Positions 1 to 64,000 of a DNA stretch of 64,000 nucleotides are shown here, piece after piece. The translations under genes were made by a program, and so were the position numbers. The stretch comes from Gemmatimonadota bacterium (GTDB lineage Bacteria; Gemmatimonadota; Gemmatimonadetes; Gemmatimonadales; GWC2-71-9): assembly GCA_041486305.1 (NCBI GenBank), contig JBGPLG010000009.1, positions 1,639 to 65,638 on the forward strand. Reading direction: 5' to 3'. The notes below the pieces were generated by a model, which saw nothing but the letters and a program-made list of their open reading frames with translations, was not told the DNA's origin and searched no databases. How positions within the stretch are numbered: position 1 is the stretch's first letter; every line of letters begins with the position of its first letter.

Positions 1-1681
1 TCTGGATCTGGCCCCGGTCTTCCGAAGGCACGAATTCCCGCTTGAGCCCCAGAAACACCACCACCGCAAGCGTGACGAGGCCGCCTACCCCGGCCAGCAC
101 CAGCATCCGGTAGCGGAGCGCGCCGGCCAGGGCCTGCTGATACCCCGACGCGATGCCCCGAAAGGCCGTTTCCAGCGCCTGGTAGAGCACGCCATGGCGG
201 GGAGGCACCCGGAGGATCTTGGCGCAGAGCATCGGGGTCAGCGTGAGCGCGACAAAGCCGGAGATGGCCACCGATGCCGCGACGGCGATGCCGAATTCCT
301 TGAACAGGCGCCCGGTGCTTCCGGTGAGGAAGGCCAGCGGTATGAAGACTGCCACCAGCGAGATCGTGGTGGCGATGACGGCGAAGGCGATTTCCCGGGT
401 GCCCTTCATGGCGGCCAGTTCGGGGGGCTCGTGGAGCTCCTCCTGGTGCCGGTAGGCGTTTTCCAGGACGATGATCGCGTCGTCGACCACGATGCCGATG
501 GCCAGGATCAGGGCCAGGAGCGTCAGGTTGTTGATCGAGAAATTGAACGCGTTCATCACCGCGAAGGTGGCGATGATGGAGGCCGGGATGGCGAGCCCGG
601 GGATGACGGTGGCGCGGACGTTTCGCAGAAACACGAAGATGATCAGTACGACCAGCCCGGCGGCCAGGATCAGGGTCTCCTGGGCCTCCTTGATGGACCG
701 CTTGACGTAGATCGACTGGTCGTAGCCGAGGCCCGCCGTTACTCCCGGCGGCAGCGCCGCCTGGAGCGCCGGCAGCGCCTTCTTCACCGCATCGGCCACG
801 TCGACCAGGTTGGACTTCGACTGCCGCACCAGCGAGAGCCCGACCGCCGGCCGCCCGTTGTAGCGGAAGATGCTGCGCACATCCTCGGCGCCCAGCTCCA
901 CCTTGGCGACATCGCCCAGCTTGACGAGCTGGCCGTTGGCGTTGGACACCACCATCCGGGAAAACTCCTCGGCGGTCTTGAGCTCGCCGAGAGAGCGGAC
1001 CGAGAATTCCCGCCGGTCCGACTCGATGCGGCCCGCCGGGATCTCCACGTTGCGGCTCTGGATCGCGCTGACCACGTCCTGCACCGTCAGGCCACGCGAC
1101 GCCAGCGCCGACACCGAGACCCAGACCCGCATGGCATAGCGCCGCTCGCCCCGGATCTCGGCCCGGGCCAGGCCGGGGACGGTCTGCAGCTGGGGCTTGA
1201 GGATCCGGTCGGCGATCTCGGAGAGCTGCAGCAGGTCGTAGGTGTTCGATTCGAGGCCGATGAACATGATCGGGCGGGCGTCGGCGTCCTGCTTGTTCAC
1301 CACCGGCTCGTCGATTTCCTGGGGCAGCCGGCCCCGAACCCGGGAGACGATGTCCCGGACGTCCTGGGCCGCGTCTTCGATCGGACGGTCGAGGTTAAAT
1401 TCGAGGTTGATGTTGGAGCTCTGCTCGGAGCTGCTGCTGGTCATGGTCCGGAGGCCCTCGAGCGACGCGAGCTGCTCCTCCAGCACATCGGTCACCGCCG
1501 ACTCCATGACCTGGGGATTCGCGCCCCGCAGAGAGACCGACACCGAGACGATCGGCGGATCGACATCGGGAAACTCCCGGACCGACAACTGCCGATAGCC
1601 GATGACGCCGAACAGGACCAGGGCCGCGCTCGTCATGCTGGCGAACACGGGCCGCTTGATGGAGAGGTCGGAGAGATTCAT
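1..1681 (-). CDS. RND efflux transporter permease (AcrB/MdtB family), N-terminal part; runs off the window edge
   Basis: Manual translation from ATG at 1681: MNLSDLSIKRPVFASMTSAALVLFGVIGYRQLSVREFPDVDPP, later LAIGIVVDDAIIVLEN (RND TM4 DD motif). Not in the ORF track because no stop lies inside the window. Confidence 0.93.
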   Translation of the reverse strand, partial: MNLSDLSIKRPVFASMTSAALVLFGVIGYRQLSVREFPDVDPPIVSVSVSLRGANPQVMESAVTDVLEEQLASLEGLRTMTSSSSEQSSNINLEFNLDRPIEDAAQDVRDIVSRVRGRLPQEIDEPVVNKQDADARPIMFIGLESNTYDLLQLSEIADRILKPQLQTVPGLARAEIRGERRYAMRVWVSVSALASRGLTVQDVVSAIQSRNVEIPAGRIESDRREFSVRSLGELKTAEEFSRMVVSNANGQLVKLGDVAKVELGAEDVRSIFRYNGRPAVGLSLVRQSKSNLVDVADAVKKALPALQAALPPGVTAGLGYDQSIYVKRSIKEAQETLILAAGLVVLIIFVFLRNVRATVIPGLAIPASIIATFAVMNAFNFSINNLTLLALILAIGIVVDDAIIVLENAYRHQEELHEPPELAAMKGTREIAFAVIATTISLVAVFIPLAFLTGSTGRLFKEFGIAVAASVAISGFVALTLTPMLCAKILRVPPRHGVLYQALETAFRGIASGYQQALAGALRYRMLVLAGVGGLVTLAVVVFLGLKREFVPSEDRGQIQ

Positions 1682-1789
1682 GCGCCGGACAGGCCTCGAC
1701 AATGGGGCGGCGCGGGACCGCTGCGCCGGGACGTCATCCTTCAGGTACGCGATTGTGCGCCAACACGTTGAGAGTTACCCCGGAGGACC

Positions 1790-2158
1790 ATGGCCGACAA
1801 GCTGAGCTCCCGGCAACAGGCCCAGATCGCGGTCCTGGAGAGCCTCACGCCCAAGTTCGCCCAGCTGCACCGCCTGATCGAGGAAATGGCCGGCGCCCGG
1901 CCCGATATCTCGGTGGTTCGGCGCCTCTGTCGCCTGCTGGACGAGGGGAAGGGCGCCACCAGCGGGGTGGGATTGTCCAGCCTGACCCAGACCATGGGCT
2001 CCATGGGCATGATGGCCCGGCGGACCGGGGGAGAGCAGATGAAGATCCGGGGTTTGCGGGAAGGGCTGGCCAGCCTGAAGATCAACTACGACGCGGCTCT
2101 CCGGGTGGCCAAGACGCCCGAGGCCACCGGCCCAGACGACGAAGCCGCAGAGACTTAG
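1790..2158 (+). CDS. Hypothetical all-helical protein, HPt-like but lacking the phospho-His
   Basis: GGAGG RBS before ATG; 122 aa; RLLDEGKGATSGVGLSSL resembles the HPt motif HxLKGxxxxxG. Confidence 0.65.
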   Translation: MADKLSSRQQAQIAVLESLTPKFAQLHRLIEEMAGARPDISVVRRLCRLLDEGKGATSGVGLSSLTQTMGSMGMMARRTGGEQMKIRGLREGLASLKINYDAALRVAKTPEATGPDDEAAET

Positions 2159-2310
2159 CGCTTCCGGGCGACCAGCCGGTCGACGACGGGGCCCGAAATG
2201 AGCACCACCATCGCGTTCACGATCCCCCCCACCAGCAGGGTCACGTAGGTCAGGGCGAAGAGGATCATTCCAGCCCCGAGTGCAGCGAATATGCGAACAA
2301 ACGTCTCCAT
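2155..2310 (-). CDS. Small membrane protein (51 aa)
   Basis: METFVRIFAALGAGMILFALTYVTLLVGGIVNAMVVLISGPVVDRLVARKR; hydrophobic; GAGGGA upstream; stop overlaps the convergent gene. Confidence 0.55.
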   Translation of the reverse strand: METFVRIFAALGAGMILFALTYVTLLVGGIVNAMVVLISGPVVDRLVARKR

Positions 2311-2414
2311 GGTTCCCTCGGGATTGAGGCAGTATTTTACCTGTCCCCCCGCCCGGCTGGCAACCACGGGGGTTCTGGCTCAATCTCCGGCCATCCCTGT
2401 GTGAGGTGACTCGT

Positions 2415-3068
2415 ATGCGTGTGCTCCCGATCGTCGCGCTGACCACCCTGCTCGCCACCCCCCTGTTCGCCCAGGGAGCCGATCCCGATCATAAGGTTGC
2501 AGGCGGTGGAACGTTGCCGGCCGGCTGGTCGGCCCACCTCGATCAGGCCAGCGCCAGCCTGAACGACGTCAAGTTCGTGGCCATGGGGTCCGGCTGGCAC
2601 GTGACGACCGGCCCGGCGGTGATCCTGTGGAAGGCGACCGACGCGGTCAAGGGCCCGTTCCACACTCTGGCCACCTTCGCCCAGACCAAGGCGCCGACCC
2701 ATCCCGAAGCCTACGGCCTCATCATCGGCGGGAAGGACCTCGGGACCGCCACGCCGAGCTACCTGTATTTCATCGTGCGGGGCGACGGGAAGTTCATGAT
2801 CAACAAGATGGCGGGGGGCGCGCGCACCATCCTGGTGCCGTGGACCGACAACGCCGCGATCGTCAAGCAGGACGCGACCACCGGTAAGGCGTCCAACAAG
2901 CTGGAGATCGACGGCAAGGTCGATCCCAGCAAGATCGCCTTCAAGGTGAACGGCACGGTGGTGCATGAGATCCCCGCGGCAGGCACCGATATCACCGGCG
3001 CGGTGGGGCTCCGGGTGAACCACAACCTGGACGTGCATATAGACGGGTTCGCGGTGCACAAGTTCTAG
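2415..3068 (+). CDS. Exported beta-sandwich (ConA/DUF1080-like) protein
   Basis: GAGGTG RBS; signal peptide MRVLPIVALTTLLATPLFA; beta-rich pattern ending FKVNG...GAVGLRV...HIDGFAV. Confidence 0.7.
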   Translation: MRVLPIVALTTLLATPLFAQGADPDHKVAGGGTLPAGWSAHLDQASASLNDVKFVAMGSGWHVTTGPAVILWKATDAVKGPFHTLATFAQTKAPTHPEAYGLIIGGKDLGTATPSYLYFIVRGDGKFMINKMAGGARTILVPWTDNAAIVKQDATTGKASNKLEIDGKVDPSKIAFKVNGTVVHEIPAAGTDITGAVGLRVNHNLDVHIDGFAVHKF

Positions 3069-3069
3069 G

Positions 3070-3085
3070 AAGACGCTAAGACGCC
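3070..3085 (+). repeat. Octamer repeat family member (AAGACGCT AAGACGCC)
   Basis: Two units directly after the stop at 3068. Confidence 0.55.
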
Positions 3086-3093
3086 GGAAGGTG

Positions 3094-4179
3094 TCAAGCA
3101 GACTTGATCTGAGTCCAGATTTCGTCCCATAACCCGCTCGCCCGGCCGAGATCCTTCTGGATCTCGAGCCGGGCGAGCTCGTTTGCGGACGGATAAGGCA
3201 CCGGGTCCGGGAGCAGCGGCATGGCCGCCTGGTTGGGCGAGCCGTAGCCGGTGGCCGCCGAGATCGCGGCTCCCACGGCGGGCCGGAGAATGTAGTTCAT
3301 GAACTCGTGCGCGGCGCGCGGGTGCGGCGCCGCGGCAGTCACCACCAGCGAATCGATCCACAGGGTGCTTCCCTCGCGCGGGAGGATCCACTCCAGCGCC
3401 GGTTGCTCCCGCCGGGCCTGGGCCGCGTCGCCGTTCCAGAGCTGGGCCAGCCAGACATCCCCGGCGATCAGCTGGGCCTTCACCGGCGCCGAGAGGTAGG
3501 CCTTGAGGTTCTTCTTGGCGGCGATGGCGTCCATGCGGGCCGCCTCCAGCTCGCCCGGGTCGATGGAGTTGATCGAGTGGCCCCGGAGCCGGAGGAAGAC
3601 GCCGATCACGTCCCGGAGATCGTCGAGCATGGTCATCTTGCCCTGCGGCTCCCGCCCCAGGAACACGCCCCAACTCTCCGGAACCGCCGACACCAGATCC
3701 TTCCGCCAGGCAATGCCGGTCATCCCCCACTGCCACGGCACCGTGTATGCGTTCCCGGGGTCGTGCGAAAGGCCGCGGAAGACCGGCGCGATGTTGGAGA
3801 GGTTGGGGAGATACTTGAGTGAGAGCGGCGCCAGGAGGCCGCTCTCCCGGAGCACGGTCATCGCATAGGTCGTCGGCACGACCAGGTCGTATCCGGTGGC
3901 GCCGGCCTGCAGCTTGGCGACCATCTCCTCGCTGCTCTCGAAGGTGTCGTAGGTGACCTTGACCCCGAACTCTTTCTGGAAACCGGAGACCACCTCGGGC
4001 CCGATGTAGTCGGACCAGTTGTAGATGTTGAGCTCCGGCTCCAGGGCACCCAGCTCGGCGCTGCCGGCCCGGGGGCCCGCCGCCCTGCCGCGGCCGCACC
4101 CGTCCAGCAGCGACAGCGCCGGCGCCGCGAGTGAGGCACGAAGGGCCCGCTCCAGGAAGCGTCGACGGGATATGGAAAT
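3094..4179 (-). CDS. potD: Spermidine/putrescine ABC transporter substrate-binding lipoprotein; probable ATT start
   Basis: LNIYNWSDYI, YDTFESSEEM, VPWQWG, PREGSTLWID motifs. The frame extends upstream of the track start (3993) to SRRRFL...LLDGC (Tat motif plus lipobox); AGGAGG lies 7 nt before ATT at 4179. Confidence 0.88.
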   Translation of the reverse strand: MSISRRRFLERALRASLAAPALSLLDGCGRGRAAGPRAGSAELGALEPELNIYNWSDYIGPEVVSGFQKEFGVKVTYDTFESSEEMVAKLQAGATGYDLVVPTTYAMTVLRESGLLAPLSLKYLPNLSNIAPVFRGLSHDPGNAYTVPWQWGMTGIAWRKDLVSAVPESWGVFLGREPQGKMTMLDDLRDVIGVFLRLRGHSINSIDPGELEAARMDAIAAKKNLKAYLSAPVKAQLIAGDVWLAQLWNGDAAQARREQPALEWILPREGSTLWIDSLVVTAAAPHPRAAHEFMNYILRPAVGAAISAATGYGSPNQAAMPLLPDPVPYPSANELARLEIQKDLGRASGLWDEIWTQIKSA

Positions 4180-4192
4180 CCGAATGCCTCCT

Positions 4193-4987
4193 TCAGCCCC
4201 GCGCCGCGGAGAGGGGCCGCTCCCGGGTCAGCCGAAAGGCCAGCCAGATCAGCACCGAGGTCAGCACCAGAATCAGGGTGCTGATCGCGTTCACCGTGGG
4301 CTCCACATTCCGTCGTACCATGCCGTACACCACCACCGGGAGGGTCGAGGAGCCGGGACCCGCCACCAGCGAGGTGATGACATAGTCGTCGAAAGACATG
4401 ATAAACGCCAGCAGCGCGCCGGCGACAATGCCGGGCCAGAGCTGGGGCACCGTCACGGTGCGGAACGCCGTCAGCTCGTCGGCGCCGAGCAGGAGGGCCG
4501 CCTCTTCGAGGCTCCGGTCCATTCCCTCCAGGCGGGCCCGGACCACCACGGCCACGAACGCGATGTTGAAGGCGATGTGCGCGACGGTGATGGTGCCAAG
4601 GCCCAGCGGAATGCGGAGCAGCACGAAAAGCACCAGAAGGGAAATCCCCACGACGATCTCCGGCGTCACGATCGGAAGATAGAGAAAGCCTTCCAGGGCC
4701 CGGCGCCCCCGGAAGCGGCCCCGGGCCAGGGCGAGGGCCAGCAAGGTCCCGAATGCTGTCGCGACGACGGTCGAGATCGTCCCGACGATGAGGCTGGCCC
4801 GGAGGCCCCGGAGCAGATCGGCGCGCCCGGCGAGCCTCCGGTACCAGTCCAGGGTGAAGCCGGTCCACTCCACCGAATAGCGGGAGGCGTTGACGCTGAA
4901 GATGACCAGCACCAGCACCGGCAGGTGGAGGAACAGGTAGACCGCCACGGCAATCACCAGGGCTCCCCTCGACACCCGGCGGCTCAT
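4193..4987 (-). CDS. potC: Polyamine ABC transporter permease
   Basis: MSRRVSRG start overlaps the potB stop (ATGA); EAA loop LEEAALLLGA; SFDDYVIT. Confidence 0.9.
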   Translation of the reverse strand: MSRRVSRGALVIAVAVYLFLHLPVLVLVIFSVNASRYSVEWTGFTLDWYRRLAGRADLLRGLRASLIVGTISTVVATAFGTLLALALARGRFRGRRALEGFLYLPIVTPEIVVGISLLVLFVLLRIPLGLGTITVAHIAFNIAFVAVVVRARLEGMDRSLEEAALLLGADELTAFRTVTVPQLWPGIVAGALLAFIMSFDDYVITSLVAGPGSSTLPVVVYGMVRRNVEPTVNAISTLILVLTSVLIWLAFRLTRERPLSAARG

Positions 4988-5868
4988 GGGGTCCCCGCCT
5001 CCGGCCCGCGGTCCCGCAGCCGGAGCGAGACCATGACCGCTACCAGCACCAGCGCCATCAAGGCGAACGAGACCGCGGAGCCGAAGGGCCAATTGCGGGC
5101 CGACGTGAACTGGTTCTGCACCAGGTTCCCGATCATCACCTGTTTGGCGCCGCCCAGGAGATCCGACGTAATGAACGACCCCAGCGCCGGGACGAACACC
5201 AGCAGGCATCCGGCGATCACTCCCGGCAGCGAGAGCGGCAGCGTGACGTTGAGGAACCGGGAACCGGGCCGGGCCCCGAGCACCTCCGCGGCTTCGAGCA
5301 GGGCGGGGTCGAGTTTCTCCAGCGAGGCGTAAATCGGAAGCACCATGAACGGGAGAAAGCCGTAGACCAGTCCGAGGAGCACCGCGAACGGGGTGTAGAG
5401 CAGGGTGAGCGGCTGGCCGATCAGTCCGAGGCGCAGCAGCAGCGAATTCACCAGTCCGGTGTCGCGGAGCAGGAAGATCATCGCGAAGGTGCGGACCAGG
5501 AAGCTGGTCCAGAATGGCAGGACGATCAGAAAGAGGAGGAGGTTCCGGCGGCGGCTCCGCGAGATGACCCAGGCCACCGGGTAACCCAGCAGCAGGCAGG
5601 TGAGCGTCGCCACCGCGGCCCAGAGAATCGTGCGGCCGAGGACCTGCAGGTAGAGCGGATCGAGAAACCGGCGATAGTGTTCCAGCGTGAACCCGGGATC
5701 GACTCCGCCGTACATGCCACGTCGCATGAAGCTGTAGGCCAACATCAGCAGCATCGGCACCGCGAAGAACGCCACCAGCCACAGGGTGCCGGGGGCGAGC
5801 AGGCTCGTTGCCTCGAGCCCGGGCCGTCGGGCCAGGAAGGCGAGGAGCCGGCGGCGGAGCGCGGTCAT
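4984..5868 (-). CDS. potB: Polyamine ABC transporter permease
   Basis: PFWTSFLVRTFA, LLEAAEVLGA, NWPFGSA; ATGA overlap with potA. Confidence 0.9.
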   Translation of the reverse strand: MTALRRRLLAFLARRPGLEATSLLAPGTLWLVAFFAVPMLLMLAYSFMRRGMYGGVDPGFTLEHYRRFLDPLYLQVLGRTILWAAVATLTCLLLGYPVAWVISRSRRRNLLLFLIVLPFWTSFLVRTFAMIFLLRDTGLVNSLLLRLGLIGQPLTLLYTPFAVLLGLVYGFLPFMVLPIYASLEKLDPALLEAAEVLGARPGSRFLNVTLPLSLPGVIAGCLLVFVPALGSFITSDLLGGAKQVMIGNLVQNQFTSARNWPFGSAVSFALMALVLVAVMVSLRLRDRGPEAGTP

Positions 5869-6965
5869 CCCTCCTCCAGCAGCTGGGAATCCTCGGGGCG
5901 CCATCCGACCGCGACCGGATCCCCGCGCTTCCACTCCAGCGGGCGGGTCAGCTGGCCTTCATTGCGCACCGCCACCACCATGGAGGAGCGATCCGCCAGC
6001 GCCACCCGTACCCGTATCATTTCTCCCTGGTAGACCACGTCCTCGACGGTGCCCGGCAGCGCATTCTCTCCCGGTGGGACGGCGTCCCGGGCAAAGAGAT
6101 CGGCCCATTCGGGCCGAATGGCGAGGCGGATCGCCTGACCGGCCGCGAGGCCCGGCTGCTCCGGGACCTCGATGCGGGGGCCGAGGGTCGTGAGGACCGC
6201 CCAGGTCCCGCCGCTACGGCCCTCGACCCGGCCCTCGAGCAGATTCGACTCGCCGATGAAGGTCGCAACGAAGGCGGTCCGGGGATTCTCATAGATCTCC
6301 GCGGGCGAGCCCACTTGCGCGATGCGGCCCCGGTCCATCACCGCGATTCGGTCCGACATCGTGAGGGCTTCATCCTGGTCGTGGGTCACATACACGAACG
6401 TGATGCCCAGGGCGCGATTGAGCTCCCGGAGCTCGACCTGCATCGTCTTGCGGAGCTTGAGGTCGATGGCGCCGAGCGGCTCGTCCAGAAGCAGGATCTC
6501 GGGCTCCAGCACGAGGGCGCGCGCCAGAGCCACCCGCTGCCGCTGGCCACCGGAAAGCTCGGCCGGGCGCCGGCGGGCGAACTCCCCCGGATCGAGGCGC
6601 ACCATTTCGAGGGCCCGTGCCACCCTGGCGGGAATGTCCGCGCGCGCCACCCGGCGACGCTCCAGTCCGAAGGCGACGTTCCGCTCCACCGAGAGATGAG
6701 GAAACAGGGCATAGCTCTGGAAGACCATGCCGAGCCGGCGCTCGTAGGGCCGCTGGCTCTGGACCGGCTCGCCGGCAATGAGGATCTCTCCGCCGGGGTC
6801 CGGGGTTTCGAGGCCCGCGAGCAGGCGGAGGATGGTCGTCTTGCCGCATCCGGAGGGACCCAGCAGGGAGAAGAACTCGCCCCGGGCCACGTCGAACGAG
6901 ACGTCGTTCACCGCGCGGGACGCGCCGAAGGTTTTGCTGACACCAAGGAAACGGGCGATGGGCAC
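5865..6965 (-). CDS. potA: Polyamine ABC transporter ATP-binding protein
   Basis: Walker A GPSGCGKT, signature LSGGQRQR, LLLDEP, VTHDQDEA, C-terminal TOBE-like region. Confidence 0.92.
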   Translation of the reverse strand: MPIARFLGVSKTFGASRAVNDVSFDVARGEFFSLLGPSGCGKTTILRLLAGLETPDPGGEILIAGEPVQSQRPYERRLGMVFQSYALFPHLSVERNVAFGLERRRVARADIPARVARALEMVRLDPGEFARRRPAELSGGQRQRVALARALVLEPEILLLDEPLGAIDLKLRKTMQVELRELNRALGITFVYVTHDQDEALTMSDRIAVMDRGRIAQVGSPAEIYENPRTAFVATFIGESNLLEGRVEGRSGGTWAVLTTLGPRIEVPEQPGLAAGQAIRLAIRPEWADLFARDAVPPGENALPGTVEDVVYQGEMIRVRVALADRSSMVVAVRNEGQLTRPLEWKRGDPVAVGWRPEDSQLLEEG

Positions 6966-7033
6966 GGAGGCGTAACGTGCGCTCTGGACGGGCCTCGGGC
7001 AAGGACCTAGCTTCGGAACTGGAGGTCTCCCCC

Positions 7034-7594
7034 ATGCACAGACGCGAAGCGCTGGCGTTCCTCGGGACCGCGGTCCTGGCTCCGCTCATTTCCCCCCTGT
7101 CGGCGCAGGAGCGGTACGCGCTGGGAGAGGACCTGCACCAGCGGATCGGCCTGAGCCGGACTCCACTGCTGGCGCTGACTCCGGCGCAGATGGCCACGCT
7201 GGTCGCGCTTTCGGACACCATCCTGCCGACCACCGACACGCCCGGCGCGGCGGACGTGGGGGTGCCGGCGTTCATCGACCTCCTGGTGGCGGAGTGGTAC
7301 GGGGACGACGACAGGGCGGAGGTGCTTCGGGGGCTCGACGGCCTGGAAGAGCGGAGCCGGGCGGCCACCGGGAAGGGTTTCGCGGAGAGCGACCCGGCGA
7401 GCCGGGCGTCGTTGCTGGCCACGGTCGACGGCAAGCCGGGTGAGAAGGGGTCGCTCGAGGCGGGGTATCAGCGGCTCAAGGACGCGATCGTGTACGGCTA
7501 CGTCACCTCGGAACCGATCAGTACCAGGCTCGCCACGACGCCGATCATCCCCGGCCGCTTCGACGGCTGCACCCCGGTGGGAGGTTCTCAATGA
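7034..7594 (+). CDS. Gluconate 2-dehydrogenase subunit 3 family (small Tat hitch-hiker subunit)
   Basis: GGAGG RBS; MHRREAL Tat-like motif; ILPTTDTPGAADVGVPAFID; GYVTSE; PGRFDGC. Confidence 0.88.
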   Translation: MHRREALAFLGTAVLAPLISPLSAQERYALGEDLHQRIGLSRTPLLALTPAQMATLVALSDTILPTTDTPGAADVGVPAFIDLLVAEWYGDDDRAEVLRGLDGLEERSRAATGKGFAESDPASRASLLATVDGKPGEKGSLEAGYQRLKDAIVYGYVTSEPISTRLATTPIIPGRFDGCTPVGGSQ

Positions 7595-9285
7595 AGCCGG
7601 TACAGGACTCGACCTGGGATGCGATCGTCGTCGGCAGCGGCATCAGCGGCGGCTGGGCGGCCAAGGAGCTGGCCGAGCGGGGGCTCCGGACCCTGGTCCT
7701 CGAGGCCGGCCGCGACATCGACCCGGCCACCGACTACGTGGAGCACGTGCAGCCATGGGAAAAGCGGTTCCGGGGCTGGGGAGACCGCAAGGCGATGGAG
7801 CGGGACCAGCATATCCAGAAGAACTGCTATGCCTGTGACGAATGGAGCGGGAAGTTCTTCGTCAACGATCGCGAGAACCCCTACGAATTCGACGCCGACA
7901 AGCCGTTCCACTGGATCCGGGGCCGCCACGTGGGCGGGCGCTCGATCATGTGGGGCCGGCAGGTGTACCGCTGGAGCGACCTCGACTTCGAAGCCAACGC
8001 GCGGGACGGCATCGCGGTCGACTGGCCGATCCGCTACGCCGATATCGCGCCCTGGTACGACCACGTGGAGCGCTTCATCGGCATCAGCGGGCAGAAGGAG
8101 GGGCTGGCCCAGCTCCCCGACGGCCAGTTCCTCCCGCCGATGCAGATGCGGTGCGCGGAGACGCTGGTGCGGGAGAAGCTGATGGCCCGGTGGGGCGGCG
8201 AGCGGGTGCTCACCATCGGACGGTGCGCCATCCTGACCGAGAATCACAACGGCCGCGCCGCCTGTCACTACTGCGGCCCCTGCGAGCGCGGCTGCATCAC
8301 CCATTCGTATTTCACCAGCATCGGCTCCACGCTGCCGGCCGCGCGCGCGACCGGGCGCATGACGCTCCGGCCCAACAGCGTGGTACACAGCCTCATCTAC
8401 GACGAGAAGCGGGACCGCGCCTCTGGCGTTCGGGTCATCGACGCCGTCACCATGCAGGCGCTCGAGTTCCGGGCCCGGGTGATCTTCGTGTGCGCCTCGG
8501 CGCTGGAATCGGCCCGGCTGCTGCTGAACTCGAAGACTCCGCGGTTCGCCACCGGGCTGGGCAACTCCAGCGACCAGCTGGGCCGCAACGTGATGGACCA
8601 TACCTTCGGGGCCGGCGCGAGCGGAGTGATTCCCGGCATGGAAGACAAGACCTCGTACGGCCGGCGCCCCAACGGGATCTATGTCGCCAGGTTCCGCAAC
8701 GTGAAGGAGAAACACCCCGATTTCCTCCGGGGCTATGGATTCCAGGGCGGGGCCTACCGGGAGGGCCCGCCGCGGCCCAAGGCGGGCTTCGGGGCGGACT
8801 TCAAGCAGGAGCTGTTCCGCCACGATCAAGGACCCTGGCACTTCTCGATCGGCGCCTGGGCCGAATGCCTGCCGCGGGAGGACAACCGGATCGAGCTGCA
8901 CCCGACCCTGGTGGACAAGTGGGGCGTGCCGGCGCTCAAGGTGACCTGTACCTGGGGCCCCAACGAGCGCGCGCTGCTCGAGGACGCGCAGAAGACCGCG
9001 ACCGAGATGCTCGAGGCCTCGGGTGCGAGAAACATCAGCACCTACAATGACCATCTGCCCCCGGGACTCTGCATCCACGAGATGGGCACGGCGCGGATGG
9101 GGCGGGACCCAAGGAGCTCCGTGCTCAACCGGAACAACCAGGTCTGGGACGCCAGGAATGTCTTCATCACCGACGGCGCCTGCATGGCGTCCTCGGCCAA
9201 TCAGAATCCTTCCATCACGTACATGGCGCTGACCGCGCGGGCCGCGGCCTTCGCGGTGGATGCGATGAAGCGCAATGCGCTCTAG
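7591..9285 (+). CDS. GMC family FAD oxidoreductase (glycoside 3-dehydrogenase-like large subunit)
   Basis: DAIVVGSGISGGWAAKEL FAD motif; VGGRSIMWGRQ; CHYCGPCERGC Fe-S motif; IHEMGTARMG; NPSITYMAL. Confidence 0.92.
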   Translation: MKPVQDSTWDAIVVGSGISGGWAAKELAERGLRTLVLEAGRDIDPATDYVEHVQPWEKRFRGWGDRKAMERDQHIQKNCYACDEWSGKFFVNDRENPYEFDADKPFHWIRGRHVGGRSIMWGRQVYRWSDLDFEANARDGIAVDWPIRYADIAPWYDHVERFIGISGQKEGLAQLPDGQFLPPMQMRCAETLVREKLMARWGGERVLTIGRCAILTENHNGRAACHYCGPCERGCITHSYFTSIGSTLPAARATGRMTLRPNSVVHSLIYDEKRDRASGVRVIDAVTMQALEFRARVIFVCASALESARLLLNSKTPRFATGLGNSSDQLGRNVMDHTFGAGASGVIPGMEDKTSYGRRPNGIYVARFRNVKEKHPDFLRGYGFQGGAYREGPPRPKAGFGADFKQELFRHDQGPWHFSIGAWAECLPREDNRIELHPTLVDKWGVPALKVTCTWGPNERALLEDAQKTATEMLEASGARNISTYNDHLPPGLCIHEMGTARMGRDPRSSVLNRNNQVWDARNVFITDGACMASSANQNPSITYMALTARAAAFAVDAMKRNAL

Positions 9286-10144
9286 GCGCCGGCCGGGCGG
9301 GCCCGACCGGCGGACCTTCCTCGGGGCCCTGGGGGCGGCCGCGGTGTCGGGGAGAGGCGGCTGGCTGGACCGCGTGCTGCCGGGCCGGACGAAACTGGGC
9401 AACATCGGCATCCAGCTCTACACCGTGCGACGCGAGCTGACCAAGGACGTCGAAGGCACGCTCGCCAGGCTGGCCGAGATCGGGTTCAGGGAGGTGGAAT
9501 TCGCCGGGTATCCCGAAGGCACGGCGCAGTCGCTGCGCCGGATCCTGGATCGGCACGGCCTTCGGGCGATTTCGAGCCACGTGGGAACCCAGAACCTGCG
9601 CACCGACTGGGATCGAACCCTCGACCAGGCGGCGATGGTGGGCCAGCGCTACGTGGTGGTGGCGTCCACCTCCCCCAGTGAGCGCCGTACGGCGGGCGAC
9701 TGGAAGCGGCTCGCCGGTCTGTTCAACAAGGCGGGCGAGGCGGCCCGCGCCAGGGGAATTTCCTTCGGCTATCACAATCACGACCTCGAGTTCACGCCGA
9801 TCGATGGCGTGCTTCCCTACGATGTGCTGCTGCAGGAGACCGACCCCCGGCTGGTGCAGCTCGAGATGGATCTCTACTGGATCACCAAGGGCGGCCAGGA
9901 CCCGCTGGCGTACTTCGCCCGGTGGCCGGGCCGGTTCCCGCTGGTGCACGTGAAGGACATGGACGCGACGGAACGGCGCTACTTCACCGAGGTCGGCAAG
10001 GGGACCATCAACTTCGCGCGGATATTCGCCAGGGCAAAGCAGGCGGGCATCCGGCACTACTTCTACGAGCAGGACGAGACCCCGGGGCCGCCGCTCGAAA
10101 GCGCCAAGACGAGCTACGACTACCTGCGGTCCCTGAGCTTCTAG
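9275..10144 (+). CDS. Tat-exported sugar phosphate isomerase/epimerase (xylose-isomerase-like TIM barrel)
   Basis: DRRTFL Tat motif; GIQLYTVR, YHNHDLEF, EMDLYW, HVKD, YEQD. Confidence 0.9.
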   Translation: MRSRRRPGGPDRRTFLGALGAAAVSGRGGWLDRVLPGRTKLGNIGIQLYTVRRELTKDVEGTLARLAEIGFREVEFAGYPEGTAQSLRRILDRHGLRAISSHVGTQNLRTDWDRTLDQAAMVGQRYVVVASTSPSERRTAGDWKRLAGLFNKAGEAARARGISFGYHNHDLEFTPIDGVLPYDVLLQETDPRLVQLEMDLYWITKGGQDPLAYFARWPGRFPLVHVKDMDATERRYFTEVGKGTINFARIFARAKQAGIRHYFYEQDETPGPPLESAKTSYDYLRSLSF

Positions 10145-10235
10145 CCACCGTTGCTTCCGCGGGGCGCCAGCAACTGTTCAATTGCCGAATGCGTGGTTGC
10201 ATGTACCGATGCCGAATGCGGCGGGGGAGGTCGGA

Positions 10236-11105
10236 ATGAATCGTCGGGATGCGGTGACAGCATTGGTCGGCGCGGCGACGGTGCTGGGCGTCCGGGACTC
10301 CGCCGCCGAATCGTCCGGCGGGCGCCCCGCCAGGGTTCCGGCCGGCCGGCTCAAACAGTCGGTCTCTTACTGGCCCTACAGCAAGATCCCGCTGCCCCAG
10401 TTCGCGCGCGAGGCGAAGCAGATCGGGCTGGCCGCGGTCGATCTGCTGCAACCGGACGAGTGGCAGGCGGTGAAGGACGCCGGCCTGATCTGCTCGATGG
10501 GGTACCCCACCAAACGGAATGATTTCCTTGCTACCGGCTTCAACGACCCCGCCAAGCACGACATGCTGGTGGATGAACTCGAGCGCACCATTCCCCTCGC
10601 GGAGGCGGCCGGAGTTCCCAATGTCATCGCCATGTTCGGCAACCGGAAGGGGCGGAGCGACGAAGAGGGGGCCGCCAACTGCGTCACCGGGCTCAGGCGG
10701 ATCGCGGCATCCGCGGAGAAGCACGGGGTGACGGTGTGCGTCGAGCTGCTCAACAGCCGGATCGACCACAAGGACTACATGGGCGACCACACCGTGTTCG
10801 GAATCAAGGTGATGGAGGGCGTCGGGTCACCGAGGGTCAAGCTGCTGTACGACATCTACCATATGCAGATCATGGAAGGCGACATCATCCGGACCATCCG
10901 GGACAACATCGCCCACCTTGGGCATTTCCACACCGGCGGCGTTCCGGGGCGCCACGAGCTGGACGACACCCAGGAGCTCAACTGGCGGACGGTGTGCCAG
11001 GCGATCGCGGACACCGGGTACCAGGGGTTCGTGGCCCACGAGTTCATGCCGAGCCGGGATCCGCTGACGTCGCTGAAGGAGGCGGCAAGATTGTGTGACG
11101 TTTGA
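10236..11105 (+). CDS. Tat-exported hydroxypyruvate-isomerase-like TIM barrel protein
   Basis: GGAGG RBS; MNRRDAV; ELLNSRIDHKDY, LLYDIYHMQIMEG, HFHTGGVPGRHE. Confidence 0.9.
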   Translation: MNRRDAVTALVGAATVLGVRDSAAESSGGRPARVPAGRLKQSVSYWPYSKIPLPQFAREAKQIGLAAVDLLQPDEWQAVKDAGLICSMGYPTKRNDFLATGFNDPAKHDMLVDELERTIPLAEAAGVPNVIAMFGNRKGRSDEEGAANCVTGLRRIAASAEKHGVTVCVELLNSRIDHKDYMGDHTVFGIKVMEGVGSPRVKLLYDIYHMQIMEGDIIRTIRDNIAHLGHFHTGGVPGRHELDDTQELNWRTVCQAIADTGYQGFVAHEFMPSRDPLTSLKEAARLCDV

Positions 11106-11548
11106 GCGGGGGCATCCGGGAGTCTCACCTCCCACAGCTCGACGGCTTGCGCGCGCTCGCGGTGTCGGCGGTCATGTTCAGGCATTACGTGCCCGCCTCC
11201 CTGAAAGTGGTCGATCTCGGCCGACTCGGCGTACTGCTGTTTCTTGTACTGAGCGGCTTCCTGATCAGCGGGATACTCCGGGACGCTCGGGATCGCCTAG
11301 ATCGAAACGGCGGATTGCCGCGCTCGGTGGCCTTGCGGTTGTACTCCCGCCGATTTCTCAGAGTTTTCCCAAATTGCGATGGCGGCGATTTCATGGGAGC
11401 TCTTCGAGCAGCCGATCAACCGGCTGAAGCGGCATTTCCCCTATTTCGGGCCCTCTCGCGCCCCCGAGCACACAATGGCAGGATCCCGACCCGACTCTCG
11501 CTAGTGCTTGACGGCTGGACCGGCCGCCGGATTCTCATTGTCCCATGA
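11102..11548 (+). pseudogene. Truncated acyltransferase-3 (OafA/OatA-like) remnant
   Basis: LPQLDGLRALAV, GVLLFLVLSGFLI and YSRRFLRVFP are AT3 N-terminal motifs; similarity stops near 11370, far short of a full multi-TM domain. Confidence 0.7.
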
Positions 11549-11617
11549 TTGGCGACGCCGGTACCCAGCGGGGTATGTTCTCCCTCCGCCCCTCAGTACT
11601 GCTACTTGGAGTATGAT

Positions 11618-12127
11618 ATGATTCGCATGTGGTCATCCGCCCTCGCCGGTCTAGCCCTCGTGGCACTTGTTTCAGTCGAGGGCCAGGCCCAAGACAAACC
11701 CGCCACCGTGCTCGACCTCAACACGGCGAGCCGGGAGCAGCTGCTGGAGTTCAAGGGAATCGGCCAGGCCTACGCCGAAAAGATCATTCAAGGGCGCCCC
11801 TTCAAGATGCGGAGCGAGCTGGTCTCGCGCGGCATCATACCGGCAGAGGCCTACTTGAGGATCAAGAAGAACCTCCGCCCGACGGCGGAAGACGCCAGTG
11901 TGACCGCGGCTCCGCCACCGACTCCCCCAGCCGCCGACGGGGGAAGGCTGGACCTCAATCATGCCTCGCGCGACGAGCTGCTCGCGTTCAAGGGCATCGG
12001 CGAGGAGTTTACCGACAAGATCATCAAGGGCCGGCCGTACAAGCAGAGAAGCGAGCTGGTGTCCCGCGGAATCATGCCCTCGTCCCACTACCTCAAGATC
12101 AAGGGCCAGCTCACCGCAAAGCCGTAG
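11618..12127 (+). CDS. Exported tandem helix-hairpin-helix (ComEA-like) DNA-binding protein
   Basis: Signal peptide; two repeats LDLNTASREQLLEFKGIG and LDLNHASRDELLAFKGIG joined by a Pro-rich linker. Confidence 0.85.
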   Translation: MIRMWSSALAGLALVALVSVEGQAQDKPATVLDLNTASREQLLEFKGIGQAYAEKIIQGRPFKMRSELVSRGIIPAEAYLRIKKNLRPTAEDASVTAAPPPTPPAADGGRLDLNHASRDELLAFKGIGEEFTDKIIKGRPYKQRSELVSRGIMPSSHYLKIKGQLTAKP

Positions 12128-12295
12128 GTACGAACGTTGGGAATCGTAGGCGCGGGCGCCATGGGACAAACAACCCCAGGCGCCCGTCACCTTTCATGCC
12201 GCCGGCACTTCCAGCCGAGGCACCATCCGGTCAAATGGCGGCGCGCTGGTTCAGGGAGCGCATCAGCCGGGTCGCCTCCGCAGCCAACCTGCGGG

Positions 12296-13507
12296 TCACA
12301 ACATCCCGGCCGGCACCCCCGCCCGCGTCGTGATGAACCGGGCCCGCCCTTGCTGGGCCGGGAACTGCTTCAGGTAGTCGGCCGACCAACCCTGGGTGAA
12401 TTCTTGGGCCTCCTCGTCCCGCACCAGGGCCCAGACGCTCCCGCCGAACCCGGCGCCGAACGCCGAGGCCGCCACCGCGCCGAGCCGGCGAGCGCTCCGC
12501 TGAAGGTGAATCGTCTCCGGCACCTGATTGCCCAGCCCCCGCTCCGCCCCGGCCTGCGAGCGGTCGATCAGCTCCCCTAACCCGGCCACCGAGCCCTTCC
12601 CCAGCAGATCGGCGACGGCCGGAATGACCTCCTCGCACTCCGCCACGAACTGGTCCAGCCGGGCCTCGAGCTGTTGCTGCCGCGGGTGTCCCGCGAGCCA
12701 GCCCCGGAGGGTGAGGGCCGCACCGCGGCGGCCGGTGATGGCCGCGTAGAGCGTCCGTGCCGGCCCGCCGTGCCGCTCGTGCCAGATGCCCAGCAGTCCT
12801 TGGGCGGTTTCGGCGAGCCCGTTGTACAGCACCATGGCCTCGCGGGTCTTGGCGGCGACGACGCCGCTCACCGCCACGACGAGGACATGGCCCGCCGGGA
12901 ACGGAATCGCCCGCTCGAAGCGGACCGGGTCGAAGCCGTATTGCACCAGCATGCCGGGACGGGAGCAGAGTATCGCGGTGTGGTCCTGGCTGCCTCCCTG
13001 GGTGCCGACCCCGCCATCCGCCGGGAATCGCCCGAAGGCCCGGCCGTTCTCCACTGCACCGAGGTATCCGGCCAGCGCTTCGCGGCTTGGAATAGCGGCG
13101 CGCCAGGCGGGGTTGTCGGGCAAACCGTTCGCATCGGACAGGGCCAGCGCCACCGCGGTGATCAGCGCGCCCGAGCTGGAGAGCCCGGCGTCCTGCGGCA
13201 GGTCGCTGTGGAACGAAAGGTCCATCCCGACGTAGAGGGGACCGAAATCACGGGACAGCCGTCGCACCACCGTGGCGGGATACACGGTCCAGTCTCCCTT
13301 CGGCAACAGCAGATCGGGCCGCAACGGAAGCTCGGTGTGCAGTCCGCCGGTCTCGTCGGTAATGCGCACTACCGCCTCGTCGAGCGGCCGGGCGGTGACC
13401 GAGATCCGCTGCTCGGTGGCGCATACCAAGCTCCGCCCCCCGGCGTAGTCGGTGTGCTTGCCGAGGAACTCGATTCGGCCGGGGACCCAGTAGCGACGCA
13501 GTGTCAG
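12296..13507 (-). CDS. Galactokinase-like GHMP sugar kinase; probable CTG start
   Basis: PGRIEFLGKHTDY lies upstream of the track start (13429); PQDAGLSSSGA ATP loop; FGAGFGG; CTGA overlap with the upstream stop and a GGAGGT RBS. Confidence 0.85.
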   Translation of the reverse strand: MTLRRYWVPGRIEFLGKHTDYAGGRSLVCATEQRISVTARPLDEAVVRITDETGGLHTELPLRPDLLLPKGDWTVYPATVVRRLSRDFGPLYVGMDLSFHSDLPQDAGLSSSGALITAVALALSDANGLPDNPAWRAAIPSREALAGYLGAVENGRAFGRFPADGGVGTQGGSQDHTAILCSRPGMLVQYGFDPVRFERAIPFPAGHVLVVAVSGVVAAKTREAMVLYNGLAETAQGLLGIWHERHGGPARTLYAAITGRRGAALTLRGWLAGHPRQQQLEARLDQFVAECEEVIPAVADLLGKGSVAGLGELIDRSQAGAERGLGNQVPETIHLQRSARRLGAVAASAFGAGFGGSVWALVRDEEAQEFTQGWSADYLKQFPAQQGRARFITTRAGVPAGML

Positions 13508-14337
13508 AGCCGCACCTCCACGCCGGCAAGCCGGCTCGCGACCGCGGGAATGTCGCCCCGATTGGACAGATCGAGCACCGGCGCTTCCGACTCGATGACC
13601 CGGAAGCGCTCACCCAGAACCTCCATGGCGTACCGTACCGCATCCTGGAGCTCGAGCTCGCCCCGGGGAGACGGGGAGACCGCCCGGCATGCACCGTAGA
13701 TCGTCGGGGGCAGGAGCCAGAGGTTCATGCTGATCAGGGGATTCACACCGAAGCGGCGGCTTTCGAGCTCGCCGGGCTTCTCGATGATTCCCTGCAGAAT
13801 CCCGTCCCCGGTGACCGAGATGAGCGCGAAGGCCCGGATCCGCTCGGGCGGAATGTTGCCGCCGGCGAGCAGCGTCGTCTGACGGAAACCGACCAGGCCG
13901 GCCGGGTGTGACGCACCGGCGCAAGGAGGCAACGACGCCAGGCTCGCGATGGCGGAGCGGGGGTACAGATTGTCCGCGTTGAGCACCAGCACCGACTGGC
14001 CTGCCGCGAACGACTCCGCCGAACCTACCGCGTCGGCGGTGCCGAGCGGTCGCTCCTGGATCGCATAGGAGAGGGCGATCCGGCGGGGACGGGCCGCGCC
14101 GCCGTAGTGCGCCCGGACGGCGTCGTGTTCCGGCCCGATCACCAGGCAGACCGCCTCCAGGCCCGCATCGGCCAGGCCGCTCAGGACGTAGTCCAGGAAG
14201 GGCCGGCCCACCGGAATCATGGCCTTGACGCCCTGGTCGGCCGCGGCCTGCTGGGCCGGATCCAGGGGGGTGCCGGGGTCCGCCTTCCGCATCCTGCTCC
14301 CCAGCCCGCGGGCGAGGATCACCGCCTTCTTGGTCAC
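13504..14337 (-). CDS. Sugar-1-phosphate nucleotidyltransferase (RmlA/GalU-like)
   Basis: GTGA overlap start; KAVILARGLGSRM, QERPLGTADA, SPRGELELQDA. Confidence 0.88.
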   Translation of the reverse strand: MTKKAVILARGLGSRMRKADPGTPLDPAQQAAADQGVKAMIPVGRPFLDYVLSGLADAGLEAVCLVIGPEHDAVRAHYGGAARPRRIALSYAIQERPLGTADAVGSAESFAAGQSVLVLNADNLYPRSAIASLASLPPCAGASHPAGLVGFRQTTLLAGGNIPPERIRAFALISVTGDGILQGIIEKPGELESRRFGVNPLISMNLWLLPPTIYGACRAVSPSPRGELELQDAVRYAMEVLGERFRVIESEAPVLDLSNRGDIPAVASRLAGVEVRL

Positions 14338-16103
14338 GTGGTGGACGTGGCCCACATCCGGGGCACCAGCCGGAGGAGGGTGACGCCGCTCAGGACGAAC
14401 GCCGCCAGCCACATCAGCCCCTGGGCGGTGCGGCCATAGAGGAAGCTGCCGGTCCCGAACAGCGCCGAGTAGACGAACAGGCACCCGACCATCCAGCCGA
14501 GCATCGCCATGGGGAGACTGTCCGGCGACGACTCGACTCCCGACTCGGCGCGGAGCCGGGCCCAGCCGGGACCGGCCGGCTTCACCAGCCGGCAGAAACG
14601 CACCAGGGTATCGCGGTCGGTGCCCGGCGCGAGGTACGCCGCCAGCACCCAGACGACGGTCGTGGTGGCGACCGTGGCGATCAGCGCGACGTGCGACGCG
14701 ACATGATGGCCCTGCTTGCCGGCGACGAAGAAGGCCAGCGCCATGACGAACGAGCTGGTCATCGCGGCGATCTCGCTCCACGCGTTGACCCGCCACCAGA
14801 ACCAGCGCAACAGGTAGATGAGCCCGGTACCGGCGCCGATCGAGAGGATGAGGTCGAAGGCCTCCTTGGCGGTATCGAGCGCGAAGGTGAGCATTGCCGC
14901 CGAGATCATCAGCAGCGCGGTGGTGATCCGGCCGGCCAGGACGTAGTGCTTCTCGGTTCCGTCCCGCTTCAGGAAGCGGCGGTAAAAGTCGTGCACCAGG
15001 TAGGAGGTACCCCAGTTGAGATGGGTTTCGATGGTCGAGCGATAGGCCGCGAGCATTCCCGCGATCACGAAACCCAGAAACCCGGCCGGCAGAAACCGCA
15101 GCATGGCGGGATAGGCGATGTCGTGCCCGATCAGCTTCGGATTGAGATACGGAAAGGTGCGGGCGATGTCGGCGAGTTGGGGAAAGACCAGGGTGGAGCA
15201 GAGCGCCACGATGATCCAGGGCCATGGACGCAGTGCGTAGTGCATGATGTTGAACAGCATGGTGCCGATCACCGCGTCCTTTTCGGTGCGCGAGGCGAGC
15301 ATCCGCTGCGCGATGTAGCTCCCGCCCCCCGGCTCTGCGCCGGGATACCAGACCGACCACCATTGTACCGTGAGCGGGATGATGAAGACCGAGAGCGCCA
15401 CCGACCAATCGCCGAAATCAGGGAGCAGGTTGAGGGTCGCGGGGTTGATCTTGCCGAACAGTCCGTGCAGCCCGCCGACCTCGGGCTGCTTCAGCGCGAA
15501 GTAGGCCACCGCGAAGGCGCCGGACATGGTGATCATGAACTGGATCGAATCGGTCACCAGCACGCCCCAGAGGCCGGACACCGACGCGAAAAAAATGGTG
15601 ATGACCGAGCAGACCAGCAGGGTCCGCTCCATGGGCCATCCCAGGACGATGTTGGCGATCTTGGCCGCCGCCAGGTTCACCGTCCCCATGATCACGCAAT
15701 TGAAGAAGAGTCCCAGATAGACGGCGCGGAAGCCTCGGAGAAACGTGGCTGCCTTTCCGGAATAGCGGATCTCGTAGAACTCCAGGTCGGTCAGCACCCG
15801 GGAGCGGCGCCACATCCTGGCGTAGAAGAACACCGTCATCATGCCCGTCAGCAGGAACGCCCACCAGAGCCAGTTCTCGGCCACCCCGCTCTCCCGCACC
15901 ATGTTGGTGACCAGGTTCGGGGTATCGGTGCTGAAGGTCGTGGCCACCATCGAAATGCCGACCAGCCACCAGGGCGCCGCCCGCCCCGAAGTGAAGAACT
16001 CGGCGGTACTGGACCCGGCCCGCTTGGCGAAGAAGATCGCGGGCAGGAAGGAGATGACGATGCTCAGCGCGATGATGGTCCAGTCGAGGGGCACGAGTTT
16101 CAT
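14334..16103 (-). CDS. Sodium:solute symporter (SSS family)
   Basis: EFFTSGRAAPWWLVGISMVATTFSTDT; YIAQRMLA; many TM segments. Confidence 0.92.
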   Translation of the reverse strand: MKLVPLDWTIIALSIVISFLPAIFFAKRAGSSTAEFFTSGRAAPWWLVGISMVATTFSTDTPNLVTNMVRESGVAENWLWWAFLLTGMMTVFFYARMWRRSRVLTDLEFYEIRYSGKAATFLRGFRAVYLGLFFNCVIMGTVNLAAAKIANIVLGWPMERTLLVCSVITIFFASVSGLWGVLVTDSIQFMITMSGAFAVAYFALKQPEVGGLHGLFGKINPATLNLLPDFGDWSVALSVFIIPLTVQWWSVWYPGAEPGGGSYIAQRMLASRTEKDAVIGTMLFNIMHYALRPWPWIIVALCSTLVFPQLADIARTFPYLNPKLIGHDIAYPAMLRFLPAGFLGFVIAGMLAAYRSTIETHLNWGTSYLVHDFYRRFLKRDGTEKHYVLAGRITTALLMISAAMLTFALDTAKEAFDLILSIGAGTGLIYLLRWFWWRVNAWSEIAAMTSSFVMALAFFVAGKQGHHVASHVALIATVATTTVVWVLAAYLAPGTDRDTLVRFCRLVKPAGPGWARLRAESGVESSPDSLPMAMLGWMVGCLFVYSALFGTGSFLYGRTAQGLMWLAAFVLSGVTLLRLVPRMWATSTT

Positions 16104-16118
16104 GCGGGTCCCTTGCTG

Positions 16119-16142
16119 AAGACGCTAAGACGCTAAGACGCT
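16119..16142 (+). repeat. Octamer tandem repeat (AAGACGCT)x3
   Basis: Three perfect units about 15 nt upstream of the symporter start. Confidence 0.9.
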
Positions 16143-16252
16143 GCGGGGTGTCCAAGCTTAGTCCGGGTGGGGACCGGGAGCCAGAGTGGACCCCAAATTG
16201 GGCGTCCGTTTCCAGGTGGCCCGCCGACTGGCGAATCCCTAGCTTCCGGTCC

Positions 16253-17374
16253 ATGATTGCCATCGTGAATCCGATCCGGACCAAGCCCTCAGCGGTGCCC
16301 TACCGCCCCCGAATGCTGCTGCACGGCTCGGCCGAGCTCCACCGGGCCGTGGACGAACGGGACGCCTCCTACGAAGGCCTGTTCCTGGTCGGCGTGAAGA
16401 CCACCCGCATCTTCTGCCGGCCCACCTGCCCTTCCAAGCAGGCCCTCCGGCGAAACCGTGAGTTCTTCGCTACCGCCGGGGACGCCAGCGCGGCCGGTTA
16501 TCGTCCCTGCCTGCGCTGCAAGCCGCTGGAGAAGGCGGGGGAGCACCCTCGCTGGGTGCTGCAGATCATGGGGGCGCTCGATGGCGAGCCCACCAAACGG
16601 CTCACCGACGCCAAGCTGCGCAAGATGGGCATCGTGCCGGCCACCGCGCGGCGCTACTTCATCGGGAGATTCGGTATGACGCTTCACGCCTACGCCCGCG
16701 CCCGGCGGCTCGGTTTCGCGCTCGACCGCCTGCAGCAGGGAAACCCGGTCACGCCGACCGGCTTCGACAGCGGGTTCGAGTCCGACAGCGGGTTTAGAGA
16801 CGCCTTCAAGCGACTCTTCGGACTCAATCCCGGCGAGGCGCGGGGAACCACTCCCATCGTGGCCACTCTGATTCCGAGCCCGCTCGGCCCGCTGCTCGCC
16901 GCAGCGACCGAGGACGGCCTCTGTATGCTGGAGTTCGCCGACCGCGAGAAACTGCCCAAGCAGGCCGCCGACCTGACCCGGTTCTACCGCCGGCCGGTGG
17001 TTCCGGGGCGGAACCAGCACATCGACCGGATCGCCCGGGAGCTCGACGAGTACTTTGCCGGGGAGCGGCAGCAGTTTGACGTGCCGCTGGACCTCAAGGG
17101 TACCGAGTTCCAGGAAAAGGTGTGGAAGGAGCTGGTCAACATCCCGTTCGGCGAGACCATTTCCTACGAGGAGCTGGCCACCCGGATCGGCAAACCGACC
17201 GCCCAGCGGGCCGTGGGACTGGCCAACGGACGGAACCGGATTCCCATCGTGGTGCCCTGCCACCGGGTCATCCAGAAGAACGGCCAGCTTCGAGGCTACG
17301 GCGGAGGTCTCTGGCGGAAGCAGTTCCTGCTGGACCTGGAACTCAAGGCGGCGGGTGTGACACTGGGGATCTGA
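16253..17374 (+). CDS. ada: Bifunctional Ada: Zn/AraC regulator plus O6-methylguanine-DNA methyltransferase
   Basis: FCRPTCPS...YRPCLRC Zn site; AraC HTH with GFESDSGFRDAF; IVVPCHRV active site; TAGCTT-N7-ATG leaderless start. Confidence 0.93.
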   Translation: MIAIVNPIRTKPSAVPYRPRMLLHGSAELHRAVDERDASYEGLFLVGVKTTRIFCRPTCPSKQALRRNREFFATAGDASAAGYRPCLRCKPLEKAGEHPRWVLQIMGALDGEPTKRLTDAKLRKMGIVPATARRYFIGRFGMTLHAYARARRLGFALDRLQQGNPVTPTGFDSGFESDSGFRDAFKRLFGLNPGEARGTTPIVATLIPSPLGPLLAAATEDGLCMLEFADREKLPKQAADLTRFYRRPVVPGRNQHIDRIARELDEYFAGERQQFDVPLDLKGTEFQEKVWKELVNIPFGETISYEELATRIGKPTAQRAVGLANGRNRIPIVVPCHRVIQKNGQLRGYGGGLWRKQFLLDLELKAAGVTLGI

Positions 17375-17452
17375 GGCTACGACGCTACGACGCTAGGACG
17401 CTAGGAACCTGCTCTTTCCTAGCGTCGTAGCGTCCTGGCGTCGTACGTCCTA
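17373..17452. repeat. Inverted pair of octamer arrays between convergent genes (long hairpin, likely terminator-like)
   Basis: GAGGCTAC GACGCTAC GACGCTAG GACGCTAG GAA - loop - TTC CTAGCGTC GTAGCGTC CTGGCGTC GTACGTC. Confidence 0.88.
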
Positions 17453-18337
17453 CTGGTGCGCGATGCTCACGCCCAGCCCGAGGATGGCGCCGGCCTCGTC
17501 CTGGCGGCGCAACTTGTCCAGCGGAATTCGCAGCGTCATCCGAGGGCGCACGTTCCCTGGCCGGAGCTCGATCGACGCGCTCACGTGGTGGTCGGTTCGA
17601 GCGTCGAACGACTTCGCCGGACAGGACCCGGTAGCCGGGCACGCCGCCGGCGCCCGCGGGGCGGTGAGCAGGTAGCGGCCGGTCAGCCCCACGGCGGCCT
17701 GCGCCCGCGCTCCCTCATACCCGGTTCGAATCCCCCAATCGAGCGAGATCTCGGAGTCCTGGGTGGGGTCGCCGCTGGTGTTGGTCTGCATCGATGGCCC
17801 GCCCTTGACCCCGAAGAGGACATGGCTGGCGCTCACCGTCCGGTATTCCAGGGTGCCCCGGATCGTCAGGATGTTGGGGACGAACGCCTCGAAGTCGTCG
17901 AAGTTGGACACCGCCGCCGCATCCACCGCGGCGTCCTCGATGGGACTCTTCGTGCTCTTGGCGATCGGAGCGCGGACGCCCAGCGTGCCCGAGATGCGCT
18001 TGGCATCATCGCCGATTCGGAGCCCGATGTAGGGATTGCCCAACCGGACCGAGCTCTGCTTGCCTCCGCCGGCGGTTCCGAAATCCTGCCCCGCGCGAAT
18101 GATCGGGAGGTCGGCCTCGACCCGGAAGCCATCACCGACCCGGATACTGGCCGAAGGGATCAGCACCCCGGTGAAGAACTTGTGGCCGTCGCCCTTGAGA
18201 AAAGGCAACCAGGCGTCGATCCGGACGGCATCCCGACCCTGCTCGTCATGCCAGTACCGCTGGGCATGGACCGACTTGCCGGAGAGTGTCAGTGCGGATA
18301 CGACGAACAGGAAGCGCAGGACGCGGGTCGAACCCAT
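17450..18337 (-). CDS. Exported, probable outer-membrane beta-barrel protein
   Basis: Signal peptide ending VHA; alternating amphipathic strands; RLGNPYIGL resembles a MetA-pathway-like barrel motif. Confidence 0.6.
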   Translation of the reverse strand: MGSTRVLRFLFVVSALTLSGKSVHAQRYWHDEQGRDAVRIDAWLPFLKGDGHKFFTGVLIPSASIRVGDGFRVEADLPIIRAGQDFGTAGGGKQSSVRLGNPYIGLRIGDDAKRISGTLGVRAPIAKSTKSPIEDAAVDAAAVSNFDDFEAFVPNILTIRGTLEYRTVSASHVLFGVKGGPSMQTNTSGDPTQDSEISLDWGIRTGYEGARAQAAVGLTGRYLLTAPRAPAACPATGSCPAKSFDARTDHHVSASIELRPGNVRPRMTLRIPLDKLRRQDEAGAILGLGVSIAHQ

Positions 18338-18432
18338 ATTGTGACTCCTCAGTCACGAGAGATTGCGATGGACCGGCGAGAGCGCCTTTACGATGCGGCC
18401 AAGAGGGGCCGGAGGGAAGGGGGTCCCTGATC

Positions 18433-19356
18433 ATGGGCCGGACCGAGGCCCTGGCGATCGTCAACCCGGTCGCGTCCCGGGGAGCGGCGGCCCGGCTCTG
18501 GCCCCGGATCGGGCCGCTGCTGGACCGGCATTTTCCGGCGCTCACGGTCCGCATCACCCAGGCTCCGGGGGATGCGGAGCGCTGGGCCGGCGAGTGGGCC
18601 GCCGCACACCTCGGCGCCCCGGTCTTCGCGGTAGGCGGCGACGGCACCGTCCACGAGGTCGCGAACGGACTCCTGGCAGGGGGCCGGCCGACCCCGCTGG
18701 GCATCATCCCCGCCGGAACCGGCAACGATGTGGCCCGGAATTCGGGGGTTCCCACCGACCCGGAGGCCGCCGTCGAGCGAGTCTCCCGGTGCCGGACGGT
18801 CCGGCTGGATGCCGCGCGGTTCGAATTCTCCGGCCCCGATGGTGCCGCCCGGTCCCGGTTCTTCCTCAATTCGATCTCGCTGGGGGTGAGTCCCCGAGCC
18901 AACCACATCGCGGGAAGGATCCGTCGGGTGCTCCCCGGCCCGTTTCGCTATCCGATGAGCGGCGTTCTGGCGCTCCTTGCCGAAGGCCCCGGCGACTACA
19001 CCGTCTCCACCGCCAACCGGACCCTCCACCGCGGACCGGCGCTCAACCTGACCTTGGCGAACGGCGCCGGGTTCGGGGGCGGCATGCGGATTTCGCCGGC
19101 GTCCAGCGTGAACGACGGCGCGCTCGACCTGGTCGTGATCGGCGCCATCGGCCGGCTGCGGGCCCTGCTGGCCCTCTCGAGGCTCTATGCCGGGACCCAT
19201 GTGCGGATGGGCGGGATCCACGTCACGCCGGTCGCGGAGAATGTCCGGATCCATCGCGCGGACGGCGCGATGCTGATCGAAGCCGACGGCGAAGAGTTCG
19301 AGGCGACCGGTGAGCTGTCGGTGGACATCCTGCCGGGGGCGATCGCGCTGCTCTAG
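18433..19356 (+). CDS. Diacylglycerol/lipid kinase family (YegS/DgkB-like)
   Basis: IVNPVAS, GGDGTVHEVANG, IPAGTGNDVAR, GGGMRISP, EADGE. Confidence 0.92.
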   Translation: MGRTEALAIVNPVASRGAAARLWPRIGPLLDRHFPALTVRITQAPGDAERWAGEWAAAHLGAPVFAVGGDGTVHEVANGLLAGGRPTPLGIIPAGTGNDVARNSGVPTDPEAAVERVSRCRTVRLDAARFEFSGPDGAARSRFFLNSISLGVSPRANHIAGRIRRVLPGPFRYPMSGVLALLAEGPGDYTVSTANRTLHRGPALNLTLANGAGFGGGMRISPASSVNDGALDLVVIGAIGRLRALLALSRLYAGTHVRMGGIHVTPVAENVRIHRADGAMLIEADGEEFEATGELSVDILPGAIALL

Positions 19357-21965
19357 GGGGAGGCTTCCTCCGCCCGTTGCAGGAACACCCGCTTGGCTTC
19401 CGCCAGCCGTCCCAACACCTCGGCCTTTTCCGCCGCGTCGTTCCAGCCGGGATGAGCACTCGCCGCGGTCTCGAGCCGCTCGATCCAGCGCACGAACCAG
19501 CGCGCGGACTCGGCCGATCGCACCGCGCGCCCCCCGACCGTCACGTAGATCGGGCTGGTGCTGGCATAGGGGTAGAGATCGAGGACCGGATGGGTGGCCT
19601 TGGCCGACCAGGCCCGCACGATGAACCATCCGCTGCGGGTTACCGGTAGCGGAATCACCGCGTCGGCGCGGGTGCCTCCGTCGGTGAGCGGGATGGGCGC
19701 CACCACCACGCCGTTGGCCACGATTTCGAGGCGCTCGACCGGCACGATCGACCGCAGGGATACCCTCGCCACCACCTGGTGCACCCCGGCCGGGAAGGTC
19801 AGCTCAGCGCCGATCTGCCGGCCGCTCAGGGTGAACCCGAGCAGCGGCCCGTTGGAAACAAAGGTGCGGCCGGCCTTGAGCGCCGCCAGCCAGCTCCGGT
19901 ACACCAGCCTCGGGCCGCTGTGCACGAAGACCCGGTTCATGCCGACCGGACCGCGCAGCGAGGCGAAGTTGGCCATGGCGTCGGTGCCGGCCCCGGCGGG
20001 AATCCTGAATCCGGCATTGAGCAACCGGTACCAGACGCCGGCCGTGGTCCGGTGATCGCTGAAGCCCATCACCTCCATGTAGTCCACCTTGCCCAGGGCC
20101 ACGTCCACCGGCAGGCCGCTGGTGGGCGGGTCGGCCGACTCCGGATCGGGGGCCGGCGGGTCGAACGGATGGACGTAGCCCGACAGGCCCCCCTGGGCGT
20201 GGGAGAGGTCGATGATGGTGGCGTTGTCGGGGTAGAGGCTCGCCGCCGCGGTGTTGGCGTAACCCGCATAGTTGGGGAGGATCAGGTTGCCGGTGAGCCC
20301 CAGGTGCGCCGTGTGCCCCCACCAGCTGGTGTGGTACTCCTCATCATGCGAAATCACGGTGCGGGCGGTGGACACCGGGTCGGGCCGGCCGCGGAACATG
20401 GCCACGTCGGGAATCCGCTGCTCCTTGTTCACGATCAGATCTTCGACCACGTGCAGGTCCTCGGCCTCCGCCTGGCGGCGCAGGTGCGCCGGATCGTTGC
20501 GGTAGGCGCCGCCGTAGTTCATGTGCACGTGGAGGTCCCCGCTCCACCAGCCTGCGGCCGGGAGGTCGAGCAGACGGGCCAGCCGGACGCGTTCCACCCT
20601 CCGGGCGCCCGATACAACCGACACCTTGCGTACCACCCTCGCGAATTCCAGGCCCTTGGTGACCTCGACCGTATAGTCGCCCGCGGGGAGCGTCAGCGTC
20701 GCGGTGCCGGTGGCATGAAAGTAGGTAACCTCGTACTTCCGTTCCCCCCGGTCGAACCCGTCATCGGCGTGGCGCCACGCCGTGTCGGGCGCCCAGCCAC
20801 GACCGTCCCCGCCGGTCACCGACACCCGAGCCGGCGTGCGCCCGCCGGTGGCATCGTCGAGCCGGATGGTAAGGGTTCCCGCGGGATGGAGCCGGTGCAG
20901 CACCGTGGCGCGCACCGTCTCGATGGCGCCGCCCGGTACGGTCACCACCGCCAGCGAGGTATTGCCGTTCTGATTGCTGATGAACGCGATCCGGCGTCCC
21001 TCGGGAGACCAGCGCGGTGCGGTGTGGTCGCAGTCGCAGTAGGTAAGCTGGAGCGGATCTCCTCCCGCGGCGGTGGTGAGCCAGAGGTGGTTGCGCTGGC
21101 TGCCGAGGTAGGAACTGTACACCACCCGCCTGCCGTCCCGGGACCAGTCCGGATGGGCTTTCCAGTTGGTCTCTTCGCTCCGGATTTCGCGCATCGGCGC
21201 GCCCGGGAGCGCGTCCATGCGCCAGAGCCCTCCCGATCCCCAGACGTGGCCCCGATTGGACACCAGAATCAGCTCGCTGCCATCGGGTGACCAGGCGGGC
21301 GAGAGGTAGTGGTCGAACCCGGAGTAGTAGTAGCGGGTGGACGAGGTCGAGGTATCGGTCGTGATCCGGACCCTGCCCCGCGACAGCGAGTTCGGTGAGG
21401 ACGGGAACGCCGCCAGGGGCTCCGAGGACGGTGGAGACATCAGGTATCGGGCATCGGCCAGGTACAGGTGCCAGCGGCCCTCGTACTCGGTGGAGACGTA
21501 GGCGATCCGGGTGCCGTCGGGAGACCAGCGCGGATCCAGGTTGACGGCTCCGTTGACCACCAGCGGGCGGGACCTGCCGTCCCGGGTGTCGAACATCCAC
21601 AACTCCAGGGCGTCGTTCCGGTACGACGTGTAGACGATGTACCTCCCGTCGGGCGACCAGTCGGGCTGGTAATCGTATCCGGGTCCGTCGGTGAGCTGGG
21701 TCGCCTCGGTGCTGCCGACCCGCTGGCGCCAGAGGGAGCCCTGCATCGAATACGCCAGCTCGGTCCCGTCAGGTGACCAGGCCACCGAGGAGGGTCCGCT
21801 GGTGGCCTGCGGCAGGTACATCTCGCGGTAGTAGTAGTTGTGCGGGACGGCGATCTGCTGGAGCACGGGGGCGCGCTGCGCGGACGCTACGATGGTAACA
21901 CGCAATGACGCGAGGAGGACGAGGCTACAAGGGCGCAGGGACGGGAGAACACGAGATGAGTGCAC
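19353..21965 (-). CDS. Exported TolB-like PD40 propeller fused to a CehA/McbA (PHP-like) metallohydrolase
   Basis: Multiple WSPDG repeats; WWSGDLHVH, YVHPF, GAGTDA, GRTFVSNGP. Confidence 0.85.
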   Translation of the reverse strand: MHSSRVLPSLRPCSLVLLASLRVTIVASAQRAPVLQQIAVPHNYYYREMYLPQATSGPSSVAWSPDGTELAYSMQGSLWRQRVGSTEATQLTDGPGYDYQPDWSPDGRYIVYTSYRNDALELWMFDTRDGRSRPLVVNGAVNLDPRWSPDGTRIAYVSTEYEGRWHLYLADARYLMSPPSSEPLAAFPSSPNSLSRGRVRITTDTSTSSTRYYYSGFDHYLSPAWSPDGSELILVSNRGHVWGSGGLWRMDALPGAPMREIRSEETNWKAHPDWSRDGRRVVYSSYLGSQRNHLWLTTAAGGDPLQLTYCDCDHTAPRWSPEGRRIAFISNQNGNTSLAVVTVPGGAIETVRATVLHRLHPAGTLTIRLDDATGGRTPARVSVTGGDGRGWAPDTAWRHADDGFDRGERKYEVTYFHATGTATLTLPAGDYTVEVTKGLEFARVVRKVSVVSGARRVERVRLARLLDLPAAGWWSGDLHVHMNYGGAYRNDPAHLRRQAEAEDLHVVEDLIVNKEQRIPDVAMFRGRPDPVSTARTVISHDEEYHTSWWGHTAHLGLTGNLILPNYAGYANTAAASLYPDNATIIDLSHAQGGLSGYVHPFDPPAPDPESADPPTSGLPVDVALGKVDYMEVMGFSDHRTTAGVWYRLLNAGFRIPAGAGTDAMANFASLRGPVGMNRVFVHSGPRLVYRSWLAALKAGRTFVSNGPLLGFTLSGRQIGAELTFPAGVHQVVARVSLRSIVPVERLEIVANGVVVAPIPLTDGGTRADAVIPLPVTRSGWFIVRAWSAKATHPVLDLYPYASTSPIYVTVGGRAVRSAESARWFVRWIERLETAASAHPGWNDAAEKAEVLGRLAEAKRVFLQRAEEASP

Positions 21966-22005
21966 TTAGCGTCCTAGCGTCTTCGCGTCGTAGCGTCTTT
22001 GCGTC
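21966..22005 (-). repeat. Five octamer units filling the entire intergenic gap
   Basis: TTAGCGTC CTAGCGTC TTCGCGTC GTAGCGTC TTTGCGTC on the + strand. Confidence 0.88.
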
Positions 22006-23331
22006 TCAATCCAGCGCTCCCAGACACTGATCCAGTATCCCCAGCGCGATTTCCACGTCTTCCGCGTCCACCACCAGCGGAGGCGCCAGCCGCAGCGTAT
22101 TCTTGCCTGCGGCCAGCACCAGCAGCCCTTTGGCAAATGCCATTCGCTCCAGCCGGGTGACCAGGTCGCCGGCCGGTTCCCGGGTGGCGCGGTCAGCCAC
22201 GAACTCGACCCCCTGCATGAGTCCGACGCCGCGGATCTCGCCGATGCTGCCGTGCTTTTGGGCCAGCTTCTTGAGTCCCGCCGAGAGCTGGTCGCCGCGG
22301 GACTTCGCATTGGCGACCAGCTCCCGCTCCACGAGGTCCAGCGTCGCGATTGCGGCGGCACAGCAGACCGGGTTGCCGCCGAAGGTGCTGCCGTGCGCGC
22401 CGTGCTCCCAGGTGCTGATCGAGTCCTTGGCGACGATCGCGCCGATCGGCATGCCGGAGCCCAGCCCCTTGGAGGTGACCAGGATGTCCGGCTCCACCCC
22501 CTCGTGGTCGCAGGCCCACATCTTCCCGGTGCGCCCCACGCCGCACTGCACCTCGTCCGCGACCATGATGATGCCGTACTTGGTGCAGAGCTCCCGTACC
22601 GCGGTGAGCCAACCCGGCGGCGGGAGCACGTAGCCGCCTTCTCCCTGGACCGGCTCCACCACGATGGCCGCGACATTCTTCGGGTCGAGGTGGCGGGCGA
22701 ACAGATCCTTCTCGATATGGTCGACGCAGTAGAGGCCGCAGGAGGGGAAGGTCTTCCCGAACTCGCAGCGGTAGCAATACCCGTACGCCACATGGTGCAC
22801 GTCCGGGAGAAACGGGCCGAAGCCGGCGTGCTGGCGCGACTTGCTGGACGTCAGCGACAACGCGCCGTAGCTGCGTCCGTGGAAGGCGCCCTTGAAGGCC
22901 ACGAACGCGGTCCGTCCGGTGGCGTGGCGGGCCAGCTTCATCGCGCCTTCGACCGCTTCGGTGCCCGAGTTGCTGAGGAAGACCCGCTTCCGGCTGGTGC
23001 CGGGGGCCAGCCGCGCCAGCCGCTCGCAGAGGCCGGCCATGCTCTCGTAGTAGAAATCCCCGCCGCAGATGTGCAGGAATTTCCCGGCCGCCTCCTGGAT
23101 CGCCTTCACCACCTGGGGGTGGCCATATCCGGTGGAGCAGACCGCAATCCCCGCCATGAAGTCGAGGAAGCGGTTACCGTCGACGTCCTCCACCATCGGC
23201 CCCTCGCCCCGCGCCACCACCAGCGGGTACTCCTTGATGTAGCAGGGCGCGGTCACCGCTTCGTCCCGCGCGATGATGGCGCGGGCATTGGGGCCCGGGG
23301 GCGGGGTGACGATCTTGGGATACGGTTTCAT
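22006..23331 (-). CDS. Class III PLP aminotransferase (GabT/acetylornithine-aminotransferase-like)
   Basis: DVDGNRFLDF, NSGTEAVE, FHGRS, EPVQGEGG, ADEVQCGVGRTG, SKGLG, STFGGNP. Confidence 0.92.
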   Translation of the reverse strand: MKPYPKIVTPPPGPNARAIIARDEAVTAPCYIKEYPLVVARGEGPMVEDVDGNRFLDFMAGIAVCSTGYGHPQVVKAIQEAAGKFLHICGGDFYYESMAGLCERLARLAPGTSRKRVFLSNSGTEAVEGAMKLARHATGRTAFVAFKGAFHGRSYGALSLTSSKSRQHAGFGPFLPDVHHVAYGYCYRCEFGKTFPSCGLYCVDHIEKDLFARHLDPKNVAAIVVEPVQGEGGYVLPPPGWLTAVRELCTKYGIIMVADEVQCGVGRTGKMWACDHEGVEPDILVTSKGLGSGMPIGAIVAKDSISTWEHGAHGSTFGGNPVCCAAAIATLDLVERELVANAKSRGDQLSAGLKKLAQKHGSIGEIRGVGLMQGVEFVADRATREPAGDLVTRLERMAFAKGLLVLAAGKNTLRLAPPLVVDAEDVEIALGILDQCLGALD

Positions 23332-23372
23332 GTTTCGAACTCCATGGTGTAACCGGTCACCGGCACCTGCGA

Positions 23373-24716
23373 TCAGCAGTCTCTCGGCTTCATGTCTCCC
23401 AGTGCCTTCTCGAACCTCGTCACGATCTCGTCGATCTCCGCTTCGGTGATGATATACGGCGGGGCCAGGACCACGAGATCCCCGTGTACGCCGTCGGCAT
23501 GCCCCGTGTTGGGCCAGACCATCAGCCCGTGCCGCTCGGCGGCGGCCTGGAACCTCTCGGTGAATCGCTCCCCTCGCGGAAACGGGATCCGGCTCTCCTT
23601 GTCGGCCACGAACTCGACGCCGGCCAGCAGGCCGCGCCCGCGCACGTCTCCCACGTGGGGAAGCCCGCGCAGCCGCGCGAGCCGTTGGTGCAGGATAGCG
23701 CCCATGGCGGCGCAGCGCGCCACGAGGCCGTGCTTCCGGATCTGGCGCACCGCGGCGAGGCCCGCGGCGCACATGGCTGGCGAGTGGGAAAATGTCTGGG
23801 CATGCAGCAGCGCCCCGGATCCATGGGCCAGCACGTCGGTGATCCGCCGGGGAGCCGCCACCAGGGCCAGCGGAGCGTATCCGCCACTCACCCCCTTTCC
23901 CATCACCTGGATGTCGGGCACGGCGCCGTAGGGTGTGAGCGCCGACCAGGTTCCGGTCCGACCCGCGCCGACCAGTATCTCGTCCGCGATCCAGAGCACC
24001 TCGTTGCGGTCGCAGATTTCCCGGATGGTGCGCCAGTAGTCCTCCCGCGGCACCGAGGCGCCGGTGGACGACCCGCCCACCGGCTCGGCGATAAAGGCCG
24101 CTACCCGCCCGGCGCCGATCCGCGACAGGGTTTCTTCGAGGGCGCGGCCGCTGCATCGGGCGCAGGCGGGATCGCCGCCCCGGCACGCGCATCGATACGG
24201 GTACGGCGCGGCGACCCGGGGCACCTCCACCATCCAGGGCTGGAAATACTTCTTGTAGTGCTCCCGGGCGCCGACCGACAGGGACAGCATGGTATTGCCG
24301 TGGTAGCCAGGGGCCAGCGCCACCAGGGTGTCCTTCTCGGGCTTCCCCCGCTCCACCCAGTACTGGCGCGCCAACTTGAGTGCGGCCTCGATGGCGTCGG
24401 AGCCGCTGGAAAGGAAGTAGAACCGGTCCAGGTCTCCCAGAGCCAGGTCGGCCAGCTCGTCCGCGAGCTCCTCCACGGGCTGGTTGGTGAAGCTCATCCC
24501 GCTCACGTACGCCACCCGGCGGATCTGGTCCGCCACCGCATCGACCACCTCGGCGACGCCATGGCCGAGACAAGCGACATAGGCCCCGCCGCAGGCGTCC
24601 AGGTACTCCCTGCCGGTGTCATCGTAGAGCCAGCAACCCTGGCCCCGGACGATCAGCGGGTAGTCACGAGCCAGGTTGCGGTACAGAACATGGGAGTCGG
24701 GGTAACGGCGGGGCAT
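23373..24716 (-). CDS. Class III PLP aminotransferase (omega-amine/BioA-like)
   Basis: YLDACGG, SSGSDAIE, YHGNT, ADEILVGAGRTG, MGKGVSGGYAP. Confidence 0.92.
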   Translation of the reverse strand: MPRRYPDSHVLYRNLARDYPLIVRGQGCWLYDDTGREYLDACGGAYVACLGHGVAEVVDAVADQIRRVAYVSGMSFTNQPVEELADELADLALGDLDRFYFLSSGSDAIEAALKLARQYWVERGKPEKDTLVALAPGYHGNTMLSLSVGAREHYKKYFQPWMVEVPRVAAPYPYRCACRGGDPACARCSGRALEETLSRIGAGRVAAFIAEPVGGSSTGASVPREDYWRTIREICDRNEVLWIADEILVGAGRTGTWSALTPYGAVPDIQVMGKGVSGGYAPLALVAAPRRITDVLAHGSGALLHAQTFSHSPAMCAAGLAAVRQIRKHGLVARCAAMGAILHQRLARLRGLPHVGDVRGRGLLAGVEFVADKESRIPFPRGERFTERFQAAAERHGLMVWPNTGHADGVHGDLVVLAPPYIITEAEIDEIVTRFEKALGDMKPRDC

Positions 24717-24738
24717 CGGGGAAAGCTACCTTCCCGGG
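24717..24738. promoter_or_regulatory. Putative bidirectional leaderless promoter (overlapping -10 boxes)
   Basis: 22-bp gap; TACCTT (24727-24732) N6 ATG on +; TAGCTT (24728-24723) N6 ATG on -; no RBS on either side. Confidence 0.6.
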
Positions 24739-26430
24739 ATGTCAAAGCGCGCCTCCCACCCGATCCTGCTGCTGGGCCTGATGATGTCCGCGGCCTGCAG
24801 CCGCACCGACCCCGCCGACCTGGTCTTGCGCCACGGAGCGATCTACCCCGAGGCGGGAGACTCCGGCACGGTCGAGTCCCTCGCGATCCGGAACGGCCGG
24901 ATCGTCTACGCCGGGGACGACCGGGACGCCCGCTCCTACATCGGGGGCCGGACCGAGGTGCTCGAGCTGGGCGGCCGGATGGTGCTGCCCGGGTTCCACG
25001 ACACCCACATGCACCCGAGCGGGGGCATCGCCCTGGCCGAATGCACCCTCGACGACCTCCGCACCCAGGAGGCGATTCTCGATTCGGTGGCCCGCTATGC
25101 GGCAAACCACCGGGACCTGGCGTGGATCAGGGGCCGGGGCTGGCAGCTCCCGGTCTTCCCGGAGGCCAACCCGCGCAAGGAGTGGCTCGACCGGATCGTG
25201 CCGGACCGGCCGGTCTTCCTGGGCTCCGCCGACGGCCATTCCGCCTGGGTCAACTCGCGGGCGCTGACCCTGGCGGGCATCACCCGCACCACCCGGGATC
25301 CCCCGAATGGACGAATCGAGCGCGATCGATTGACCGGAGAGCCGACCGGCACGCTGCGCGAGAGCGCCACGGATCTGGTGGCGCAGCATCTGCCGGAACG
25401 CACCCAGGGAGAGATCCGGGCCGGGATCGGGCGGGCGCTCGCCATGGCGAATGGGTTCGGGATCACCACCGTGCACGAAGCCAATGCCGGCCCGGATCTG
25501 CTCGAGGCCTACGCGGCGCTCGACAGCGCCGGTCAGCTGACCGCGCGGGTGATCGCCGCGCTGAAGACTGATCCGAGGGCCGGCGCGGCCCAGGTGGATT
25601 CGCTCCGAGCCTGGCGCGGCCGCTATAGGGGCAGCCATTACTTCGCGCCAAGGGCGGCCAAGATCTTTGCCGACGGCGTTATTGAGGCCAAGACCGCGGC
25701 ATTGCTGCTGCCCTACCGTGGAGGGGAGCAGCGCGGCGAGCCGAACCTTTCTCCTGAGGCGATGGATACCCTGGTCGCGGCGCTCGACGCCGCCGGCTTC
25801 CAGGTGCACGTGCACGCCATCGGCGACCGCGCGGTCCGCATGTCGCTCGATGCGTTCGCGTTCGCCCGGCTGCACAACGGCCCCCGCGATGCGCGCCCGG
25901 TCATCGCGCATCTCGAGCTGATCGACTCCACCGACATCCCCCGCTTCGCCTCGCTGGGCGTGATCCCGAGCTTTCAGCCACTCTGGGCCTTCGCCGACAG
26001 CTACATCACCGATCTCACCGAGCCGGTGCTGGGCCCGCAGCGCTCCCGCTGGCTCTACCCGATCGGCTCGGTGGTGAAGGCCGGCGCGCATCTGGCTGCC
26101 GGCAGTGACTGGTCGGTTTCGTCGATGAATCCCTTCGAGGCCATCCAGGTCGCGATCACCCGCCGTGCCCCGGACTCTCCTCCCGGGCCGGCCTGGATCC
26201 CGGAGGAGACCGTGAGTCTCCCGACCATGCTCCGCGCCTACACCAGCGGCGGGGCCTACGCGGCCGGCGAAGAGGCCACCAATGGAACACTGGAGGTGGG
26301 CAAGGCCGCCGATCTCATCGTTCTGGACCGAAACCTGTACCGTATTCCGGTGACCCAGATTCATGCTGCCCGGGTGCTGCTGACCCTGCTCGACGGGAAG
26401 GTGGTGTGGCGGGATCGATCCTTGCACTGA
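24739..26430 (+). CDS. Amidohydrolase_3 (YtcJ-like) lipoprotein
   Basis: Lipobox SAAC; PGFHDTHMH, DGHSAWVNS, KIFADG, HAIGDRA, GSDW, GKAADLIVLD. Confidence 0.92.
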   Translation: MSKRASHPILLLGLMMSAACSRTDPADLVLRHGAIYPEAGDSGTVESLAIRNGRIVYAGDDRDARSYIGGRTEVLELGGRMVLPGFHDTHMHPSGGIALAECTLDDLRTQEAILDSVARYAANHRDLAWIRGRGWQLPVFPEANPRKEWLDRIVPDRPVFLGSADGHSAWVNSRALTLAGITRTTRDPPNGRIERDRLTGEPTGTLRESATDLVAQHLPERTQGEIRAGIGRALAMANGFGITTVHEANAGPDLLEAYAALDSAGQLTARVIAALKTDPRAGAAQVDSLRAWRGRYRGSHYFAPRAAKIFADGVIEAKTAALLLPYRGGEQRGEPNLSPEAMDTLVAALDAAGFQVHVHAIGDRAVRMSLDAFAFARLHNGPRDARPVIAHLELIDSTDIPRFASLGVIPSFQPLWAFADSYITDLTEPVLGPQRSRWLYPIGSVVKAGAHLAAGSDWSVSSMNPFEAIQVAITRRAPDSPPGPAWIPEETVSLPTMLRAYTSGGAYAAGEEATNGTLEVGKAADLIVLDRNLYRIPVTQIHAARVLLTLLDGKVVWRDRSLH

Positions 26431-26481
26431 CCGCCCTGGGGCGCCCAAAGAGGCCCCAGAACCCGTTGCGGCAGATCGAGT

Positions 26482-26499
26482 TGTCCAGAATACTGGACA
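26482..26499. promoter_or_regulatory. Perfect palindrome TGTCCAG-N4-CTGGACA, candidate operator
   Basis: Intergenic, about 26 nt upstream of the GTG start at 26526. Confidence 0.4.
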
Positions 26500-26525
26500 G
26501 AATCGTCTACCGGGGAGGACACCCC

Positions 26526-27344
26526 GTGTTACATCGGCGAATGTTTTTCGTTTCCGCGCTCAGCCTCTTTCTCGCTGCCGGAGTGGTACAGGCCCAGACG
26601 CCCAAGTCGGCCAAACCGCCCCAGCCGAATCCGATCATGCGGGGTGCGGTCCAGGACACCCTCGGCCAGGCCCTCGAGGGAGCCCAGATCGAGATACTGG
26701 CGCTCAAGCTCCTTGCCACCACTCCCGGCTCGGGCAGCTACCGGTTCGACGACATCAAGCCCGGCAGGTACTGGGTGGCGGTGCGACGGATCGGGTATGC
26801 GCCGATCCACGCGGCCCTGACGTTCAACCCCGGAGACGACCGGGAGATCGTGTTCCAGCTCGAGCCGCTGCCCTACGTGCTTCCCGAGGTCGTGGTCAAG
26901 GCCCGGGACAAGCGCTGGATGCAGCGCTATCAGGACTTCACCTGGCGGTCCCGCTCGGCCTTCGGTCACTTCCTGACCCGGGACGACATCGAGAAATCCC
27001 ACGCGGCGTACCTGGGCGACATCGTGCGGCGTTACCTCCCGTTCACCACGTCGGATGCCTTCTTCACGCCCTCGTTCGATAACGGGTTTTCGGGTGCCAG
27101 CATGTTCGTGGACGGTGGGTTGGGCTGGGCCGGAAGCGCCGGACGCAGCCGGCTGGGGCGCAACTGTGCCCCGTCGGTATCCGTCAACGGGGCGCGCCCC
27201 TTCGGCGGTTGGGCGGTGAACGACTTTCGGCCCGAGGATGTCGAGGCCATCGAGGTCTACCGGAACGGGTTCCAGATGCCGACCGAATTCGCCGGCTGGG
27301 ATCTGCCCTGCGGGCTGGTGGTTGTCTGGACCGAGATGCACTGA
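26526..27344 (+). CDS. Exported carboxypeptidase-regulatory-like domain plus TonB plug-like domain (no barrel)
   Basis: GGAGG N7 GTG; GAVQDTLGQALEGA...RRIGYAP; LTRDDIE; PEDVEAIEVY; CGLVVVWT at the C-terminus. Confidence 0.75.
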   Translation: MLHRRMFFVSALSLFLAAGVVQAQTPKSAKPPQPNPIMRGAVQDTLGQALEGAQIEILALKLLATTPGSGSYRFDDIKPGRYWVAVRRIGYAPIHAALTFNPGDDREIVFQLEPLPYVLPEVVVKARDKRWMQRYQDFTWRSRSAFGHFLTRDDIEKSHAAYLGDIVRRYLPFTTSDAFFTPSFDNGFSGASMFVDGGLGWAGSAGRSRLGRNCAPSVSVNGARPFGGWAVNDFRPEDVEAIEVYRNGFQMPTEFAGWDLPCGLVVVWTEMH

Positions 27345-27404
27345 CCGGAAGCCTCGGCCCCTTGCCGTTATCTTTCCGGCCGTACCCCACTCGGCAAGGC
27401 ACCG

Positions 27405-27869
27405 ATGCCCCGATCATTCTCACGGCGTGAATTCCTGGCTCGCGGCGCCGCGGCAGCCGCCGCGGCCGTCACCCTCCCCAGCCTGCTGGAGGCCCGGGCG
27501 GCCACCGCGATGGTGGTCTACAAGGATCCCGGCTGCGGCTGTTGCAAGAGCTGGGTCTCGCTGATGAGCGCGGCGGGATTCGAGATTTCGGTGCGGGATG
27601 TTTCGGACGTCCAGGCCATCAAGCGACGGTACCGGGTTCCCGCGGCCCTGTCCTCATGCCATACCGCCCTCGTGGGTGGGTACGTAGTTGAAGGACACGT
27701 CCCGGCCGACCTGATCTCACGCCTCCTTCGGGAAAAGCCCAAGGTGCTCGGCCTGGCGGTGCCCGGGATGCCGGTCGGGTCGCCGGGCATGGAGGGCGCG
27801 CCCAAGGAGGCCTACGCGGTGTTGACCTTCGACGCCGCCGGAAAGACAACGGTCTTCGCGCGGCGCTAG
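27405..27869 (+). CDS. Tat-exported DUF411 (CopG-like) metal-binding protein
   Basis: SRREFL; YKDPGCGCC, SCHTA, EGHVPA, VPGMPVGSPGME. Confidence 0.92.
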   Translation: MPRSFSRREFLARGAAAAAAAVTLPSLLEARAATAMVVYKDPGCGCCKSWVSLMSAAGFEISVRDVSDVQAIKRRYRVPAALSSCHTALVGGYVVEGHVPADLISRLLREKPKVLGLAVPGMPVGSPGMEGAPKEAYAVLTFDAAGKTTVFARR

Positions 27870-28681
27870 CGCCACTTCGTCAGGATTTCCTCGCGGCGGA
27901 AGCGCCGCAGGTTGCTGGCGAAGAGCCAGACCGCCGCGAGCCCGCCGATCACGGCGCCGCCGGCCCCCACCGCCGGCAGCGCCATCGCCGGACGCCCGAC
28001 CACCGCGACTATCACGAGGCTCACCGGCACGACCACCAGGCCGGTGAACTGGGTCGCACCGGGCACGTCGGTGAAGCGTGCGGATACCCGGAGGCCGGCG
28101 AGCGCGGCGAGCACGGTCAGCGCGGGCGCCAGCAGGAGCAGTCCCACCAGGTTGCCGGCGGTCGGGACGATGATTCTCCCGATTCGCCACCACGATCCCG
28201 CCATCCCGGCCATCATGCCGGCCGCGGCCGCGGCCCAGCTGATCAGCAGGGCCGGCCCGACCGCCGCCACCAGCTTGGCCAGGAGCAGGTCCCGGTCGGT
28301 GAGTGGCGTCGCGAGAATCGGCTCCAGCGTGCGCTGCTCCTTCTCCCGCACCAGCGCCAGCGCCGCGGCGCTGCTGGCAAGGATCACCGGCATCAGCAGG
28401 TAGAACACCACCATGTCTCGCAGCAGCAAACGGGCCACCTGCTCGGCCACGGTGGCTCCGGTTAGCGTGGGGTCGTTCGCGATCGTCTCGAGCAGCATCC
28501 GCGCGGTTGGATCGTGGGCGCCGCGGGCCGGATCGGTCAGCAGGGGCAGCAGGGCCAGGATCAGGATCGGCAGCAACACGGCGACCGCGGGGAGCAGGAG
28601 GTACGCGGGCCATACTTGCCGGTTGGAGCGGAGGTCGCGGAGCTCCTTGCGCATGAACAGGAACAGCACGTCCCGGGTCAT
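27866..28681 (-). CDS. ABC-2-type exporter permease
   Basis: KELRDL; EKEQRTLEPILATPL; LLAKL; about 6 TM. Confidence 0.88.
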   Translation of the reverse strand: MTRDVLFLFMRKELRDLRSNRQVWPAYLLLPAVAVLLPILILALLPLLTDPARGAHDPTARMLLETIANDPTLTGATVAEQVARLLLRDMVVFYLLMPVILASSAAALALVREKEQRTLEPILATPLTDRDLLLAKLVAAVGPALLISWAAAAAGMMAGMAGSWWRIGRIIVPTAGNLVGLLLLAPALTVLAALAGLRVSARFTDVPGATQFTGLVVVPVSLVIVAVVGRPAMALPAVGAGGAVIGGLAAVWLFASNLRRFRREEILTKWR

Positions 28682-29601
28682 GCGGCGGTCTCGTGTACCG
28701 CGCGGAGGTACACCTCCTCGAGCGACGGACTCACCGGCTTTACTGCCAGCACCGGCGCGCCCCGGGTCACCAGCTCCCGCACCACCACGGGCGTATCGCG
28801 GGCGGGATCGGTCACGGTGAGCCGGAGCACGGCCCCGCTGGCCTCGCAGGCCACTACACCTTGCAGGCCGCGAAGCGGTTCCACCAGCGGGGCCGCTGGT
28901 CCGCCGAGGCGGATCTCGATTTCCGGGGGCGCGGCGGTCAGTTCGGCGGGGGTGCCGAAGGCGAGCAGCCGCTGCCGCAGAATCCCGATCAGGTCCGCGA
29001 GCGACGCGGCCTCCTCCAGGTGGTGGGTGGAGAGCAGGATGGTCCGGCCCTCGCGCTTGAAATCCCCGATCAGGTCACGCACCTCGCGCGCCCCGGCCGG
29101 ATCGAGCCCGGCGGTGGGCTCATCGAGGAAGATCACCGTGGGCTCGTGCAGTACCGCCCGGATCAGCGCCAGCCGCTGCTTCATCCCCTTCGACCAGGTT
29201 CCGAAGGGGCGGTCCCGCGCGTCCCACAGGTCCAGCCGCCGGAGCCAATGCTCGATCCGGGACCGCAGCATGGCGCCGTCCAGTCCATAGAGCCGCCCGA
29301 ACAACAGCAGGTTTTCCGAGCCGCTCATCCGGTCGTAGAAGCCCGGGGCTTCGGTGAGCAGTCCGGTGCAGGCCCGCAATCGGGCGCCGTCGGCCGCACC
29401 AGCGGGAAGCTCCACGCCGGCCACCACCGCGCTGCCGCCGCCGGGCGGCAGCAGGCCGAGCAGCATCCGGATGGTGGTGGTCTTACCGGCGCCGTTGGGC
29501 CCCAGCAGGGCGCAGAGCCGGCCGTCGGGAACCGTGAAGGAAACGTCGGTGACCGCCGGGCGGCCCTCGAAGCTCCGGGAAAGGGAGCGGGCCTGGATCA
29601 T
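28678..29601 (-). CDS. ABC exporter ATP-binding protein
   Basis: GPNGAGKT; WSKGMKQR; FLDEPTAGLDP; STHHLEEA. Confidence 0.93.
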   Translation of the reverse strand: MIQARSLSRSFEGRPAVTDVSFTVPDGRLCALLGPNGAGKTTTIRMLLGLLPPGGGSAVVAGVELPAGAADGARLRACTGLLTEAPGFYDRMSGSENLLLFGRLYGLDGAMLRSRIEHWLRRLDLWDARDRPFGTWSKGMKQRLALIRAVLHEPTVIFLDEPTAGLDPAGAREVRDLIGDFKREGRTILLSTHHLEEAASLADLIGILRQRLLAFGTPAELTAAPPEIEIRLGGPAAPLVEPLRGLQGVVACEASGAVLRLTVTDPARDTPVVVRELVTRGAPVLAVKPVSPSLEEVYLRAVHETAA

Positions 29602-30923
29602 GCCCGCGCCGCCTGCACCTCACGCATGCCGCGGTCGATGTCCACCCGGGACAGCAGCACCGCGCCCACCACGAAGAATCCGACCACGACGAGCACCGCG
29701 GCCCGGCGGGAGTGGAAGCCATCCGACACGAAGCCGAACGATGTGCCGAGGATGGTGCCGAGCCGGGAGAACATGCCCCAGAAGCCGAACATCTGGGCCG
29801 TCCGGTCCGGGGGGGAGAGCAATCCGACCACCGTACGACTGGAGGCCTGGGTGGCGCCGATGCCGGCCCCGGCGAAGAGGCCCAGCGCATAGAACACCTT
29901 CTTGGGGTCGGTGCCGACGGCACCGGCGAGCGAATCGAGGAAGTAGATGCCCAGCACCCCCGCGATCCACCAGAGCAGCGTGAGCAGCACGGTCTTCTTG
30001 GGGCCGATCCGGCCCTCCAGCCACCCGAAGCCGAGCGCGCCCGCCGCGGCCGAGAGCTGCAGCACCAGGAAGAGCATGCCCAGCTCGCCGGTGGTCAGGT
30101 GGACCTCCTCCCGGGCGTAGATCCCGACGAACTTCACGATGGCATCGAGCCCGGCCATGTACACCATGAACGCGCCCAGGAACTGGAAGAGGATCCGGTT
30201 CCGGCGCGCGGTCTGCACGGTCTGGCCGAATTCCTTGAGCCCCGCCGTGAGAAGCCGGATGGCGCCGGCCCGCTCGAACCCCGGTGCCGGCCGGCTTCGG
30301 TTCCGGACCAGCAGGAAGGTGGGGGTCGCGGCGAGGAGGAAGAACAGGCCCACGCCGACCATCGCCATCTGGTTCTCCGAGATGTAGCGGGCGGGATTCA
30401 CGTCCGGGCTGGTGCGGATGATGATCCGGGTCGCCAGGATCACGCTGGCCAGCCCGCCGAAATATCCGATGCCCCAGCCCAATCCGGAGATCTTCCCCAT
30501 CGTCTCGGGGGTGGAGAGGTCGGGCAGGAAGCTCGCGCAGAACGATTCGCTCATCATGAAGGCGGCGTTGCTCACCACGACGAGGATGATGGCGGGCCAG
30601 ATGCCCCCCGGCCCGACCAGGACCAGCGCTCCGGTGCTGACCGAACAGAGGAGAGTAGTCGCGAGGAGGTAGGCCTTCTTCCGGCCGCTCAGGTCGCAGA
30701 TCGCCCCCGCGAGGGGCGCCAGCACCAGGGCGAGCAGCGTGGACAGGATGATCGCGATGGACCAGTAGGAATCCCGAATGGCCGAGCCGGCCGGCACGAT
30801 GTACCCCACGAAGAACGCCGAATACACCACCGTGATGACCACGGTGGTGTAACTCGAATTCGCGAAGTCGAACATCGCCCAGCCGAAGATCTCCCTCTTT
30901 CGGACCGGCAGGGCGTCCGTCAT
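29598..30923 (-). CDS. MFS transporter (UMF1/ATG22-like)
   Basis: WAMFDFANSSY; SFLPDL; GKISGLGWGIGYFGG; QASSR. Confidence 0.9.
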   Translation of the reverse strand: MTDALPVRKREIFGWAMFDFANSSYTTVVITVVYSAFFVGYIVPAGSAIRDSYWSIAIILSTLLALVLAPLAGAICDLSGRKKAYLLATTLLCSVSTGALVLVGPGGIWPAIILVVVSNAAFMMSESFCASFLPDLSTPETMGKISGLGWGIGYFGGLASVILATRIIIRTSPDVNPARYISENQMAMVGVGLFFLLAATPTFLLVRNRSRPAPGFERAGAIRLLTAGLKEFGQTVQTARRNRILFQFLGAFMVYMAGLDAIVKFVGIYAREEVHLTTGELGMLFLVLQLSAAAGALGFGWLEGRIGPKKTVLLTLLWWIAGVLGIYFLDSLAGAVGTDPKKVFYALGLFAGAGIGATQASSRTVVGLLSPPDRTAQMFGFWGMFSRLGTILGTSFGFVSDGFHSRRAAVLVVVGFFVVGAVLLSRVDIDRGMREVQAARA

Positions 30924-33900
30924 AGGGCGCTCGGCGGAATCGTGGCGACGTTCCGGCCGGCCAGCGCCCGGTTGAATGCGGCGAGGTCGACGGTCAGCAG
31001 GGACTGAAGCCGGGCCAGCTTCTGATCCAGCTCGGTGGACAGCTCCCGGAAGACCACGACGGAAGCGTCGGTGGGGCGGGCATCGCCGCCTTCGACGCTG
31101 CTCCGCAGCGCGGCGATACGGTCGGTAAGCTGGATGGGATAGTTGAGCAGATCCTGGCCGGAGCGGCTCCGGGTCTGGTAGAGCTCCTCCTCGAGCGCGG
31201 TGAGCTTGGCTTTGAACAGCTCACCCTGGCGCGCCAGCGGCGGGGCCCTGGCCACGCGGTCGTCGACGGCTTCCCGCAGACGCCTGATCGTCAGGACCGC
31301 CCCGTTGCCGAGGTTTTCCTTCTCCTGAATCTGCCGGGCCAGGGTGAACCGGGCGGCCAGGTCCGCGTCGGTGGCGTGTTTGAGGCGGGGGTCCCGCCGC
31401 ACGTCGAACGGCCGGGTCAGGGTCTTGCCCCCGGCGGTGAGGCGGACCTGGTACTGGCCCGGGGGCGCGGCCGGGCCGAAATCGGGTGAGCCACCCCAGA
31501 AAATCAGGCAATCGAAGGTGACGGAGCCGGGATAGCGGAGATCCCATTCGAAGCTGTTGAGTCCCGCTTCACGGGGCGGTGTCGGGGGCCGGAAGGGACG
31601 GACGTCGCACCCCATCCCGCGGAGTCGAACCGAGTCGGCCCGGGCCCGCGCGGTGTCCGCCGGCGCGCCGACGTAACGCCGGATGACCTGGCCGCCGGCA
31701 TCAAGAATCTCGATGGACAGCGTGTCGGCAGCCTTCTTGAGCGCGTAATTGAACCGCGCCCCGGAGAGCGAACGGATCGCGGGCGCCGGCTTGAACAGGT
31801 AGACGTCGGCCCCCGCGACCTCGGCGGTCATCTCGCGAAGCGGTGTGATGCCCTCGAGCAGCCACATCGAGCGCCCGTGGGTGGCGATGACGAGGTCGTG
31901 CTCTTCCACCACCAGATCGGGGACCTGGACGTCGGGCAGGTTGAGCGAGAGCGATTGCCAGTGGTCGCCGTCGTCCCAGGAGACATAGACTCCGTGCTCG
32001 GCGCCGGCGTAGAGCAGGCCTTTCCGCTTGGGATCCTCCCGGACCGCATGCACATAGTCGTCGGCCCGGATGCCGGTGACCGTCCTTTGCCAGGTCTTGC
32101 CGCAGTCGTGGGTACGGAAGATGTACGGCGCCCGGTCGTCGAGCTGATAGCGCTTGGCGGCCAGATACGCGGTGCAGACCTCGAAGCGCCCGGCTTCAAT
32201 CAGGGAGATCCGGCTGAATCCGGGGAGGGCGGGCGGCGTGATGTTCGTCCAGGTCTTGCCGCCATCGCGGCTGATGTGGGCCACGCCGTCATCCGAGCCG
32301 GTCCAGATGGTATTGAGCTCCTGAAACGACGGCGCCACGGTGAAGATGGTGCCGTAGATCTCGGGACCGTTCATGTCGTGGGTTATCGGCCCGCCCGAGA
32401 GGCCGAGGGTCTTGGGATCGGCGCGGGTGAGGTCGGGACTGATCCGCTCCCAGGACTGCCCGTCGGTGGTCGTCCTGAACAAGTGCTGGGAACTGGCGAA
32501 CAGCACGTTGGGATCGACCGGGGAAAAGACGATCGGGAAGGTCCACTGCCACCGCTCGGGCAACGAGCTGGCCGGCTCGCCGGAAAAGAACCGGGGGTAG
32601 ATCTGGACATCCCGGTTCTCCCCGTTGCTGCGGTCGTATCGGGTCAGCAGCGCGCCCTGGCTCCCGGCGAAGAAGACATCGGGATTCCGCGGGTCGGGGG
32701 CGATGTACCCGCTCTCCCCGCCGGAGACGTGATAGAAGAAATCCCCGCTGGAGTTGTAGAGCTGGGTCCAGGGCACCGACCAGGAGCTGGCGACGCAGAA
32801 GGTGCTGTTGTCCTGCTGAGAACCGCAGACGTGGTAGGGAACCTCCCGGGTGGTGGTCACATGATAGGCCTGGGCGGTGGGATACATGATCGAGGTCCAG
32901 GTGCGCCCGCCGTTGAGGCTCACGGATCCGCCGCCGTCGCTGGCGTTGGCGATGCGCTGGGTGTCGTTGGGATCGATCCAGAGGTCGTGATTGTCCCCGT
33001 GGGGGTCCGGGACGCCGTTGAAGGTCACCCCTCCGTCGTCGGAGCGGAACATCGTGGTGTTGAGAACGTAGACCCGGTCCTTGTCCTTCGGGTCCGCGTA
33101 GATCCGCGAGTAGTAGAAGGCGCGCTGGCGGAGCTTGCGGTCGGCGTTGGTCCGTTTCCAAGTGGCGCCGCCGTCGTCGGAGCGGAAGACGCCGCCGTCA
33201 TCGTTCTCCACGATGGCCCAGACCCGCCCGGGCACCGCGGGCGAAACCGCCACGCCGATCTTCCCGATGATGCCTTTCGGCAGGCCCGGGTTGCGGGTCA
33301 GCTCGGTCCAGCTGTCGCCGCCGTCGACCGACTTGAACAGGCCGCTGCCCGCGCCGCCGCTCGACATGGTCCACGGGGTGCGGTACGCCTGCCAGAGCGC
33401 CGCGTAGAGCACGTTGCCGTTGTTCCGGTCGATGGTCAGGTCCACCGCCGCGGTGGAGTCGTTCCGGAACAGGACCCGCTCCCAGGTGCGGCCAGCGTCC
33501 TTGGACCGGTACACCCCGCGCTCCGGGCTGGGCGCGTAGGGCTTGCCGAACGCGGCCACGTACACCAGATCGGGGTTGACGCGGTCCACCCTAACCCGCG
33601 CGATCGCCTGCACCCGGTCGAGCCCTGCGCGGGTCCAGGTCTTTCCGGCATCGCCGCTCCGGTAGACGCCGTCGCCCTGCATGATGTTGCCGCGAAACTC
33701 GGTTTCGCCCATCCCGATGTAGACCACGTCCGGATTCGACTCGCTGACCCCCACCGCCCCGACCGAGGAGCTCCGGATCTGCCCATCGGTCACCGGACGC
33801 CACGACGTACCCCCGTCGGTCGTCTTCCAGAGCCCGCCACCCACCGCGCCGAAGTAATACTCGTTGGGCCGGCTGGGAATGCCGGTGACGGCGGTGGAGC

Positions 33901-34036
33901 GCCCGCCCCGGTTCGGGCCGATGTTGCGCCAGCTCATCCCCTTGAACAGGGTGGAATCGAACCCCTGGGCGGACAGCGCCCGGACCAACGTGAAGGCGAG
34001 CAACGCTGGCAACGGCGCCGAGCGGCGGAATGGCAT
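30920..34036 (-). CDS. Exported Vps10/BNR (Asp-box) beta-propeller protein, paralog 1
   Basis: Signal peptide; WRNIGPNRGGR; many SxDGGxTW boxes; GSQQDN; ATHGRS; WDLRY; helical C-terminus. Confidence 0.88.
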   Translation of the reverse strand: MPFRRSAPLPALLAFTLVRALSAQGFDSTLFKGMSWRNIGPNRGGRSTAVTGIPSRPNEYYFGAVGGGLWKTTDGGTSWRPVTDGQIRSSSVGAVGVSESNPDVVYIGMGETEFRGNIMQGDGVYRSGDAGKTWTRAGLDRVQAIARVRVDRVNPDLVYVAAFGKPYAPSPERGVYRSKDAGRTWERVLFRNDSTAAVDLTIDRNNGNVLYAALWQAYRTPWTMSSGGAGSGLFKSVDGGDSWTELTRNPGLPKGIIGKIGVAVSPAVPGRVWAIVENDDGGVFRSDDGGATWKRTNADRKLRQRAFYYSRIYADPKDKDRVYVLNTTMFRSDDGGVTFNGVPDPHGDNHDLWIDPNDTQRIANASDGGGSVSLNGGRTWTSIMYPTAQAYHVTTTREVPYHVCGSQQDNSTFCVASSWSVPWTQLYNSSGDFFYHVSGGESGYIAPDPRNPDVFFAGSQGALLTRYDRSNGENRDVQIYPRFFSGEPASSLPERWQWTFPIVFSPVDPNVLFASSQHLFRTTTDGQSWERISPDLTRADPKTLGLSGGPITHDMNGPEIYGTIFTVAPSFQELNTIWTGSDDGVAHISRDGGKTWTNITPPALPGFSRISLIEAGRFEVCTAYLAAKRYQLDDRAPYIFRTHDCGKTWQRTVTGIRADDYVHAVREDPKRKGLLYAGAEHGVYVSWDDGDHWQSLSLNLPDVQVPDLVVEEHDLVIATHGRSMWLLEGITPLREMTAEVAGADVYLFKPAPAIRSLSGARFNYALKKAADTLSIEILDAGGQVIRRYVGAPADTARARADSVRLRGMGCDVRPFRPPTPPREAGLNSFEWDLRYPGSVTFDCLIFWGGSPDFGPAAPPGQYQVRLTAGGKTLTRPFDVRRDPRLKHATDADLAARFTLARQIQEKENLGNGAVLTIRRLREAVDDRVARAPPLARQGELFKAKLTALEEELYQTRSRSGQDLLNYPIQLTDRIAALRSSVEGGDARPTDASVVVFRELSTELDQKLARLQSLLTVDLAAFNRALAGRNVATIPPSAL

Positions 34037-34049
34037 CGGGACCTCGCAG

Positions 34050-34079
34050 GAGGCTAAGACGCTGAGACGCTACGATGGC
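34050..34079 (+). repeat. Octamer array GAGGCTAA GACGCTGA GACGCTAC GATGGC
   Basis: About 13 nt upstream of the Vps10 paralog 1 start. Confidence 0.8.
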
Positions 34080-34166
34080 GCCCGGAACCTACTGGATGGC
34101 GCGCGGGCCCGTCCAGAGCGGAGCTCCCGGCTTGCCACTCCGCCGCCGGAGCCCAATCTTCCGAAC

Positions 34167-34832
34167 ATGTTCATCGGACATTTCGCGGTCGGATTCGCCG
34201 CCAAGCGCTGGGCCCGGGAAGCGCCACTCGGCGTGCTCCTGTTGGCACCGCTGCTGCTCGACGTGCTCTGGCCGGTGTTCTGCCTGGTCGGCATCGAGCA
34301 GTACCGGATCCTCCCCGAGGGTGGACCTTTCACCCGGCTGGAGTTCATCAGCTACCCGTGGTCGCACAGCCTGGCGATGTCGATCGTCTGGGGTCTGCTG
34401 CTGGGGGCCTTGTGGCGGTTCCGGGGAGGCAGCGGACGCAGCGCCGCCCTTCTCGCCGCCCTGGTGATGAGCCACTGGGTGCTCGACTGGGTCACCCACC
34501 TGCCCGACCTGCCGCTGTGGCCGCCCCGAGGGCCGCGCCTGGGGTTGGGGTTGTGGAATTCCGTCGCGGGGACCGTTACGGTCGAGTCGCTGATGCTGGC
34601 GGGCGGCGCATGGCTCTACTTCTCCGCTACCCGGGCCAAGGGGCATATCGGCAGGATCGGACCGTGGGCTTATCTCGCGCTGCTCGCCACGCTCTACGTG
34701 GCAAGCGTCGCCGGGCCCCCGCCCCCGGTCGGGGCGGAGCGGCTGGTCTCGATCGTGGCATTGGTCTTCGTGCTGCTGGTGCCCCTGGCTTCGTGGATCG
34801 ACGGGCACCGGCAGTCTACGGCGGCGGGCTAG
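34167..34832 (+). CDS. Membrane metal-dependent hydrolase (YdjM-like)
   Basis: MFIGHF, YPWSHSL, SHWVLDWVTHLPDL, LGLGLWNS; TTGCCA-N17-AATCTT-N6-ATG promoter. Confidence 0.85.
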   Translation: MFIGHFAVGFAAKRWAREAPLGVLLLAPLLLDVLWPVFCLVGIEQYRILPEGGPFTRLEFISYPWSHSLAMSIVWGLLLGALWRFRGGSGRSAALLAALVMSHWVLDWVTHLPDLPLWPPRGPRLGLGLWNSVAGTVTVESLMLAGGAWLYFSATRAKGHIGRIGPWAYLALLATLYVASVAGPPPPVGAERLVSIVALVFVLLVPLASWIDGHRQSTAAG

Positions 34833-35005
34833 GTGGCGGGCGGATCCTTCGAGCGAGTCTTGCCGACTCCCTTCAGGATGCCGAGGCCGAGAAGAATCGT
34901 GCAGGTAATGGCGATCCAGACGGTCGGGATCCCGGCCCTGGACATGCCCCAGGCCACTCCCGCGATGACGATGACGAAGCCGATGACATACAGCATGAAA
35001 GACAT
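34829..35005 (-). CDS. Small two-TM membrane protein
   Basis: MSFMLYVIGFVIVIAGVAWG...WIAITCTILLGLGILKGVGKTRSKDPPAT; start could be 35017. Confidence 0.7.
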   Translation of the reverse strand: MSFMLYVIGFVIVIAGVAWGMSRAGIPTVWIAITCTILLGLGILKGVGKTRSKDPPAT

Positions 35006-35090
35006 GAAAAGCCTCATGGGCTGATAGATCAGTACGGCACCCGGTGGGTCCGTACCTGGTAGTGACGACCGCCGAGTATTATCAGCCACC

Positions 35091-36038
35091 ATGAACCCCG
35101 CCCCGTGGCATCCCAAACGCATCCTGGTCTCCCACACCCTCCATGAAGGCCTGGGCGACTATCTCCTGGCCCGCCGCCCTGACCTCGCGATCCGGGCCCG
35201 GGGCTCGGCGGAAATCACCGCCGAAGACGTGCAGTGGGCCGAGGTGCTGGTGGGGTTCCGGCCGCCGCGCTCGGGCCCCTGGCGGACCCTCCGGTGGATC
35301 CACTGCATCGGGGCCGGGGTCGATGCCTTCGCGTTTCGGACCGGACTGGCGCCGGGCACACTGCTCACCCGAACCGCGGAAGACTTCGGACCCCAGATCG
35401 GGGAGTACTGTCTCGCCCGGGCTCTGGCCGTGACCCAGCGGCTCCGGCACCTCGAGGCGGAACAGCAGGCCCGGAGCTGGAGGCCGAAGCACCCCGAGCA
35501 GATCCGGAGTACCCGGGTGCTGGTGGTAGGAACCGGCGCGGTGGGCCGGGGCATCGCCCGGGCGTTCCTGGGCGTCGGCTGCGCCGTGAGCGGCGTCTCC
35601 CGAAGCGGCGCGGCGAGTGACCCCTTCGGGCAGGTGCATCCGATCGCCGACTTCGCCGCAGCGGCCCGGGGGGTGCGATGGCTGGTGCTGGCCTGCCCCC
35701 TGACCGAGGACACGTATCACCTGCTCGACCGGGACCGGCTGGGGCGGTGCGACGGGGCCTATCTCATCAACGTGGGCCGGGGGCCGCTGGTCCAGGAGGA
35801 GCTCCTTCCCGAGGCCCTGGACCACGGGTGGCTCCGGGGCGCGGCGCTGGATGTCTTCGAGACCGAACCGCTGCCGGCGGAGTCGCCGCTCTGGATCCGG
35901 CCCGAGGTGACCGTCTCCCCGCACATCTCCGGTCTCACCACGATCCCCGGCGCCGGAGACGGGTTTCTTGCCTCGCTCGCGGCGGTGGAGGCGGGCACCC
36001 GTCCCGCGCTCGCGGTGGATCCGACCCGAGGCTACTAG
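35091..36038 (+). CDS. D-2-hydroxyacid dehydrogenase
   Basis: GAGVD, VVGTGAVG, INVGRG, AALDVFETEPLP, SPHISG. Confidence 0.92.
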   Translation: MNPAPWHPKRILVSHTLHEGLGDYLLARRPDLAIRARGSAEITAEDVQWAEVLVGFRPPRSGPWRTLRWIHCIGAGVDAFAFRTGLAPGTLLTRTAEDFGPQIGEYCLARALAVTQRLRHLEAEQQARSWRPKHPEQIRSTRVLVVGTGAVGRGIARAFLGVGCAVSGVSRSGAASDPFGQVHPIADFAAAARGVRWLVLACPLTEDTYHLLDRDRLGRCDGAYLINVGRGPLVQEELLPEALDHGWLRGAALDVFETEPLPAESPLWIRPEVTVSPHISGLTTIPGAGDGFLASLAAVEAGTRPALAVDPTRGY

Positions 36039-36044
36039 ACGCGA

Positions 36045-36078
36045 CGAGGCCCCGCCGGCCGCTGCCGGCGGGGCCTCG
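36045..36078. terminator. GC-rich 15-bp hairpin between convergent genes
   Basis: CGAGGCCCCGCCGGC-CGCT-GCCGGCGGGGCCTCG; no U-tract. Confidence 0.7.
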
Positions 36079-36101
36079 CGACACCGATCGACTTCGTCAG
36101 C

Positions 36102-36695
36102 CTAGATCTTGAAAGCGAACCCGCCGGTGATCGGGAACATCGTGGCGGATGAGGTCTTGAAGATCTGGCCGCCGGTCCGCTTGAGCGCCATGTCCGCCTG
36201 AACACTGCCCAGAAGGCCGATACGATCGGCGAACCAGTAGGTGACGGTGGCGCCGCCATTGACGGCGATGTGCGCGTCGGTCTTCACCCCCCGCTCGTCC
36301 TTGAGCTGCTGATTGGGCGAGAAGACCATGAGGCCGGGACCGGCGTTGACCGCGAAGGTCACCTTCTCGGTGTGCACCAGGTCGAAGCTGACCTTCAGGA
36401 ACGTGTGCAGCACGCTCCACTGCAGATCGGTCGGCCCGCCCCGGACCGTGCCATCGGGCAGCTTCTGGCTGTGATGGGCCCAGTCGGCGGACAGCCCGAG
36501 GTGGAGGCGGTCTCCGAGGGCAATGTACGCCCCACCGCCGAAAGAGGTCTGGCCCTTGAGCGAGTCCTTGGCGACGCCGGTGCTGAAGGTGTACCCGGCG
36601 CGCACATCGACCGTGGCGTACCGGTCCTGTGCGAAAACGGGGCTCGCGAGAAGGCCGAGGAGACCAGCGGCGAACATGGGACGAAGGACTCTCAT
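36102..36695 (-). CDS. Small outer-membrane beta-barrel (OmpA/OmpW-like)
   Basis: GGGAG RBS; signal peptide ending VFA; about 8 amphipathic strands; C-terminus GGFAFKI. Confidence 0.75.
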   Translation of the reverse strand: MRVLRPMFAAGLLGLLASPVFAQDRYATVDVRAGYTFSTGVAKDSLKGQTSFGGGAYIALGDRLHLGLSADWAHHSQKLPDGTVRGGPTDLQWSVLHTFLKVSFDLVHTEKVTFAVNAGPGLMVFSPNQQLKDERGVKTDAHIAVNGGATVTYWFADRIGLLGSVQADMALKRTGGQIFKTSSATMFPITGGFAFKI

Positions 36696-36929
36696 GCGTC
36701 ACTCCCTTTGGACGAATGGGTGCGAAACTCAGGTGCTGCGCGCTCGGCGCGCTATATCCGGGATACTGGAAGGGCGTCGGACGCCCCAACCCGCAACCAA
36801 TCAACGCTTTCGGGGCGGTTTGGTCAAGATGCTCCCCTCGGCGAGAATGCCGGGGGGTCCTGACAGTCCCCCCTGGCGCAAGGTAACTTGCCCCTACCCA
36901 AAATCCCTCACTTCTACGGAATTCGGCCG

Positions 36930-37760
36930 ATGCCCAACCTGGCAACGCTGCATCCACAGATCGTTCATTTCGTCATCGCGCTGGGTCTCCTTGGCGTCCT
37001 GTTGCGGGTCGTCTCCTTGCTGGGGAAGGGCGCCTGGATGAACCCCGCCGCGGCCCTGCTGCTCATTCTGGCGGCCGGCGCGGGCGTGCTGGCCCAGCAG
37101 TCCGGAACCGACGCCCACGGGCCGGTGGAGCGGGTCCCCGGCGCCCGGGAAGCGGTCCAAACCCACGAGGACTGGGGCAAACGGGCCCGGAACGTCCTGC
37201 TTGCCGTCGGGGTGCTCGAGATCTTCGGGCTGATGCTGGCGACCCGCGGCGCCGGCAAGGTGATCCGGGCGGCCTCGGCGCTGACCGGGATTGCCGCCGG
37301 GGTGTGCATCTACGAAGCCGGCGAGCACGGCGGCGACCTGGTGTACAACTACGCCGGTGGAATCGGCATCCGGTCGGGCGCTTCGGCGGACGTGAAGCAG
37401 CTGCTGGTTGCCGGCCTCTATCATGAGGCGCGCATCGCCCGGGACTCGGGGCGAGCCGAGGAAGCGGCCCGGCTGACCGACGAGCTGCTCCGGATGCAGC
37501 CCGATGATCCGGCGGTGCGCTTCCTGGCCATCGAGTCCAAGCTCCGGGACCGCCACGACCCTCTGGGAGCGCTCAACGATCTGGCGCAGATGCAGGTCGC
37601 GGCCGACGATCCCCGGCTCGCGACCCGGCATGGCATCCTGATGGCGCAGGCGCTGGTCGCGGCGGGACAGACCGACAGCGCCCGGGCCGTGCTGACGGCG
37701 CTGGCCCAGCGGTTCCCCCAGAGCCAGGGCGTCAAGGCGGCGCTGGAGAAGCTCAAGTAA
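36930..37760 (+). CDS. DUF2231 membrane domain fused to a TPR-like C-terminus
   Basis: LHPQIVHF, HEDWG, GEHGGDLVY; C-terminal ALVAAGQTDSARAVL...FPQS. Confidence 0.8.
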   Translation: MPNLATLHPQIVHFVIALGLLGVLLRVVSLLGKGAWMNPAAALLLILAAGAGVLAQQSGTDAHGPVERVPGAREAVQTHEDWGKRARNVLLAVGVLEIFGLMLATRGAGKVIRAASALTGIAAGVCIYEAGEHGGDLVYNYAGGIGIRSGASADVKQLLVAGLYHEARIARDSGRAEEAARLTDELLRMQPDDPAVRFLAIESKLRDRHDPLGALNDLAQMQVAADDPRLATRHGILMAQALVAAGQTDSARAVLTALAQRFPQSQGVKAALEKLK

Positions 37761-38198
37761 TCAGGCCCGGAGGTAGTCGGGTCGCCACGCCGTGACGGCG
37801 GCCTTGATGTCTTTGCGGGAGACGATCTCCCCGGCCAGGATGCGGTCGACCAGGCCGGCCACCTCGGCATCGGGGGCAAACCGGAGACCCACCAGGTGAT
37901 CGCGGGAGAGCCGTGCGATGTCGGCGCCCCGGGCCGGCATCAGCCGGGTGAGCCGGAGAGTTTCTTCGAGCCGGATGACCCGGTCCTGCACGGTCAGGGC
38001 CATCCGGCGCAGGAAGACCGCGGCCGTTCCCAGCGCCAGGGCCACCACCGCCCCCCAGGCACTCGCCGCGCCCGGTGCGCGGACCGCGGCCACGATCTGC
38101 ACGATCACGTTGATCAGGAGCACCGGTAGCACGAAGAAATGGAATGCCGGCACGTAGCGGGCGTGGTTGGCGTGGGACTGCGGGGGGGTGTCGGACAT
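37761..38198 (-). CDS. DUF6526-like membrane protein
   Basis: QSHANHARYVPAFHF, QDRVIRLEE, GLRFAPDAE, IKAAVTAWRPDYLRA. Confidence 0.8.
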   Translation of the reverse strand: MSDTPPQSHANHARYVPAFHFFVLPVLLINVIVQIVAAVRAPGAASAWGAVVALALGTAAVFLRRMALTVQDRVIRLEETLRLTRLMPARGADIARLSRDHLVGLRFAPDAEVAGLVDRILAGEIVSRKDIKAAVTAWRPDYLRA

Positions 38199-38212
38199 AG
38201 GGCCTGTCTTCA

Positions 38213-38268
38213 GGTGAGAAGTGAGAGGTGACCGGTGACCGGTGACCGGTGACCGGTGACCGGTGACC
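38213..38268 (+). repeat. Heptamer tandem repeat (GGTGACC)x6 preceded by two degenerate units
   Basis: GGTGAGA AGTGAGA, then six perfect GGTGACC units at 38227-38268. Confidence 0.92.
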
Positions 38269-38274
38269 AGTTTC

Positions 38275-38298
38275 TTAGCGTCTTAGCGTCTTAGCCTC
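38275..38298 (-). repeat. Octamer array encoding the permease C-terminus and stop
   Basis: TTAGCGTC TTAGCGTC TTAGCCTC on +, which reads EAKTLRR* on -. Confidence 0.88.
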
Positions 38299-39651
38299 TT
38301 TCGTGAAATACCAGTAGAGTGGCAGGCCCGCCACGAGCAGGCCCGCGCCGATCAGGGAGAACTTGGGCTGCGCGATGATCGAGTTCACGATCAGATATGC
38401 CGAGAACAGGATGAAGACCACCGGCGTCACCGGATAGCCCCAGGCGCGATAGGGCCGGGCCAGCCCGGGCTCCTGGCGCCGCAGCACGATGACGGCGATG
38501 CAGGACAGCGAATAGAAGAGAAACGATACGAAGACCATGCAGGTGATCAGGTCATTGTAGGTGCCCAGCAGCACCAGGAGGGACGACCAGATCCCTTGCG
38601 CGATGAGTGCGGTATTCGGAGTCGCGTACTTTGGGTGCAGCCGGGAGGCCCAGGAGAAGAACTGCCCCTCGCGGGCCATGGCCCAGGGAATCCGGGCGGC
38701 GGTAAAGACGATGCCGTGATTGGAACCCAGGGTGGAGACCAGCACGGCGACCGTGATGAAGGCGGCGCCTCCGGTGCCCAGCACCACGCGCATGGCGTCG
38801 GCCGCGACCAGCGGGGACTGGGCGGCCCCCTCCCGCCCCAGCACGTAGAGAATCGCGAGGCTCACCCCGACGTACAGCACGCTCACCAACACCGTCGAGA
38901 GGAGGATCGAGCGCGGCATGTCTCGGGCGGGATTCCGCATCTCGCTGCCCACGTAAGTGATCTCGATCCACCCATCGTAGCCCCACAACACCGCAATCAT
39001 CGCGACCCCGAACGGCCCGATGAGCGACGTCACCGGCTCGGCGGGCCAGAGCGGCTGAAAGTTGTGGACGGCACCGCCGGGCAACAGGAGGCAGAGCGCG
39101 ACCAGGGCGATCACCGCCGCGATCTTGACGAGGGTGACCACGTTCTGGGTGACCGCGCCGACCTTGAGGCCAAAACAGTTGATGAGCGTGAGCAGGAGGA
39201 TCGAGCCGATGGCCACCACCTTGATGGCCGCCGACGAGAGGGGCAGGAAGAACCCCATGTAGGTGGCGAACCCCACCGCGATCGCGGCGATCGAGGCGGG
39301 GTTGATCACCACCGAGCTGCCCCAGCCGTAGAGGTAGCCCCAGACCGGCCCGAAGGCCCGCTGCAGGTAGATGAACTGCCCGCCGGCCTTGGGCATCGCG
39401 GCGCCGAGCTCGGCGATACACAGCGCACCACACAGCGAGATCACCGCCCCCACCACCCAGACGAGGATGGTCGGAAACGACGCGGTGAACGCGGCCGCGA
39501 TGGCGCTGGGCACGATGAAGATCGACGAGGCGATGATGGTCCCGACATTGATCATCGTCGCGTCGAGCAGGCCCAGCTCGCGGCACAAGCCGTCCTCCCC
39601 GCGGGTACCAGCGGGCACGGGCTGGTGCGGAAGTGTCTGGGTGGAGGCCAT
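38275..39651 (-). CDS. APC family amino acid permease (LAT-like)
   Basis: RELGLLDATMINVGTIIASSIF, AELGAAMPKAGG, WGYDGW, EMRNPARDMP, RPYRAWGYP. Confidence 0.93.
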   Translation of the reverse strand: MASTQTLPHQPVPAGTRGEDGLCRELGLLDATMINVGTIIASSIFIVPSAIAAAFTASFPTILVWVVGAVISLCGALCIAELGAAMPKAGGQFIYLQRAFGPVWGYLYGWGSSVVINPASIAAIAVGFATYMGFFLPLSSAAIKVVAIGSILLLTLINCFGLKVGAVTQNVVTLVKIAAVIALVALCLLLPGGAVHNFQPLWPAEPVTSLIGPFGVAMIAVLWGYDGWIEITYVGSEMRNPARDMPRSILLSTVLVSVLYVGVSLAILYVLGREGAAQSPLVAADAMRVVLGTGGAAFITVAVLVSTLGSNHGIVFTAARIPWAMAREGQFFSWASRLHPKYATPNTALIAQGIWSSLLVLLGTYNDLITCMVFVSFLFYSLSCIAVIVLRRQEPGLARPYRAWGYPVTPVVFILFSAYLIVNSIIAQPKFSLIGAGLLVAGLPLYWYFTKEAKTLRR

Positions 39652-39783
39652 CGGGTTCACCAAGCTACCGCCTGACCACGCCCGCCGGAAGCCGGGCGCG
39701 GGTGGCTCGGCCGCGGTACCGGGGCTATCCTATCTCGCGACCGCCGCTCGCCGCTCGACCACCCGTAACCGGATCATCGCCCG

Positions 39784-42700
39784 ATGAAAAGCGCCGCCAC
39801 CGGCCTGCTGCTCCTGCTCGCCCTGCCCGTCCCGGGGACCTCCCAGGGGGCGCCGGCCCGCGCACCCGTCCGTCGTCCCGCCACGACGGCGCCCGTCCCC
39901 GCCCCGGCGCCGGCCCCGGCGCGGACCGACTCGGCGACCGGCGGGCGCCAGGCCGCTCCCGACCACCGACCGGCTGCGCCCGGGGGTATTCGGTGGGCTC
40001 CGGGTCCGGAGCATCGGTCCCGCAGCACCGTCGGGAAGGATCGGGGAGGTCGCCGTGCACCCGTCGGCGAAGAGCACCTGGTACGTCGCGGTGCACTCGG
40101 GCGGCGTGTGGAAGACCGTCAACGCCGGCACCACGTGGACGCCGGTCTTCGACACCCAGGGCGCCTACTCGATCGGCACCGTGGCGATCGATCCGAACAA
40201 TCCCCTGGTGGTATGGGTAGGCACCGGCGAGAACAACTCGCAGCGCAGCGTCGGCTATGGCGACGGCGTCTACAAGTCCACCGACGGTGGCCGCAACTGG
40301 ACCAATGTCGGGCTCAAGGCGTCCAACCACATCGGCAAGATCCTGATCGACCCCCGCCACAGCGATGTCGTATACGTCTCCGCCGAGGGACCGCTCTGGT
40401 CCGCGGGGGGTGACCGCGGGGTCTACAAGACCGGGGACGGCGGGAAGACCTGGACCCTGTCGCTCAAAGGCGACGACTGGACCGGCGCCTACGACATGCA
40501 GATGGATCCCCGGAATCCCGACGTGCTCTACGCCTCGACCTGGCAGCGGACCCGGCGGCAGTGGGGATTCATCGACGGCGGCCCGGGGTCCGCCCTCTGG
40601 AAGTCGGTCGACGCCGGCGCCACCTGGACCAAGCTGACCCGCGGGCTTCCCCCCGAGGAGATGGGCAAGATCGGGCTGGCGGTCTCACCCGCGAATCCGA
40701 ACATCGTGTACGCCCAGATCGAGGCGGCCAACCGGGCCGGGGGATTCTTCCGCTCGGTGGACGCCGGGCAGAACTGGGAGCGGATGAATCCCGCGGTGGC
40801 GGGACCGCCGTTCTACTACCACAAACTGTTCGCCGACCCCAAGGATCCCGACCGGGTCTACGCGATGAACGTCCAGCTCCAGGTGACCGAAGACGGAGGC
40901 CGGACCTTCCGCTCGATCCAGGGGCGCTCCACCCATGTGGACAATCACGCGCTGTGGATCGATCCCGACGATACCGGGCACATCCTCTCGGGCAACGACG
41001 GCGGCCTGTACGAGACGTTCGACCGGGGCGCCACCTGGATGTACGTGGCCAACCTTCCCCTGGTGCAGTTCTACAAGGTGGACGTGGCCCAGAGCGAGAG
41101 CCCGTTCTACCTGGTCTGCGGCGGCACCCAGGACAACAATTCCGTCTGCGGCCCATCGGGCACCCGGAGCCAGCACGGCATCGCCAACGCCGACTGGTTC
41201 ATCACCACCGGTGGCGACGGATTCACCAGCAAGATCGACTGGCAGGACTCCAACACCCTGTACGCCGAGTCGCAGCACGGCGAGATGGTCCGCTACGACC
41301 GGACCACCGGGGGGCGGATCGGGATCCAGCCCCAGCCGGAGAAAGGAGACTCGGCGCTGCGCTGGCACTGGGACTCGCCGCTCATCATCAGCCCCCATTC
41401 GCACACCCGCCTCTACTTCGGGTCCCAGCGGTTGTTCCGGAGCGAGGACCGTGGCGACAGCTGGAAGGCGATCAGCGGGGACCTGAGCCGCCAGATCGAC
41501 CGCAACAAGCTCAAGATGATGGGCCGGGTATGGAGCGTCGACGCCGTGGCCAAGAACACCTCGACGTCCTTCTTCGGGACGATCGTGTCCCTGGCGGAGT
41601 CGCCGACCAAGGAAGGCCTGCTCTACGCCGGCACCGACGACGGGGCGCTGAACGTCACGGAGGACGGGGGCACCACCTGGCGCAAGATCGAGCATTTCGC
41701 CGGCGTGCCGGACACCACCTTCGTCTCGAACGTCACCCCGTCGCGTCATGACGCGAATACGGTCTATGCGTCCTTCGACAATCACAAGGCGGGAGACTTC
41801 AAGCCCTATCTGCTCAAGAGCACCGACCAGGGGCGGAGCTGGACCTCCGTCGCCGGGAATCTTCCAGAGCGCGGGTCGGTCCTGGCGATCGCCGAGGACC
41901 ACGTGAACCCGAGCCTGCTCTTCGCCGGCACCGAGTTCGGCGCCTTCTTCACGGTGGACGGCGGGAAGAAGTGGATCAAGCTGGCCGGCCTCCCCACGAT
42001 CCCGGTGCGGGACATCGCGATCCACCGCAAGAACAACGACCTGGTCCTGGCCACCTTCGGCCGGGGCTTCTACGTCCTGGACGATTACTCCCCGCTGCGG
42101 GACGCCGCCAAGACGGTCGAGCAGCGATCCGCGCTGCTGCCGGTGGCCGATGCATCGATGTACCTCGAGGCCTCGCCCTTGGGCGGCGGTCCCCGCGGGG
42201 CGCAGGGCGACGCGCTCTACACCGCCCGGAATCCGGCCTTCGGCGCGACGTTCACCTGGTTCATGCGGAGCGAGCTGCGAACCCGGCGCGCCAGGCGGCT
42301 CGCCGCCGAGAAGTCCGCCGCCGGCAAGGGAGAGGACGTGTTCTACCCGCCACTCGACAGCCTCCGGGCCGAGGATCGCGAGGAGGCGCCGGCGGTGATG
42401 CTCACCGTGGCGGATGAGCAGGGCAACGTGGTCCGGAGAATCAGCGGTCCGACCGGGAGCGGCTTCCAGCGCGTCACCTGGGATTTCCGCTATCCCGCCT
42501 CGACCCCGGTCACGTCGCTCACGCCGCCGCAGCGCGGCGGAGACGACGACGGCGGATTCACCGGTCCGTCGGGACCGATGGCGGTACCGGACACCTACAA
42601 GGTGACGCTCTCGATCCGGCAGGACGGGCGGGAGACGGTGGTGGGCTCGCAGACCTTCAAGGCGTCGCCGCTGGGCCAGGGCCCCCTCTCGGCGCCCGAT

Positions 42701-43165
42701 CGCGCGGCTGTGGCCGCGTTCCACCAGCAGACCGCGCGGCTGCAGCGCGCGGCGATGGGCACCAACGCGGCCCTCGCCGAGGCGGACACCCGGCTGCAGC
42801 TGCTGCGCCGGGCCATCGATGCGACACCGGCCGCGCCGGCGCTGGCCGACCGGGCCCGGGCGCTCAACCAGCGGCTCCGTGCCCTGCGCACCGAGATGGA
42901 CGGAGACAACGTGATCGCCGGCGAGAACGAGCCCACGCCGCCGACCCTGATCGACCGGATTCAGCGCGTGGTCCAGAACACCTGGGCCACGGTCTCGGCC
43001 CCGACGGCCACCCATCGCCGGAACTACCAGATCGCGTCCGACGAGCTGGCGGAGCTCCTGCCGCGCTTCCGGGCGTTCCTGGACGATCAGAAGAAGTTGG
43101 AGGACGACGCCGAGGCGGCGGGCGCACCGTGGACGCCCGGCAGGGTGCCGGCGTGGAAGCCGTGA
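39784..43165 (+). pseudogene. Vps10/BNR propeller paralog 2 with a +1 frameshift near 39900-39980 (pseudogene, programmed shift or sequence error)
   Basis: Signal peptide MKSAATGLLLLLALP is in the frame of 39784; conserved VFGGLRVRSIGPAAPSGRI and the 1036-aa body are in another frame with no canonical start before 40055. Confidence 0.75.
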
Positions 43166-43168
43166 CTA

Positions 43169-43240
43169 GAGGCTAAGAGGCTAAGGCGGTAGGAGGCTAG
43201 GAAACTACTTAGCCTCTTAGCGTCTTAGCCTCTTAGCCTC
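43169..43240. repeat. Inverted octamer arrays (4 + 1 spacer unit + 4) between convergent genes
   Basis: GAGGCTAA GAGGCTAA GGCGGTAG GAGGCTAG GAAACTAC TTAGCCTC TTAGCGTC TTAGCCTC TTAGCCTC. Confidence 0.92.
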
Positions 43241-43242
43241 CA

Positions 43243-44928
43243 TCATGGAGCAGCGGCGTACGTAATCTCCCCGTTGATCACCGTGTACAGCGTCTTGGTC
43301 TTCAGAATCTCGGCCTCCGGCACGCTCATGATGTCCTGGCTCAGGATCGTGAGATCGGCGAGCTTGCCGACCTCGATGGATCCACGCTGCGCCTCCTCGA
43401 ACGCCGCGAACGCCGGCCAGATGGTGAACATCTTGAGCGCCTGGCCCCGGGTGACCTTCTCCTCGGGGTGCCAGCCTTCTCCGGAATGGCCCGAGAGGTC
43501 CTTCCGCGCCACCGCGGCATAGAACTCTATCATCGGCTCTCCCCGCTCCACCGGGGCATCCGATCCGCCCGGCACCGGGACGCCGAGCTTGATGAACGTC
43601 TCCCACGCGTAGGCGCCCTTGAGCCGGTCCATGCCGAGCCGCGACGGCGCGAAGTAGAGATCGCCGATGGCGTGGGAGGGCTGCATCGACGCGATGATGC
43701 CGAGAGCCTTGAAACGTGGGATGTCATCCGGGTTCACGATCTGGGAGTGCTCGTCGCGCCAGCGCGGCTCCGCGATCTTCCGCTGATCCGGGGGAACCGC
43801 CTTCATGGCGCGCTCGTAGAAATCCAGCATCAGCCGGTTGCCGCGGTCGCCGATGGCGTGGGTGGACACCTGGATGCCGTTCTTCAGCGCCGCGATCAGC
43901 ATCGGCTGGAGCGCCACCGTGTCGGTGGTGATGAGCCCGGAGGTCCGCGGGTCGTCGGTGTAGGGGGCCAACAGGGCTGCGCCCCGGCTGCCCAGCGCGC
44001 CGTCCATGACCACCTTGATGTTGCGCACCGTGAGCTTGCCGGCGAACTCGCCCAGGACCGGTCCCTGCTCGATCAGTCGGTTCGCGTCCGCGCCGGGGCC
44101 GGTGATGTTCTTGTAGATCCGGATCTTGATCTTGCCGTCCTTGTACAGGCGTCGCATCCGCTCCACGTCGGCCCAGGTGCCGTGGGCGTCCTGGATCTGG
44201 GTCCAGCCCAGCTCCACCTCGCGCTGCACGCCTTTGATGATCTGTTCGTCCTGTTCCGCGTCGGTATCGGGAGGCACCAGCCGGCCGACCAGCCCCTGGG
44301 CCCGGTCGATCAGCATGCCGGTGGGCTCGCCGGAGGCGTCCTTGTTGATCGCGCCGCCCGAGGGGGGCCGGGTGTCGCGGGTGATGCCGGCGAGGCGGAG
44401 CGCGGCGCTGTTGGCGATCGACGCGTGCCCATCGGCCCGCTGCAGCACCACCGGATTGTTCGGCGCGATGCCGTCGAGGTCCTGCCGGGTGGGAAACACC
44501 GGCGGCTTCCAGAAGGTTTCGATCCACCCGCGTCCGGTGACCCACTGGCCCGCCCGGGCCTGATCCACCCGGGTCTTCACCCGCGCGAGAAACTCCTCCA
44601 AACTCTTGGTGCCTTCCAGATTGAGCGTCATCTCCCGCTCGCCCACACCCGACAGGTGCATGTGCGCGTCGGTCAGACCGGGCAGCACCGTCGCACCGCG
44701 GAGGTCGATCACCCGGGTATTGGGTCCGGTGAACTTCCTGGCTCCGCCGTTGTTGCCCACGAAGACGATCTTGTTTCCCTTGATCGCGACGGCATCCGCC
44801 CGGGCCTGCTTGTCGTTGGCGGTGTAGACCTTGCCGTTGGTGAAGACGAGGTCGGCCGGTTCCTGCTGCGGCCCGGAAACAACCGGCGCCAGCAGGGCCA
44901 GCGCGGCGGCGAGGGAGGGCCATTTCAT
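43243..44928 (-). CDS. Exported amidohydrolase_3 (YtcJ-like)
   Basis: Signal peptide; PGLTDAHMH, DGALGSRGA, HAIGDRGN, DEHSQ, GSDAPVE; ATGA-coupled to Vps10 paralog 3. Confidence 0.92.
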   Translation of the reverse strand: MKWPSLAAALALLAPVVSGPQQEPADLVFTNGKVYTANDKQARADAVAIKGNKIVFVGNNGGARKFTGPNTRVIDLRGATVLPGLTDAHMHLSGVGEREMTLNLEGTKSLEEFLARVKTRVDQARAGQWVTGRGWIETFWKPPVFPTRQDLDGIAPNNPVVLQRADGHASIANSAALRLAGITRDTRPPSGGAINKDASGEPTGMLIDRAQGLVGRLVPPDTDAEQDEQIIKGVQREVELGWTQIQDAHGTWADVERMRRLYKDGKIKIRIYKNITGPGADANRLIEQGPVLGEFAGKLTVRNIKVVMDGALGSRGAALLAPYTDDPRTSGLITTDTVALQPMLIAALKNGIQVSTHAIGDRGNRLMLDFYERAMKAVPPDQRKIAEPRWRDEHSQIVNPDDIPRFKALGIIASMQPSHAIGDLYFAPSRLGMDRLKGAYAWETFIKLGVPVPGGSDAPVERGEPMIEFYAAVARKDLSGHSGEGWHPEEKVTRGQALKMFTIWPAFAAFEEAQRGSIEVGKLADLTILSQDIMSVPEAEILKTKTLYTVINGEITYAAAP

Positions 44929-47900
44929 ATCGTGGTCCTTTCGCTGCGTAAATCGTCCGGCGGCACGGCCTTGGGCGCCACGGGATACAGACCCGCGTCG
45001 GCGAGCTGCTTGTAGAAGGCGGGCAGCCGGGCCATGAACGCGTTCACCTCCGCGATGGCGCCCGGAATGTCCTTCTTGAGCTCCCCGATCTGACGGATCT
45101 CGTCTTCGCTCGCCGGCGCGGTGGCTCCTTCGATTCCACCGGTCACGTTGCCGACCCGAAACCCGAGATTCTTCCGGAAGTCGTTGAAGTCGAAATCGGG
45201 CGCGGAAAAGTCCAGCCCGATGCCGAACTTCTTCTTCAGGGGCTCGAGCGCCTTGGTCAGGGAATCGAGCGTCGCCTTGACCGGCGCCGGGATCGCGGCG
45301 GTGTCGCCCAGGGCGGTCTTGATCTGGGTCAGCTGGTCATTGGCCTTACGCACCGCGGCGGTGGCGTGTTGCACCCGGCTGCCGATGGCCTGCAGCTCGC
45401 GCAGCGCGTCATAGCGGGCCCGGCGGTCGGCCTCGCTGATCGCGATGGCCGGCTCCCCGAGCACGCTGATCTTCCCGCTGCCCGCCTCCTTCCCGTTCAC
45501 CTGCAGCGCCACCTGATACTCGCCGGGGAGCACCAGCGGCCCCTCGGTGCCGTTGTCGCCCTGGCCGGCGCCGGGTGCCGGCGGCGTGTCGGGCTTCGGC
45601 CCGGGGATCGGCTCGATCCGGAGATCCCACACCGCTGCATTGACGCCCGGCGCGAGCCCGTCCTTGGTGGCGTTCCCCCGGAGGGTCCGCACCACGGCGC
45701 CGGCCGCATCCTTGATCACCACCGACACGCTGTCGGCCTTGGCGCCGAGGTGATAGGGAATCCGGGCGCCGAAGGCGGGGTTCTGTCCCAGCCAGATCAT
45801 GTTGCCTTCGAAGCCCCGCTCCCGGTCGTCCGCGACGCTGCGCTGGACCGCGGGCTCGACGTCGAAGAGAAAGTTGCCGGCCGCCTTCGCGGCGGCGTAC
45901 TGCTGGAACGGCGCCAGGTCGTCGAGGATCCAGATGGCGCGGCCGTGGGTGGCCACGATCATGTCGTTGTCGCGGGGGTGCAGGGTGATCTCGTACACCG
46001 GCACGGTCGGGAAGGTGCCGCCCACCTTGACCCAGGTCTTCCCCCGGTCGGACGTCACCCAGAGGCCGCTCTCGGCGCCGAGATAGAGCACGTCGGGGTT
46101 CTTGAGATCCTCGGTGATGGTTCGCACCACCTGGCCCTTGGGGAGGTCGCCGACGATGGATTTCCAGCCCTGCCCGAAGTCGCTGCTCATGTATGCATAG
46201 GTGCCGTAGTCGCCGACCTTGTGGCCGTCGAAGGTCACGTACACGGTCCCGTCGGCAAACCTCGAGGGCTCGACCTTGGAGACGTTGGCGAGGCGCGGCG
46301 CCCCGGAGATCCGGCCGGTCAGGTTGGTCCAGGAACCGCCGGCGTCCCGCGAGACCTGGACCTGGCCGTCGTCGGTGCCGGTGTAGAGCAGGCCGGCCAC
46401 GCGCCGCGATTCGGCGATGGTGAACAGGGTGCCGAAGTCGTTCACGCCGTCGTTCTTGGCGACGGTGATGTCCTTGCCCTTCACGCCCATCAGGGCCACC
46501 GTGTCCCGATTGATGCCCAGGCTCAGGTCGGGGCTGATCGCCTTCCAGGAGTGGCCCCGGTCGCGGGAGCGGTAGAGCCGGTGCCCGCCGGCGTAGATCG
46601 TCGCGGGGTCGTGGGGCGAGATGAGCAGCGGGGTATCCCAGTTCCATCGGATCGCGGTGTCGCTGACCGGCACCTCGGGCTTGATGCCCTTCCGCTCGTT
46701 GGTGGGCCGGTCCACCCGCGCCACGAAGCCTTCCTGCGATTCGGCGTAGATGATCCGGGGGTCGGTCGGATCGATCAGCGCGACGAACCCGTCGCCGCCC
46801 TGGACCACGAACCACTCATCCTGTCCGATGCCGTCGCGGCTCCGGACCTGGCTGGGGCCGCACCAGGTGTCGTTGTCCTGGAGGCCGCCGCAGACGGTGT
46901 ACGGTGTCTGCATGTCGTAGCCCACGTGGTAGAACTGCGCCACCGGGAGGTTGGGCAGCCAGACGTAGGTCTTGGAGCGGTCCCAGGTAACGCCGACCCC
47001 GCCGTCGCCGCCGATCATCGCGTGCTCGGAGTTGCTGGGGTCGATCCACAGCGCGTGGAAGTCGACGTGGATCTTCTCCGCGGCATTGTTGTTGAAGGTC
47101 TTCCCGCCGTCCTCCGACAGGTGCATCAGAGTGCCGCCGACCCAGATCCGCTTGTCGTCGTTGGGATCGATCCGGATCTGGGAGAAATACATCGGGCGCG
47201 GATTGGTGGAGCTCATCTTGCTCCAGGTGGCGCCGCCGTCGTCGGAGCGGTAGACCCCGCCCTGCTTGGGATGCTCGACCCGGGCGTACACGATATTGGG
47301 ATTCCTGCGATACACGTCCAGGCCGATCCGGCCCTTGTCTCCAGCGGGGATGCCGTTCTCGAGCTTGGCCCAGCTCCGGCCCCCGTCGACCGTCTTCCAG
47401 ATCGCGCTGTTGGGGCCGCCACCGTTGAAGCCCCAGCTGGCGCGGCGCCGCTGGTAGGTGGCGGCGTAGAGCACCTTGTTGTTCGACGGGTCCATCACCA
47501 GGTCGGTACCGCCGGCGTCGGGGCCGGCGTCGAGCACCCGGGTCCAGGTCATGCCCCCGTCGCCGGTCTTGTAGATCCCCCGCTCGCCGCCGGACCTCCA
47601 GAGATCGCCCAGCGCCGCGACGTACACCACGTCGTTGTCGATCGGGTCGACCACGATCCGGGGAATCTGCCGTGACTCCCGGAGCCCGGCGTTCTTCCAG
47701 GTCTTGCCGCCGTCGCTGCTCTTGTACACTCCATCGCCCCACGAGGAGCTCTGGCGGTTGTTCGATTCGCCGGTGCCGACCCACACCACGTTGGGATCGT
47801 TGGGGGCGATCGTCACGTCGCCGATCGAGCTGGTGCTCTGGGCGTCGAAGACCGGGGTGAACGTGGTCCCCTGGTTGACCGTCTTCCAGACTCCGCCAGT

Positions 47901-48131
47901 GGCGCTGCCCACGTAGAAGACCGCCGGGTTTTTCTCGAACACGGCGAAGTCATCGATCCGCCCGCTGGGCGCGGACGGGCCGATCGCGCGGAAACGCAGC
48001 CGGTCGAACGGCCCCCCCGGCTTGGCGGTATCGGGCTTCGCGGCCGGGGTCGCGGGCGTCTGTCCGAGGAGGGGCGTGGCCACGACGAGCAGACCGAGCG
48101 CACGGCGGAAGGCCGTCAGGGACTGAGACAT
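44925..48131 (-). CDS. Exported Vps10/BNR beta-propeller protein, paralog 3
   Basis: Signal peptide; FRAIGPSAPSGRI; Asp-boxes; GGLQDN; ATHGRAIWILDD. Confidence 0.88.
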   Translation of the reverse strand: MSQSLTAFRRALGLLVVATPLLGQTPATPAAKPDTAKPGGPFDRLRFRAIGPSAPSGRIDDFAVFEKNPAVFYVGSATGGVWKTVNQGTTFTPVFDAQSTSSIGDVTIAPNDPNVVWVGTGESNNRQSSSWGDGVYKSSDGGKTWKNAGLRESRQIPRIVVDPIDNDVVYVAALGDLWRSGGERGIYKTGDGGMTWTRVLDAGPDAGGTDLVMDPSNNKVLYAATYQRRRASWGFNGGGPNSAIWKTVDGGRSWAKLENGIPAGDKGRIGLDVYRRNPNIVYARVEHPKQGGVYRSDDGGATWSKMSSTNPRPMYFSQIRIDPNDDKRIWVGGTLMHLSEDGGKTFNNNAAEKIHVDFHALWIDPSNSEHAMIGGDGGVGVTWDRSKTYVWLPNLPVAQFYHVGYDMQTPYTVCGGLQDNDTWCGPSQVRSRDGIGQDEWFVVQGGDGFVALIDPTDPRIIYAESQEGFVARVDRPTNERKGIKPEVPVSDTAIRWNWDTPLLISPHDPATIYAGGHRLYRSRDRGHSWKAISPDLSLGINRDTVALMGVKGKDITVAKNDGVNDFGTLFTIAESRRVAGLLYTGTDDGQVQVSRDAGGSWTNLTGRISGAPRLANVSKVEPSRFADGTVYVTFDGHKVGDYGTYAYMSSDFGQGWKSIVGDLPKGQVVRTITEDLKNPDVLYLGAESGLWVTSDRGKTWVKVGGTFPTVPVYEITLHPRDNDMIVATHGRAIWILDDLAPFQQYAAAKAAGNFLFDVEPAVQRSVADDRERGFEGNMIWLGQNPAFGARIPYHLGAKADSVSVVIKDAAGAVVRTLRGNATKDGLAPGVNAAVWDLRIEPIPGPKPDTPPAPGAGQGDNGTEGPLVLPGEYQVALQVNGKEAGSGKISVLGEPAIAISEADRRARYDALRELQAIGSRVQHATAAVRKANDQLTQIKTALGDTAAIPAPVKATLDSLTKALEPLKKKFGIGLDFSAPDFDFNDFRKNLGFRVGNVTGGIEGATAPASEDEIRQIGELKKDIPGAIAEVNAFMARLPAFYKQLADAGLYPVAPKAVPPDDLRSERTTI

Positions 48132-48237
48132 AGATCGCTCCACGAGAGGGCGTCCCGGATTGTCAGAACAGCGGGGCGAGATAGCTTACCCTATGTTCCG
48201 GCGGGGGACAACGTTGAGCGCCGGCTTCGCGTGCGTC

Positions 48238-49692
48238 ATGAGGCTCCGAATGCGTGTGGCTATCTGGATGCTGTTGCTTTCGCCGGCGCTTGCCTCGTGC
48301 GGGGGGAGCCGGATCGAGGCACCGGAACCGACCCGGGACTTCAGCTTCGACGCCGATTCGCTGCCCCAGCTCCCCGCCCTGCCTCCCGGGACCATCGTGG
48401 CGCCGCTGGCCCTGGACCTGAACTCCGCCATCGCGGCGCTGGAGCAGGAGGTGCCCAGAAAGTTCGGAAACATCGAGGAACGCTTGTCGATTCCCGGGTC
48501 CAAGCGGCGGTCGTTCGCCTACGAGGTGACCCGCCAGCCGTTCAAGGTGAGGTTCGAGGGAGACACCGTCCTCCTTTCCGCCGTGGTCAGCTACAAGGGT
48601 CGCGGCTGGTACGACCCGCCCATCGGACCCGACATCAACGGGGAGTGCGGCACCAAGGGGCCGCCGCCCCGGGCTCGGCTCACCGCGCGGGTCGTACCCC
48701 GGCTCTCTCCCGACTGGAAGATCCGGATCACGACCCGGATGATCCGGCTGGCCCCGCTCACCGAGACCGAGCGGGACCAGTGCGAGGTTTCCCTCCTCAA
48801 CCTCGACGTCACCGGCAAGGTGATGACGGCGGCCCAGGCGGCCCTCAAGGGGGTCCTCCCGACCCTGGAGCGCCAGCTCGCCGCGCTCGACGTGCGCACC
48901 CCGCTGGAGAAGATCTGGCTGGACCTTCAGAAGCCGATAAAGATCACCCACAGCCTCTGGCTGCTGCTCGAGCCTCGAGGGGTCTACCTGGGCAAGGTCG
49001 AGGGCGCCAAGGAGACCATCGGGGCGGAGATCGGCATCTCGGCGGCGCCCCGGATCCTGAGCGGCCCCAAGCCGGTGCTGGCGGCCGTCGGTCTCCCTGC
49101 CCTGGAGCCGATCCGCGAGGTGGAGGGGTTCTCGATGCTGGTGGAAGGCGCCTTCGACTATGCGACGATGAGCGCCGTCCTCACCCAGAAGCTCCGCAAG
49201 ACGAAGGTCAAGGCGGCCGGCGGCGAGCTGGTGGTCAAGCGGGTCACAGTCTTCGGGGTGGGACGGGGGCGGCTGGCCCTGGGGCTCGATTTTTCCGGGA
49301 CGGCCGAGGGCAAGATCTGGTTCCAGGGCACGCCGCGCTACGACGCGGCCACCGGCATCCTCAGCGTCCCGGATCTCGACTTCGACGCCACCAGCGCCGG
49401 GATGCTGGTGCAGGGGGTGGCCTGGCTCAAGGGCGATGCCATCCGCGAATTCCTGCGGCAGCAGGCCACGGTGTCCACCGCCGACCTCATGGGGCGGATC
49501 CAGACGATGGCGGTCAAGGAGATGAACCGCCAGCTGGCCCGCGGGGTGACCCTGTCCTCCACCATCGACAAGTCCGAGCCGGCGGGGATCCGGGTCCGGC
49601 CCGACGCCATCGTGCTCCGGGCCCGCGCCTCCGGCTCGGCGCGGCTGGACCTGGGCCCCGAGCTGTTCGGCCCCCGGACCACCGGCAACTAA
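48238..49692 (+). CDS. DUF4403-like lipoprotein
   Basis: Lipobox LASC; long beta-rich protein with WLDLQKPI, WLLLEP, GTPRYD; start uncertain (48193, 48238 or 48250). Confidence 0.7.
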   Translation: MRLRMRVAIWMLLLSPALASCGGSRIEAPEPTRDFSFDADSLPQLPALPPGTIVAPLALDLNSAIAALEQEVPRKFGNIEERLSIPGSKRRSFAYEVTRQPFKVRFEGDTVLLSAVVSYKGRGWYDPPIGPDINGECGTKGPPPRARLTARVVPRLSPDWKIRITTRMIRLAPLTETERDQCEVSLLNLDVTGKVMTAAQAALKGVLPTLERQLAALDVRTPLEKIWLDLQKPIKITHSLWLLLEPRGVYLGKVEGAKETIGAEIGISAAPRILSGPKPVLAAVGLPALEPIREVEGFSMLVEGAFDYATMSAVLTQKLRKTKVKAAGGELVVKRVTVFGVGRGRLALGLDFSGTAEGKIWFQGTPRYDAATGILSVPDLDFDATSAGMLVQGVAWLKGDAIREFLRQQATVSTADLMGRIQTMAVKEMNRQLARGVTLSSTIDKSEPAGIRVRPDAIVLRARASGSARLDLGPELFGPRTTGN

Positions 49693-50735
49693 ACCACCGA
49701 TGCCGCCCGCACCAGCGGGATCACTTCCTCCGCGAAACGCTCCATCTCCTCCAGCTGCGGGCTGAACTGCAGCAGCAGCAGGTCCAGCCCCGCCTCCTCG
49801 AACTCGAGGATCTGTTCGGCGATCCGCTCCGGCGTGCCGGCCAGCCCGCTGCGGAGGCCGCGATTGGAGACCGAGTAGTCCTCCAGGCTCACCCGCTGCT
49901 CCAGCCGCGTATTGGCGATCCAGTCTTCGTAGTTGGCGTATCCGGCCGCGCTCTGCTTCACGTCGGTGATCCGGGCCACTTCGCGGCGGGCCTCCTCCTC
50001 GGTGTTCCGGCACACCACGTACCCCGCCGCGCCGAAGCGGAGCGGTGCGTGGCCCAGCCCGGCCGCCTCCCGCCGGGCGGTCATGTCCGAAACCCTCGCC
50101 GCGATCGTGGCGGGCGGATCGCCGTGCATGACATAGGCGTCGCAGCTCCGGGCGATGAGGGTCTTGGCTGCCTCGGATTCTCCGCCGGCATAGATCGGCG
50201 GGCGCGGTTTGCGGACCGGCTTCGGGGAGAGCAGCGCGTCGTCCACCGTGTAGTACCGGCCCTGAAAGCTGAATCGCGGCCGGCTCCACATGCCGTCGAC
50301 GACCGCGAGCCATTCTTCGGTGCGGTCGTACCGGGCCCCGTGCTCGTCGAACGCCACGCCGTAGCGGCGCGCTTCGTCGGCCCACCAGGAGGAGACCACG
50401 TTGAGCGCGAGCCGGCCGTTGCTGATGTGGTCGATGTTGGCGGCCTGCTTGGCCAGCAGCGCCGGGGCATGAAAGGTGGGCCGCACCGCCACCATCAACT
50501 CGAGCCGGTAGGTCACCGCCGCCAGGGCGGACGCGGTGGTCCAGGCGTCGAGCGCCGGCGCCTCCGGCCCCTTGATGTCGTTGAGGTTGAGCTCGGCGAT
50601 GAGCGTGAGGTCGAAGCCAAGCTCCTCGCTGCGGCGGGCCAGGCGGGCCACGTAGTCCCAGCGCGCCGCCATGCCTTCGTCGGCCACGTTGCGCAGCCAT
50701 CCGCCGAAGACCGGGAGCCAGTAGCCGAAGCGCAT
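49689..50735 (-). CDS. LLM-class flavin-dependent monooxygenase (SfnG/SsuD-like)
   Basis: MRFGYWLPVFGG, DAWTTASALAAVT, SNGRLALNVVSSWW, IYAGGES, GTPERIAE. Confidence 0.88.
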   Translation of the reverse strand: MRFGYWLPVFGGWLRNVADEGMAARWDYVARLARRSEELGFDLTLIAELNLNDIKGPEAPALDAWTTASALAAVTYRLELMVAVRPTFHAPALLAKQAANIDHISNGRLALNVVSSWWADEARRYGVAFDEHGARYDRTEEWLAVVDGMWSRPRFSFQGRYYTVDDALLSPKPVRKPRPPIYAGGESEAAKTLIARSCDAYVMHGDPPATIAARVSDMTARREAAGLGHAPLRFGAAGYVVCRNTEEEARREVARITDVKQSAAGYANYEDWIANTRLEQRVSLEDYSVSNRGLRSGLAGTPERIAEQILEFEEAGLDLLLLQFSPQLEEMERFAEEVIPLVRAASVV

Positions 50736-50737
50736 GG

Positions 50738-51703
50738 TCACGCCGCCTCCTGCTCCAGCCAGTCGACCAGGCGCACGAAGGGATCGAACCCGACGACTCG
50801 GGGCCCTTCGGCCACGAAATTCGACAGGGCGTTGATGTCGTAGAAGTAGGGCTTGCCGTCCCGGGAGTCGATGAGGTACTCGATGCCCCCGACGTCGATC
50901 CCCGCCGCCCGCGCGATGGCCTCCACGGCGTCGACCAGCTCGGCCGGCGGCGTGTAGCCCTCGACTTTCATCCCGTTCTTCGGCGCGTCCACGGCGCAGG
51001 CGCCCCGGACCAGCTCGGCGCCGTCCACCGTCCGGCAGACATCCGCCGGACACAGATTGAAGCTCTCGCCGGTCGGATAGACCCGGATTCCGTACAGGAA
51101 GGTCCCGCCCAGCACCTCGACCCGCACGATGCGGCCCTCCTCCGCCGGGACGTACTCCTGGACCAGCGCGGTGTGATCCATGCCGAGCTCCAGGTCTTCG
51201 AGCGACGCCTCAGTCAGGGCGTCGGCGCTGTCGAACAGCCGCACCCCGGCCCCGCTGCCGCCGATATTCGGCTTCACCACGACCGGAAAACGGAGGCCTC
51301 GCGCCGCCGCGGGCGCGTCGATGGCGCGGGAGATCACCCGGGAACGGGGATGCGGCAGGCCCAGCTGCCGGAGAATCGAGAGCTGCAGGGCCTTGGAGGT
51401 CTCGACCGCGTAGGCCCGGCTGCCGTTGATGACCCGGATCCCGTGGCTCTCCAGGTGGGCCAGGTAGGCCTGGGTGAGAAAGACCGCGTGGCCCGCGTCG
51501 CGCAGGTATGCCGATGGGCTCATCCGGTTGAACACCAGCCCGTAGGGCGGCCGGGGCGACGAAGGATCGTACCAGTGCTCCGCGGCATGGAGCCGCTTCA
51601 CCGGAATGCCGCGCCGCTCCAGCTCGCTGAACAGCGGGCGGAACCAGTCGGGATGCTCGTAGAGGATCCCGAAGGGCGCGCGAATGGAGGTAGCTGTCGT
51701 CAT
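50738..51703 (-). CDS. ATP-grasp ligase (RimK/GshB-like)
   Basis: FPVVVKPNIGGSGAGV, LVQEYVP, GGIEY, FYDINALSNF; stop overlaps a GTG in frame with the LLM gene. Confidence 0.88.
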   Translation of the reverse strand: MTTATSIRAPFGILYEHPDWFRPLFSELERRGIPVKRLHAAEHWYDPSSPRPPYGLVFNRMSPSAYLRDAGHAVFLTQAYLAHLESHGIRVINGSRAYAVETSKALQLSILRQLGLPHPRSRVISRAIDAPAAARGLRFPVVVKPNIGGSGAGVRLFDSADALTEASLEDLELGMDHTALVQEYVPAEEGRIVRVEVLGGTFLYGIRVYPTGESFNLCPADVCRTVDGAELVRGACAVDAPKNGMKVEGYTPPAELVDAVEAIARAAGIDVGGIEYLIDSRDGKPYFYDINALSNFVAEGPRVVGFDPFVRLVDWLEQEAA

Positions 51704-51720
51704 GCGAATCTCCCGGGGTA

Positions 51721-51759
51721 GAAAACGAAACGGCCGCGACTCTGTGGAAGTCGCGGCCG
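51721..51759 (-). terminator. Intrinsic terminator in the 5' leader (attenuator)
   Basis: On -: CGGCCGCGACT-TCCACAG-AGTCGCGGCCG followed by TTTCGTTTTC; ends about 17 nt before the ATP-grasp ATG. Confidence 0.88.
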
Positions 51760-51790
51760 ATGAGGCTGCCTGGCTCTCGCTACCGGGGAT

Positions 51791-51892
51791 CTAGGGGAAT
51801 CCCGGGCCGCGCGCACGCACGCTCACCGCCCACGACGGGGGGCGACACATGAGGTGACGGCTGGTACAGGTGCAGAGCGCGTGGGTCAGCAT
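51791..51892 (-). CDS. Putative Cys/Met-containing leader peptide (33 aa)
   Basis: [33 protein letters not shown]; lies between the promoter and the terminator; below the ORF-track size cut-off. Confidence 0.7.
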
Positions 51893-51898
51893 GGTTTC

Positions 51899-51926
51899 AA
51901 GATATCAGAACGAGGGTTCCAGGCAA
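51899..51926 (-). promoter_or_regulatory. Sigma70-like promoter giving a leaderless transcript
   Basis: -35 TTGCCT (51926-51921), 16-nt spacer ending TGA (extended -10), -10 TATCTT (51904-51899), 6 nt, then ATG. Confidence 0.65.
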
Positions 51927-51956
51927 GGGTGGCCGGGATCGCGCCAGCCTTGCCGG

Positions 51957-53393
51957 CTAGACCCTGCGGGTCTTCCACTTCCCCCGCTTGAACAGCACCG
52001 TGCTCGCCACGGCGAGGGTGGAAAATGCCACCGCGATGGCGATGGAGACACCGTTAGGGCCCAAGGCAAAGTGCTTGGCCAGCATCCAGGCGAGGGGAAT
52101 TTCCCAGAGCCAGAAGCAGAACAGATTGAGGAGGGTCGGGGTCCAGGTGTCCCCGGCGCCGTTGAACGAGCTGGTCAGCACCATGCCGTAGGCGTAGAAG
52201 AGAAACCCGGCGCTGATGATCCGGAGGGAGGCGACGCCGTAGCCATGCACGACGGGGTCCGCGGTAAAGGCCGAGATGATCACCGGGGCCAGGCTCACGA
52301 ACAGCAGCCCCACCACGCCCAGGAAGTACAGGTTGTAGCGGCTCGCCAGCCAGACCGACTGCTCGGCCCGGTCGGGCTTTCCGGCGCCGAGAGACTGGCC
52401 CACCATGGTCGCGGCGGCATTGGCCATGCCCCACGACGGCAGCAGCGCGAAGATCACCACCCGGAAGGCAATGGTGTAGCCGGCCAGAGCCTGGCTCCCG
52501 AAGGACGAGACGACCCGCACCAGCCCGATCCAGCTGGTGGTCCCGATCAGGATCTGGAAGATCCCGGTGCCGGAGAGCTTGATCAGCCGGCCGATCAGGT
52601 CGAGGTCGAACCGGAGGTGCTCTTTCCGGATCACGAAGCGGTTGTGGCGCTCGGTGAGGCGGTAGAACTGGTAGACTACGCCCATCCCTCGGCCCACCGT
52701 GGTGGCCACCGCGGCGCCGGTAACGCCCAGGTGGGGAAACGGTCCGATGCCGAAGATCAGGAGCGGGTCCAGGATCAGGTTGCAGATGTTCGCGATCCAG
52801 AGCGACCGCATCGCGATGGTGGCATCGCCCGCGCCCCGGAAGATCGCGTTGATGAGAAAGAGCAGCAGGATGATGAAGTTCCCGCTGAACATGATTCGGG
52901 CGAAGGTCGAGCCCCCGGCGATGACCTCGGGCGAGGCTCCCATCAACCCGAGCAATCGCGGGGCGAATAACCCGCCGGTGATCGCGATGGGGATGGCGAC
53001 CAGGATGCCCAGCCCGATCGCCTGCACCGCCGCGCGGGCGGCGCCCTCGGGGTTCTTCTCGCCGATCCGGCGGGCCACCATCGCGGTGGCGCCGATGCCG
53101 AGGCCCATGCCCAGGGCGTAGATGGTCGTGAACATCGCCTCGGTGAGGCCGACGGTCGCCACAGCATTGGCGCCGAGCCGGCCGACCCAGAAGACGTTGA
53201 CCACGGCAAAGACCGATTCGAGCGCCACCTCCAGCACCATCGGCACCGCCAGGAGGAGCAGCGCCCGGCCGATGGGACCCGCGGTGTAGTCGTGGCGATG
53301 GGCGCCGCGGACCGCCTCCCTCACCGCCGCCCAGATGGTAGGCGGCGGTGGCTCGATGGCGGGGGGTTCGGGCTCCGGGGCCGGGGTACTCAT
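51957..53393 (-). CDS. MATE family efflux transporter
   Basis: [44 protein letters not shown]; ATGA overlap start MSTPAPEP. Confidence 0.93.
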
Positions 53394-54607
53394 TGCGGGC
53401 TGGGATTCAGGTGATAGAGCCGGACCCGTTCGACATCGTCGGCATCGCTCCAGACGCCAAGGACATAGTCGGGGCCGGCTTCGTGCAGGGCGAATCGCGG
53501 CGGAAATGTAACGTGGCCGAGCCATTGGCCCTGGGGGTCGAAGACATCGTAGCGAACCGGCCGGCTCGGGGCGGGCTGATCGTACTGCCGGACCCACAGT
53601 CGGCCGTCGACCGCGGCCACGAAGCCCTCGTAGGCCGGCTTGGTGGAGGGGAAGGTCATATCCTCCAGAATGCCCCGGACCCTGTCGCGCATGACCTCGG
53701 CGCCCGGCCCGAAGCCCTCCAGTCTCTCCCGCTTGATGGCTGCGATGTCGGCGTCGGTCACCGGTTGGGGCAGCCCGGTCCACCGGGTGAGGCGAACCAG
53801 CGTGCCGGCCGTGTCATACGCGGCGATCTCTTGGCGGTCTCCGGTCCCGACCTGGAGCCGGCCGGCGGCAGTGGCCATGGTGGGCGCCTTGCCGAACGGC
53901 ATCATGGTGGTCATGGTCGACGAGATCAGGCCGGCGGAGTTTCGCTGCACGCTCTTATAGATTTCCGAGCCGGGGAATCGGCCCAGCGGCACGACCGGCG
54001 GAAGCCAGCGAGGATAGCGGAACACCGGCACGGTGTCGCGCTGGGGCCCGCTCTGCTGCGATTGGGAGAACATCTGGGTCTGCACCAGGAGGTCGTTCCC
54101 GAGGACACCGATCACGATGGGGAACCCCGCGTCCAGGCCCTGGGGAAACGTCAGCTCCCGGCCCAGGCGTCCATCGGCCCCGAATACGGAAACCCGCCGG
54201 AGATTGAAGTCGAACGTGCCGAGGCTGTCGGGACCCAGCCGGAACAGGATGCCGAGCTGCTGGAATTCACCCGGCCCCCCGCCCTTGTGGCCGACGGAGC
54301 GCAGCCAGGCTCCGGTCGAGTCGAACAGCCTGAGCTCGTTGTTGTTGCCGTCCGCGACGACGATCGTCCCGCCGCGCAGCCGGGCCACGCCGGCGACCCG
54401 GCCGAATTCCCCATGGGAGTCGCTGCTGCCCCCGATTTCCAGTACCGGCACCGAGTCCACCCGGAACGCGATGCTGTCTGGAGCCAGGGGTCTGGTGTTC
54501 TCGACGATGCTGATGCCGGCGCTGTCCCGCACCCGTATCCCTGCCGGCGGCTCGGCTCCCGAGGCGCACGCCGCCAACAAGCCGATGGCCGGCAGCAGCG
54601 TCCTCAT
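53390..54607 (-). CDS. 6-bladed beta-propeller lipoprotein
   Basis: Lipobox LAAC; [12 protein letters not shown]; [10 protein letters not shown]; [12 protein letters not shown]. Confidence 0.8.
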
Positions 54608-55368
54608 GCCAGCAGCCCTCCATCCACCACCAGCACCTGCCCGGTCACGAACGAGGCCGCATCGCTCGCCAGAAACAGCGCCGCCGCGCCCACTTCCCCG
54701 GGCTGACCGAGGTGGGGAAGCACCTGATCTCCGGCGAATTCCTTCCGCCGCACCGGGTCGTTCCACAGGTATTCGCTGAACTCGGTCTGGATCAGCCCGG
54801 GCGCGATGGCATTGACCCGGATCCGGTGGGGCCCCAGCTCCCGGGCCCACGCCTTGGTGAGCATGATCAGCGCCGCCTTGGTCGTGCTGTAGAGGATGCT
54901 GCCGGGCTGGGGCTTGAGGCCGGACACCGACACGAGATTGATGATCGACCCGCCATTTCCCCGGGCGATCATCCCCGGCGCGACCAGGTTCACCAGCCGG
55001 AACGCCGCCTTGAGGTTGACCTCGACCATCTTGTCCAGCTGTTCGTCGGTGGCGTCGAGCGCCGAGCCCAGCTGTACATTGGTCGCGCTGTTGTTGACCA
55101 GGATGTCGATCGGGCCCAGCTCCGCCTCGGTTTCCCGGACCGCCCGCTCGATGTCCTCCTTGCGCCCCACGTGACAGGCGACCGGGAACACCCGTCCCGG
55201 CAGCGACGCGAGCTCCTCCGCGGTCTTCTTCAGCACTTCGATTTTTCTGCTCGCGATGGCCACGCCCGCGCCGGCCCCGGCCAGGCACTGCGCGATGGCG
55301 CGCCCGATGCCGCGTCCCCCTCCCGTCACGAGGGCTACCTTGCCGGCCAGCGAATGTTCGGAGCTCAT
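54604..55368 (-). CDS. SDR family oxidoreductase (DHRS4-like)
   Basis: [33 protein letters not shown]. Confidence 0.93.
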
Positions 55369-56450
55369 GAGGCCACGGAGCCTTTCGACGGGTGGAGCGT
55401 TCCGCGCTCGGCGGCCCGTGCCGCCTGGCGGGCCAGCACCGCCACCAGGCGATGCATACCGGCGAAGCGCGGATCCCGGGTCTGGCCGCGCACATAGCGC
55501 GCGTAGATCTGCTGTACGATGACCGCGACCTTGAAGAGCCCGAAGCAGTAGTGAAAGGATATCCCGTCGATCCCGCGCCCGGAACGCAGGGCATACTCTT
55601 CGGCCAGGCGCGCCCGAGTCCACATGCCGGGCAGGTGGGTCGGTCCCATCGCCGCCGCAAGGAGCTCCGGCGGATCGTCCGGCTCGATCCAGTAGGCCAG
55701 GGCCGAGCCCAGGTCCATCAACGGATCTCCCACCGTGGCCATCTCCCAGTCGAGCAGCGCCACGACCCGTGCCGGAGCATCCGGGTCGAGTAGGAGGTTG
55801 TCGAACTTGTAGTCGTTGTGGATCACGGCCGCGCCCCGCTCGGCGGGAAGCCGTTTCGCCAACCACTGCGCCACCGCGTCCATTTCCGGCACCGTCTCGG
55901 TCGCGGCCGCCGCGTAGCGCTCGCTCCAGCCCCGAACCTGCCGCTCGACGTACCCCTCGGGGTGCCCCAGCCCGCCGAGGCCGGCGGCCCGGTAGTCCAC
56001 CGCGTGCAGCCGCACCAGCAACGCCGTCAGGGAATCCGAGAGCCGCCCCGCCAGCTCGGGATCGAGCTCGAAGCCCGGCGGCAGGCGTTGGCGAAGCACG
56101 ATGCCGCGGCGCCGCTCCATCAGGTAAAACGGCGCACCCAGCACCGACGGGTCGTCGCAATAGAGCAGCGGGCGCGGCGCTTCGGGCAGGACCGGGGCCA
56201 GCGACTCAAGCATCCGGAATTCCCGGCCCATGTCGTGCGCGCTCCGGACCACGTTGCCGAATGGGGGACGGCGAAGGACGTATTCGTCGGCCCCGAGCGT
56301 GACGAGGTAGGTGAGGTTCGAGTGGCCCTGGAGAAACTGCGAGACCTCGACGGGCTGCCCCGCGCCCGGCTGCCGGTCCCGGAGCCAGGCGCTGAGACGT
56401 GCCGCATTCAGCTCCTCGCCGGAGCGCAGGTTGCCGGCCCGGTCGAGCAT
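55365..56450 (-). CDS. APH-family phosphotransferase (ACAD10/11 kinase or LvaA-like)
   Basis: [43 protein letters not shown]. Confidence 0.9.
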
Positions 56451-56452
56451 GG

Positions 56453-57637
56453 TCACCCGGCTCCGTGCTTCCGGAGCTCGAGTTTCGCTATCGCCTCCCG
56501 GTGCACTTCGTCCGGCCCGTCGAAGATCCGCATCGCCCGGGCCTGGGCCCACGCCGCGGCGAGGAAGGTGTCCTGACTCACCCCGGCGCCGCCGTGGGCC
56601 TGGATGGCGCGGTCGAGCACCGCGAGGGCCATCCCGGGCGCCGCCACCTTGATCATGGCGATCTCGGCACGGGCCGACCGGCTGCCGCTCTCGTCCATCA
56701 GCGTGGCGGCCTTGAGCACCAGCAGCCTGGCCTGCTCGATCTCGATCCGGGAATCGGCGATGCCGGCCCGTATGGTGCCCTGCTCCGCCAGCGGCCGGCC
56801 GAACGCCACCCGCTCCCGGACCCGGACGCACATCAGCTCCAGCGCGCGCTCGGCCAGTCCGATCATCCGCATGCAGTGATGCATCCGTCCAGGACCCAGC
56901 CGGCCCTGCGCGATCTCGAAGCCGTGCCCCTCTCCCAGCAGCAGGTTCGCCGCGGGAACCCGGACCCGCTCGAAGATCACCTCGGCGTGTCCGTGCGGCG
57001 CGTCGTCGTAGCCGAACAGCGAGAGATTCCGGATCAGCGAGATCCCGGGCGTGTCCATCGGCACCAGGATCATCGATTGCTGCCGATGCGGAGGCGCTCC
57101 GGGATCGGTTCGCCCCATCACGATCGCGATCCGGCAGCGCGGATCCGCCGCTCCGGAGGTCCACCACTTCCGCCCGGTGATGACGTACCCGTCGCCGTCG
57201 CGCACGATGGCGGTGCGGATGTTGGTCGCGTCGGAGCTGGCCACATCCGGCTCGGTCATGGCGAAGCAGCTCCGGATTTCCCCGGCCAGCAGCGGCGCCA
57301 GCCACGCGGCCTGCTGCGCCGCGCTGCCGTAGCGCGCCAGCACCTCCATGTTGCCGGTGTCGGGCGCCGAGCAGTTGCAGGCTTCCGGCGCGATCAACGA
57401 GCGGCCCATGATCTCACAGAGGGGCGCGTATTCCAGGTTGGAGAGCCCGGCGCCGGGCTCGGCACCGGGCAGAAAGAGGTTCCACAGCCCGGCGGCGCGG
57501 GCCCGCTCCTTGAGCTGGTCCATCACCGGCGGGGGTCGCCGCCGGTCTTCCGCCAGCTGGGCCGTCCACACCGCCTCGGCGGGGTAGACCTGTTGCTCCA
57601 TGAAGGCGAGCAGCCTGCGGGTCAACTCGGGTGGCAT
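56453..57637 (-). CDS. Acyl-CoA dehydrogenase (ACAD10/11 or LvaC-like)
   Basis: [61 protein letters not shown]. Confidence 0.93.
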
Positions 57638-57697
57638 CGGCTCGTTATCCCGTCGCGGGGTCAGCGGAACATACTGCCGTCACTTAGCTTCCATCCC

Positions 57698-58633
57698 ATG
57701 ACCGTCTCCGCCTACACGAACTTCAATCGGGCCGAATGGGCCCGGCTTCGTGATGCCACGCCGCTCACCCTCTCGGTGGCGGACCTGGCCGAGCTGCAGG
57801 GCCTGAACGAGGAGCTCTCGCTGCACGAGGTCGAGGAGGTCTACCTCCCGCTGTCCCGCCTGCTCAACCTGCACGTCGGGGCCACCAAGGAGCTGGAACG
57901 GGTGACCGACCGCTTCCTGGGGAAGACGGTCTCCCGCAACCCGTATATCCTGGGGATCGCGGGAAGCGTGGCGGTGGGCAAGAGCACCACGGCGCGCGTG
58001 CTCCGGGCGCTGCTGGCGCGATGGCCCGACCACCCGCGCGTGGACCTGGTAACCACCGACGGGTTTCTCTATCCGAACCGGATCCTCGAAGAGCGGGGCC
58101 TCATGGCCCGCAAGGGATTTCCGGAAAGCTACGACGTCCGCCGCCTGCTCCGCCTGGTGGCCAGCCTCAAGGCCGGGGTGGCCGAGGTCGCCGTCCCGGT
58201 GTACTCGCACCTGGTTTACGATATAATTCCCGAGGAGACCCAGGTCGTCCGGCAGCCCGACATCCTGATCCTCGAGGGGCTCAACGTGCTGGAAGGCGGA
58301 GCCCGGCCGCAGGACGACGGGACCCGGGTCTTCGTGTCGGACTACTTCGATTTCTCGATCTACGTCGACGCCGCCGAGGCCCACGTCAAGGAGTGGTTTC
58401 TCCAGCGGTTCCGCCGGCTTCGGGAAACGGCATTTCGGGACCCCAAGTCGTATTTTCGGAAGTACGCCCATCTGTCGGACGAAGAGGCGGTGGGATTCGC
58501 CGGCAGAGTCTGGGACGAGATCAACGGCCCGAATCTCCGGGAGAACATTTTACCGACCCGGGAGCGGGCCCACCTGATTCTCGAGAAGAGCGCCGACCAT
58601 CGCGTGGAGCGGGTGCGGCTTCGGCGGCTCTGA
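57698..58633 (+). CDS. coaA: Type I pantothenate kinase
   Basis: [63 protein letters not shown]; TAGCTT-N7-ATG. Confidence 0.95.
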
Positions 58634-58687
58634 AACATCGGTCCGGTGAATCGCGTTCTTGGCACCAACCCATTCAAGGCCCGTCCC

Positions 58688-59098
58688 ATGCTGCGTTCCG
58701 CGTCCGTAGTCTTCGGCCTGCTGATTCTTGCCGCCGCGCCGGCTCGCGCGCAGGTACCCACACCCAAGACCGATGACATCGGTCACAGCCTGATCGGCAC
58801 CTGGGAAGGCCCGTACCAGTCCGATCAGGCGCCACCGGGCTCGCTCCGGCTGGTCATCGGGAAGGAGGCCGACGCCTGGAAGGTGACCCTCCAGGTCGTG
58901 TCCGATCAGCCGATCGACGCCGCCGAAGTCCGCGATTTCAAAGTGGAAGGCGGCCAGATCTCCTGGGTCCAGGACATCATGGGGATGGAGTGCAAGACTC
59001 AGGCGAACCTCGAAAACGGCACCCTCAAGGGCGGAACCGAGTGCTCCCAGGGCGGCGCGGTGGCGATTACCGCGACGTTCCTGATGCTGAAGAAATAG
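58688..59098 (+). CDS. Exported hypothetical protein
   Basis: Signal peptide ending ARA-Q; LIGTWEG small beta-barrel-like pattern; two Cys. Confidence 0.7.
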   Translation: MLRSASVVFGLLILAAAPARAQVPTPKTDDIGHSLIGTWEGPYQSDQAPPGSLRLVIGKEADAWKVTLQVVSDQPIDAAEVRDFKVEGGQISWVQDIMGMECKTQANLENGTLKGGTECSQGGAVAITATFLMLKK

Positions 59099-60037
59099 CT
59101 ACTTCACCACGCGGTCCAGGCGCCGCACCGCGGCCAGGATGGTCCCGACCGCCCGCCCGAAAAAGGCGGGCGTGATCGTTTCGGGGTCGTCGGTGGGCTG
59201 GTGGTAGTCCTTGTGATCCTCGACGCCGAAGTAGACGAAGGGAATCCCGGCCGCGTGGAACGGGCCGTGATCCGAGTCATTGGTCCAGTCCTGCTGACCC
59301 GCCACGCCGGTGCGGTCGTGCCCGAAGCGGAGGCGCACCGGCGCCACCGCCGCCACCGAGTCGAGCACCGGGCGCAGCGCCGGCGTCTGGGCGGTGCCTG
59401 CGGCCCACAGCTCGCCGCTGTCGCTGTGACTTACCATGTCGAGATTCACGTTCAGGGCGATTGCCGGCACCGGGACCGGCCGGGCCGCCAGGAACGCCCG
59501 GGCGCCGCGCAGCCCCCCTTCCTCGCCGTCCAGCAGCGCGATGACCACCGAGTGCTCGAGCGGGGCCCGCAGGAGGGATTCGGCGATCGCCAGCACGGCG
59601 GCGGTGCCCGAGGCGTTGTCGTCGGCGCCGTTGTAGATCTGGCCCCGGATGATCCCCACATGGTCGTAGTGGGCGGTGAGCACGATGTACCGCCCGGGAT
59701 CGCGGGTCCCGCGGATCAGGCCCAGCAGGTTCACGCCGTGGAGGGAGTCCGTCACCGTGAAGGCTTCCTCATAGCCGGCGCCGAGAGGCGCGAGGCCCAG
59801 CGCCGCCAGACGCCGCAGGAGATAGGACCGGGCGCGCGCCCCGCCGGGCGAGCCGAGCCGACGGCCTTCCATCGAATCCGCCGCGAGGACCCGCACCGTG
59901 GCCATCAGCCCGGCCGTGTCGACCGCGGCGACGCCCTGGGCCAGGGCGGGGCGCGCGAGACCACCGCCCCCGAGCGCAAGCGCGCCGGCCACGAGGCCGG
60001 CGCGCTGAAGGACGATGCGTCGGGTGGAGACGATCAA
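59099..60037 (-). CDS. M28 family metallopeptidase, exported
   Basis: AHYDHVG, NGADDNASG, GEEGGLRG, NLDM, SDHGPF, YHQPTD. Confidence 0.92.
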   Translation of the reverse strand: MIVSTRRIVLQRAGLVAGALALGGGGLARPALAQGVAAVDTAGLMATVRVLAADSMEGRRLGSPGGARARSYLLRRLAALGLAPLGAGYEEAFTVTDSLHGVNLLGLIRGTRDPGRYIVLTAHYDHVGIIRGQIYNGADDNASGTAAVLAIAESLLRAPLEHSVVIALLDGEEGGLRGARAFLAARPVPVPAIALNVNLDMVSHSDSGELWAAGTAQTPALRPVLDSVAAVAPVRLRFGHDRTGVAGQQDWTNDSDHGPFHAAGIPFVYFGVEDHKDYHQPTDDPETITPAFFGRAVGTILAAVRRLDRVVK

Positions 60038-60636
60038 GGCTTGGTGAGCCGCTTGGTCTTGACCAGAATGGCGCCGCCCTCATGCCCGGAGCCGTACCGC
60101 CCCGACGCCTCGGTGCCGCCCATGTAGCGGATCTCGACCAGGTCCGCCGCCCGCATGTTCTTCATCTCCTCCACGTTTTCCTGCTTCACGTCGTCGAAAT
60201 ACAGCACCGGCATCAGCGAGCTGCTGGCGCCGCCCGACGAGCCGCCGTAGGGGCTGCTGGCGCCCGAGCCGGTTTCCGTGCCGCTGGGCTTGTAGGGATC
60301 GGGACCGGCCGAGGGAGCGCCGGGGCTGGGCGGCGGCGCCTCCCCGCCCAGCGAATGCAGGTCGATCTTGGGACGATCCCCGCTGTAGGAGCCCGTAGCG
60401 GACATGCTGCCCCGGGCCCGGGTCGGTTTCAGGAAGTTGGGACGCAGCAGCCGGACCGCGTCATAGGCGTTGTTGATGTCCGGCCGCTCGGCGATCTCGT
60501 CGGCGGTGAGGACGTACTTGTCCCGCTTCACCTTGGCCGGCGGCTTGATCTCGACTTCCTGGGCCCGGAGCGGCGTGACGAGCGTGACGGCCACCGCACC
60601 GGCCAGCGCGAGTGCGGTCCAACGGACAATGCGCAT
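60034..60636 (-). CDS. Exported stand-alone TonB plug-like protein with a Gly/Ser/Pro insert
   Basis: GGAGGA RBS; signal peptide; VLTADEI...NAYDAVRLLRP; EIRYMGGTEASGRYG...GGAILVKTK, then stop. Confidence 0.7.
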   Translation of the reverse strand: MRIVRWTALALAGAVAVTLVTPLRAQEVEIKPPAKVKRDKYVLTADEIAERPDINNAYDAVRLLRPNFLKPTRARGSMSATGSYSGDRPKIDLHSLGGEAPPPSPGAPSAGPDPYKPSGTETGSGASSPYGGSSGGASSSLMPVLYFDDVKQENVEEMKNMRAADLVEIRYMGGTEASGRYGSGHEGGAILVKTKRLTKP

Positions 60637-60689
60637 AGATCCTCCTGGATCGGAAGCCTGCTGGAACGTACCGCCCGGGACGGAGGGGG

Positions 60690-62738
60690 TCAACGCGATC
60701 GGATTTCGATCCGCCGGATGACCTCGCCTTCCCGTAACTCATCCAGCAGATCCATCCCCGACACGACCCGCCCCCACACGGTGTACTCGAAGTCCAGCCG
60801 GGGATTGTCCACCAGGTTGACGAAGATCTGGCCGTCGCCGGTATCGCGTCCCCGGGTGGAGACGCCCAGCGTCCCGCGCCGATGGGAGAGCGGGCCGAGC
60901 TCGTCCCGCAGGTAGGGACCGTCCCCGGCATACTCGTTGGCCCCGGGACTCCCGCCCTGCAGCACGAAGTTGGGGACCACCCGGTGGAAGGTGAGCCCGT
61001 CGAAGTATCCCCGCCGCACCAGGCGGGCCAGCCGGACCACGGTCACCGGCGCCTCGTCGAGGTCGAGCATCACATCGACGACGCCCGCATCCAGGGTGAG
61101 CCGGAACAGCTTGCCACGCAGGGCATCCGCCTCGTCCGGCGAGACCGGGGCGGGAGGGATGGGTCGCGCCGCCGCGTGGTGGACCCGCCCGGTCCAGGCC
61201 GTGAGCGTCACCGCCGCGGACTCGGCGACCACCGGATCGAAATCCCGGAGGAAGGGCCGCAGCCCGCTCGCGAAGCGGGAGCTTCCCAGCTCATGCACCC
61301 GGGTGAGCAGGGCCACGCGCGCGTCGCGGGAGGTTTCTCGCTTCTCCCCGGTGGCGCGGTCCAGGGCGCGCAGCAGCGCGACCGTCCCCTCCTCCCGGGC
61401 CGGGCTGCCGGCCAGCGCCACGGCGGCGCCCAGGAGCAGCTGGCCATCGGTCGCGGCGAGCGCCGCGCGGTACACGCTGTCGGCGGCGTGCCCGCTCACG
61501 GCGCCGAGCCCGGCGATGGCGGCCTCGCGCACGTTGGCGACGGTGTCGGCGGCCAGGCGGAGCAGCGCCGCGGTGTCCTTGATCTGCGCCGCGGCGCGCG
61601 CGGCGTACATCCGCGATTGCCACACCGGGAGGGCCGCGGCCTCCGTCAGCGCCGCCCGCGCGCGCTCCGGGGCGGCGCGGGCCAGGGCCACCACCGCGTG
61701 GGCCGGGCGATGCCAGCTCTCCCCGGGCGCGCCGGATGCGGCCGAGGCGAGGAGCCGCACCGAGGTGGAATCGCCGCCGCACCCGGCCAGCAGGTCGATC
61801 GCCGCCAGGGAGACCGCGAAGGCGCGGTCCAGGGCCGCGGACCCCAGACGGGAACAGGCGCCGGTTCCCCCCTGGCGGGCCAGCGCCCGGAGCGCCTCGA
61901 TCCGCACCATCGCGGCGCGGTCCCGGAGCGCCGCGTCGAGCAGCCGGTCCCGCTCGGCGCCGCCGGGAATCCCCCCGAGACCGGTGGCCGCGAGGCGGCG
62001 GCTCTGGGGATCGGCCGACGCCAGCATGCGGCCGACCGAGCCGGAATCGGGGATCTGCGCGGCGAGGAGGGCGCCGAGGCCGTGGCGCCGGGTCGCCTCG
62101 TCGGGCGACGTAGCGACGATCGCCCGCAGCCGGGCGACCAGCTCGCTGCCCGGGGCGACCCGCCGCCAGGTGGCCCGGACCAGGAGCTCCAGCCCGCGCG
62201 CCGCATCGCGGGCGGCGTCCCGGTCTGCTCCGGCGGCGCGCGCCAAGGTCAGCAGAGTCTCCCCCGCGGAGCCGATTTCCTCCGCGGTGAGATAAGGCAG
62301 ACGTCCGAGGGACATCGCCAGGGTCCCGGCGACCGGCGGGTCCCGCTCGAGGGCGGCTCGCGCGGAGAGCGCCGAGACGATCTCCTTCCACGCGGCGCCC
62401 CGGTGGGAGAGCGACGAATCCCCCCGGAATCCCTGCGCCGCCTGGGCCAGCGCCTCGGCCGCCTGCGCACGGACGCTCGCCGAGGAATGACCCAACCAGG
62501 GCGTCAGCACCGCCGCGACGCCGGGCCGCTCCAGCCGGCCCAGCGCTCGGATCGACTGGAGCACCACCGCGGTGTCCGGGTGGCGCAGGCCTCGGGTCAG
62601 GAGGGAACGGTCCGTTTCCGAGGGGGCGCGGCGGTCTTCCACCTGGAGGATCCTCGCTCGGAGGGATCCGTCCGACTGGGCCGCCGCGGTGCGCGCGCCG
62701 AGGGTGAAAAGGAGGCCGACGGTCAAAAGGGGGCGCAT
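60690..62738 (-). CDS. Exported HEAT-repeat plus cyclophilin-type PPIase
   Basis: Signal peptide; VRAQAAEAL, VRIEALRAL and VREAAIAGL repeats; GYFDGLTFHRVVPNFVLQGG, DTGDGQIFVNL. Confidence 0.9.
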   Translation of the reverse strand: MRPLLTVGLLFTLGARTAAAQSDGSLRARILQVEDRRAPSETDRSLLTRGLRHPDTAVVLQSIRALGRLERPGVAAVLTPWLGHSSASVRAQAAEALAQAAQGFRGDSSLSHRGAAWKEIVSALSARAALERDPPVAGTLAMSLGRLPYLTAEEIGSAGETLLTLARAAGADRDAARDAARGLELLVRATWRRVAPGSELVARLRAIVATSPDEATRRHGLGALLAAQIPDSGSVGRMLASADPQSRRLAATGLGGIPGGAERDRLLDAALRDRAAMVRIEALRALARQGGTGACSRLGSAALDRAFAVSLAAIDLLAGCGGDSTSVRLLASAASGAPGESWHRPAHAVVALARAAPERARAALTEAAALPVWQSRMYAARAAAQIKDTAALLRLAADTVANVREAAIAGLGAVSGHAADSVYRAALAATDGQLLLGAAVALAGSPAREEGTVALLRALDRATGEKRETSRDARVALLTRVHELGSSRFASGLRPFLRDFDPVVAESAAVTLTAWTGRVHHAAARPIPPAPVSPDEADALRGKLFRLTLDAGVVDVMLDLDEAPVTVVRLARLVRRGYFDGLTFHRVVPNFVLQGGSPGANEYAGDGPYLRDELGPLSHRRGTLGVSTRGRDTGDGQIFVNLVDNPRLDFEYTVWGRVVSGMDLLDELREGEVIRRIEIRSR

Positions 62739-62867
62739 GAGGTGCTTTCCGAGGGAAAATCGAGTTTTTCCCTATTGTGTCCCGGGAGAAGATGCTTAAC
62801 TTTTCCTTCCGGGTACTTCGTTGCGCCCCCGCAGGTCACGTACAGACCCTCGACAGGAGACTCATCG

Positions 62868-63182
62868 ATGGCGAAGAAAAAGGCCGCTAAGAAGTCCGCG
62901 AAGAGGAAAGTCGCCAAGAAGGCCGGCAAGCGGAAGCCGAGTGCGGCGTTCATGAAGCCGATGCAGCCCGACGCGGCGCTCAGCGAAGTCGTCGGCTCCA
63001 AGCCGATTCCCCGGACCGAAGTCACCAAGAAGCTCTGGCAGTACATCAAGCGGAAGGGCCTCCAGGACAAGAAGAATCGCCGGAACATCAACGCCGATGC
63101 GGCGCTCAAGGCGGTCTTCGGCGGCAAGGGCACCGTGAACATGTTCGAGATGACCAAGCTGGTGTCCAAGCACATGAAGTAG
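62868..63182 (+). CDS. SWIB/MDM2 domain protein with a Lys/Ala-rich N-terminal tail
   Basis: AGGAG RBS; MAKKKAAKKSAKRKVAKK; PRTEVTKKLWQYIKRKGLQD, INADAALKAVF, MFEMTKLVSKH. Confidence 0.93.
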   Translation: MAKKKAAKKSAKRKVAKKAGKRKPSAAFMKPMQPDAALSEVVGSKPIPRTEVTKKLWQYIKRKGLQDKKNRRNINADAALKAVFGGKGTVNMFEMTKLVSKHMK

Positions 63183-63205
63183 GCCGTTCCCCAGGGAATG
63201 CCGAG

Positions 63206-63238
63206 AGGGCCGGGCCAACAGGCCCGGCCCTTTCGCTT
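63206..63238 (+). terminator. Intrinsic terminator
   Basis: AGGGCCGGGCC-AACA-GGCCCGGCCCT followed by TTCGCTT, between convergent genes. Confidence 0.8.
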
Positions 63239-63254
63239 CCGGCCCGGTCGAGTT

Positions 63255-64000
63255 TCAGGATTCCCGGGCGAGCGGAGGCAGCCGGTCCATCCAGGGACGG
63301 GCCCGCTCCAGCTGCGCCGCGAGGCGGTACAGCGTGGCCTCGTCACCGAAGCGCCCCACGAAATGCATTCCGATCGGCAGACCGGCCGCGCTGCGACAGA
63401 GCGGGACCGACATCGCCGGCTGCCCGGTGGCGTTGATCACCGGAGTCCAGGGAATGAATTCGAAGACCCGGTCGGCGGTCTGTTCGAGGATCCCCGCCGC
63501 CCGGAGCACCCTCCCGGCGCGCAGCGCCCCCATCACCGCGAGCAGCACCCGCTCCCGCGCGGTGGGCTGGAGCGCGCCGGTCAGGAGCGGGGGCGCTGCG
63601 GTCGTCGGGGTCAGCAGCAGGTCGTGTCGCTCGAAGAAGGGGGCGAGTTCCCGCGCGGTCCGTTGCAGCAGCCGGATCGCCTGGGAGAACTGCGACGCGG
63701 GCAGCGCCCGGCCCAGCAGCATGAGCGCCCAGGTGGCCGGCTCAAAGTCCCGGCGGCGGCCCCGGCGTCCCAGCACCCGCTCGGCGTCCGCGATGTCGCC
63801 CGCCAGCTCGGCGGTGATCATGGTCAGGAAGGCGCGGGCGAAGGCCCGCCCGTCGAATGCCGGTGTCGCTTCCTCGAGGTGATGGCCCAGCCCCTCCAGG
63901 AAGCGTGCGGTGTCCCGAAGCGCCCCGGCGCATTCCGGATGCACCGTGCCGCCCAGCCAGGGCCGGTCGGTGAATGCGATGCGGAGCCGGCCCGGCTCCC
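63255..64000 (-). CDS. Amidase signature family protein, C-terminal part (5' end beyond the window)
   Basis: DLLLTPT, NATGQPAMSVP, GLPIGMHFVGRFGDEATLYRLAAQLE..PW. Confidence 0.9.
   Translation of the reverse strand, partial: EPGRLRIAFTDRPWLGGTVHPECAGALRDTARFLEGLGHHLEEATPAFDGRAFARAFLTMITAELAGDIADAERVLGRRGRRRDFEPATWALMLLGRALPASQFSQAIRLLQRTARELAPFFERHDLLLTPTTAAPPLLTGALQPTARERVLLAVMGALRAGRVLRAAGILEQTADRVFEFIPWTPVINATGQPAMSVPLCRSAAGLPIGMHFVGRFGDEATLYRLAAQLERARPWMDRLPPLARES

Follow-up and report, generated by a model that had tools for sequence, protein, structure and literature searches.

What keeps one octamer, GASGCTAV, in tandem arrays at one gene end after another, and where do such arrays come from? 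The question arises from a 64,000-nt stretch (the window) of contig JBGPLG010000009.1 in the Gemmatimonadota assembly GCA_041486305.1, whose genome we label G000. The initial annotation had listed seven arrays and two degenerate copies, and had offered three readings: a REP/STRR-like non-autonomous element, a scar of inverted-repeat-flanked cargo, or a binding and translational-insulation signal. That interpretation is partly supported. We lean towards the second reading, in which the GASGCTAV arrays, whether standing alone or as arm pairs, are gene-less copies of the inverted repeats that terminate a single family of small cassettes.

Arrays in the window

The arrays in the window are real. 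All seven lie where they had been reported, each in an intergenic gap, and the window holds 28 exact matches to GASGCTAV against 6.01±2.23 expected (maximum 11; none of 100 shuffles reached 28). TRF reports period-8 arrays at 16119-16142, 17376-17403, 17417-17452, 21965-22006, 34053-34072, 38273-38300, 43169-43202 and 43208-43240. They are not assembly artefacts, a concern raised at the outset: contigs from the independent metagenome runs X1, X2 and X3 bridge 16119-16142, and contigs from X1 and X3 bridge 21860-22012, with no indel listed in either case. Among the contigs listed, none crosses the hairpin at 17373-17452, and two end at 17402. The two degenerate copies fared differently, since 21883-21928 is a genuine but decayed + arm, whereas 36028 is no array: the terminal codons of a dehydrogenase gene and its stop by chance spell one unit there, the sequence stays coding in 4/4 relatives aligned at this position, and an ordinary GC hairpin follows. 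The unit at 17292, within the Ada-like gene, was likewise set aside as chance.

The first array (3070..3091, +; GAAGACGCTAAGACGCCGGAAG) lies 1 nt past the TAG stop (3066-3068) of gene 2421-3068 and occupies the 25-nt gap before a convergent solute-binding-protein gene, 3094-3993(-). It is short, with about 2.5 units, but aligned with a 4-unit array in G008; G015 has a decayed A6-type array at this site and G020 a different 9-mer-like repeat. A single arm of three units (GACGCTAA type; 16119..16142, +) lies in a 44-nt divergent gap between a symporter start (16103, -) and the Ada-like gene (GTG at 16148, or 16253), and shows no structure on RNA folding (z +0.28). This site is filled in 5/5 relatives, by 5 units in G002, 12 in G006, 3 in G008 (GACGCAAR), 7 in G015 (GACGCAAA) and a GACAGACT-type repeat in G020. 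At the other end of the Ada-like gene is an arm pair. The first GA of its left arm (four units; 17373..17404, +) is the GA of that gene's TGA stop (17372-17374), and its right arm (three good units and decayed ones; 17419..17452, -) runs to 17450-17452, where the convergent gene 17450-18337(-) has its stop. The unstranded 14-nt centre between them, GAACCTGCTCTTTC (17405..17418), recurs identically at G000:C40:3049-3062 and reads GAACCGGCTCTTTC at the orthologous site of G020. The pair folds at -55.7 kcal/mol on the + strand and -49.8 kcal/mol on the - strand (z -7.8 and -7.1).

The decayed arm (21883..21928, +) adjoins the start of gene 19353-21866(-), and its five-unit partner (21966..22005, -) is in sense orientation to the aminotransferase gene 22006-23331(-) and begins immediately behind that gene's TGA stop (22006-22008). 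The site folds weakly (z -1.7), and the two-arm layout is found in 4/4 relatives aligned there (G002, G006, G008 and G015). The BNR/sortilin-like gene 30920-34036(-) has its start (34036) 13 nt from another single arm of three units (34050..34073, +), and an ATG at 34075 is 1 nt away on the arm's other side; G015 carries (GGACGCAA)x6 here, G020 a GTCGGTAA-type repeat, G008 a decayed array and G006 none. The amino-acid permease gene 38275-39660(-) runs into a three-unit arm (38275..38298, -), the TAA of the third octamer unit being its stop; arrays occupy this site in G006, G008 and G020, and none is recognisable in G015. The last pair consists of a left arm of GAGGCTAA type (four units, one decayed; 43169..43200, +), 3 nt past the point where the BNR/sortilin-like gene 40055-43165 ends in TGA (43163-43165), a centre at 43201-43208, and a four-unit right arm (43209..43240, -) whose end is 2 nt away from the stop codon that closes the amidohydrolase gene 43243-44928(-). 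It folds at -68.4 kcal/mol (z -11.6); G002, G008 and G015 (GACGCAAG arms) also have a pair here, and G006 has a 36-nt gap and no pair.

The window also holds a heptamer array of a different family, (GGTCACC)x6 (38227..38268, -; TRF 6.0 copies, 100% matches), directly downstream of the octamer arm 38275..38298 on the mRNA strand. G010 has a four-helix-bundle cassette with GTGACCG/GGTCACC arms (L078).

Distribution, polarity and arm pairs

The genome-wide count suggested by the initial annotation gave 587 exact units in G000 and 157 arrays of at least two units, about four units being commonest (43/157 arrays have three and 43/157 have four); about 115 arrays lie at 84 loci. Arrays break contigs in the G000 assembly, a draft of 211 contigs, and 11/115 arrays are within 400 nt of a contig end. 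Our own crude gene predictions underlie the following position counts: coding overlap is at most 30% in 101/106 filtered arrays, in a genome that is 91% coding, and convergent gaps are enriched (25/~79 loci vs 471/3820 gaps). Among arrays with two neighbouring genes, a same-strand stop lies on the 5' side in 79/107, within 16 nt in 73 of these 79 (median 0). The reversed pattern, taken as a control, gave 0 matches. The polarity described at the outset thus stands for stops; its other half, the reverse complement preceding start codons, holds at 16119 and 34050 but is a minority arrangement in the genome, where a start lies on the 5' side in 28/107 arrays (within 16 nt in 11), many of them second arms of pairs.

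Arm pairs make up about a third of octamer loci, and their geometry is strict: where arms are at most 130 nt apart, GASGCTAV comes first and its reverse complement second in 28 cases, with the opposite order in 0. Towards the outside, units resemble GAGGCTAA, and towards the inside GACGCTAC, position 3 being G in 42% of first units and in 8-26% of the next two. This subtype is mirrored between arms (66/78 vs 0.68±0.04, reached by 0/2000 shuffles). Position 8 is complementary no more often than by chance (24/78 vs 0.32), so maintenance of the hairpin is not precise. Folding energies of pairs range from -50 to -68 kcal/mol (z -7 to -11.6), and 11/25 pair centres contain a hairpin of at least -12 kcal/mol strength; single arms have no structure of their own (z about 0).

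A four-helix-bundle cassette

It had been noted that the window has no cognate gene, which is correct, and proposed that arms might flank a small cargo gene elsewhere, which proved to be so on another contig. At G000:C28:7701-8188, a + arm (7701-7732) and a - arm (8157-8188) bracket a gene for a 120-aa four-helix-bundle protein (7762-8070, -) of TIGR02436/PF05635 (82 bits to TIGR02436; closest solved chain 2gsc_A, E 6e-18), and this cassette is inserted immediately behind a stop codon. The family, also named '23S rRNA intervening-sequence protein', is not known to have any catalytic or sequence-specific activity, a point against the cassette reading. The octamer-cassette gene is intact in six genomes (120-123 aa, 62-83% identity).

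The architecture is general. In G000, 4/4 PF05635 genes are flanked by inverted arms of four different 7-9-nt families (the octamer, a GGGAGGW heptamer, and the nonamers GAGGACGGT and CAGGGCGGG), each of which is also dispersed in the genome. In 17 genomes of the genus, 64/84 PF05635 loci have matching inverted arms; 18 others are flanked by tandem repeats on at least one side, and 2 lack them altogether. The same arm test is positive for 8/4031 predicted genes of G000. The genomes with a cassette of a given unit are also those with many gene-less arrays of that unit. Indeed, (AATGGGC)x3 occurs in only 2/26 genomes, G011 (39) and G023 (5), exactly the holders of AATGGGC-armed cassettes, and 3/4 of the genomes richest in (GGTGAGA)x3 carry a GGTGAGA-armed cassette. 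The exception is G012, which has the most GGTGAGA arrays (182), yet no matching cassette among its six PF05635 loci.

Arrays stand at matching sites in relatives, but their units differ genome by genome as 'dialects'. The T6 unit makes up 164/223 in G000 and 213/274 in G002, against 0/167 in G011, 0/128 in G013, 0/111 in G024 and 2/97 in G010. Cassette arms and dispersed arrays match in dialect in G000, G002, G011, G013, G015 and G004, and partially in G006 and G023. Such a match would be equally expected were the arms of the cassette simply another locus subject to genome-wide homogenisation. Sites are conserved while units are genome-specific and change with the cassette arms, which is concerted evolution. 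Octamer carriers are mostly each other's closest relatives, and cassette presence and array abundance are therefore not independent.

Empty sites, whose comparison had also been suggested, were found at the junction of an ABC-2 permease gene and the next gene. Eight carriers hold the cassette there, with truncated remnants in G010, G013 and G015, whereas 10 octamer-poor or octamer-free genomes have a short stop-start gap (21-160 nt between aligned flanks, 4-30 nt where read). No target-site duplication was seen when filled and empty sites were compared.

Discussion

The scar of inverted-repeat-flanked cargo is the reading that fits best, given the full copy on C28 and the same architecture across the genus. 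The complete form would, on balance, be (GASGCTAV)n, an Avd-like four-helix-bundle gene (PF05635/TIGR02436), and the reverse complement in n copies. Between the centres of gene-less pairs and the cassette interior at most GAAA is common, so the pairs are not recognisable deletion derivatives. We propose that the arrays form a repeat family, selfish or near-neutral, whose members are kept uniform genome by genome, for which there are two possible routes. First, a process tied to the four-helix-bundle protein may be at work, in which this protein would read the repeat that flanks its own gene. Second, arrays may recombine with one another. Their build-up just behind stops may reflect spots that tolerate insertions and growth by slippage in so densely coding a genome. 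Arm pairs are predicted to form long RNA or DNA hairpins, often around an ordinary GC-rich terminator stem, and probably act as terminator extensions or targets of a double-strand RNase (RNase III type), as do the stems of rRNA intervening sequences by analogy.

It is also possible, though unlikely, that arrays came first and cassettes second: long-unit microsatellites would arise by slippage at gene ends and be homogenised by ectopic gene conversion, and four-helix-bundle genes would be separate mobile cassettes landing preferentially in array hairpins or acquiring the local repeat. Arrays far outnumber cassettes, the gene being present at 1 of about 84 octamer loci in G000, and many arrays persist in G013 (128 matches) and G010 (97) despite a truncated gene copy. 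G012, besides its GGTGAGA arrays, has a single arm of another family and no gene at the cassette site. Turnover of units in place, as at 3070 between G000 and G015, requires no fresh insertion. Against this order of events, genomes with an empty ABC-2 junction lack the arms there as well as the gene, which means that the two appear together; each paralogue has its own unit with matching arms, and AATGGGC arrays are confined to the two genomes with that cassette.

Selection by the host is less probable still. On this view, arm pairs would terminate transcription in both directions, stabilise mRNA or serve as RNase III sites, and single arms would be sites for a host RNA- or DNA-binding factor whose drifting specificity drags the unit along. 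The closeness to stops, the enrichment in convergent gaps, the very stable hairpins, the conservation of sites across species and the GC-rich terminator-like cores with A/T flanks in 11/25 pairs all agree with it, and Liang et al. in 2015 are said to have found that E. coli REPs within 15 nt of a stop reduce translation via ribosome stalling. However, arrays are missing from about half of the genus, where plain GC hairpins occupy those gene ends, single arms are structureless, and divergent gaps are filled too (16119 and 34050). No PUF, PPR or mTERF-type modular binder was found, in searches whose controls were silent too.

Translational insulation, a ladder of stops in all frames that would catch ribosomes after read-through or a frame shift in a genome of high GC content and few off-frame stops, is very improbable as the purpose of the arrays. 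The claim that three units place stops in all six frames is true of the consensus but not of the arrays: among those of at least three units, all three antisense frames are closed in 73/106, but all three sense frames in only 23/106, and no sense frame in 5. TAA or TAG is present in units ending in A or G, and the stop-proximal outer units are A-richer (37% at the first), yet the commonest unit, GACGCTAC (158/507), has no sense stop, and the relatives' dialects GACGCAAA and GACGCAAG lack TAA and TAG altogether.

Sequences that differ between species, extragenic placement, inverted pairs and a GTAG within the reverse-complement unit would suit a REP/REPIN-RAYT system, or else a classical MITE mobilised by a transposase whose gene lies elsewhere, but either is hardly credible: the Y1/RAYT transposase (PF01797) has 0 matches in G000, G002, G006, G008, G011 and G013 and occurs in 3/26 genus genomes that do not match the carriers (only G020 among the 12 octamer carriers), the unit is a direct 8-nt repeat and no palindrome, arm length and centre differ between loci, and target-site duplications are absent from the filled and empty sites compared. 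Scarcely more can be said for DNA-uptake-signal-like sequences, which would accumulate through recombination and biased uptake and have 'dialects' by lineage, as Neisseriaceae do; dialects that are genome-specific while their sites are conserved would suit them, and uptake sequences, too, typically form inverted pairs at terminators, but tandem arrays, strict +- geometry, stop anchoring and the four-helix-bundle cassette link are foreign to them.

The STRR-like part of the initial annotation fits, with tandem 8-nt units at many intergenic loci in fixed polarity; STRR heptamers are known from heterocystous cyanobacteria. In the portions of the literature available to us, dispersed long-unit repeats include GGGAATC in Xanthomonas and GGGGA(C/T)T in Nostoc (Rehm et al. 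2015, PMC4692102), TAACTGA in Beggiatoaceae (PMC4679880) and the four-heptanucleotide elements of Geobacter metallireducens (PMC2700814). As described in the available parts, the Xanthomonas and Nostoc repeats resemble ours in having tandem 7-8-nt units, about four being commonest, at many intergenic loci beside ordinary genes; of the two flanking ORFs, the array is nearer to the one 5' of it, in whichever direction this ORF runs, and often within 50 bp of, or overlapping, a coding-strand stop. Unlike those heptamers, GASGCTAV is an octamer, is not G-rich and has no quadruplex potential, and about a third of its loci are arm pairs with long hairpins. From what is accessible of these reports, heptamer repeats are generally without mobile-element association (PMC4692102), and no cognate gene-bearing copy is reported, such as is identified for GASGCTAV. 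For GASGCTAV, concerted unit change at orthologous sites is documented here.

The cassette itself recalls the 23S rRNA intervening sequences (IVS) of Coxiella, which carry an S23p/PF05635 ORF (Warrier et al. 2016, PMC4990558), and of Leptospira (Ralph & McClelland 1993, as cited there). In the excerpts available, a PF05635-type ORF of about 120 aa likewise lies between terminal inverted repeats making a long stem, and the Coxiella IVS has tandem heptamers (GACAGAT) of strain-variable copy number beside the ORF, is regarded as a selfish element and has its stem cut by RNase III (PMC4990558). Our cassette differs from the IVS so described in lying between protein-coding genes, directly after a stop codon and not in an rRNA helix, in its arms being wholly tandem units, and in a roughly 80-fold excess of gene-less arms. 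With REP/REPIN-RAYT it shares one gene-bearing, repeat-flanked copy among many extragenic gene-less ones, which often form inverted pairs at the ends of genes, and the matching of each gene to the repeat of its own family; the cognate protein, however, is a small helical bundle and no Y1 transposase, and tandem units make up the repeat in place of a single imperfect palindrome. PF05635 is also described, in the part of that account available, as resembling Avd, the accessory protein of diversity-generating retroelements (DGRs; PDB 2GSC vs 4DWL, PMC10053308); 2gsc_A is also the C28 protein's nearest solved chain. Unlike in DGRs, there is no DGR-type reverse transcriptase (the sole RVT_1 match in G000 is retron-like and on another contig) and no template/variable repeat pair.

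A class of bacterial repeats has gone unexplained for decades. The link between GASGCTAV arrays and a four-helix-bundle cassette provides a testable lead on it.

Octamer arrays in the window

The octamer arrays of the window are members of the repeat family that forms the arms of a four-helix-bundle cassette, that is, a PF05635/TIGR02436 gene lying between inverted tandem-repeat arms, whose full octamer copy lies elsewhere in the same genome (G000), at positions 7701-8188 of contig C28. In the window, which spans G000:C9:1639-65638, 28 exact GASGCTAV matches are found against 6.0±2.2 in dinucleotide-preserving shuffles, and none of 100 shuffles reaches 28. The initial annotation had listed seven arrays, at 3070, 16119, 17373, 21966, 34050, 38275 and 43169, and these are borne out: TRF independently calls period-8 arrays at all seven places, and inspection of the sequence agrees. 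One of the two copies listed as degenerate stands, 21883 being the decayed partner arm of 21966-22005; the other, 36028, is a chance unit formed by the last codons and stop of a 2-hydroxyacid dehydrogenase gene, the same in 4/4 aligned relatives. A match at 17292, within an Ada-like gene, is also due to chance. After the 36028 unit comes an ordinary GC hairpin; the GC-rich terminator hairpin at 36040-36080 (GGCCCCGCCGG...CCGGCGGGGCC), between convergent genes and kept in four relatives, illustrates an array-free gene end in the window.

The genes beside the arrays are unrelated housekeeping genes, encoding a solute-binding protein, a symporter, an Ada-type methyltransferase, an aminotransferase, a permease, an amidohydrolase and two BNR/sortilin-like proteins, and no ORF lies between the arms at any of the seven loci. 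The last two genes (30920-34036 on the minus strand and 40055-43165 on the plus strand) are paralogues of BNR/sortilin-Vps10-like type, coding for about 1037 aa, and both have an array at one of their ends. In the amino-acid permease gene (38275-39660, minus strand), the array at 38275-38298 supplies the final seven codons and the stop, and thus has rewritten the C-terminus; the gene end in relatives differs from this array-derived one. The gap that separates the permease from a DUF6526 gene also has, after the octamer arm, perfect (GGTGACC)x6 heptamers (38227-38268; GGTCACC in the mRNA), and a four-helix-bundle cassette of the related genome G010 (locus L078) has the matching GGTGACC/GGTCACC unit.

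At 16104-16147 and 34037-34074, divergent start codons are apparently only 44 and 38 nt apart (putative starts GTG 16148 and ATG 34075); these gaps are nearly all array, thus leaving no space for two ordinary promoters. The adjoining 34075-35090, about 1 kb, holds no confident gene; its three ORFs (130-239 aa), which overlap and lie on both strands, have no Pfam match. Logan contigs list no indels at 16119 or 21966 and leave the hairpin 17373-17452 unbridged; contig joints between arrays (e.g. 16142 to 17411) look like repeat cross-links in the assembly graph rather than biology. Among RNA runs, none was listed as covering 14001-24000.

Number, placement and folding across the genome

G000 is a draft of 4.72 Mb in 211 contigs (GC 68.5%), in which our own crude caller, using a codon log-odds score, placed 4031 genes (91% coding). 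With one mismatch per unit allowed, it holds 157 arrays of at least two units, 77 on the plus and 80 on the minus strand; 3 and 4 units are commonest (43 arrays each) and 15 is the largest. Leaving the last unit position free and applying a quality filter gave 115 arrays (507 units) at 84 loci, of which 2-3 are counted twice because contig ends overlap (C39/C144 and C54/C134). Eleven of the 115 arrays lie less than 400 nt from a contig end, against 3.6% expected; the assembly is thus broken at arrays, whose true number is higher. Two contig ends, C25:76-195 and C30:236-323, share 324 nt at 97.8% identity, array included, their arrays having 15 and 11 units in different order; they may stem from different strains in the bin or be paralogues.

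The enrichment and polarity at gene ends claimed from the window extend to the whole genome, with the 84 loci, a same-strand stop codon on the 5' side of 79 of the 107 arrays flanked by two genes, and an invariant order of paired arms: for arms at most 130 nt apart, GASGCTAV (+) precedes its reverse complement (-) in 28 pairs, the opposite in 0. This order accounts for most of the polarity, and arms in a convergent gap are automatically each in sense behind their own gene. The stop is at most 16 nt away in 73 of the 79 (median 0), with offsets of -8, -2, -1 and 0 common, i.e., the stop is inside or abuts the first unit. On the 3' side a gene lies within 16 nt for only 11/107 arrays, and the 5' gap is the shorter in 89/107. 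Coding overlap is at most 30% in 101 of 106 arrays of this 91%-coding genome. Loci are over-represented in convergent gaps (about 25 of 79, vs 471 of 3820 gaps), and seven loci, 16119 and 34050 among them, occupy divergent gaps.

The commonest units are GACGCTAC (158/507), GACGCTAA (75), GACGCTAG (69) and GAGGCTAA (49). Arrays are graded, gene-proximal outer units tending to be GAGGCTAA-like and inner ones GACGCTAC-like; G is a frequent last base of the final unit, and GAAA comes next in 27/115 arrays. Between paired arms the C/G subtype at position 3 is mirrored (66/78 vs 0.68±0.04; 0/2000 partner shuffles reach this), while position 8 is not (24/78 vs 0.32), so that the stems are 7-bp helices with frequent single mismatches between them. 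The folds of 17366-17458 (-55.7/-49.8 kcal/mol) and 43160-43250 (-68.4/-52.7 kcal/mol) reach z of -7 to -11.6, and single arms stay unfolded (z +0.28 and -0.91). Of 25 pair centres, 11 have a GC-rich hairpin of their own, the others being 14-25 nt long and unstructured; some hairpin-bearing centres are flanked by A and T runs (e.g. GAAAAAGGAACCCC...GGGGTTCTTTC) and resemble a bidirectional intrinsic terminator. The arm pairs themselves are hairpins with no T run after them. The proposal that the units place stops in all six frames survives in part: antisense frames are all closed in 73/106 arrays, sense frames in only 23/106. Rfam gave no match in the window at the gathering threshold, and at locus L041 the matches at E <=0.1 were only sub-threshold miRNA-precursor models on an arm pair, as for any long hairpin.

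The cognate gene: four-helix-bundle cassettes

Cargo between two arms, for which a four-helix-bundle gene had been suggested, is found on C28, where the arms at 7701-7732 (+) and 8157-8188 (-) bracket 424 nt in which the crude caller placed no gene. Among 15 neighbouring array pairs 131-5000 nt apart, this is the only one enclosing DNA without an ordinary gene. Its ORF, 7762-8070, encodes 120 aa and scores 82 bits against TIGR02436 'four helix bundle protein' and 89 bits against PF05635; among solved structures, 2gsc_A (Xanthomonas campestris XCC0516) is nearest.

Each of the four PF05635 genes of G000 lies between inverted arms of tandem repeats, and no two of them share a repeat family: octamers on C28, GGGAGGW/CCTCCCT heptamers on C83, and nonamers on C148 (GAGGACGGT/ACCGTCCTC) and C113 (CAGGGCGGG/GCCCGCCCT). 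All four arm families are also dispersed through the genome. We surveyed these together with 80 further loci from 16 genus genomes, 84 in all, taking arms as matching when their TRF consensus units are reverse complements at least 75% alike. Matching inverted arms flank 64/84; of the rest, 4 have unmatched repeats on both sides, 14 a repeat on one side (2 of them at contig ends) and 2 none. In a control applying the same test to all 4031 genes of G000, 8 passed, one of them a four-helix-bundle gene. The octamer-cassette gene is intact in six genomes (120-123 aa, 62-83% identity) and is thus maintained; in these six orthologous proteins, any correlation of residue with each genome's own version of the unit (its dialect) is inseparable from phylogeny.

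Arrays of (CCCTCCT)n in G000 are polar too, e.g. on C47 next to 26926-26949: of 20 intergenic arrays with a 5' gene, 16 have the C-rich strand in mRNA sense after a stop, often in convergent gaps. Rho prefers C-rich, G-poor RNA.

Conserved sites and genome-specific dialects

The motif (GASGCNAN)x3 is present in 14/26 genus genomes, heavily in 12 (28-274 matches), the 26 including G009 with 0 matches; the reversed control gave 0. In a draw of 401 genomes of the phylum, G212 (5 matches) among them, counts outside the genus are low (maximum 28) and the units GC-richer. The dominant unit is specific to each genome. T at position 6 (T6) is found in 164/223 matches in G000, 213/274 in G002, 113/178 in G008, 35/66 in G020, 48/116 in G006, 9/28 in G015 and 28/30 in G004, the last all GAGGCTAG; it falls to 2/97 in G010 and to 0 in G011 (0/167), G013 (0/128), G024 (0/111) and G023 (0/44). 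Genomes without T6 have the unit GACGCAAA or GACGCAAG.

The window is syntenic with contig C1 of G015 and with contigs of G002, G006, G008 and G020, and in the orthologous gaps arrays are mostly there, each in its own genome's dialect. Site 16119 has 3 to 12 units in 5/5 relatives (GACGCAAA x7 in G015, the GACAGACT type in G020), and site 34050 is (GGACGCAA)x6 in G015. An arm pair occupies site 43169 in G002, G008 and G015, with G006 empty, and both arms are present at 21966 in all four aligned relatives (G002, G006, G008, G015). At 17373, behind the Ada-like gene, the more distant genomes have GACGCAAN (G011), GAGGCAAG (G010), GGGAGCTC (G041) or G/A-rich heptamers (G024), and six genomes have a plain GC hairpin instead of an array. 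At 3070 the unit has changed in place, since G000 and G015 share the last partial unit and differ in the inner ones (T6 vs A6). Positions are thus conserved and the unit evolves in concert: the arrays have long been at their sites, and within a genome they are kept similar to one another.

Insertion behind a stop codon and tracking of array families

The C28 locus is orthologous in G002, G006, G008, G011, G020, G023 and G024, with arms in the local dialect: GACGCTAC in G000, GACGCTAA/GACGCTAC in G002, GACGCAAG x13 in G006, GACGCAAA x15 in G011, GACGCGGG x10 in G024 and GAGGCAAG in G023. The gene is truncated in G010 and G013, and in G015 a remnant of 187 nt is left, which includes two or three GACGCAAG units. 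Comparison with relatives, as the initial annotation had advised, yielded empty sites: in ten genomes (G004, G007, G009, G016, G017, G018, G019, G021, G022 and G041) the ABC-2 permease stop lies near the next gene in a cassette-free junction. The aligned flanks are 21-160 nt apart there (for G009, from alignment coordinates only) and stop-to-start distances, where read, are 4-30 nt, e.g. TAG CGCG ATG in G022. In G000 the cassette sits precisely between the permease stop and the next gene (TAA / arm ... arm / GCGCCC TTG). The cassette was therefore inserted immediately after a stop codon; no target-site duplication was visible when filled and empty sites were compared. At the same site in G012 (C37:3615-3733, locus L128) there is a single-arm GTGAAAA/GGTGAGA array with no gene, so that another repeat family has colonised the same spot behind the stop.

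Mere presence of PF05635 does not track the octamers, the family being found in 22/26 genomes, octamer-free ones included; only the paralogue with octamer arms does. The octamer family is absent from the empty-site genomes except G004, which has only (GAGGCTAG)n arrays and, elsewhere, a cassette of its own with (GAGGCTAG)n arms, its paralogue 32-37% identical. Two other families are tests less entangled with phylogeny than the octamers. Of the 26 genomes, the two with AATGGGC-armed cassettes, G011 (39 matches, on many contigs) and G023 (5), are also the only two to contain (AATGGGC)x3. (GGTGAGA)x3 is richest in G012 (182), G023 (132), G004 (81) and G018 (36); a GGTGAGA-armed cassette is present in G023, G004 and G018 and is not among the six PF05635 loci of G012. 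Gene-less arrays of a unit thus occur where a cassette of the same unit occurs, apart from GGTGAGA in G012 and the truncated gene in G010 and G013.

Discussion

We lean towards the view that the gene-less arrays derive from cassettes. Against it, G010 and G013 keep many arrays despite a broken gene, G012 has many GGTGAGA arrays and no matching cassette, the gene-less centres are not recognisable as remnants of a cassette interior, the octamer carriers form one related group, and no activity is known for the four-helix-bundle protein other than the nucleic-acid binding of its relative Avd. A bolder proposal, which we put forward only tentatively, is that each Avd-like four-helix-bundle protein recognises the sequence of its own flanking 7-9-nt repeat and propagates it, perhaps acting as a pentamer whose subunits each take one unit; array sizes of 3-5 units would agree with this. 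Such a system would have no known nuclease or transposase. The reverse order of events, in which arrays came first and cassettes land in them, could accommodate the GGTGAGA arrays of G012 that have no matching cassette, and we consider it unlikely in view of the ten empty sites, which have neither arms nor gene.

The octamer family is probably selfish or near-neutral, and its homogenisation would result either from the cassette protein, working on its own repeat, or from recombination among the arrays. Placement behind stops probably marks where a 91%-coding genome tolerates extra DNA. The arm pairs would form long imperfect duplexes, often around a terminator stem, and, by analogy with rRNA intervening sequences, they likely influence termination or are cut by a double-strand-specific RNase.

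A tandem unit at many loci, in non-coding excess and with fixed polarity, marks the octamers as a dispersed long-unit SSR/STRR-like family; STRR repeats are of the same kind. Among the interpretations first offered, the STRR-like element and the inverted-repeat-flanked cargo fit, and REP elements and translational insulation do not. The dispersed heptamers of Xanthomonas and Nostoc are the closest published kind: the accessible text of Rehm et al. (PMC4692102) places them near the 5'-side ORF whatever its orientation, the same 5'-proximity rule as for the octamers, often overlapping the coding-strand stop, with four units preferred, and in that text reports no link to mobile elements. From the portions available, TAACTGA repeats (PMC4679880) and Geobacter H4 elements (PMC2700814) are also of this kind. 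The full C28 copy is like an intervening sequence in having a PF05635 ORF inside long-stem terminal inverted repeats; it differs from 23S rRNA intervening sequences in lying between an ABC-2 permease and the next protein gene, not in a 23S rRNA helix. As far as the accessible part of PMC4990558 goes, rRNA intervening sequences carry an S23p/PF05635 ORF between inverted repeats cut by RNase III, and that of Coxiella has heptamer repeats varying between strains; the part of PMC10053308 available describes PF05635 as resembling Avd. Apart from the Coxiella heptamers, we found no literature tying dispersed tandem repeats to PF05635 cassettes, in a search that left subscription journals mostly uncovered.

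Other known systems fit poorly. A MITE is contradicted by centres of 14-114 nt that are unrelated between loci apart from one shared 14-mer. REP/REPIN-RAYT elements are 20-40-nt imperfect palindromes and not 8-nt direct repeats, and G000, like most carriers, has no PF01797, which occurs in 3/26 genus genomes (G007, G018, G020) not matching the carriers (positive control, 6/14 known genomes). DGR-like templating is dismissed, as no cassette adjoins the sole RVT_1 gene of G000. That gene (C108:5283-5816, locus L135) scores 166 bits as retron St85-like, short of the 235 cut-off; it has an HTH gene before and an AbiEi-like gene after it, and is probably a defence retron. Searches for PUF, PPR and mTERF binders gave 0 matches in G000, the control genomes being silent too.

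In practical terms, the arrays define or rewrite gene ends, as in the window permease, break short-read assemblies and fill whole intergenic gaps, divergent ones included, a point to heed when promoters and terminators are annotated in Gemmatimonadota-type genomes. If the proposal of a reader-propagator protein is true, this would be a new gene-and-repeat system analogous to RAYT-REP, with some 100 intergenic arrays re-templated or homogenised from a master copy; such re-templating would explain the dialects as well as the STRR, Xanthomonas and Geobacter heptamer families. In the literature found, as far as accessible, the 7-9-nt dispersed tandem families of cyanobacteria, Xanthomonas, Geobacter and Beggiatoaceae are unassigned in origin and function. 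This kind of repeat is thus known but unexplained, and its tie to a specific gene is new. The finding bears on the nature of the very common TIGR02436/PF05635 proteins and of rRNA intervening sequences. With empty and filled sites, paralogue-specific repeats and species dialects, one such family is now tied to a specific small gene, and the question of its origin and function thus becomes experimental.

Follow-up and report, generated by a model that had tools for sequence, protein, structure and literature searches.

A candidate cysteine/methionine leader-peptide attenuator upstream of an ATP-grasp and monooxygenase operon in Gemmatimonadota

The minus strand of the window (the whole stretch of 64,000 nucleotides analysed here) carries a 33-codon leader ORF (uORF) with Cys and Met codons, followed by an intrinsic terminator and a two-gene operon. 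We consider it likely that this leader is a ribosome-mediated transcription attenuator, in which cysteine, and probably also methionine, is sensed via the translation speed of the 33 codons. The parts of such a switch exist, are conserved and recur together with sulfur-metabolism genes. An earlier note on this DNA had proposed a Cys/Met leader peptide with a terminator and an antiterminator in control of an organosulfur operon. This core is supported by recurrent Cys uORFs with terminators, by uORF segments complementary to the terminator arm, by the sulfur-gene context and by SAM riboswitches before the same operon in other genomes. The promoter hexamers, their spacing to the ATG, the uORF, the terminator and the ATP-grasp start that it had listed are all in place on the minus strand. 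The features are as follows.

51921 to 51926, minus strand: -35-like hexamer TTGCCT, read from the sequence, with a 16-nt spacer to the -10
51899 to 51904, minus strand: -10-like hexamer TATCTT, 6 nt 5' of the uORF ATG
51791 to 51892, minus strand: leader ORF (uORF), 33 sense codons and a TAG stop, from sequence and genus conservation
51866 to 51874, minus strand: candidate regulatory codons Cys7 (TGC, 51874-51872) and Cys9 (TGT, 51868-51866)
51861 to 51885, minus strand: candidate region 1, leader nt 8-32, containing Cys7 and Cys9, partner nt 60-92, a putative anti-antiterminator
51845 to 51850, minus strand: candidate regulatory codons Met15 (ATG) and Cys16 (TGT)
51837 to 51851, minus strand: alternative region 1', leader nt 42-56, containing Met15 and Cys16, in a putative local hairpin with nt 62-75
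51822 to 51836, minus strand: region 2, antiterminator 5' strand GTCGTGGGCGGTGAG, an imperfect copy of the terminator 3' arm
51807 to 51822, minus strand: invariant motif GCGTGCGTGCGCGCGG, overlapping the CGCGGCC (51811-51805) of the earlier note
51786 to 51803, minus strand: small hairpin GGGAT/ATCCC with the TAG stop in its loop
51750 to 51764, minus strand: region 3, antiterminator 3' strand CTCATCGGCCGCGAC, made of flank and terminator 5' arm
51731 to 51759, minus strand: intrinsic terminator hairpin, regions 3:4, from a terminator scan
51721 to 51730, minus strand: U-tract TTTCGTTTTC, from sequence and terminator scan
51710 to 51714, minus strand: Shine-Dalgarno-like GGGAG of the ATP-grasp gene, 3' of the terminator, read from the sequence
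50738 to 51703, minus strand: ATP-grasp ligase gene, RimK/LysX-like, 321 aa, first gene of the operon (Pfam RimK, 3e-08)
49689 to 50735, minus strand: luciferase-like FMNH2-dependent monooxygenase gene, SfnG/SsuD-like, 348 aa (Pfam Bac_luciferase, 4e-65)

The uORF runs from its ATG at 51892-51890 to the TAG at 51793-51791. No earlier start is possible in this frame, as a TGA is located 15 nt before the ATG. The 33 codons include three Cys (Cys7, Cys9 and Cys16) and one internal Met (Met15). They are arranged as C-x-C and M-C, and no two Cys codons are adjacent. The ATP-grasp gene starts with the ATG at 51703, and the monooxygenase gene is the second and last gene of the operon, the next gene being convergent. 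All matches of the ATP-grasp protein in NCBIfam are far under their cut-offs; its closest solved structures are cyanophycin synthase and RimK, with E values of 1e-8 to 1e-6. The monooxygenase scores 251.7 bits against the SfnG family TIGR04021, whose cut-off is 383, and the solved structures related to it are annotated as monooxygenases of alkanesulfonate and dimethylsulfone. The two proteins are probably an organosulfur-scavenging pair.

A comparison of the window leader with seven orthologous leaders of the same genus shows a mean column identity of 89%. All seven retain the -35 and -10 hexamers, the ATG, Cys7, Cys9, the stop and the terminator stem, while the terminator loop varies. The start and the stop of the uORF are thus present in all eight leaders. 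The sole indel within the uORF is of 3 nt (in L006), and indels after the stop are of 1-4 nt. The codons Cys7 and Cys9 are invariant in the eight leaders and also in six metagenome copies. The Met15-Cys16 pair, ATGTGT, is found in 7 of the 8 leaders, with TGG at Cys16 in L004, and Met15 is replaced by ATA in one metagenome copy (L157). The motif GCGTGCGTGCGCGCGG is invariant in 8/8 leaders. Other Gemmatimonadota leaders contain related motifs, but in another reading frame, which places the constraint on GCGTGCGTGCGCGCGG at the RNA level. The four core pairs of the GGGAT/ATCCC hairpin at the stop codon are kept in 8/8 leaders, with G-U variants. CTCATCGGCCGCGAC is invariant in seven of the eight and carries one unpaired change in L008. 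The terminator has an invariant 10-bp core and a variable loop, the U-tract is T-rich in all eight leaders, and the GGAG of the Shine-Dalgarno sequence is retained in all eight.

In four genus members (L003, L005, L006 and L008) the upstream gene differs, and the leader and terminator remain with the ATP-grasp gene. L003 has an additional, separate terminator-like hairpin farther upstream. A genus member with no detected ATP-grasp ortholog has a leader remnant that lacks the ATG, Cys9, the stop and the terminator. A metagenome scan with a 20-nt invariant stretch returned 22 loci, namely six leaders and 16 unrelated matches; all five leaders with flanking DNA precede ATP-grasp orthologs.

The promoter pair TTGCCT/TATCTT scores 8/12, which is under the threshold of our scan, and the scan called no promoter-like site. 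The -10 hexamer TATCTT and the CTTGC of the -35 region are invariant in the eight genus leaders, with a variable spacer. Beyond the genus, TAnnnT is found 5-9 nt 5' of the in-frame start in 22 of 51 leaders, versus about 3.2 expected. From this hexamer spacing the mRNA would be leaderless or near-leaderless. Twenty-four public runs, all in the form of contigs, were listed, and one of them is an RNA library. Contigs of four runs were compared with the locus; they show no transcript starts or ends, and stretches that they do not cover carry no information. The contig from the RNA library, of depth 2 and from an L004-like relative, reaches 44 nt 5' of the predicted start, through the promoter. 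Transcription continuing from the upstream MatE gene, or contamination by DNA, could account for this, and the contig does not support a transcription start at the uORF ATG.

The regions upstream of ATP-grasp orthologs were further examined over several phyla, in 93 non-redundant loci with 450 nt upstream each, with the antisense strand and dinucleotide shuffles as controls. A uORF with at least 4 Cys per 12 residues is found in 31/93 loci, in 1/93 antisense regions and in 30/1860 shuffles. With at least 5 Cys per 12 residues, the numbers are 23/93, 1 and 5/1860, respectively. At 38 loci both a Cys uORF (with three or more Cys) and a terminator are present, and at 36 neither is; the uORF alone is found at 10 loci and the terminator alone at 9. 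At nine more loci the Cys uORF lies about 600-780 nt upstream, before an inserted gene for an SsuE-like FMN reductase. Most loci of Gemmataceae and Armatimonadota have neither feature, even when these farther-upstream cases are counted. The carriers of related leaders are genomes labelled Acidobacteriota, Chloroflexota, Methylomirabilota, Actinomycetota and Bacteroidota.

Consecutive Cys runs such as CCC and CCCCCCC are present in many orthologous leaders. Cys7 and Cys9 of the window match the first Cys cluster of related leaders, which have the form CC/CxC-x5-MC(C). In 31 leaders, 14% of the residues in the Cys-rich 12-residue windows are Met. Twelve acidobacterial-type leaders, across which GAGCGGCC is invariant, encode Cys by TGT as well as TGC, and at aligned positions a Cys codon in one leader may be a Met codon in another, an exchange that costs 2-3 base changes. 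Leaders of unrelated nucleotide sequence from several phyla share only in-frame Cys/Met runs, a terminator and the antiterminator copy. Other peptide residues are not conserved among leaders, while the ATP-grasp proteins are 58-94% identical. In these alignments, selection acts on the codons.

The terminator consists of 12 pairs, 9 of them G-C, with a loop of 5, the tail TTTCGTTTTC and an energy of -23.8 kcal/mol. The terminator and U-tract of the earlier note are present, but the stem is 12 bp by the scan and not 11 bp. It is the one terminator-like site in the 2.5 kb scanned, where shuffles give a mean of 1.3. The hairpin GGCCGCGA...TCGCGGCC occurs twice in the genome, and the copy with a T-tract is the window element.

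The best-supported antiterminator is formed between 51836-51822 and 51764-51750. It has 14 bp and one G.G mismatch, with an energy of -27.7 kcal/mol. The mean of the shuffles is -20.0, and 1 in 200 is as low (p about 0.005). When the leader is folded up to the terminator 3' arm, these two segments are paired with each other, and 96.4% of the cells are paired in the eight genus leaders. Complementarity of a uORF segment to the terminator 5' arm reaches p<=0.05 in 20 of 45 leaders and p<=0.01 in 15. For the window and the acidobacterial type, the distance from the last Cys codon to the start of this segment is 7-10 nt. In a cross-lineage comparison of each antiterminator flank with its own terminator flank, 48 consecutive pairs are counted versus 35.2 +/- 4.4, a value reached by 32 of 5000 permutations. 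An antiterminator made of CGCGGCC (51811-51805) and GGCCGCG had been suggested before. The complementarity is real, but this pairing is not the best supported one, as 5-6 of 7 pairs remain in six of seven orthologs and 7, via G-U, in one. It also has a weaker energy, -16.5 versus -27.7 kcal/mol for the 14-bp pairing; it was rejected as the main antiterminator and is possible as a secondary pairing.

Several helices could compete with the antiterminator. The duplex of region 1 (nt 8-32) with nt 60-92 has -25.9 kcal/mol and is present in the full-length minimum free energy (MFE) structure. The hairpin of region 1' (nt 42-56) with nt 62-75 has -16.3 kcal/mol, with 90.4% of the cells paired in the eight genus leaders. 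As the earlier note had read from the sequence, CGCGCTC (51881-51875) can pair with GAGCGTG (51824-51818); 96.4% of the cells are compatible in the eight leaders, with no covariation and an energy of -12.4 kcal/mol. No compensatory double change is found within the genus in any pair of the antiterminator, the local hairpin, this earlier 1:2 pairing or the terminator, and the six metagenome copies add no new antiterminator variation. Structural support rests for this reason on the energies and the cross-lineage comparison. Of the check on ATP-grasp upstream regions that had been proposed for this locus, the Cys uORFs were thus borne out as recurring, but covarying stems were not, with zero double changes within the genus.

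Ribosome-masked folds with the full terminator have the terminator as MFE structure under every mask, so that masking does not tell the two states apart. At equilibrium, the naked leader without the 3' arm favours the antiterminator by about 8 kcal/mol (-60.9 versus -52.7). With this preference, termination under plenty would depend on the ribosome and on kinetics. The order of the elements would fit a ribosome-controlled switch of the following kind: the Cys/Met codons at nt 19-48 are 5' of the antiterminator strand at nt 57-71, and the stop at nt 100-102 is 3' of it. Transcription would begin at or beside the uORF ATG, 6 nt past the conserved -10. With ample Cys-tRNA, the ribosome would cross leader nt 57-71 and proceed to the TAG. 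The early leader would then re-pair with nt 60-92, the 12-bp terminator (51759-51731) would form, and RNA polymerase would halt in the U-tract at about 51730-51721. With scarce Cys-tRNA or Met-tRNA, the ribosome would stall at codons 7/9 or 15/16, all located before nt 57. The freed GTCGTGGGCGGTGAG (51836-51822) would pair with CTCATCGGCCGCGAC (51764-51750) and sequester the terminator 5' arm, and the polymerase would continue into the genes of the ATP-grasp protein and the SfnG/SsuD-like monooxygenase.

The Cys uORF could be a real sensor that works mainly by another route, such as control of ATP-grasp translation, of the kind seen with mycobacterial polycysteine sORFs, or Rho-dependent polarity, with the hairpin as a constitutive partial terminator. 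The experimentally studied Cys uORFs, as far as they are described in bioRxiv 10.1101/834739, all act on translation; within-genus covariation supports no alternative helix, and the naked-RNA equilibrium alone does not yield termination. However, the Shine-Dalgarno sequence GGGAG (51714-51710) is 3' of the U-tract and outside the conserved helices. In addition, the copy of the terminator 3' arm within the uORFs of unrelated leaders, at p<=0.01 in the 15 of 45 given above, is needed by a terminator/antiterminator switch and not by a translational switch, which argues against this route, and we regard it as unlikely. It is quite improbable that the leader is instead a riboswitch or a protein-binding RNA with an incidental or secondary short ORF. 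The 89% column identity of the genus leaders would fit such an RNA, as would the conservation of GCGTGCGTGCGCGCGG at the RNA level in another frame in other lineages and the SAM riboswitches on the same operon elsewhere. Against it, no Rfam family reaches threshold on the leader, and what sequence-unrelated leaders of several phyla have in common is the Cys/Met runs, the terminator and the antiterminator copy. The 2-3 base changes paid for each Cys/Met interchange and the in-frame uORF indel also speak against it. An Rfam scan by E value over 51400-52300 gave five matches, all far under their gathering scores; none of them explains the leader, and no SAM family is among them.

The peptide itself could also be the product. 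RimK-type ATP-grasp ligases modify peptides, and a small Cys-rich ORF before modifying enzymes resembles RiPP clusters. The uORF would then encode a RiPP precursor or a metal-binding Cys-rich peptide, and the hairpin would adjust how much precursor is made relative to the enzyme. The Cys motif of nitrile hydratase alpha gives weak matches. Searches of the uORF peptide in Pfam and NCBIfam found no family at threshold; the nitrile hydratase alpha matches, with E values of 0.12 and 0.025, are far under the cut-offs and were treated as chance. The ATP-grasp protein is conserved, whereas the peptide keeps nothing but Cys and Met. A gene for an FMN reductase or for tRNA-Cys can separate the uORF from the ligase gene, and the same leader type precedes beta-carbonic-anhydrase, CysM-like and rhodanese genes with no ATP-grasp gene. 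A RiPP (graspetide-like) precursor was rejected on this gene context and on the fact that only Cys and Met are common to the leaders; we hold a functional peptide to be very improbable. It is hardly credible that the uORF is a chance ORF in G+C-rich DNA next to an ordinary terminator of the upstream MatE gene. The Cys count of the window and its single terminator-like site do fall within the shuffle range, and a uORF with at least 3 Cys per 12 residues is found in 281 of 1860 dinucleotide shuffles of the upstream regions. By these counts the window features alone are not beyond chance; their conservation is. The leader stays with the ATP-grasp gene where the upstream gene differs, L003 has a separate upstream terminator-like hairpin, the leader is decayed in the genus member with no detected ortholog, and the enrichment of Cys uORFs over antisense and shuffled sequences is large. 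A chance origin is already contradicted by the conservation data.

The attenuator reading also fits a wider gene context. With a covariance model built from the genus leader, 18 more leaders were detected in genomes of the family. Eleven are before ATP-grasp orthologs and four before beta-carbonic-anhydrase genes; one is before a CysM/K-like gene, one is before a rhodanese/3-MST-like gene, and one is a decayed remnant. In one Vicinamibacterales locus a tRNA-Cys gene lies between the leader and the ATP-grasp gene. SAM-I or SAM-II riboswitches at the Rfam threshold precede the same operon at 8 of the 92 loci scanned, in seven of the eight in tandem with a Cys uORF; they belong to four Pontibacter loci and to L016, L046, L067 and L074. 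Within its own genome the window leader is the only DNA match below E 0.01, the others being 15-42 nt long with E values of 0.02-6. Among 1211 short Cys-rich ORFs of this genome, 15 are followed by a terminator-like hairpin, and on an overall view of these 15 only the window's looked like a leader.

The trp, his, leu, thr and pheA leader-peptide attenuators of enterobacteria are the classical systems with regions 1-2-3-4. As in these, the candidate regulatory codons of the window are 5' of the antiterminator strand, the stop is 3' of that strand and the terminator is 3:4. Unlike these, the window leader would sense Cys together with Met, would have a leaderless rather than a Shine-Dalgarno-led start, and precedes probable scavenging genes and not the biosynthetic pathway itself. 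SAM-I (S-box, RF00162) and SAM-II (SAM_alpha, RF00521) also report sulfur amino acid status and are found on the same operon elsewhere. They act by premature termination or occlusion, with direct binding of the metabolite to an RNA aptamer, whereas the window leader has no match to their models and its proposed sensing is via translation.

The leaderless polycysteine sORFs of mycobacteria act on translation, by unmasking a downstream Shine-Dalgarno sequence and without a terminator, according to the portions consulted of Canestrari et al. 2020 (bioRxiv 10.1101/834739). Like the window leader, they are, by the same account, short first ORFs with Cys codons before operons related to sulfur or cysteine, leaderless in mycobacteria and possibly so in the window. 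Ribosome pausing is there the sensor of charged tRNA-Cys, and several loci follow one design, termed a 'ribulon'. The window differs from them, so described, in its 12-bp terminator, U-tract and antiterminator copy, in a Shine-Dalgarno sequence outside these elements, in Cys codons that are not consecutive, in the co-enrichment of Met in relatives and in its origin from Gemmatimonadota and not Actinomycetota. Cys leader peptides before cys/cbs operons of Actinobacteria have, in the parts consulted of Seliverstov et al. 2005 (PMC1262725), no recognisable terminators, whereas the terminator and antiterminator of the window are clear.

The closest predicted system is described, in the sections drawn on here, by Brewer et al. 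2021 (PMC8632094). Their uORFC-8-2 motif before cysS in Rhodobacterales is likewise a predicted ribosome-mediated attenuator, with a Cys-codon uORF followed by an intrinsic terminator. By that description, it has two tandem Cys at positions 14-15, precedes the gene for cysteinyl-tRNA synthetase and does not extend beyond one alphaproteobacterial order. Unlike it, the window has Cys at 7, 9 and 16, ATP-grasp and monooxygenase genes, an apparently leaderless start and an involvement of Met. The earlier note knew of no terminator-based form in this lineage. This form is indeed new for the lineage, but it was already predicted for cysS of Rhodobacterales, as that description indicates (PMC8632094). 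In our literature search, made mostly without subscription journals, no account was found of Cys/Met leader peptides from Gemmatimonadota or Acidobacteriota, or of sulfur control over this ATP-grasp/monooxygenase pair.

In the literature covered here, some of it in part, cysteine-sensing leader attenuation is shown only in mycobacteria, where it is translational, and predicted for cysS in one alphaproteobacterial order. Our finding points to a terminator-based Cys/Met form in Gemmatimonadota, with relatives in the other phyla named above, in which almost no attenuators are assigned to a signal. The widespread and unstudied pair of a RimK-like ATP-grasp protein and an SfnG/SsuD-like monooxygenase would be assigned a role, induction by sulfur limitation, and this proposed role offers a concrete starting point in the search for a new sulfur-scavenging reaction. 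Whether one leader can integrate two amino acids is a question raised by the mixed runs of Met and Cys codons. Cultured Pontibacter strains carry a SAM riboswitch in tandem with a poly-Cys uORF, and this arrangement provides a two-input RNA logic gate that is amenable to study.

We tentatively suggest, at somewhat less than even chances, that the window leader is one copy of a cross-phylum and possibly mobile cassette. In this cassette Cys and Met codons would be interchangeable, making it a 'sulfur amino acid' sensor and not one for a single amino acid. It would combine a terminator with an arm copy, would stand in series with a SAM riboswitch in some lineages, would travel with an uncharacterised SsuE/ATP-grasp/monooxygenase operon and would govern a ribosome-sensed cysteine regulon in Gemmatimonadaceae. 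If so, this operon would be a new organosulfur-to-cysteine scavenging route, and the regulon of Gemmatimonadaceae would comprise CysM-like, rhodanese and beta-carbonic-anhydrase-like genes, the last of which might encode COS/CS2 hydrolases.

The intergenic gap between the MatE efflux gene and the ATP-grasp gene is 253 nt long. All the features that the earlier note had read in it, a promoter, a leader ORF (uORF) with Cys and Met codons and a terminator, are present in the sequence.

Leader and operon in the window
End at 51957, minus strand: MatE efflux gene
ATG at 51892, minus strand: promoter-like pair before it, TTGCCT, 16 nt, TATCTT, 6 nt, ATG
From 51892, minus strand: uORF of 33 codons (Cys7, Cys9, Met15, Cys16), stop TAG
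51759-51731, minus strand: terminator hairpin of 12 pairs, tail TTTCGTTTTC
Between terminator tail and ATP-grasp ATG, minus strand: GGGAG
51703-50738, minus strand: RimK/LysX-like ATP-grasp gene, 321 aa
50735-49689, minus strand: luciferase-like monooxygenase gene, 348 aa, starting 2 nt past the ATP-grasp stop
48160-49692, plus strand: ORF of about 500 aa, convergent with the operon, without NCBIfam match
44925-48143, minus strand: large Sortilin/BNR-repeat protein gene

The gene after the monooxygenase is convergent, and the operon therefore consists of two genes. The nearest family of the monooxygenase is SfnG (TIGR04021, 251.7 bits, cut-off 383), and those of its relatives that have solved structures carry the names alkanesulfonate and dimethylsulfone monooxygenase. 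No close characterised relative of the ATP-grasp protein is found by NCBIfam and solved-structure comparison. Taken alone, the leader features of the window stay within what chance can give. The score of the promoter is 8/12, terminator-like sites occur once per 2.5 kb, which is the level given by shuffles, and three Cys in 12 residues are seen in 15% of shuffles. The leader folds somewhat better than its shuffles (z = -2.2), and an Rfam scan of the leader finds no family that accounts for it.

In 61 related genomes, 15 orthologs with 58-94% identity were found, and the ATP-grasp ortholog at locus L039 is 91% identical to that of the window. The seven same-genus orthologous loci keep the -35 core, TATCTT, the ATG, Cys7, Cys9, the stop, the flank with the terminator 5' arm (CATCGGCCGCGAC), the 3' arm (GTCGCGGC) and the T-rich tail, and GCGTGCGTGCGCGCGG (51807-51822, minus strand, inside the uORF) is invariant in the same-genus leaders. 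Variation is seen in the spacer of the promoter and in the loop of the terminator. The sole indel within the uORF is of 3 nt, while those past the stop are of 1-4 nt. Cys16 is replaced by TGG in L004 and Met15 by ATA in one metagenome copy. The leader stays linked to the ATP-grasp gene despite a different upstream gene in L003, L005, L006 (from the unpublished genome G009) and L008. In the same-genus genome G001 (93% complete) no ATP-grasp ortholog was found, and a leader remnant lies after its MatE gene (L121, about 124-434), with ATG changed to AAG, the Cys9 codon lost, TAG changed to CAG and the terminator gone. The segment GCGTGCGTGCGCGCGG also recurs in other Gemmatimonadota leaders in another reading frame, where it encodes one more Cys.

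Scanning a single genome from each species gave 80 ortholog loci, which together with the first set and less 3 duplicates make 93 loci.

Best upstream uORF (≤450 nt) in the 93 loci, with antisense strands and dinucleotide shuffles as controls; kin are not independent
At least 3 Cys in 12 residues: sense 48/93, antisense 8/93, shuffles 281/1860
At least 4 Cys in 12 residues: sense 31/93, antisense 1/93, shuffles 30/1860
At least 5 Cys in 12 residues: sense 23/93, antisense 1/93, shuffles 5/1860

The nucleotide sequences of the Cys leaders are unrelated between groups.

Leader types by group
Terriglobia / Ca. Angelobacter: MCCCMCMCTRERPVLSNFS
One Limnocylindrales MAG and one Actinomycetota MAG: similar to MCCCMCMCTRERPVLSNFS
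Methylomirabilota: MCMCACR...
Longimicrobiales: ...ACACSYCCMCR...
Vicinamibacterales: ...CACCCCG...
Pontibacter: ...TCCCCCCC, C-terminal

A Cys uORF and a terminator (≤130 nt from the gene) occur together in 38 of the 93 loci; 36 have neither, 10 have just the uORF and 9 just the terminator. Forty loci lack a terminator and have fewer than 4 Cys. In 37 of them (all but L011, L012 and L015) the whole upstream flank was searched, and nine of these 37 carry a Cys uORF about 600-780 nt upstream, ahead of an inserted gene. Where tested, this gene encodes an SsuE-like NADPH-dependent FMN reductase; the conserved module is therefore an optional SsuE-like reductase, the ATP-grasp protein and the monooxygenase. 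Most Gemmataceae and Armatimonadota loci show no comparable Cys uORF over the full upstream flank.

Among 12 leaders of the acidobacterial type, Cys is encoded by TGT as well as by TGC, Cys and Met swap at aligned positions (C9/M3, M9/C2/L1, M6/C2/T2/P1/I1), and GAG CGG CCG after these columns is invariant. The 12-residue stretches richest in Cys, taken from 31 leaders, contain 42.7% Cys and 14% Met. Judged from these sequences, codon meaning is under selection in the leaders.

The earlier note had proposed an antiterminator in which CGCGGCC (51811-51805) pairs with GGCCGCG in the terminator 5' arm. The core of its proposal, a leader-peptide attenuator, is supported, and this pairing is corrected here, being worth -16.5 kcal/mol and only partly conserved. 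When the fold is cut before the 3' arm, GTCGTGGGCGGTGAG (51836-51822) pairs with CTCATCGGCCGCGAC (51764-51750) through 14 pairs and one G.G mismatch. This duplex reaches -27.7 kcal/mol, where shuffles average -20.0 and 1 in 200 goes as low. Its 5' strand, which begins 10 nt past Cys16, copies the terminator 3' arm imperfectly. In the acidobacterial type, an invariant GAGCGGCC lies 7-8 nt past the last Cys codon and is the exact complement of the terminator 5' arm (p≤0.005 in most of these leaders). Complementarity of the uORF to the 5' arm reaches p≤0.05 in 20 of 45 leaders and p≤0.01 in 15.

In the genus alignment 96.4% of cells are paired in the antiterminator, 90.4% in the local hairpin and 89.6% in the terminator; all helices are compatible, and no double compensatory changes are found in any helix tested. 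The flank beside CGGCCGC differs by lineage (CTCAT, GTGAT, GAGAT), and the antiterminator strand changes to match it (GTGAG, ATCGCG, ATCTCGC, ATCTT). Nineteen distinct flank pairs, including a few noise-adding rows that are reverse-strand readings of palindromic terminators, give 48 consecutive matches with their own partners versus 35.2 +/- 4.4 when permuted, and 32 of 5000 permutations reach 48.

During unhindered translation the antiterminator strand would be held by leader nt 8-32 (with Cys7 and Cys9, -25.9 kcal/mol) or by nt 42-56 (with Met15 and Cys16, a hairpin of -16.3 kcal/mol), which are both candidate partners. With the whole terminator present, it remains in the MFE structure under every ribosome mask; without the 3' arm, naked RNA favours the antiterminator by about 8 kcal/mol. 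The fold models fail to separate the states, so the switch, like that of classical attenuators, would have to depend on kinetics and on the ribosome. Whichever state is the default, the antiterminator strand has all the regulatory codons on its 5' side and the stop on its 3' side.

A TAnnnT ending 5-9 nt before an in-frame ATG/GTG ahead of the first Cys is found in 22 of 51 leaders versus about 3.2 expected. These are mostly from Gemmatimonadota, and the acidobacterial type has a longer spacing. We infer a leaderless start of the uORF mRNA. The sole RNA-library evidence, a contig (soil, run X24, 168 nt, depth 2) from a relative like L004 with 8 differences, spans 51771-51894 of the window and then 44 nt more upstream through the promoter. 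It may originate from MatE-gene read-through or from DNA, and gives no support to a transcript beginning at the ATG.

The covariance model R1, built on the genus leader, matches in 19 of 151 family genomes. These include the window's own (4.7 Mb assembled in 211 contigs, 92% complete), and 18 hits are new.

New R1 matches
11 of 18: upstream of ATP-grasp orthologs, directly or ahead of the reductase gene
4 of 18: before beta-carbonic-anhydrase genes (L125 1684-2202, L130 1687-2205, L135 1576-2103, L138 945-1442; L125 and L138 from the unpublished genome G181)
1 of 18: before a CysM/K-like PLP enzyme gene (L134 508-1461, minus strand; TIGR01136, 302 bits, cut-off 344)
1 of 18: before a two-domain rhodanese/3-mercaptopyruvate-sulfurtransferase-like (3-MST-like) gene (L137 1684-2568)
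1 of 18: the decayed remnant L121

The leaders at L134 and L137 are Cys-rich and have terminators. If a beta-carbonic anhydrase is under Cys control, it may serve sulfur acquisition in the manner of a COS/CS2 hydrolase. Searches of the window's own genome by DNA similarity, by Cys-rich short ORFs with hairpins and by the terminator hairpin reveal no further leader of this type. At L085 (Vicinamibacterales), a poly-Cys leader (…ACCCCCG…) and its terminator are followed by a tRNA-Cys(GCA) gene (2888-2960) and then by the ATP-grasp gene.

Furthermore, 92 loci were scanned for riboswitches with Rfam at gathering thresholds.

Riboswitches at the loci
SAM-I, Pontibacter: L063 2568-2670, L078 2531-2633, L083 2531-2633, L096 2531-2634
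SAM-II (SAM_alpha), in tandem with a Cys uORF: L046 2660-2735, L067 2600-2671, L074 1819-1894
SAM-II (SAM_alpha), without Cys uORF: L016 1308-1381

In all four Pontibacter loci, which are from cultured species, SAM-I stands directly upstream of a poly-Cys uORF, which has a run of 3-7 Cys codons at its end and is followed by the ATP-grasp/monooxygenase pair. Two-input control in series, by SAM and Cys, is possible there. The SAM-II loci belong to Longimicrobiales/Gemmatimonadota. SAM-I, SAM-II and Cys uORFs are thus found before this operon in different lineages, which points to various RNA devices that place it under the control of sulfur amino acids, in keeping with the Met codons of the leaders. 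At L109 (Blastocatellia), two matches to Acido-Lenti-1 RNA (1078-1123, minus strand; 1211-1256, plus strand) are followed about 1.8 kb further downstream by the ATP-grasp gene.

In published work, leaderless poly-Cys sORFs of mycobacteria attenuate translation via SD masking, and uORF-mediated attenuation for cysteine was described there as previously unreported (Canestrari et al., bioRxiv 10.1101/834739); Cys leader peptides without terminators were predicted in Actinobacteria (Seliverstov et al., PMC1262725), and a terminator-based Cys attenuator was predicted upstream of cysS in Rhodobacterales (Brewer et al., PMC8632094). A literature search of incomplete coverage found no paper on the present leaders or the regulation of the operon. 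The element is most likely a leader-peptide transcription attenuator, for which we infer the mechanistic steps past anatomy and conservation. It would sense Cys, and probably Met too, and it appears to be leaderless. It is best filed as a novel form of a known kind of element, the leader-peptide transcription attenuator, in Gemmatimonadota with relatives in several phyla, and it provides a functional lead for the unstudied ATP-grasp/monooxygenase pair.
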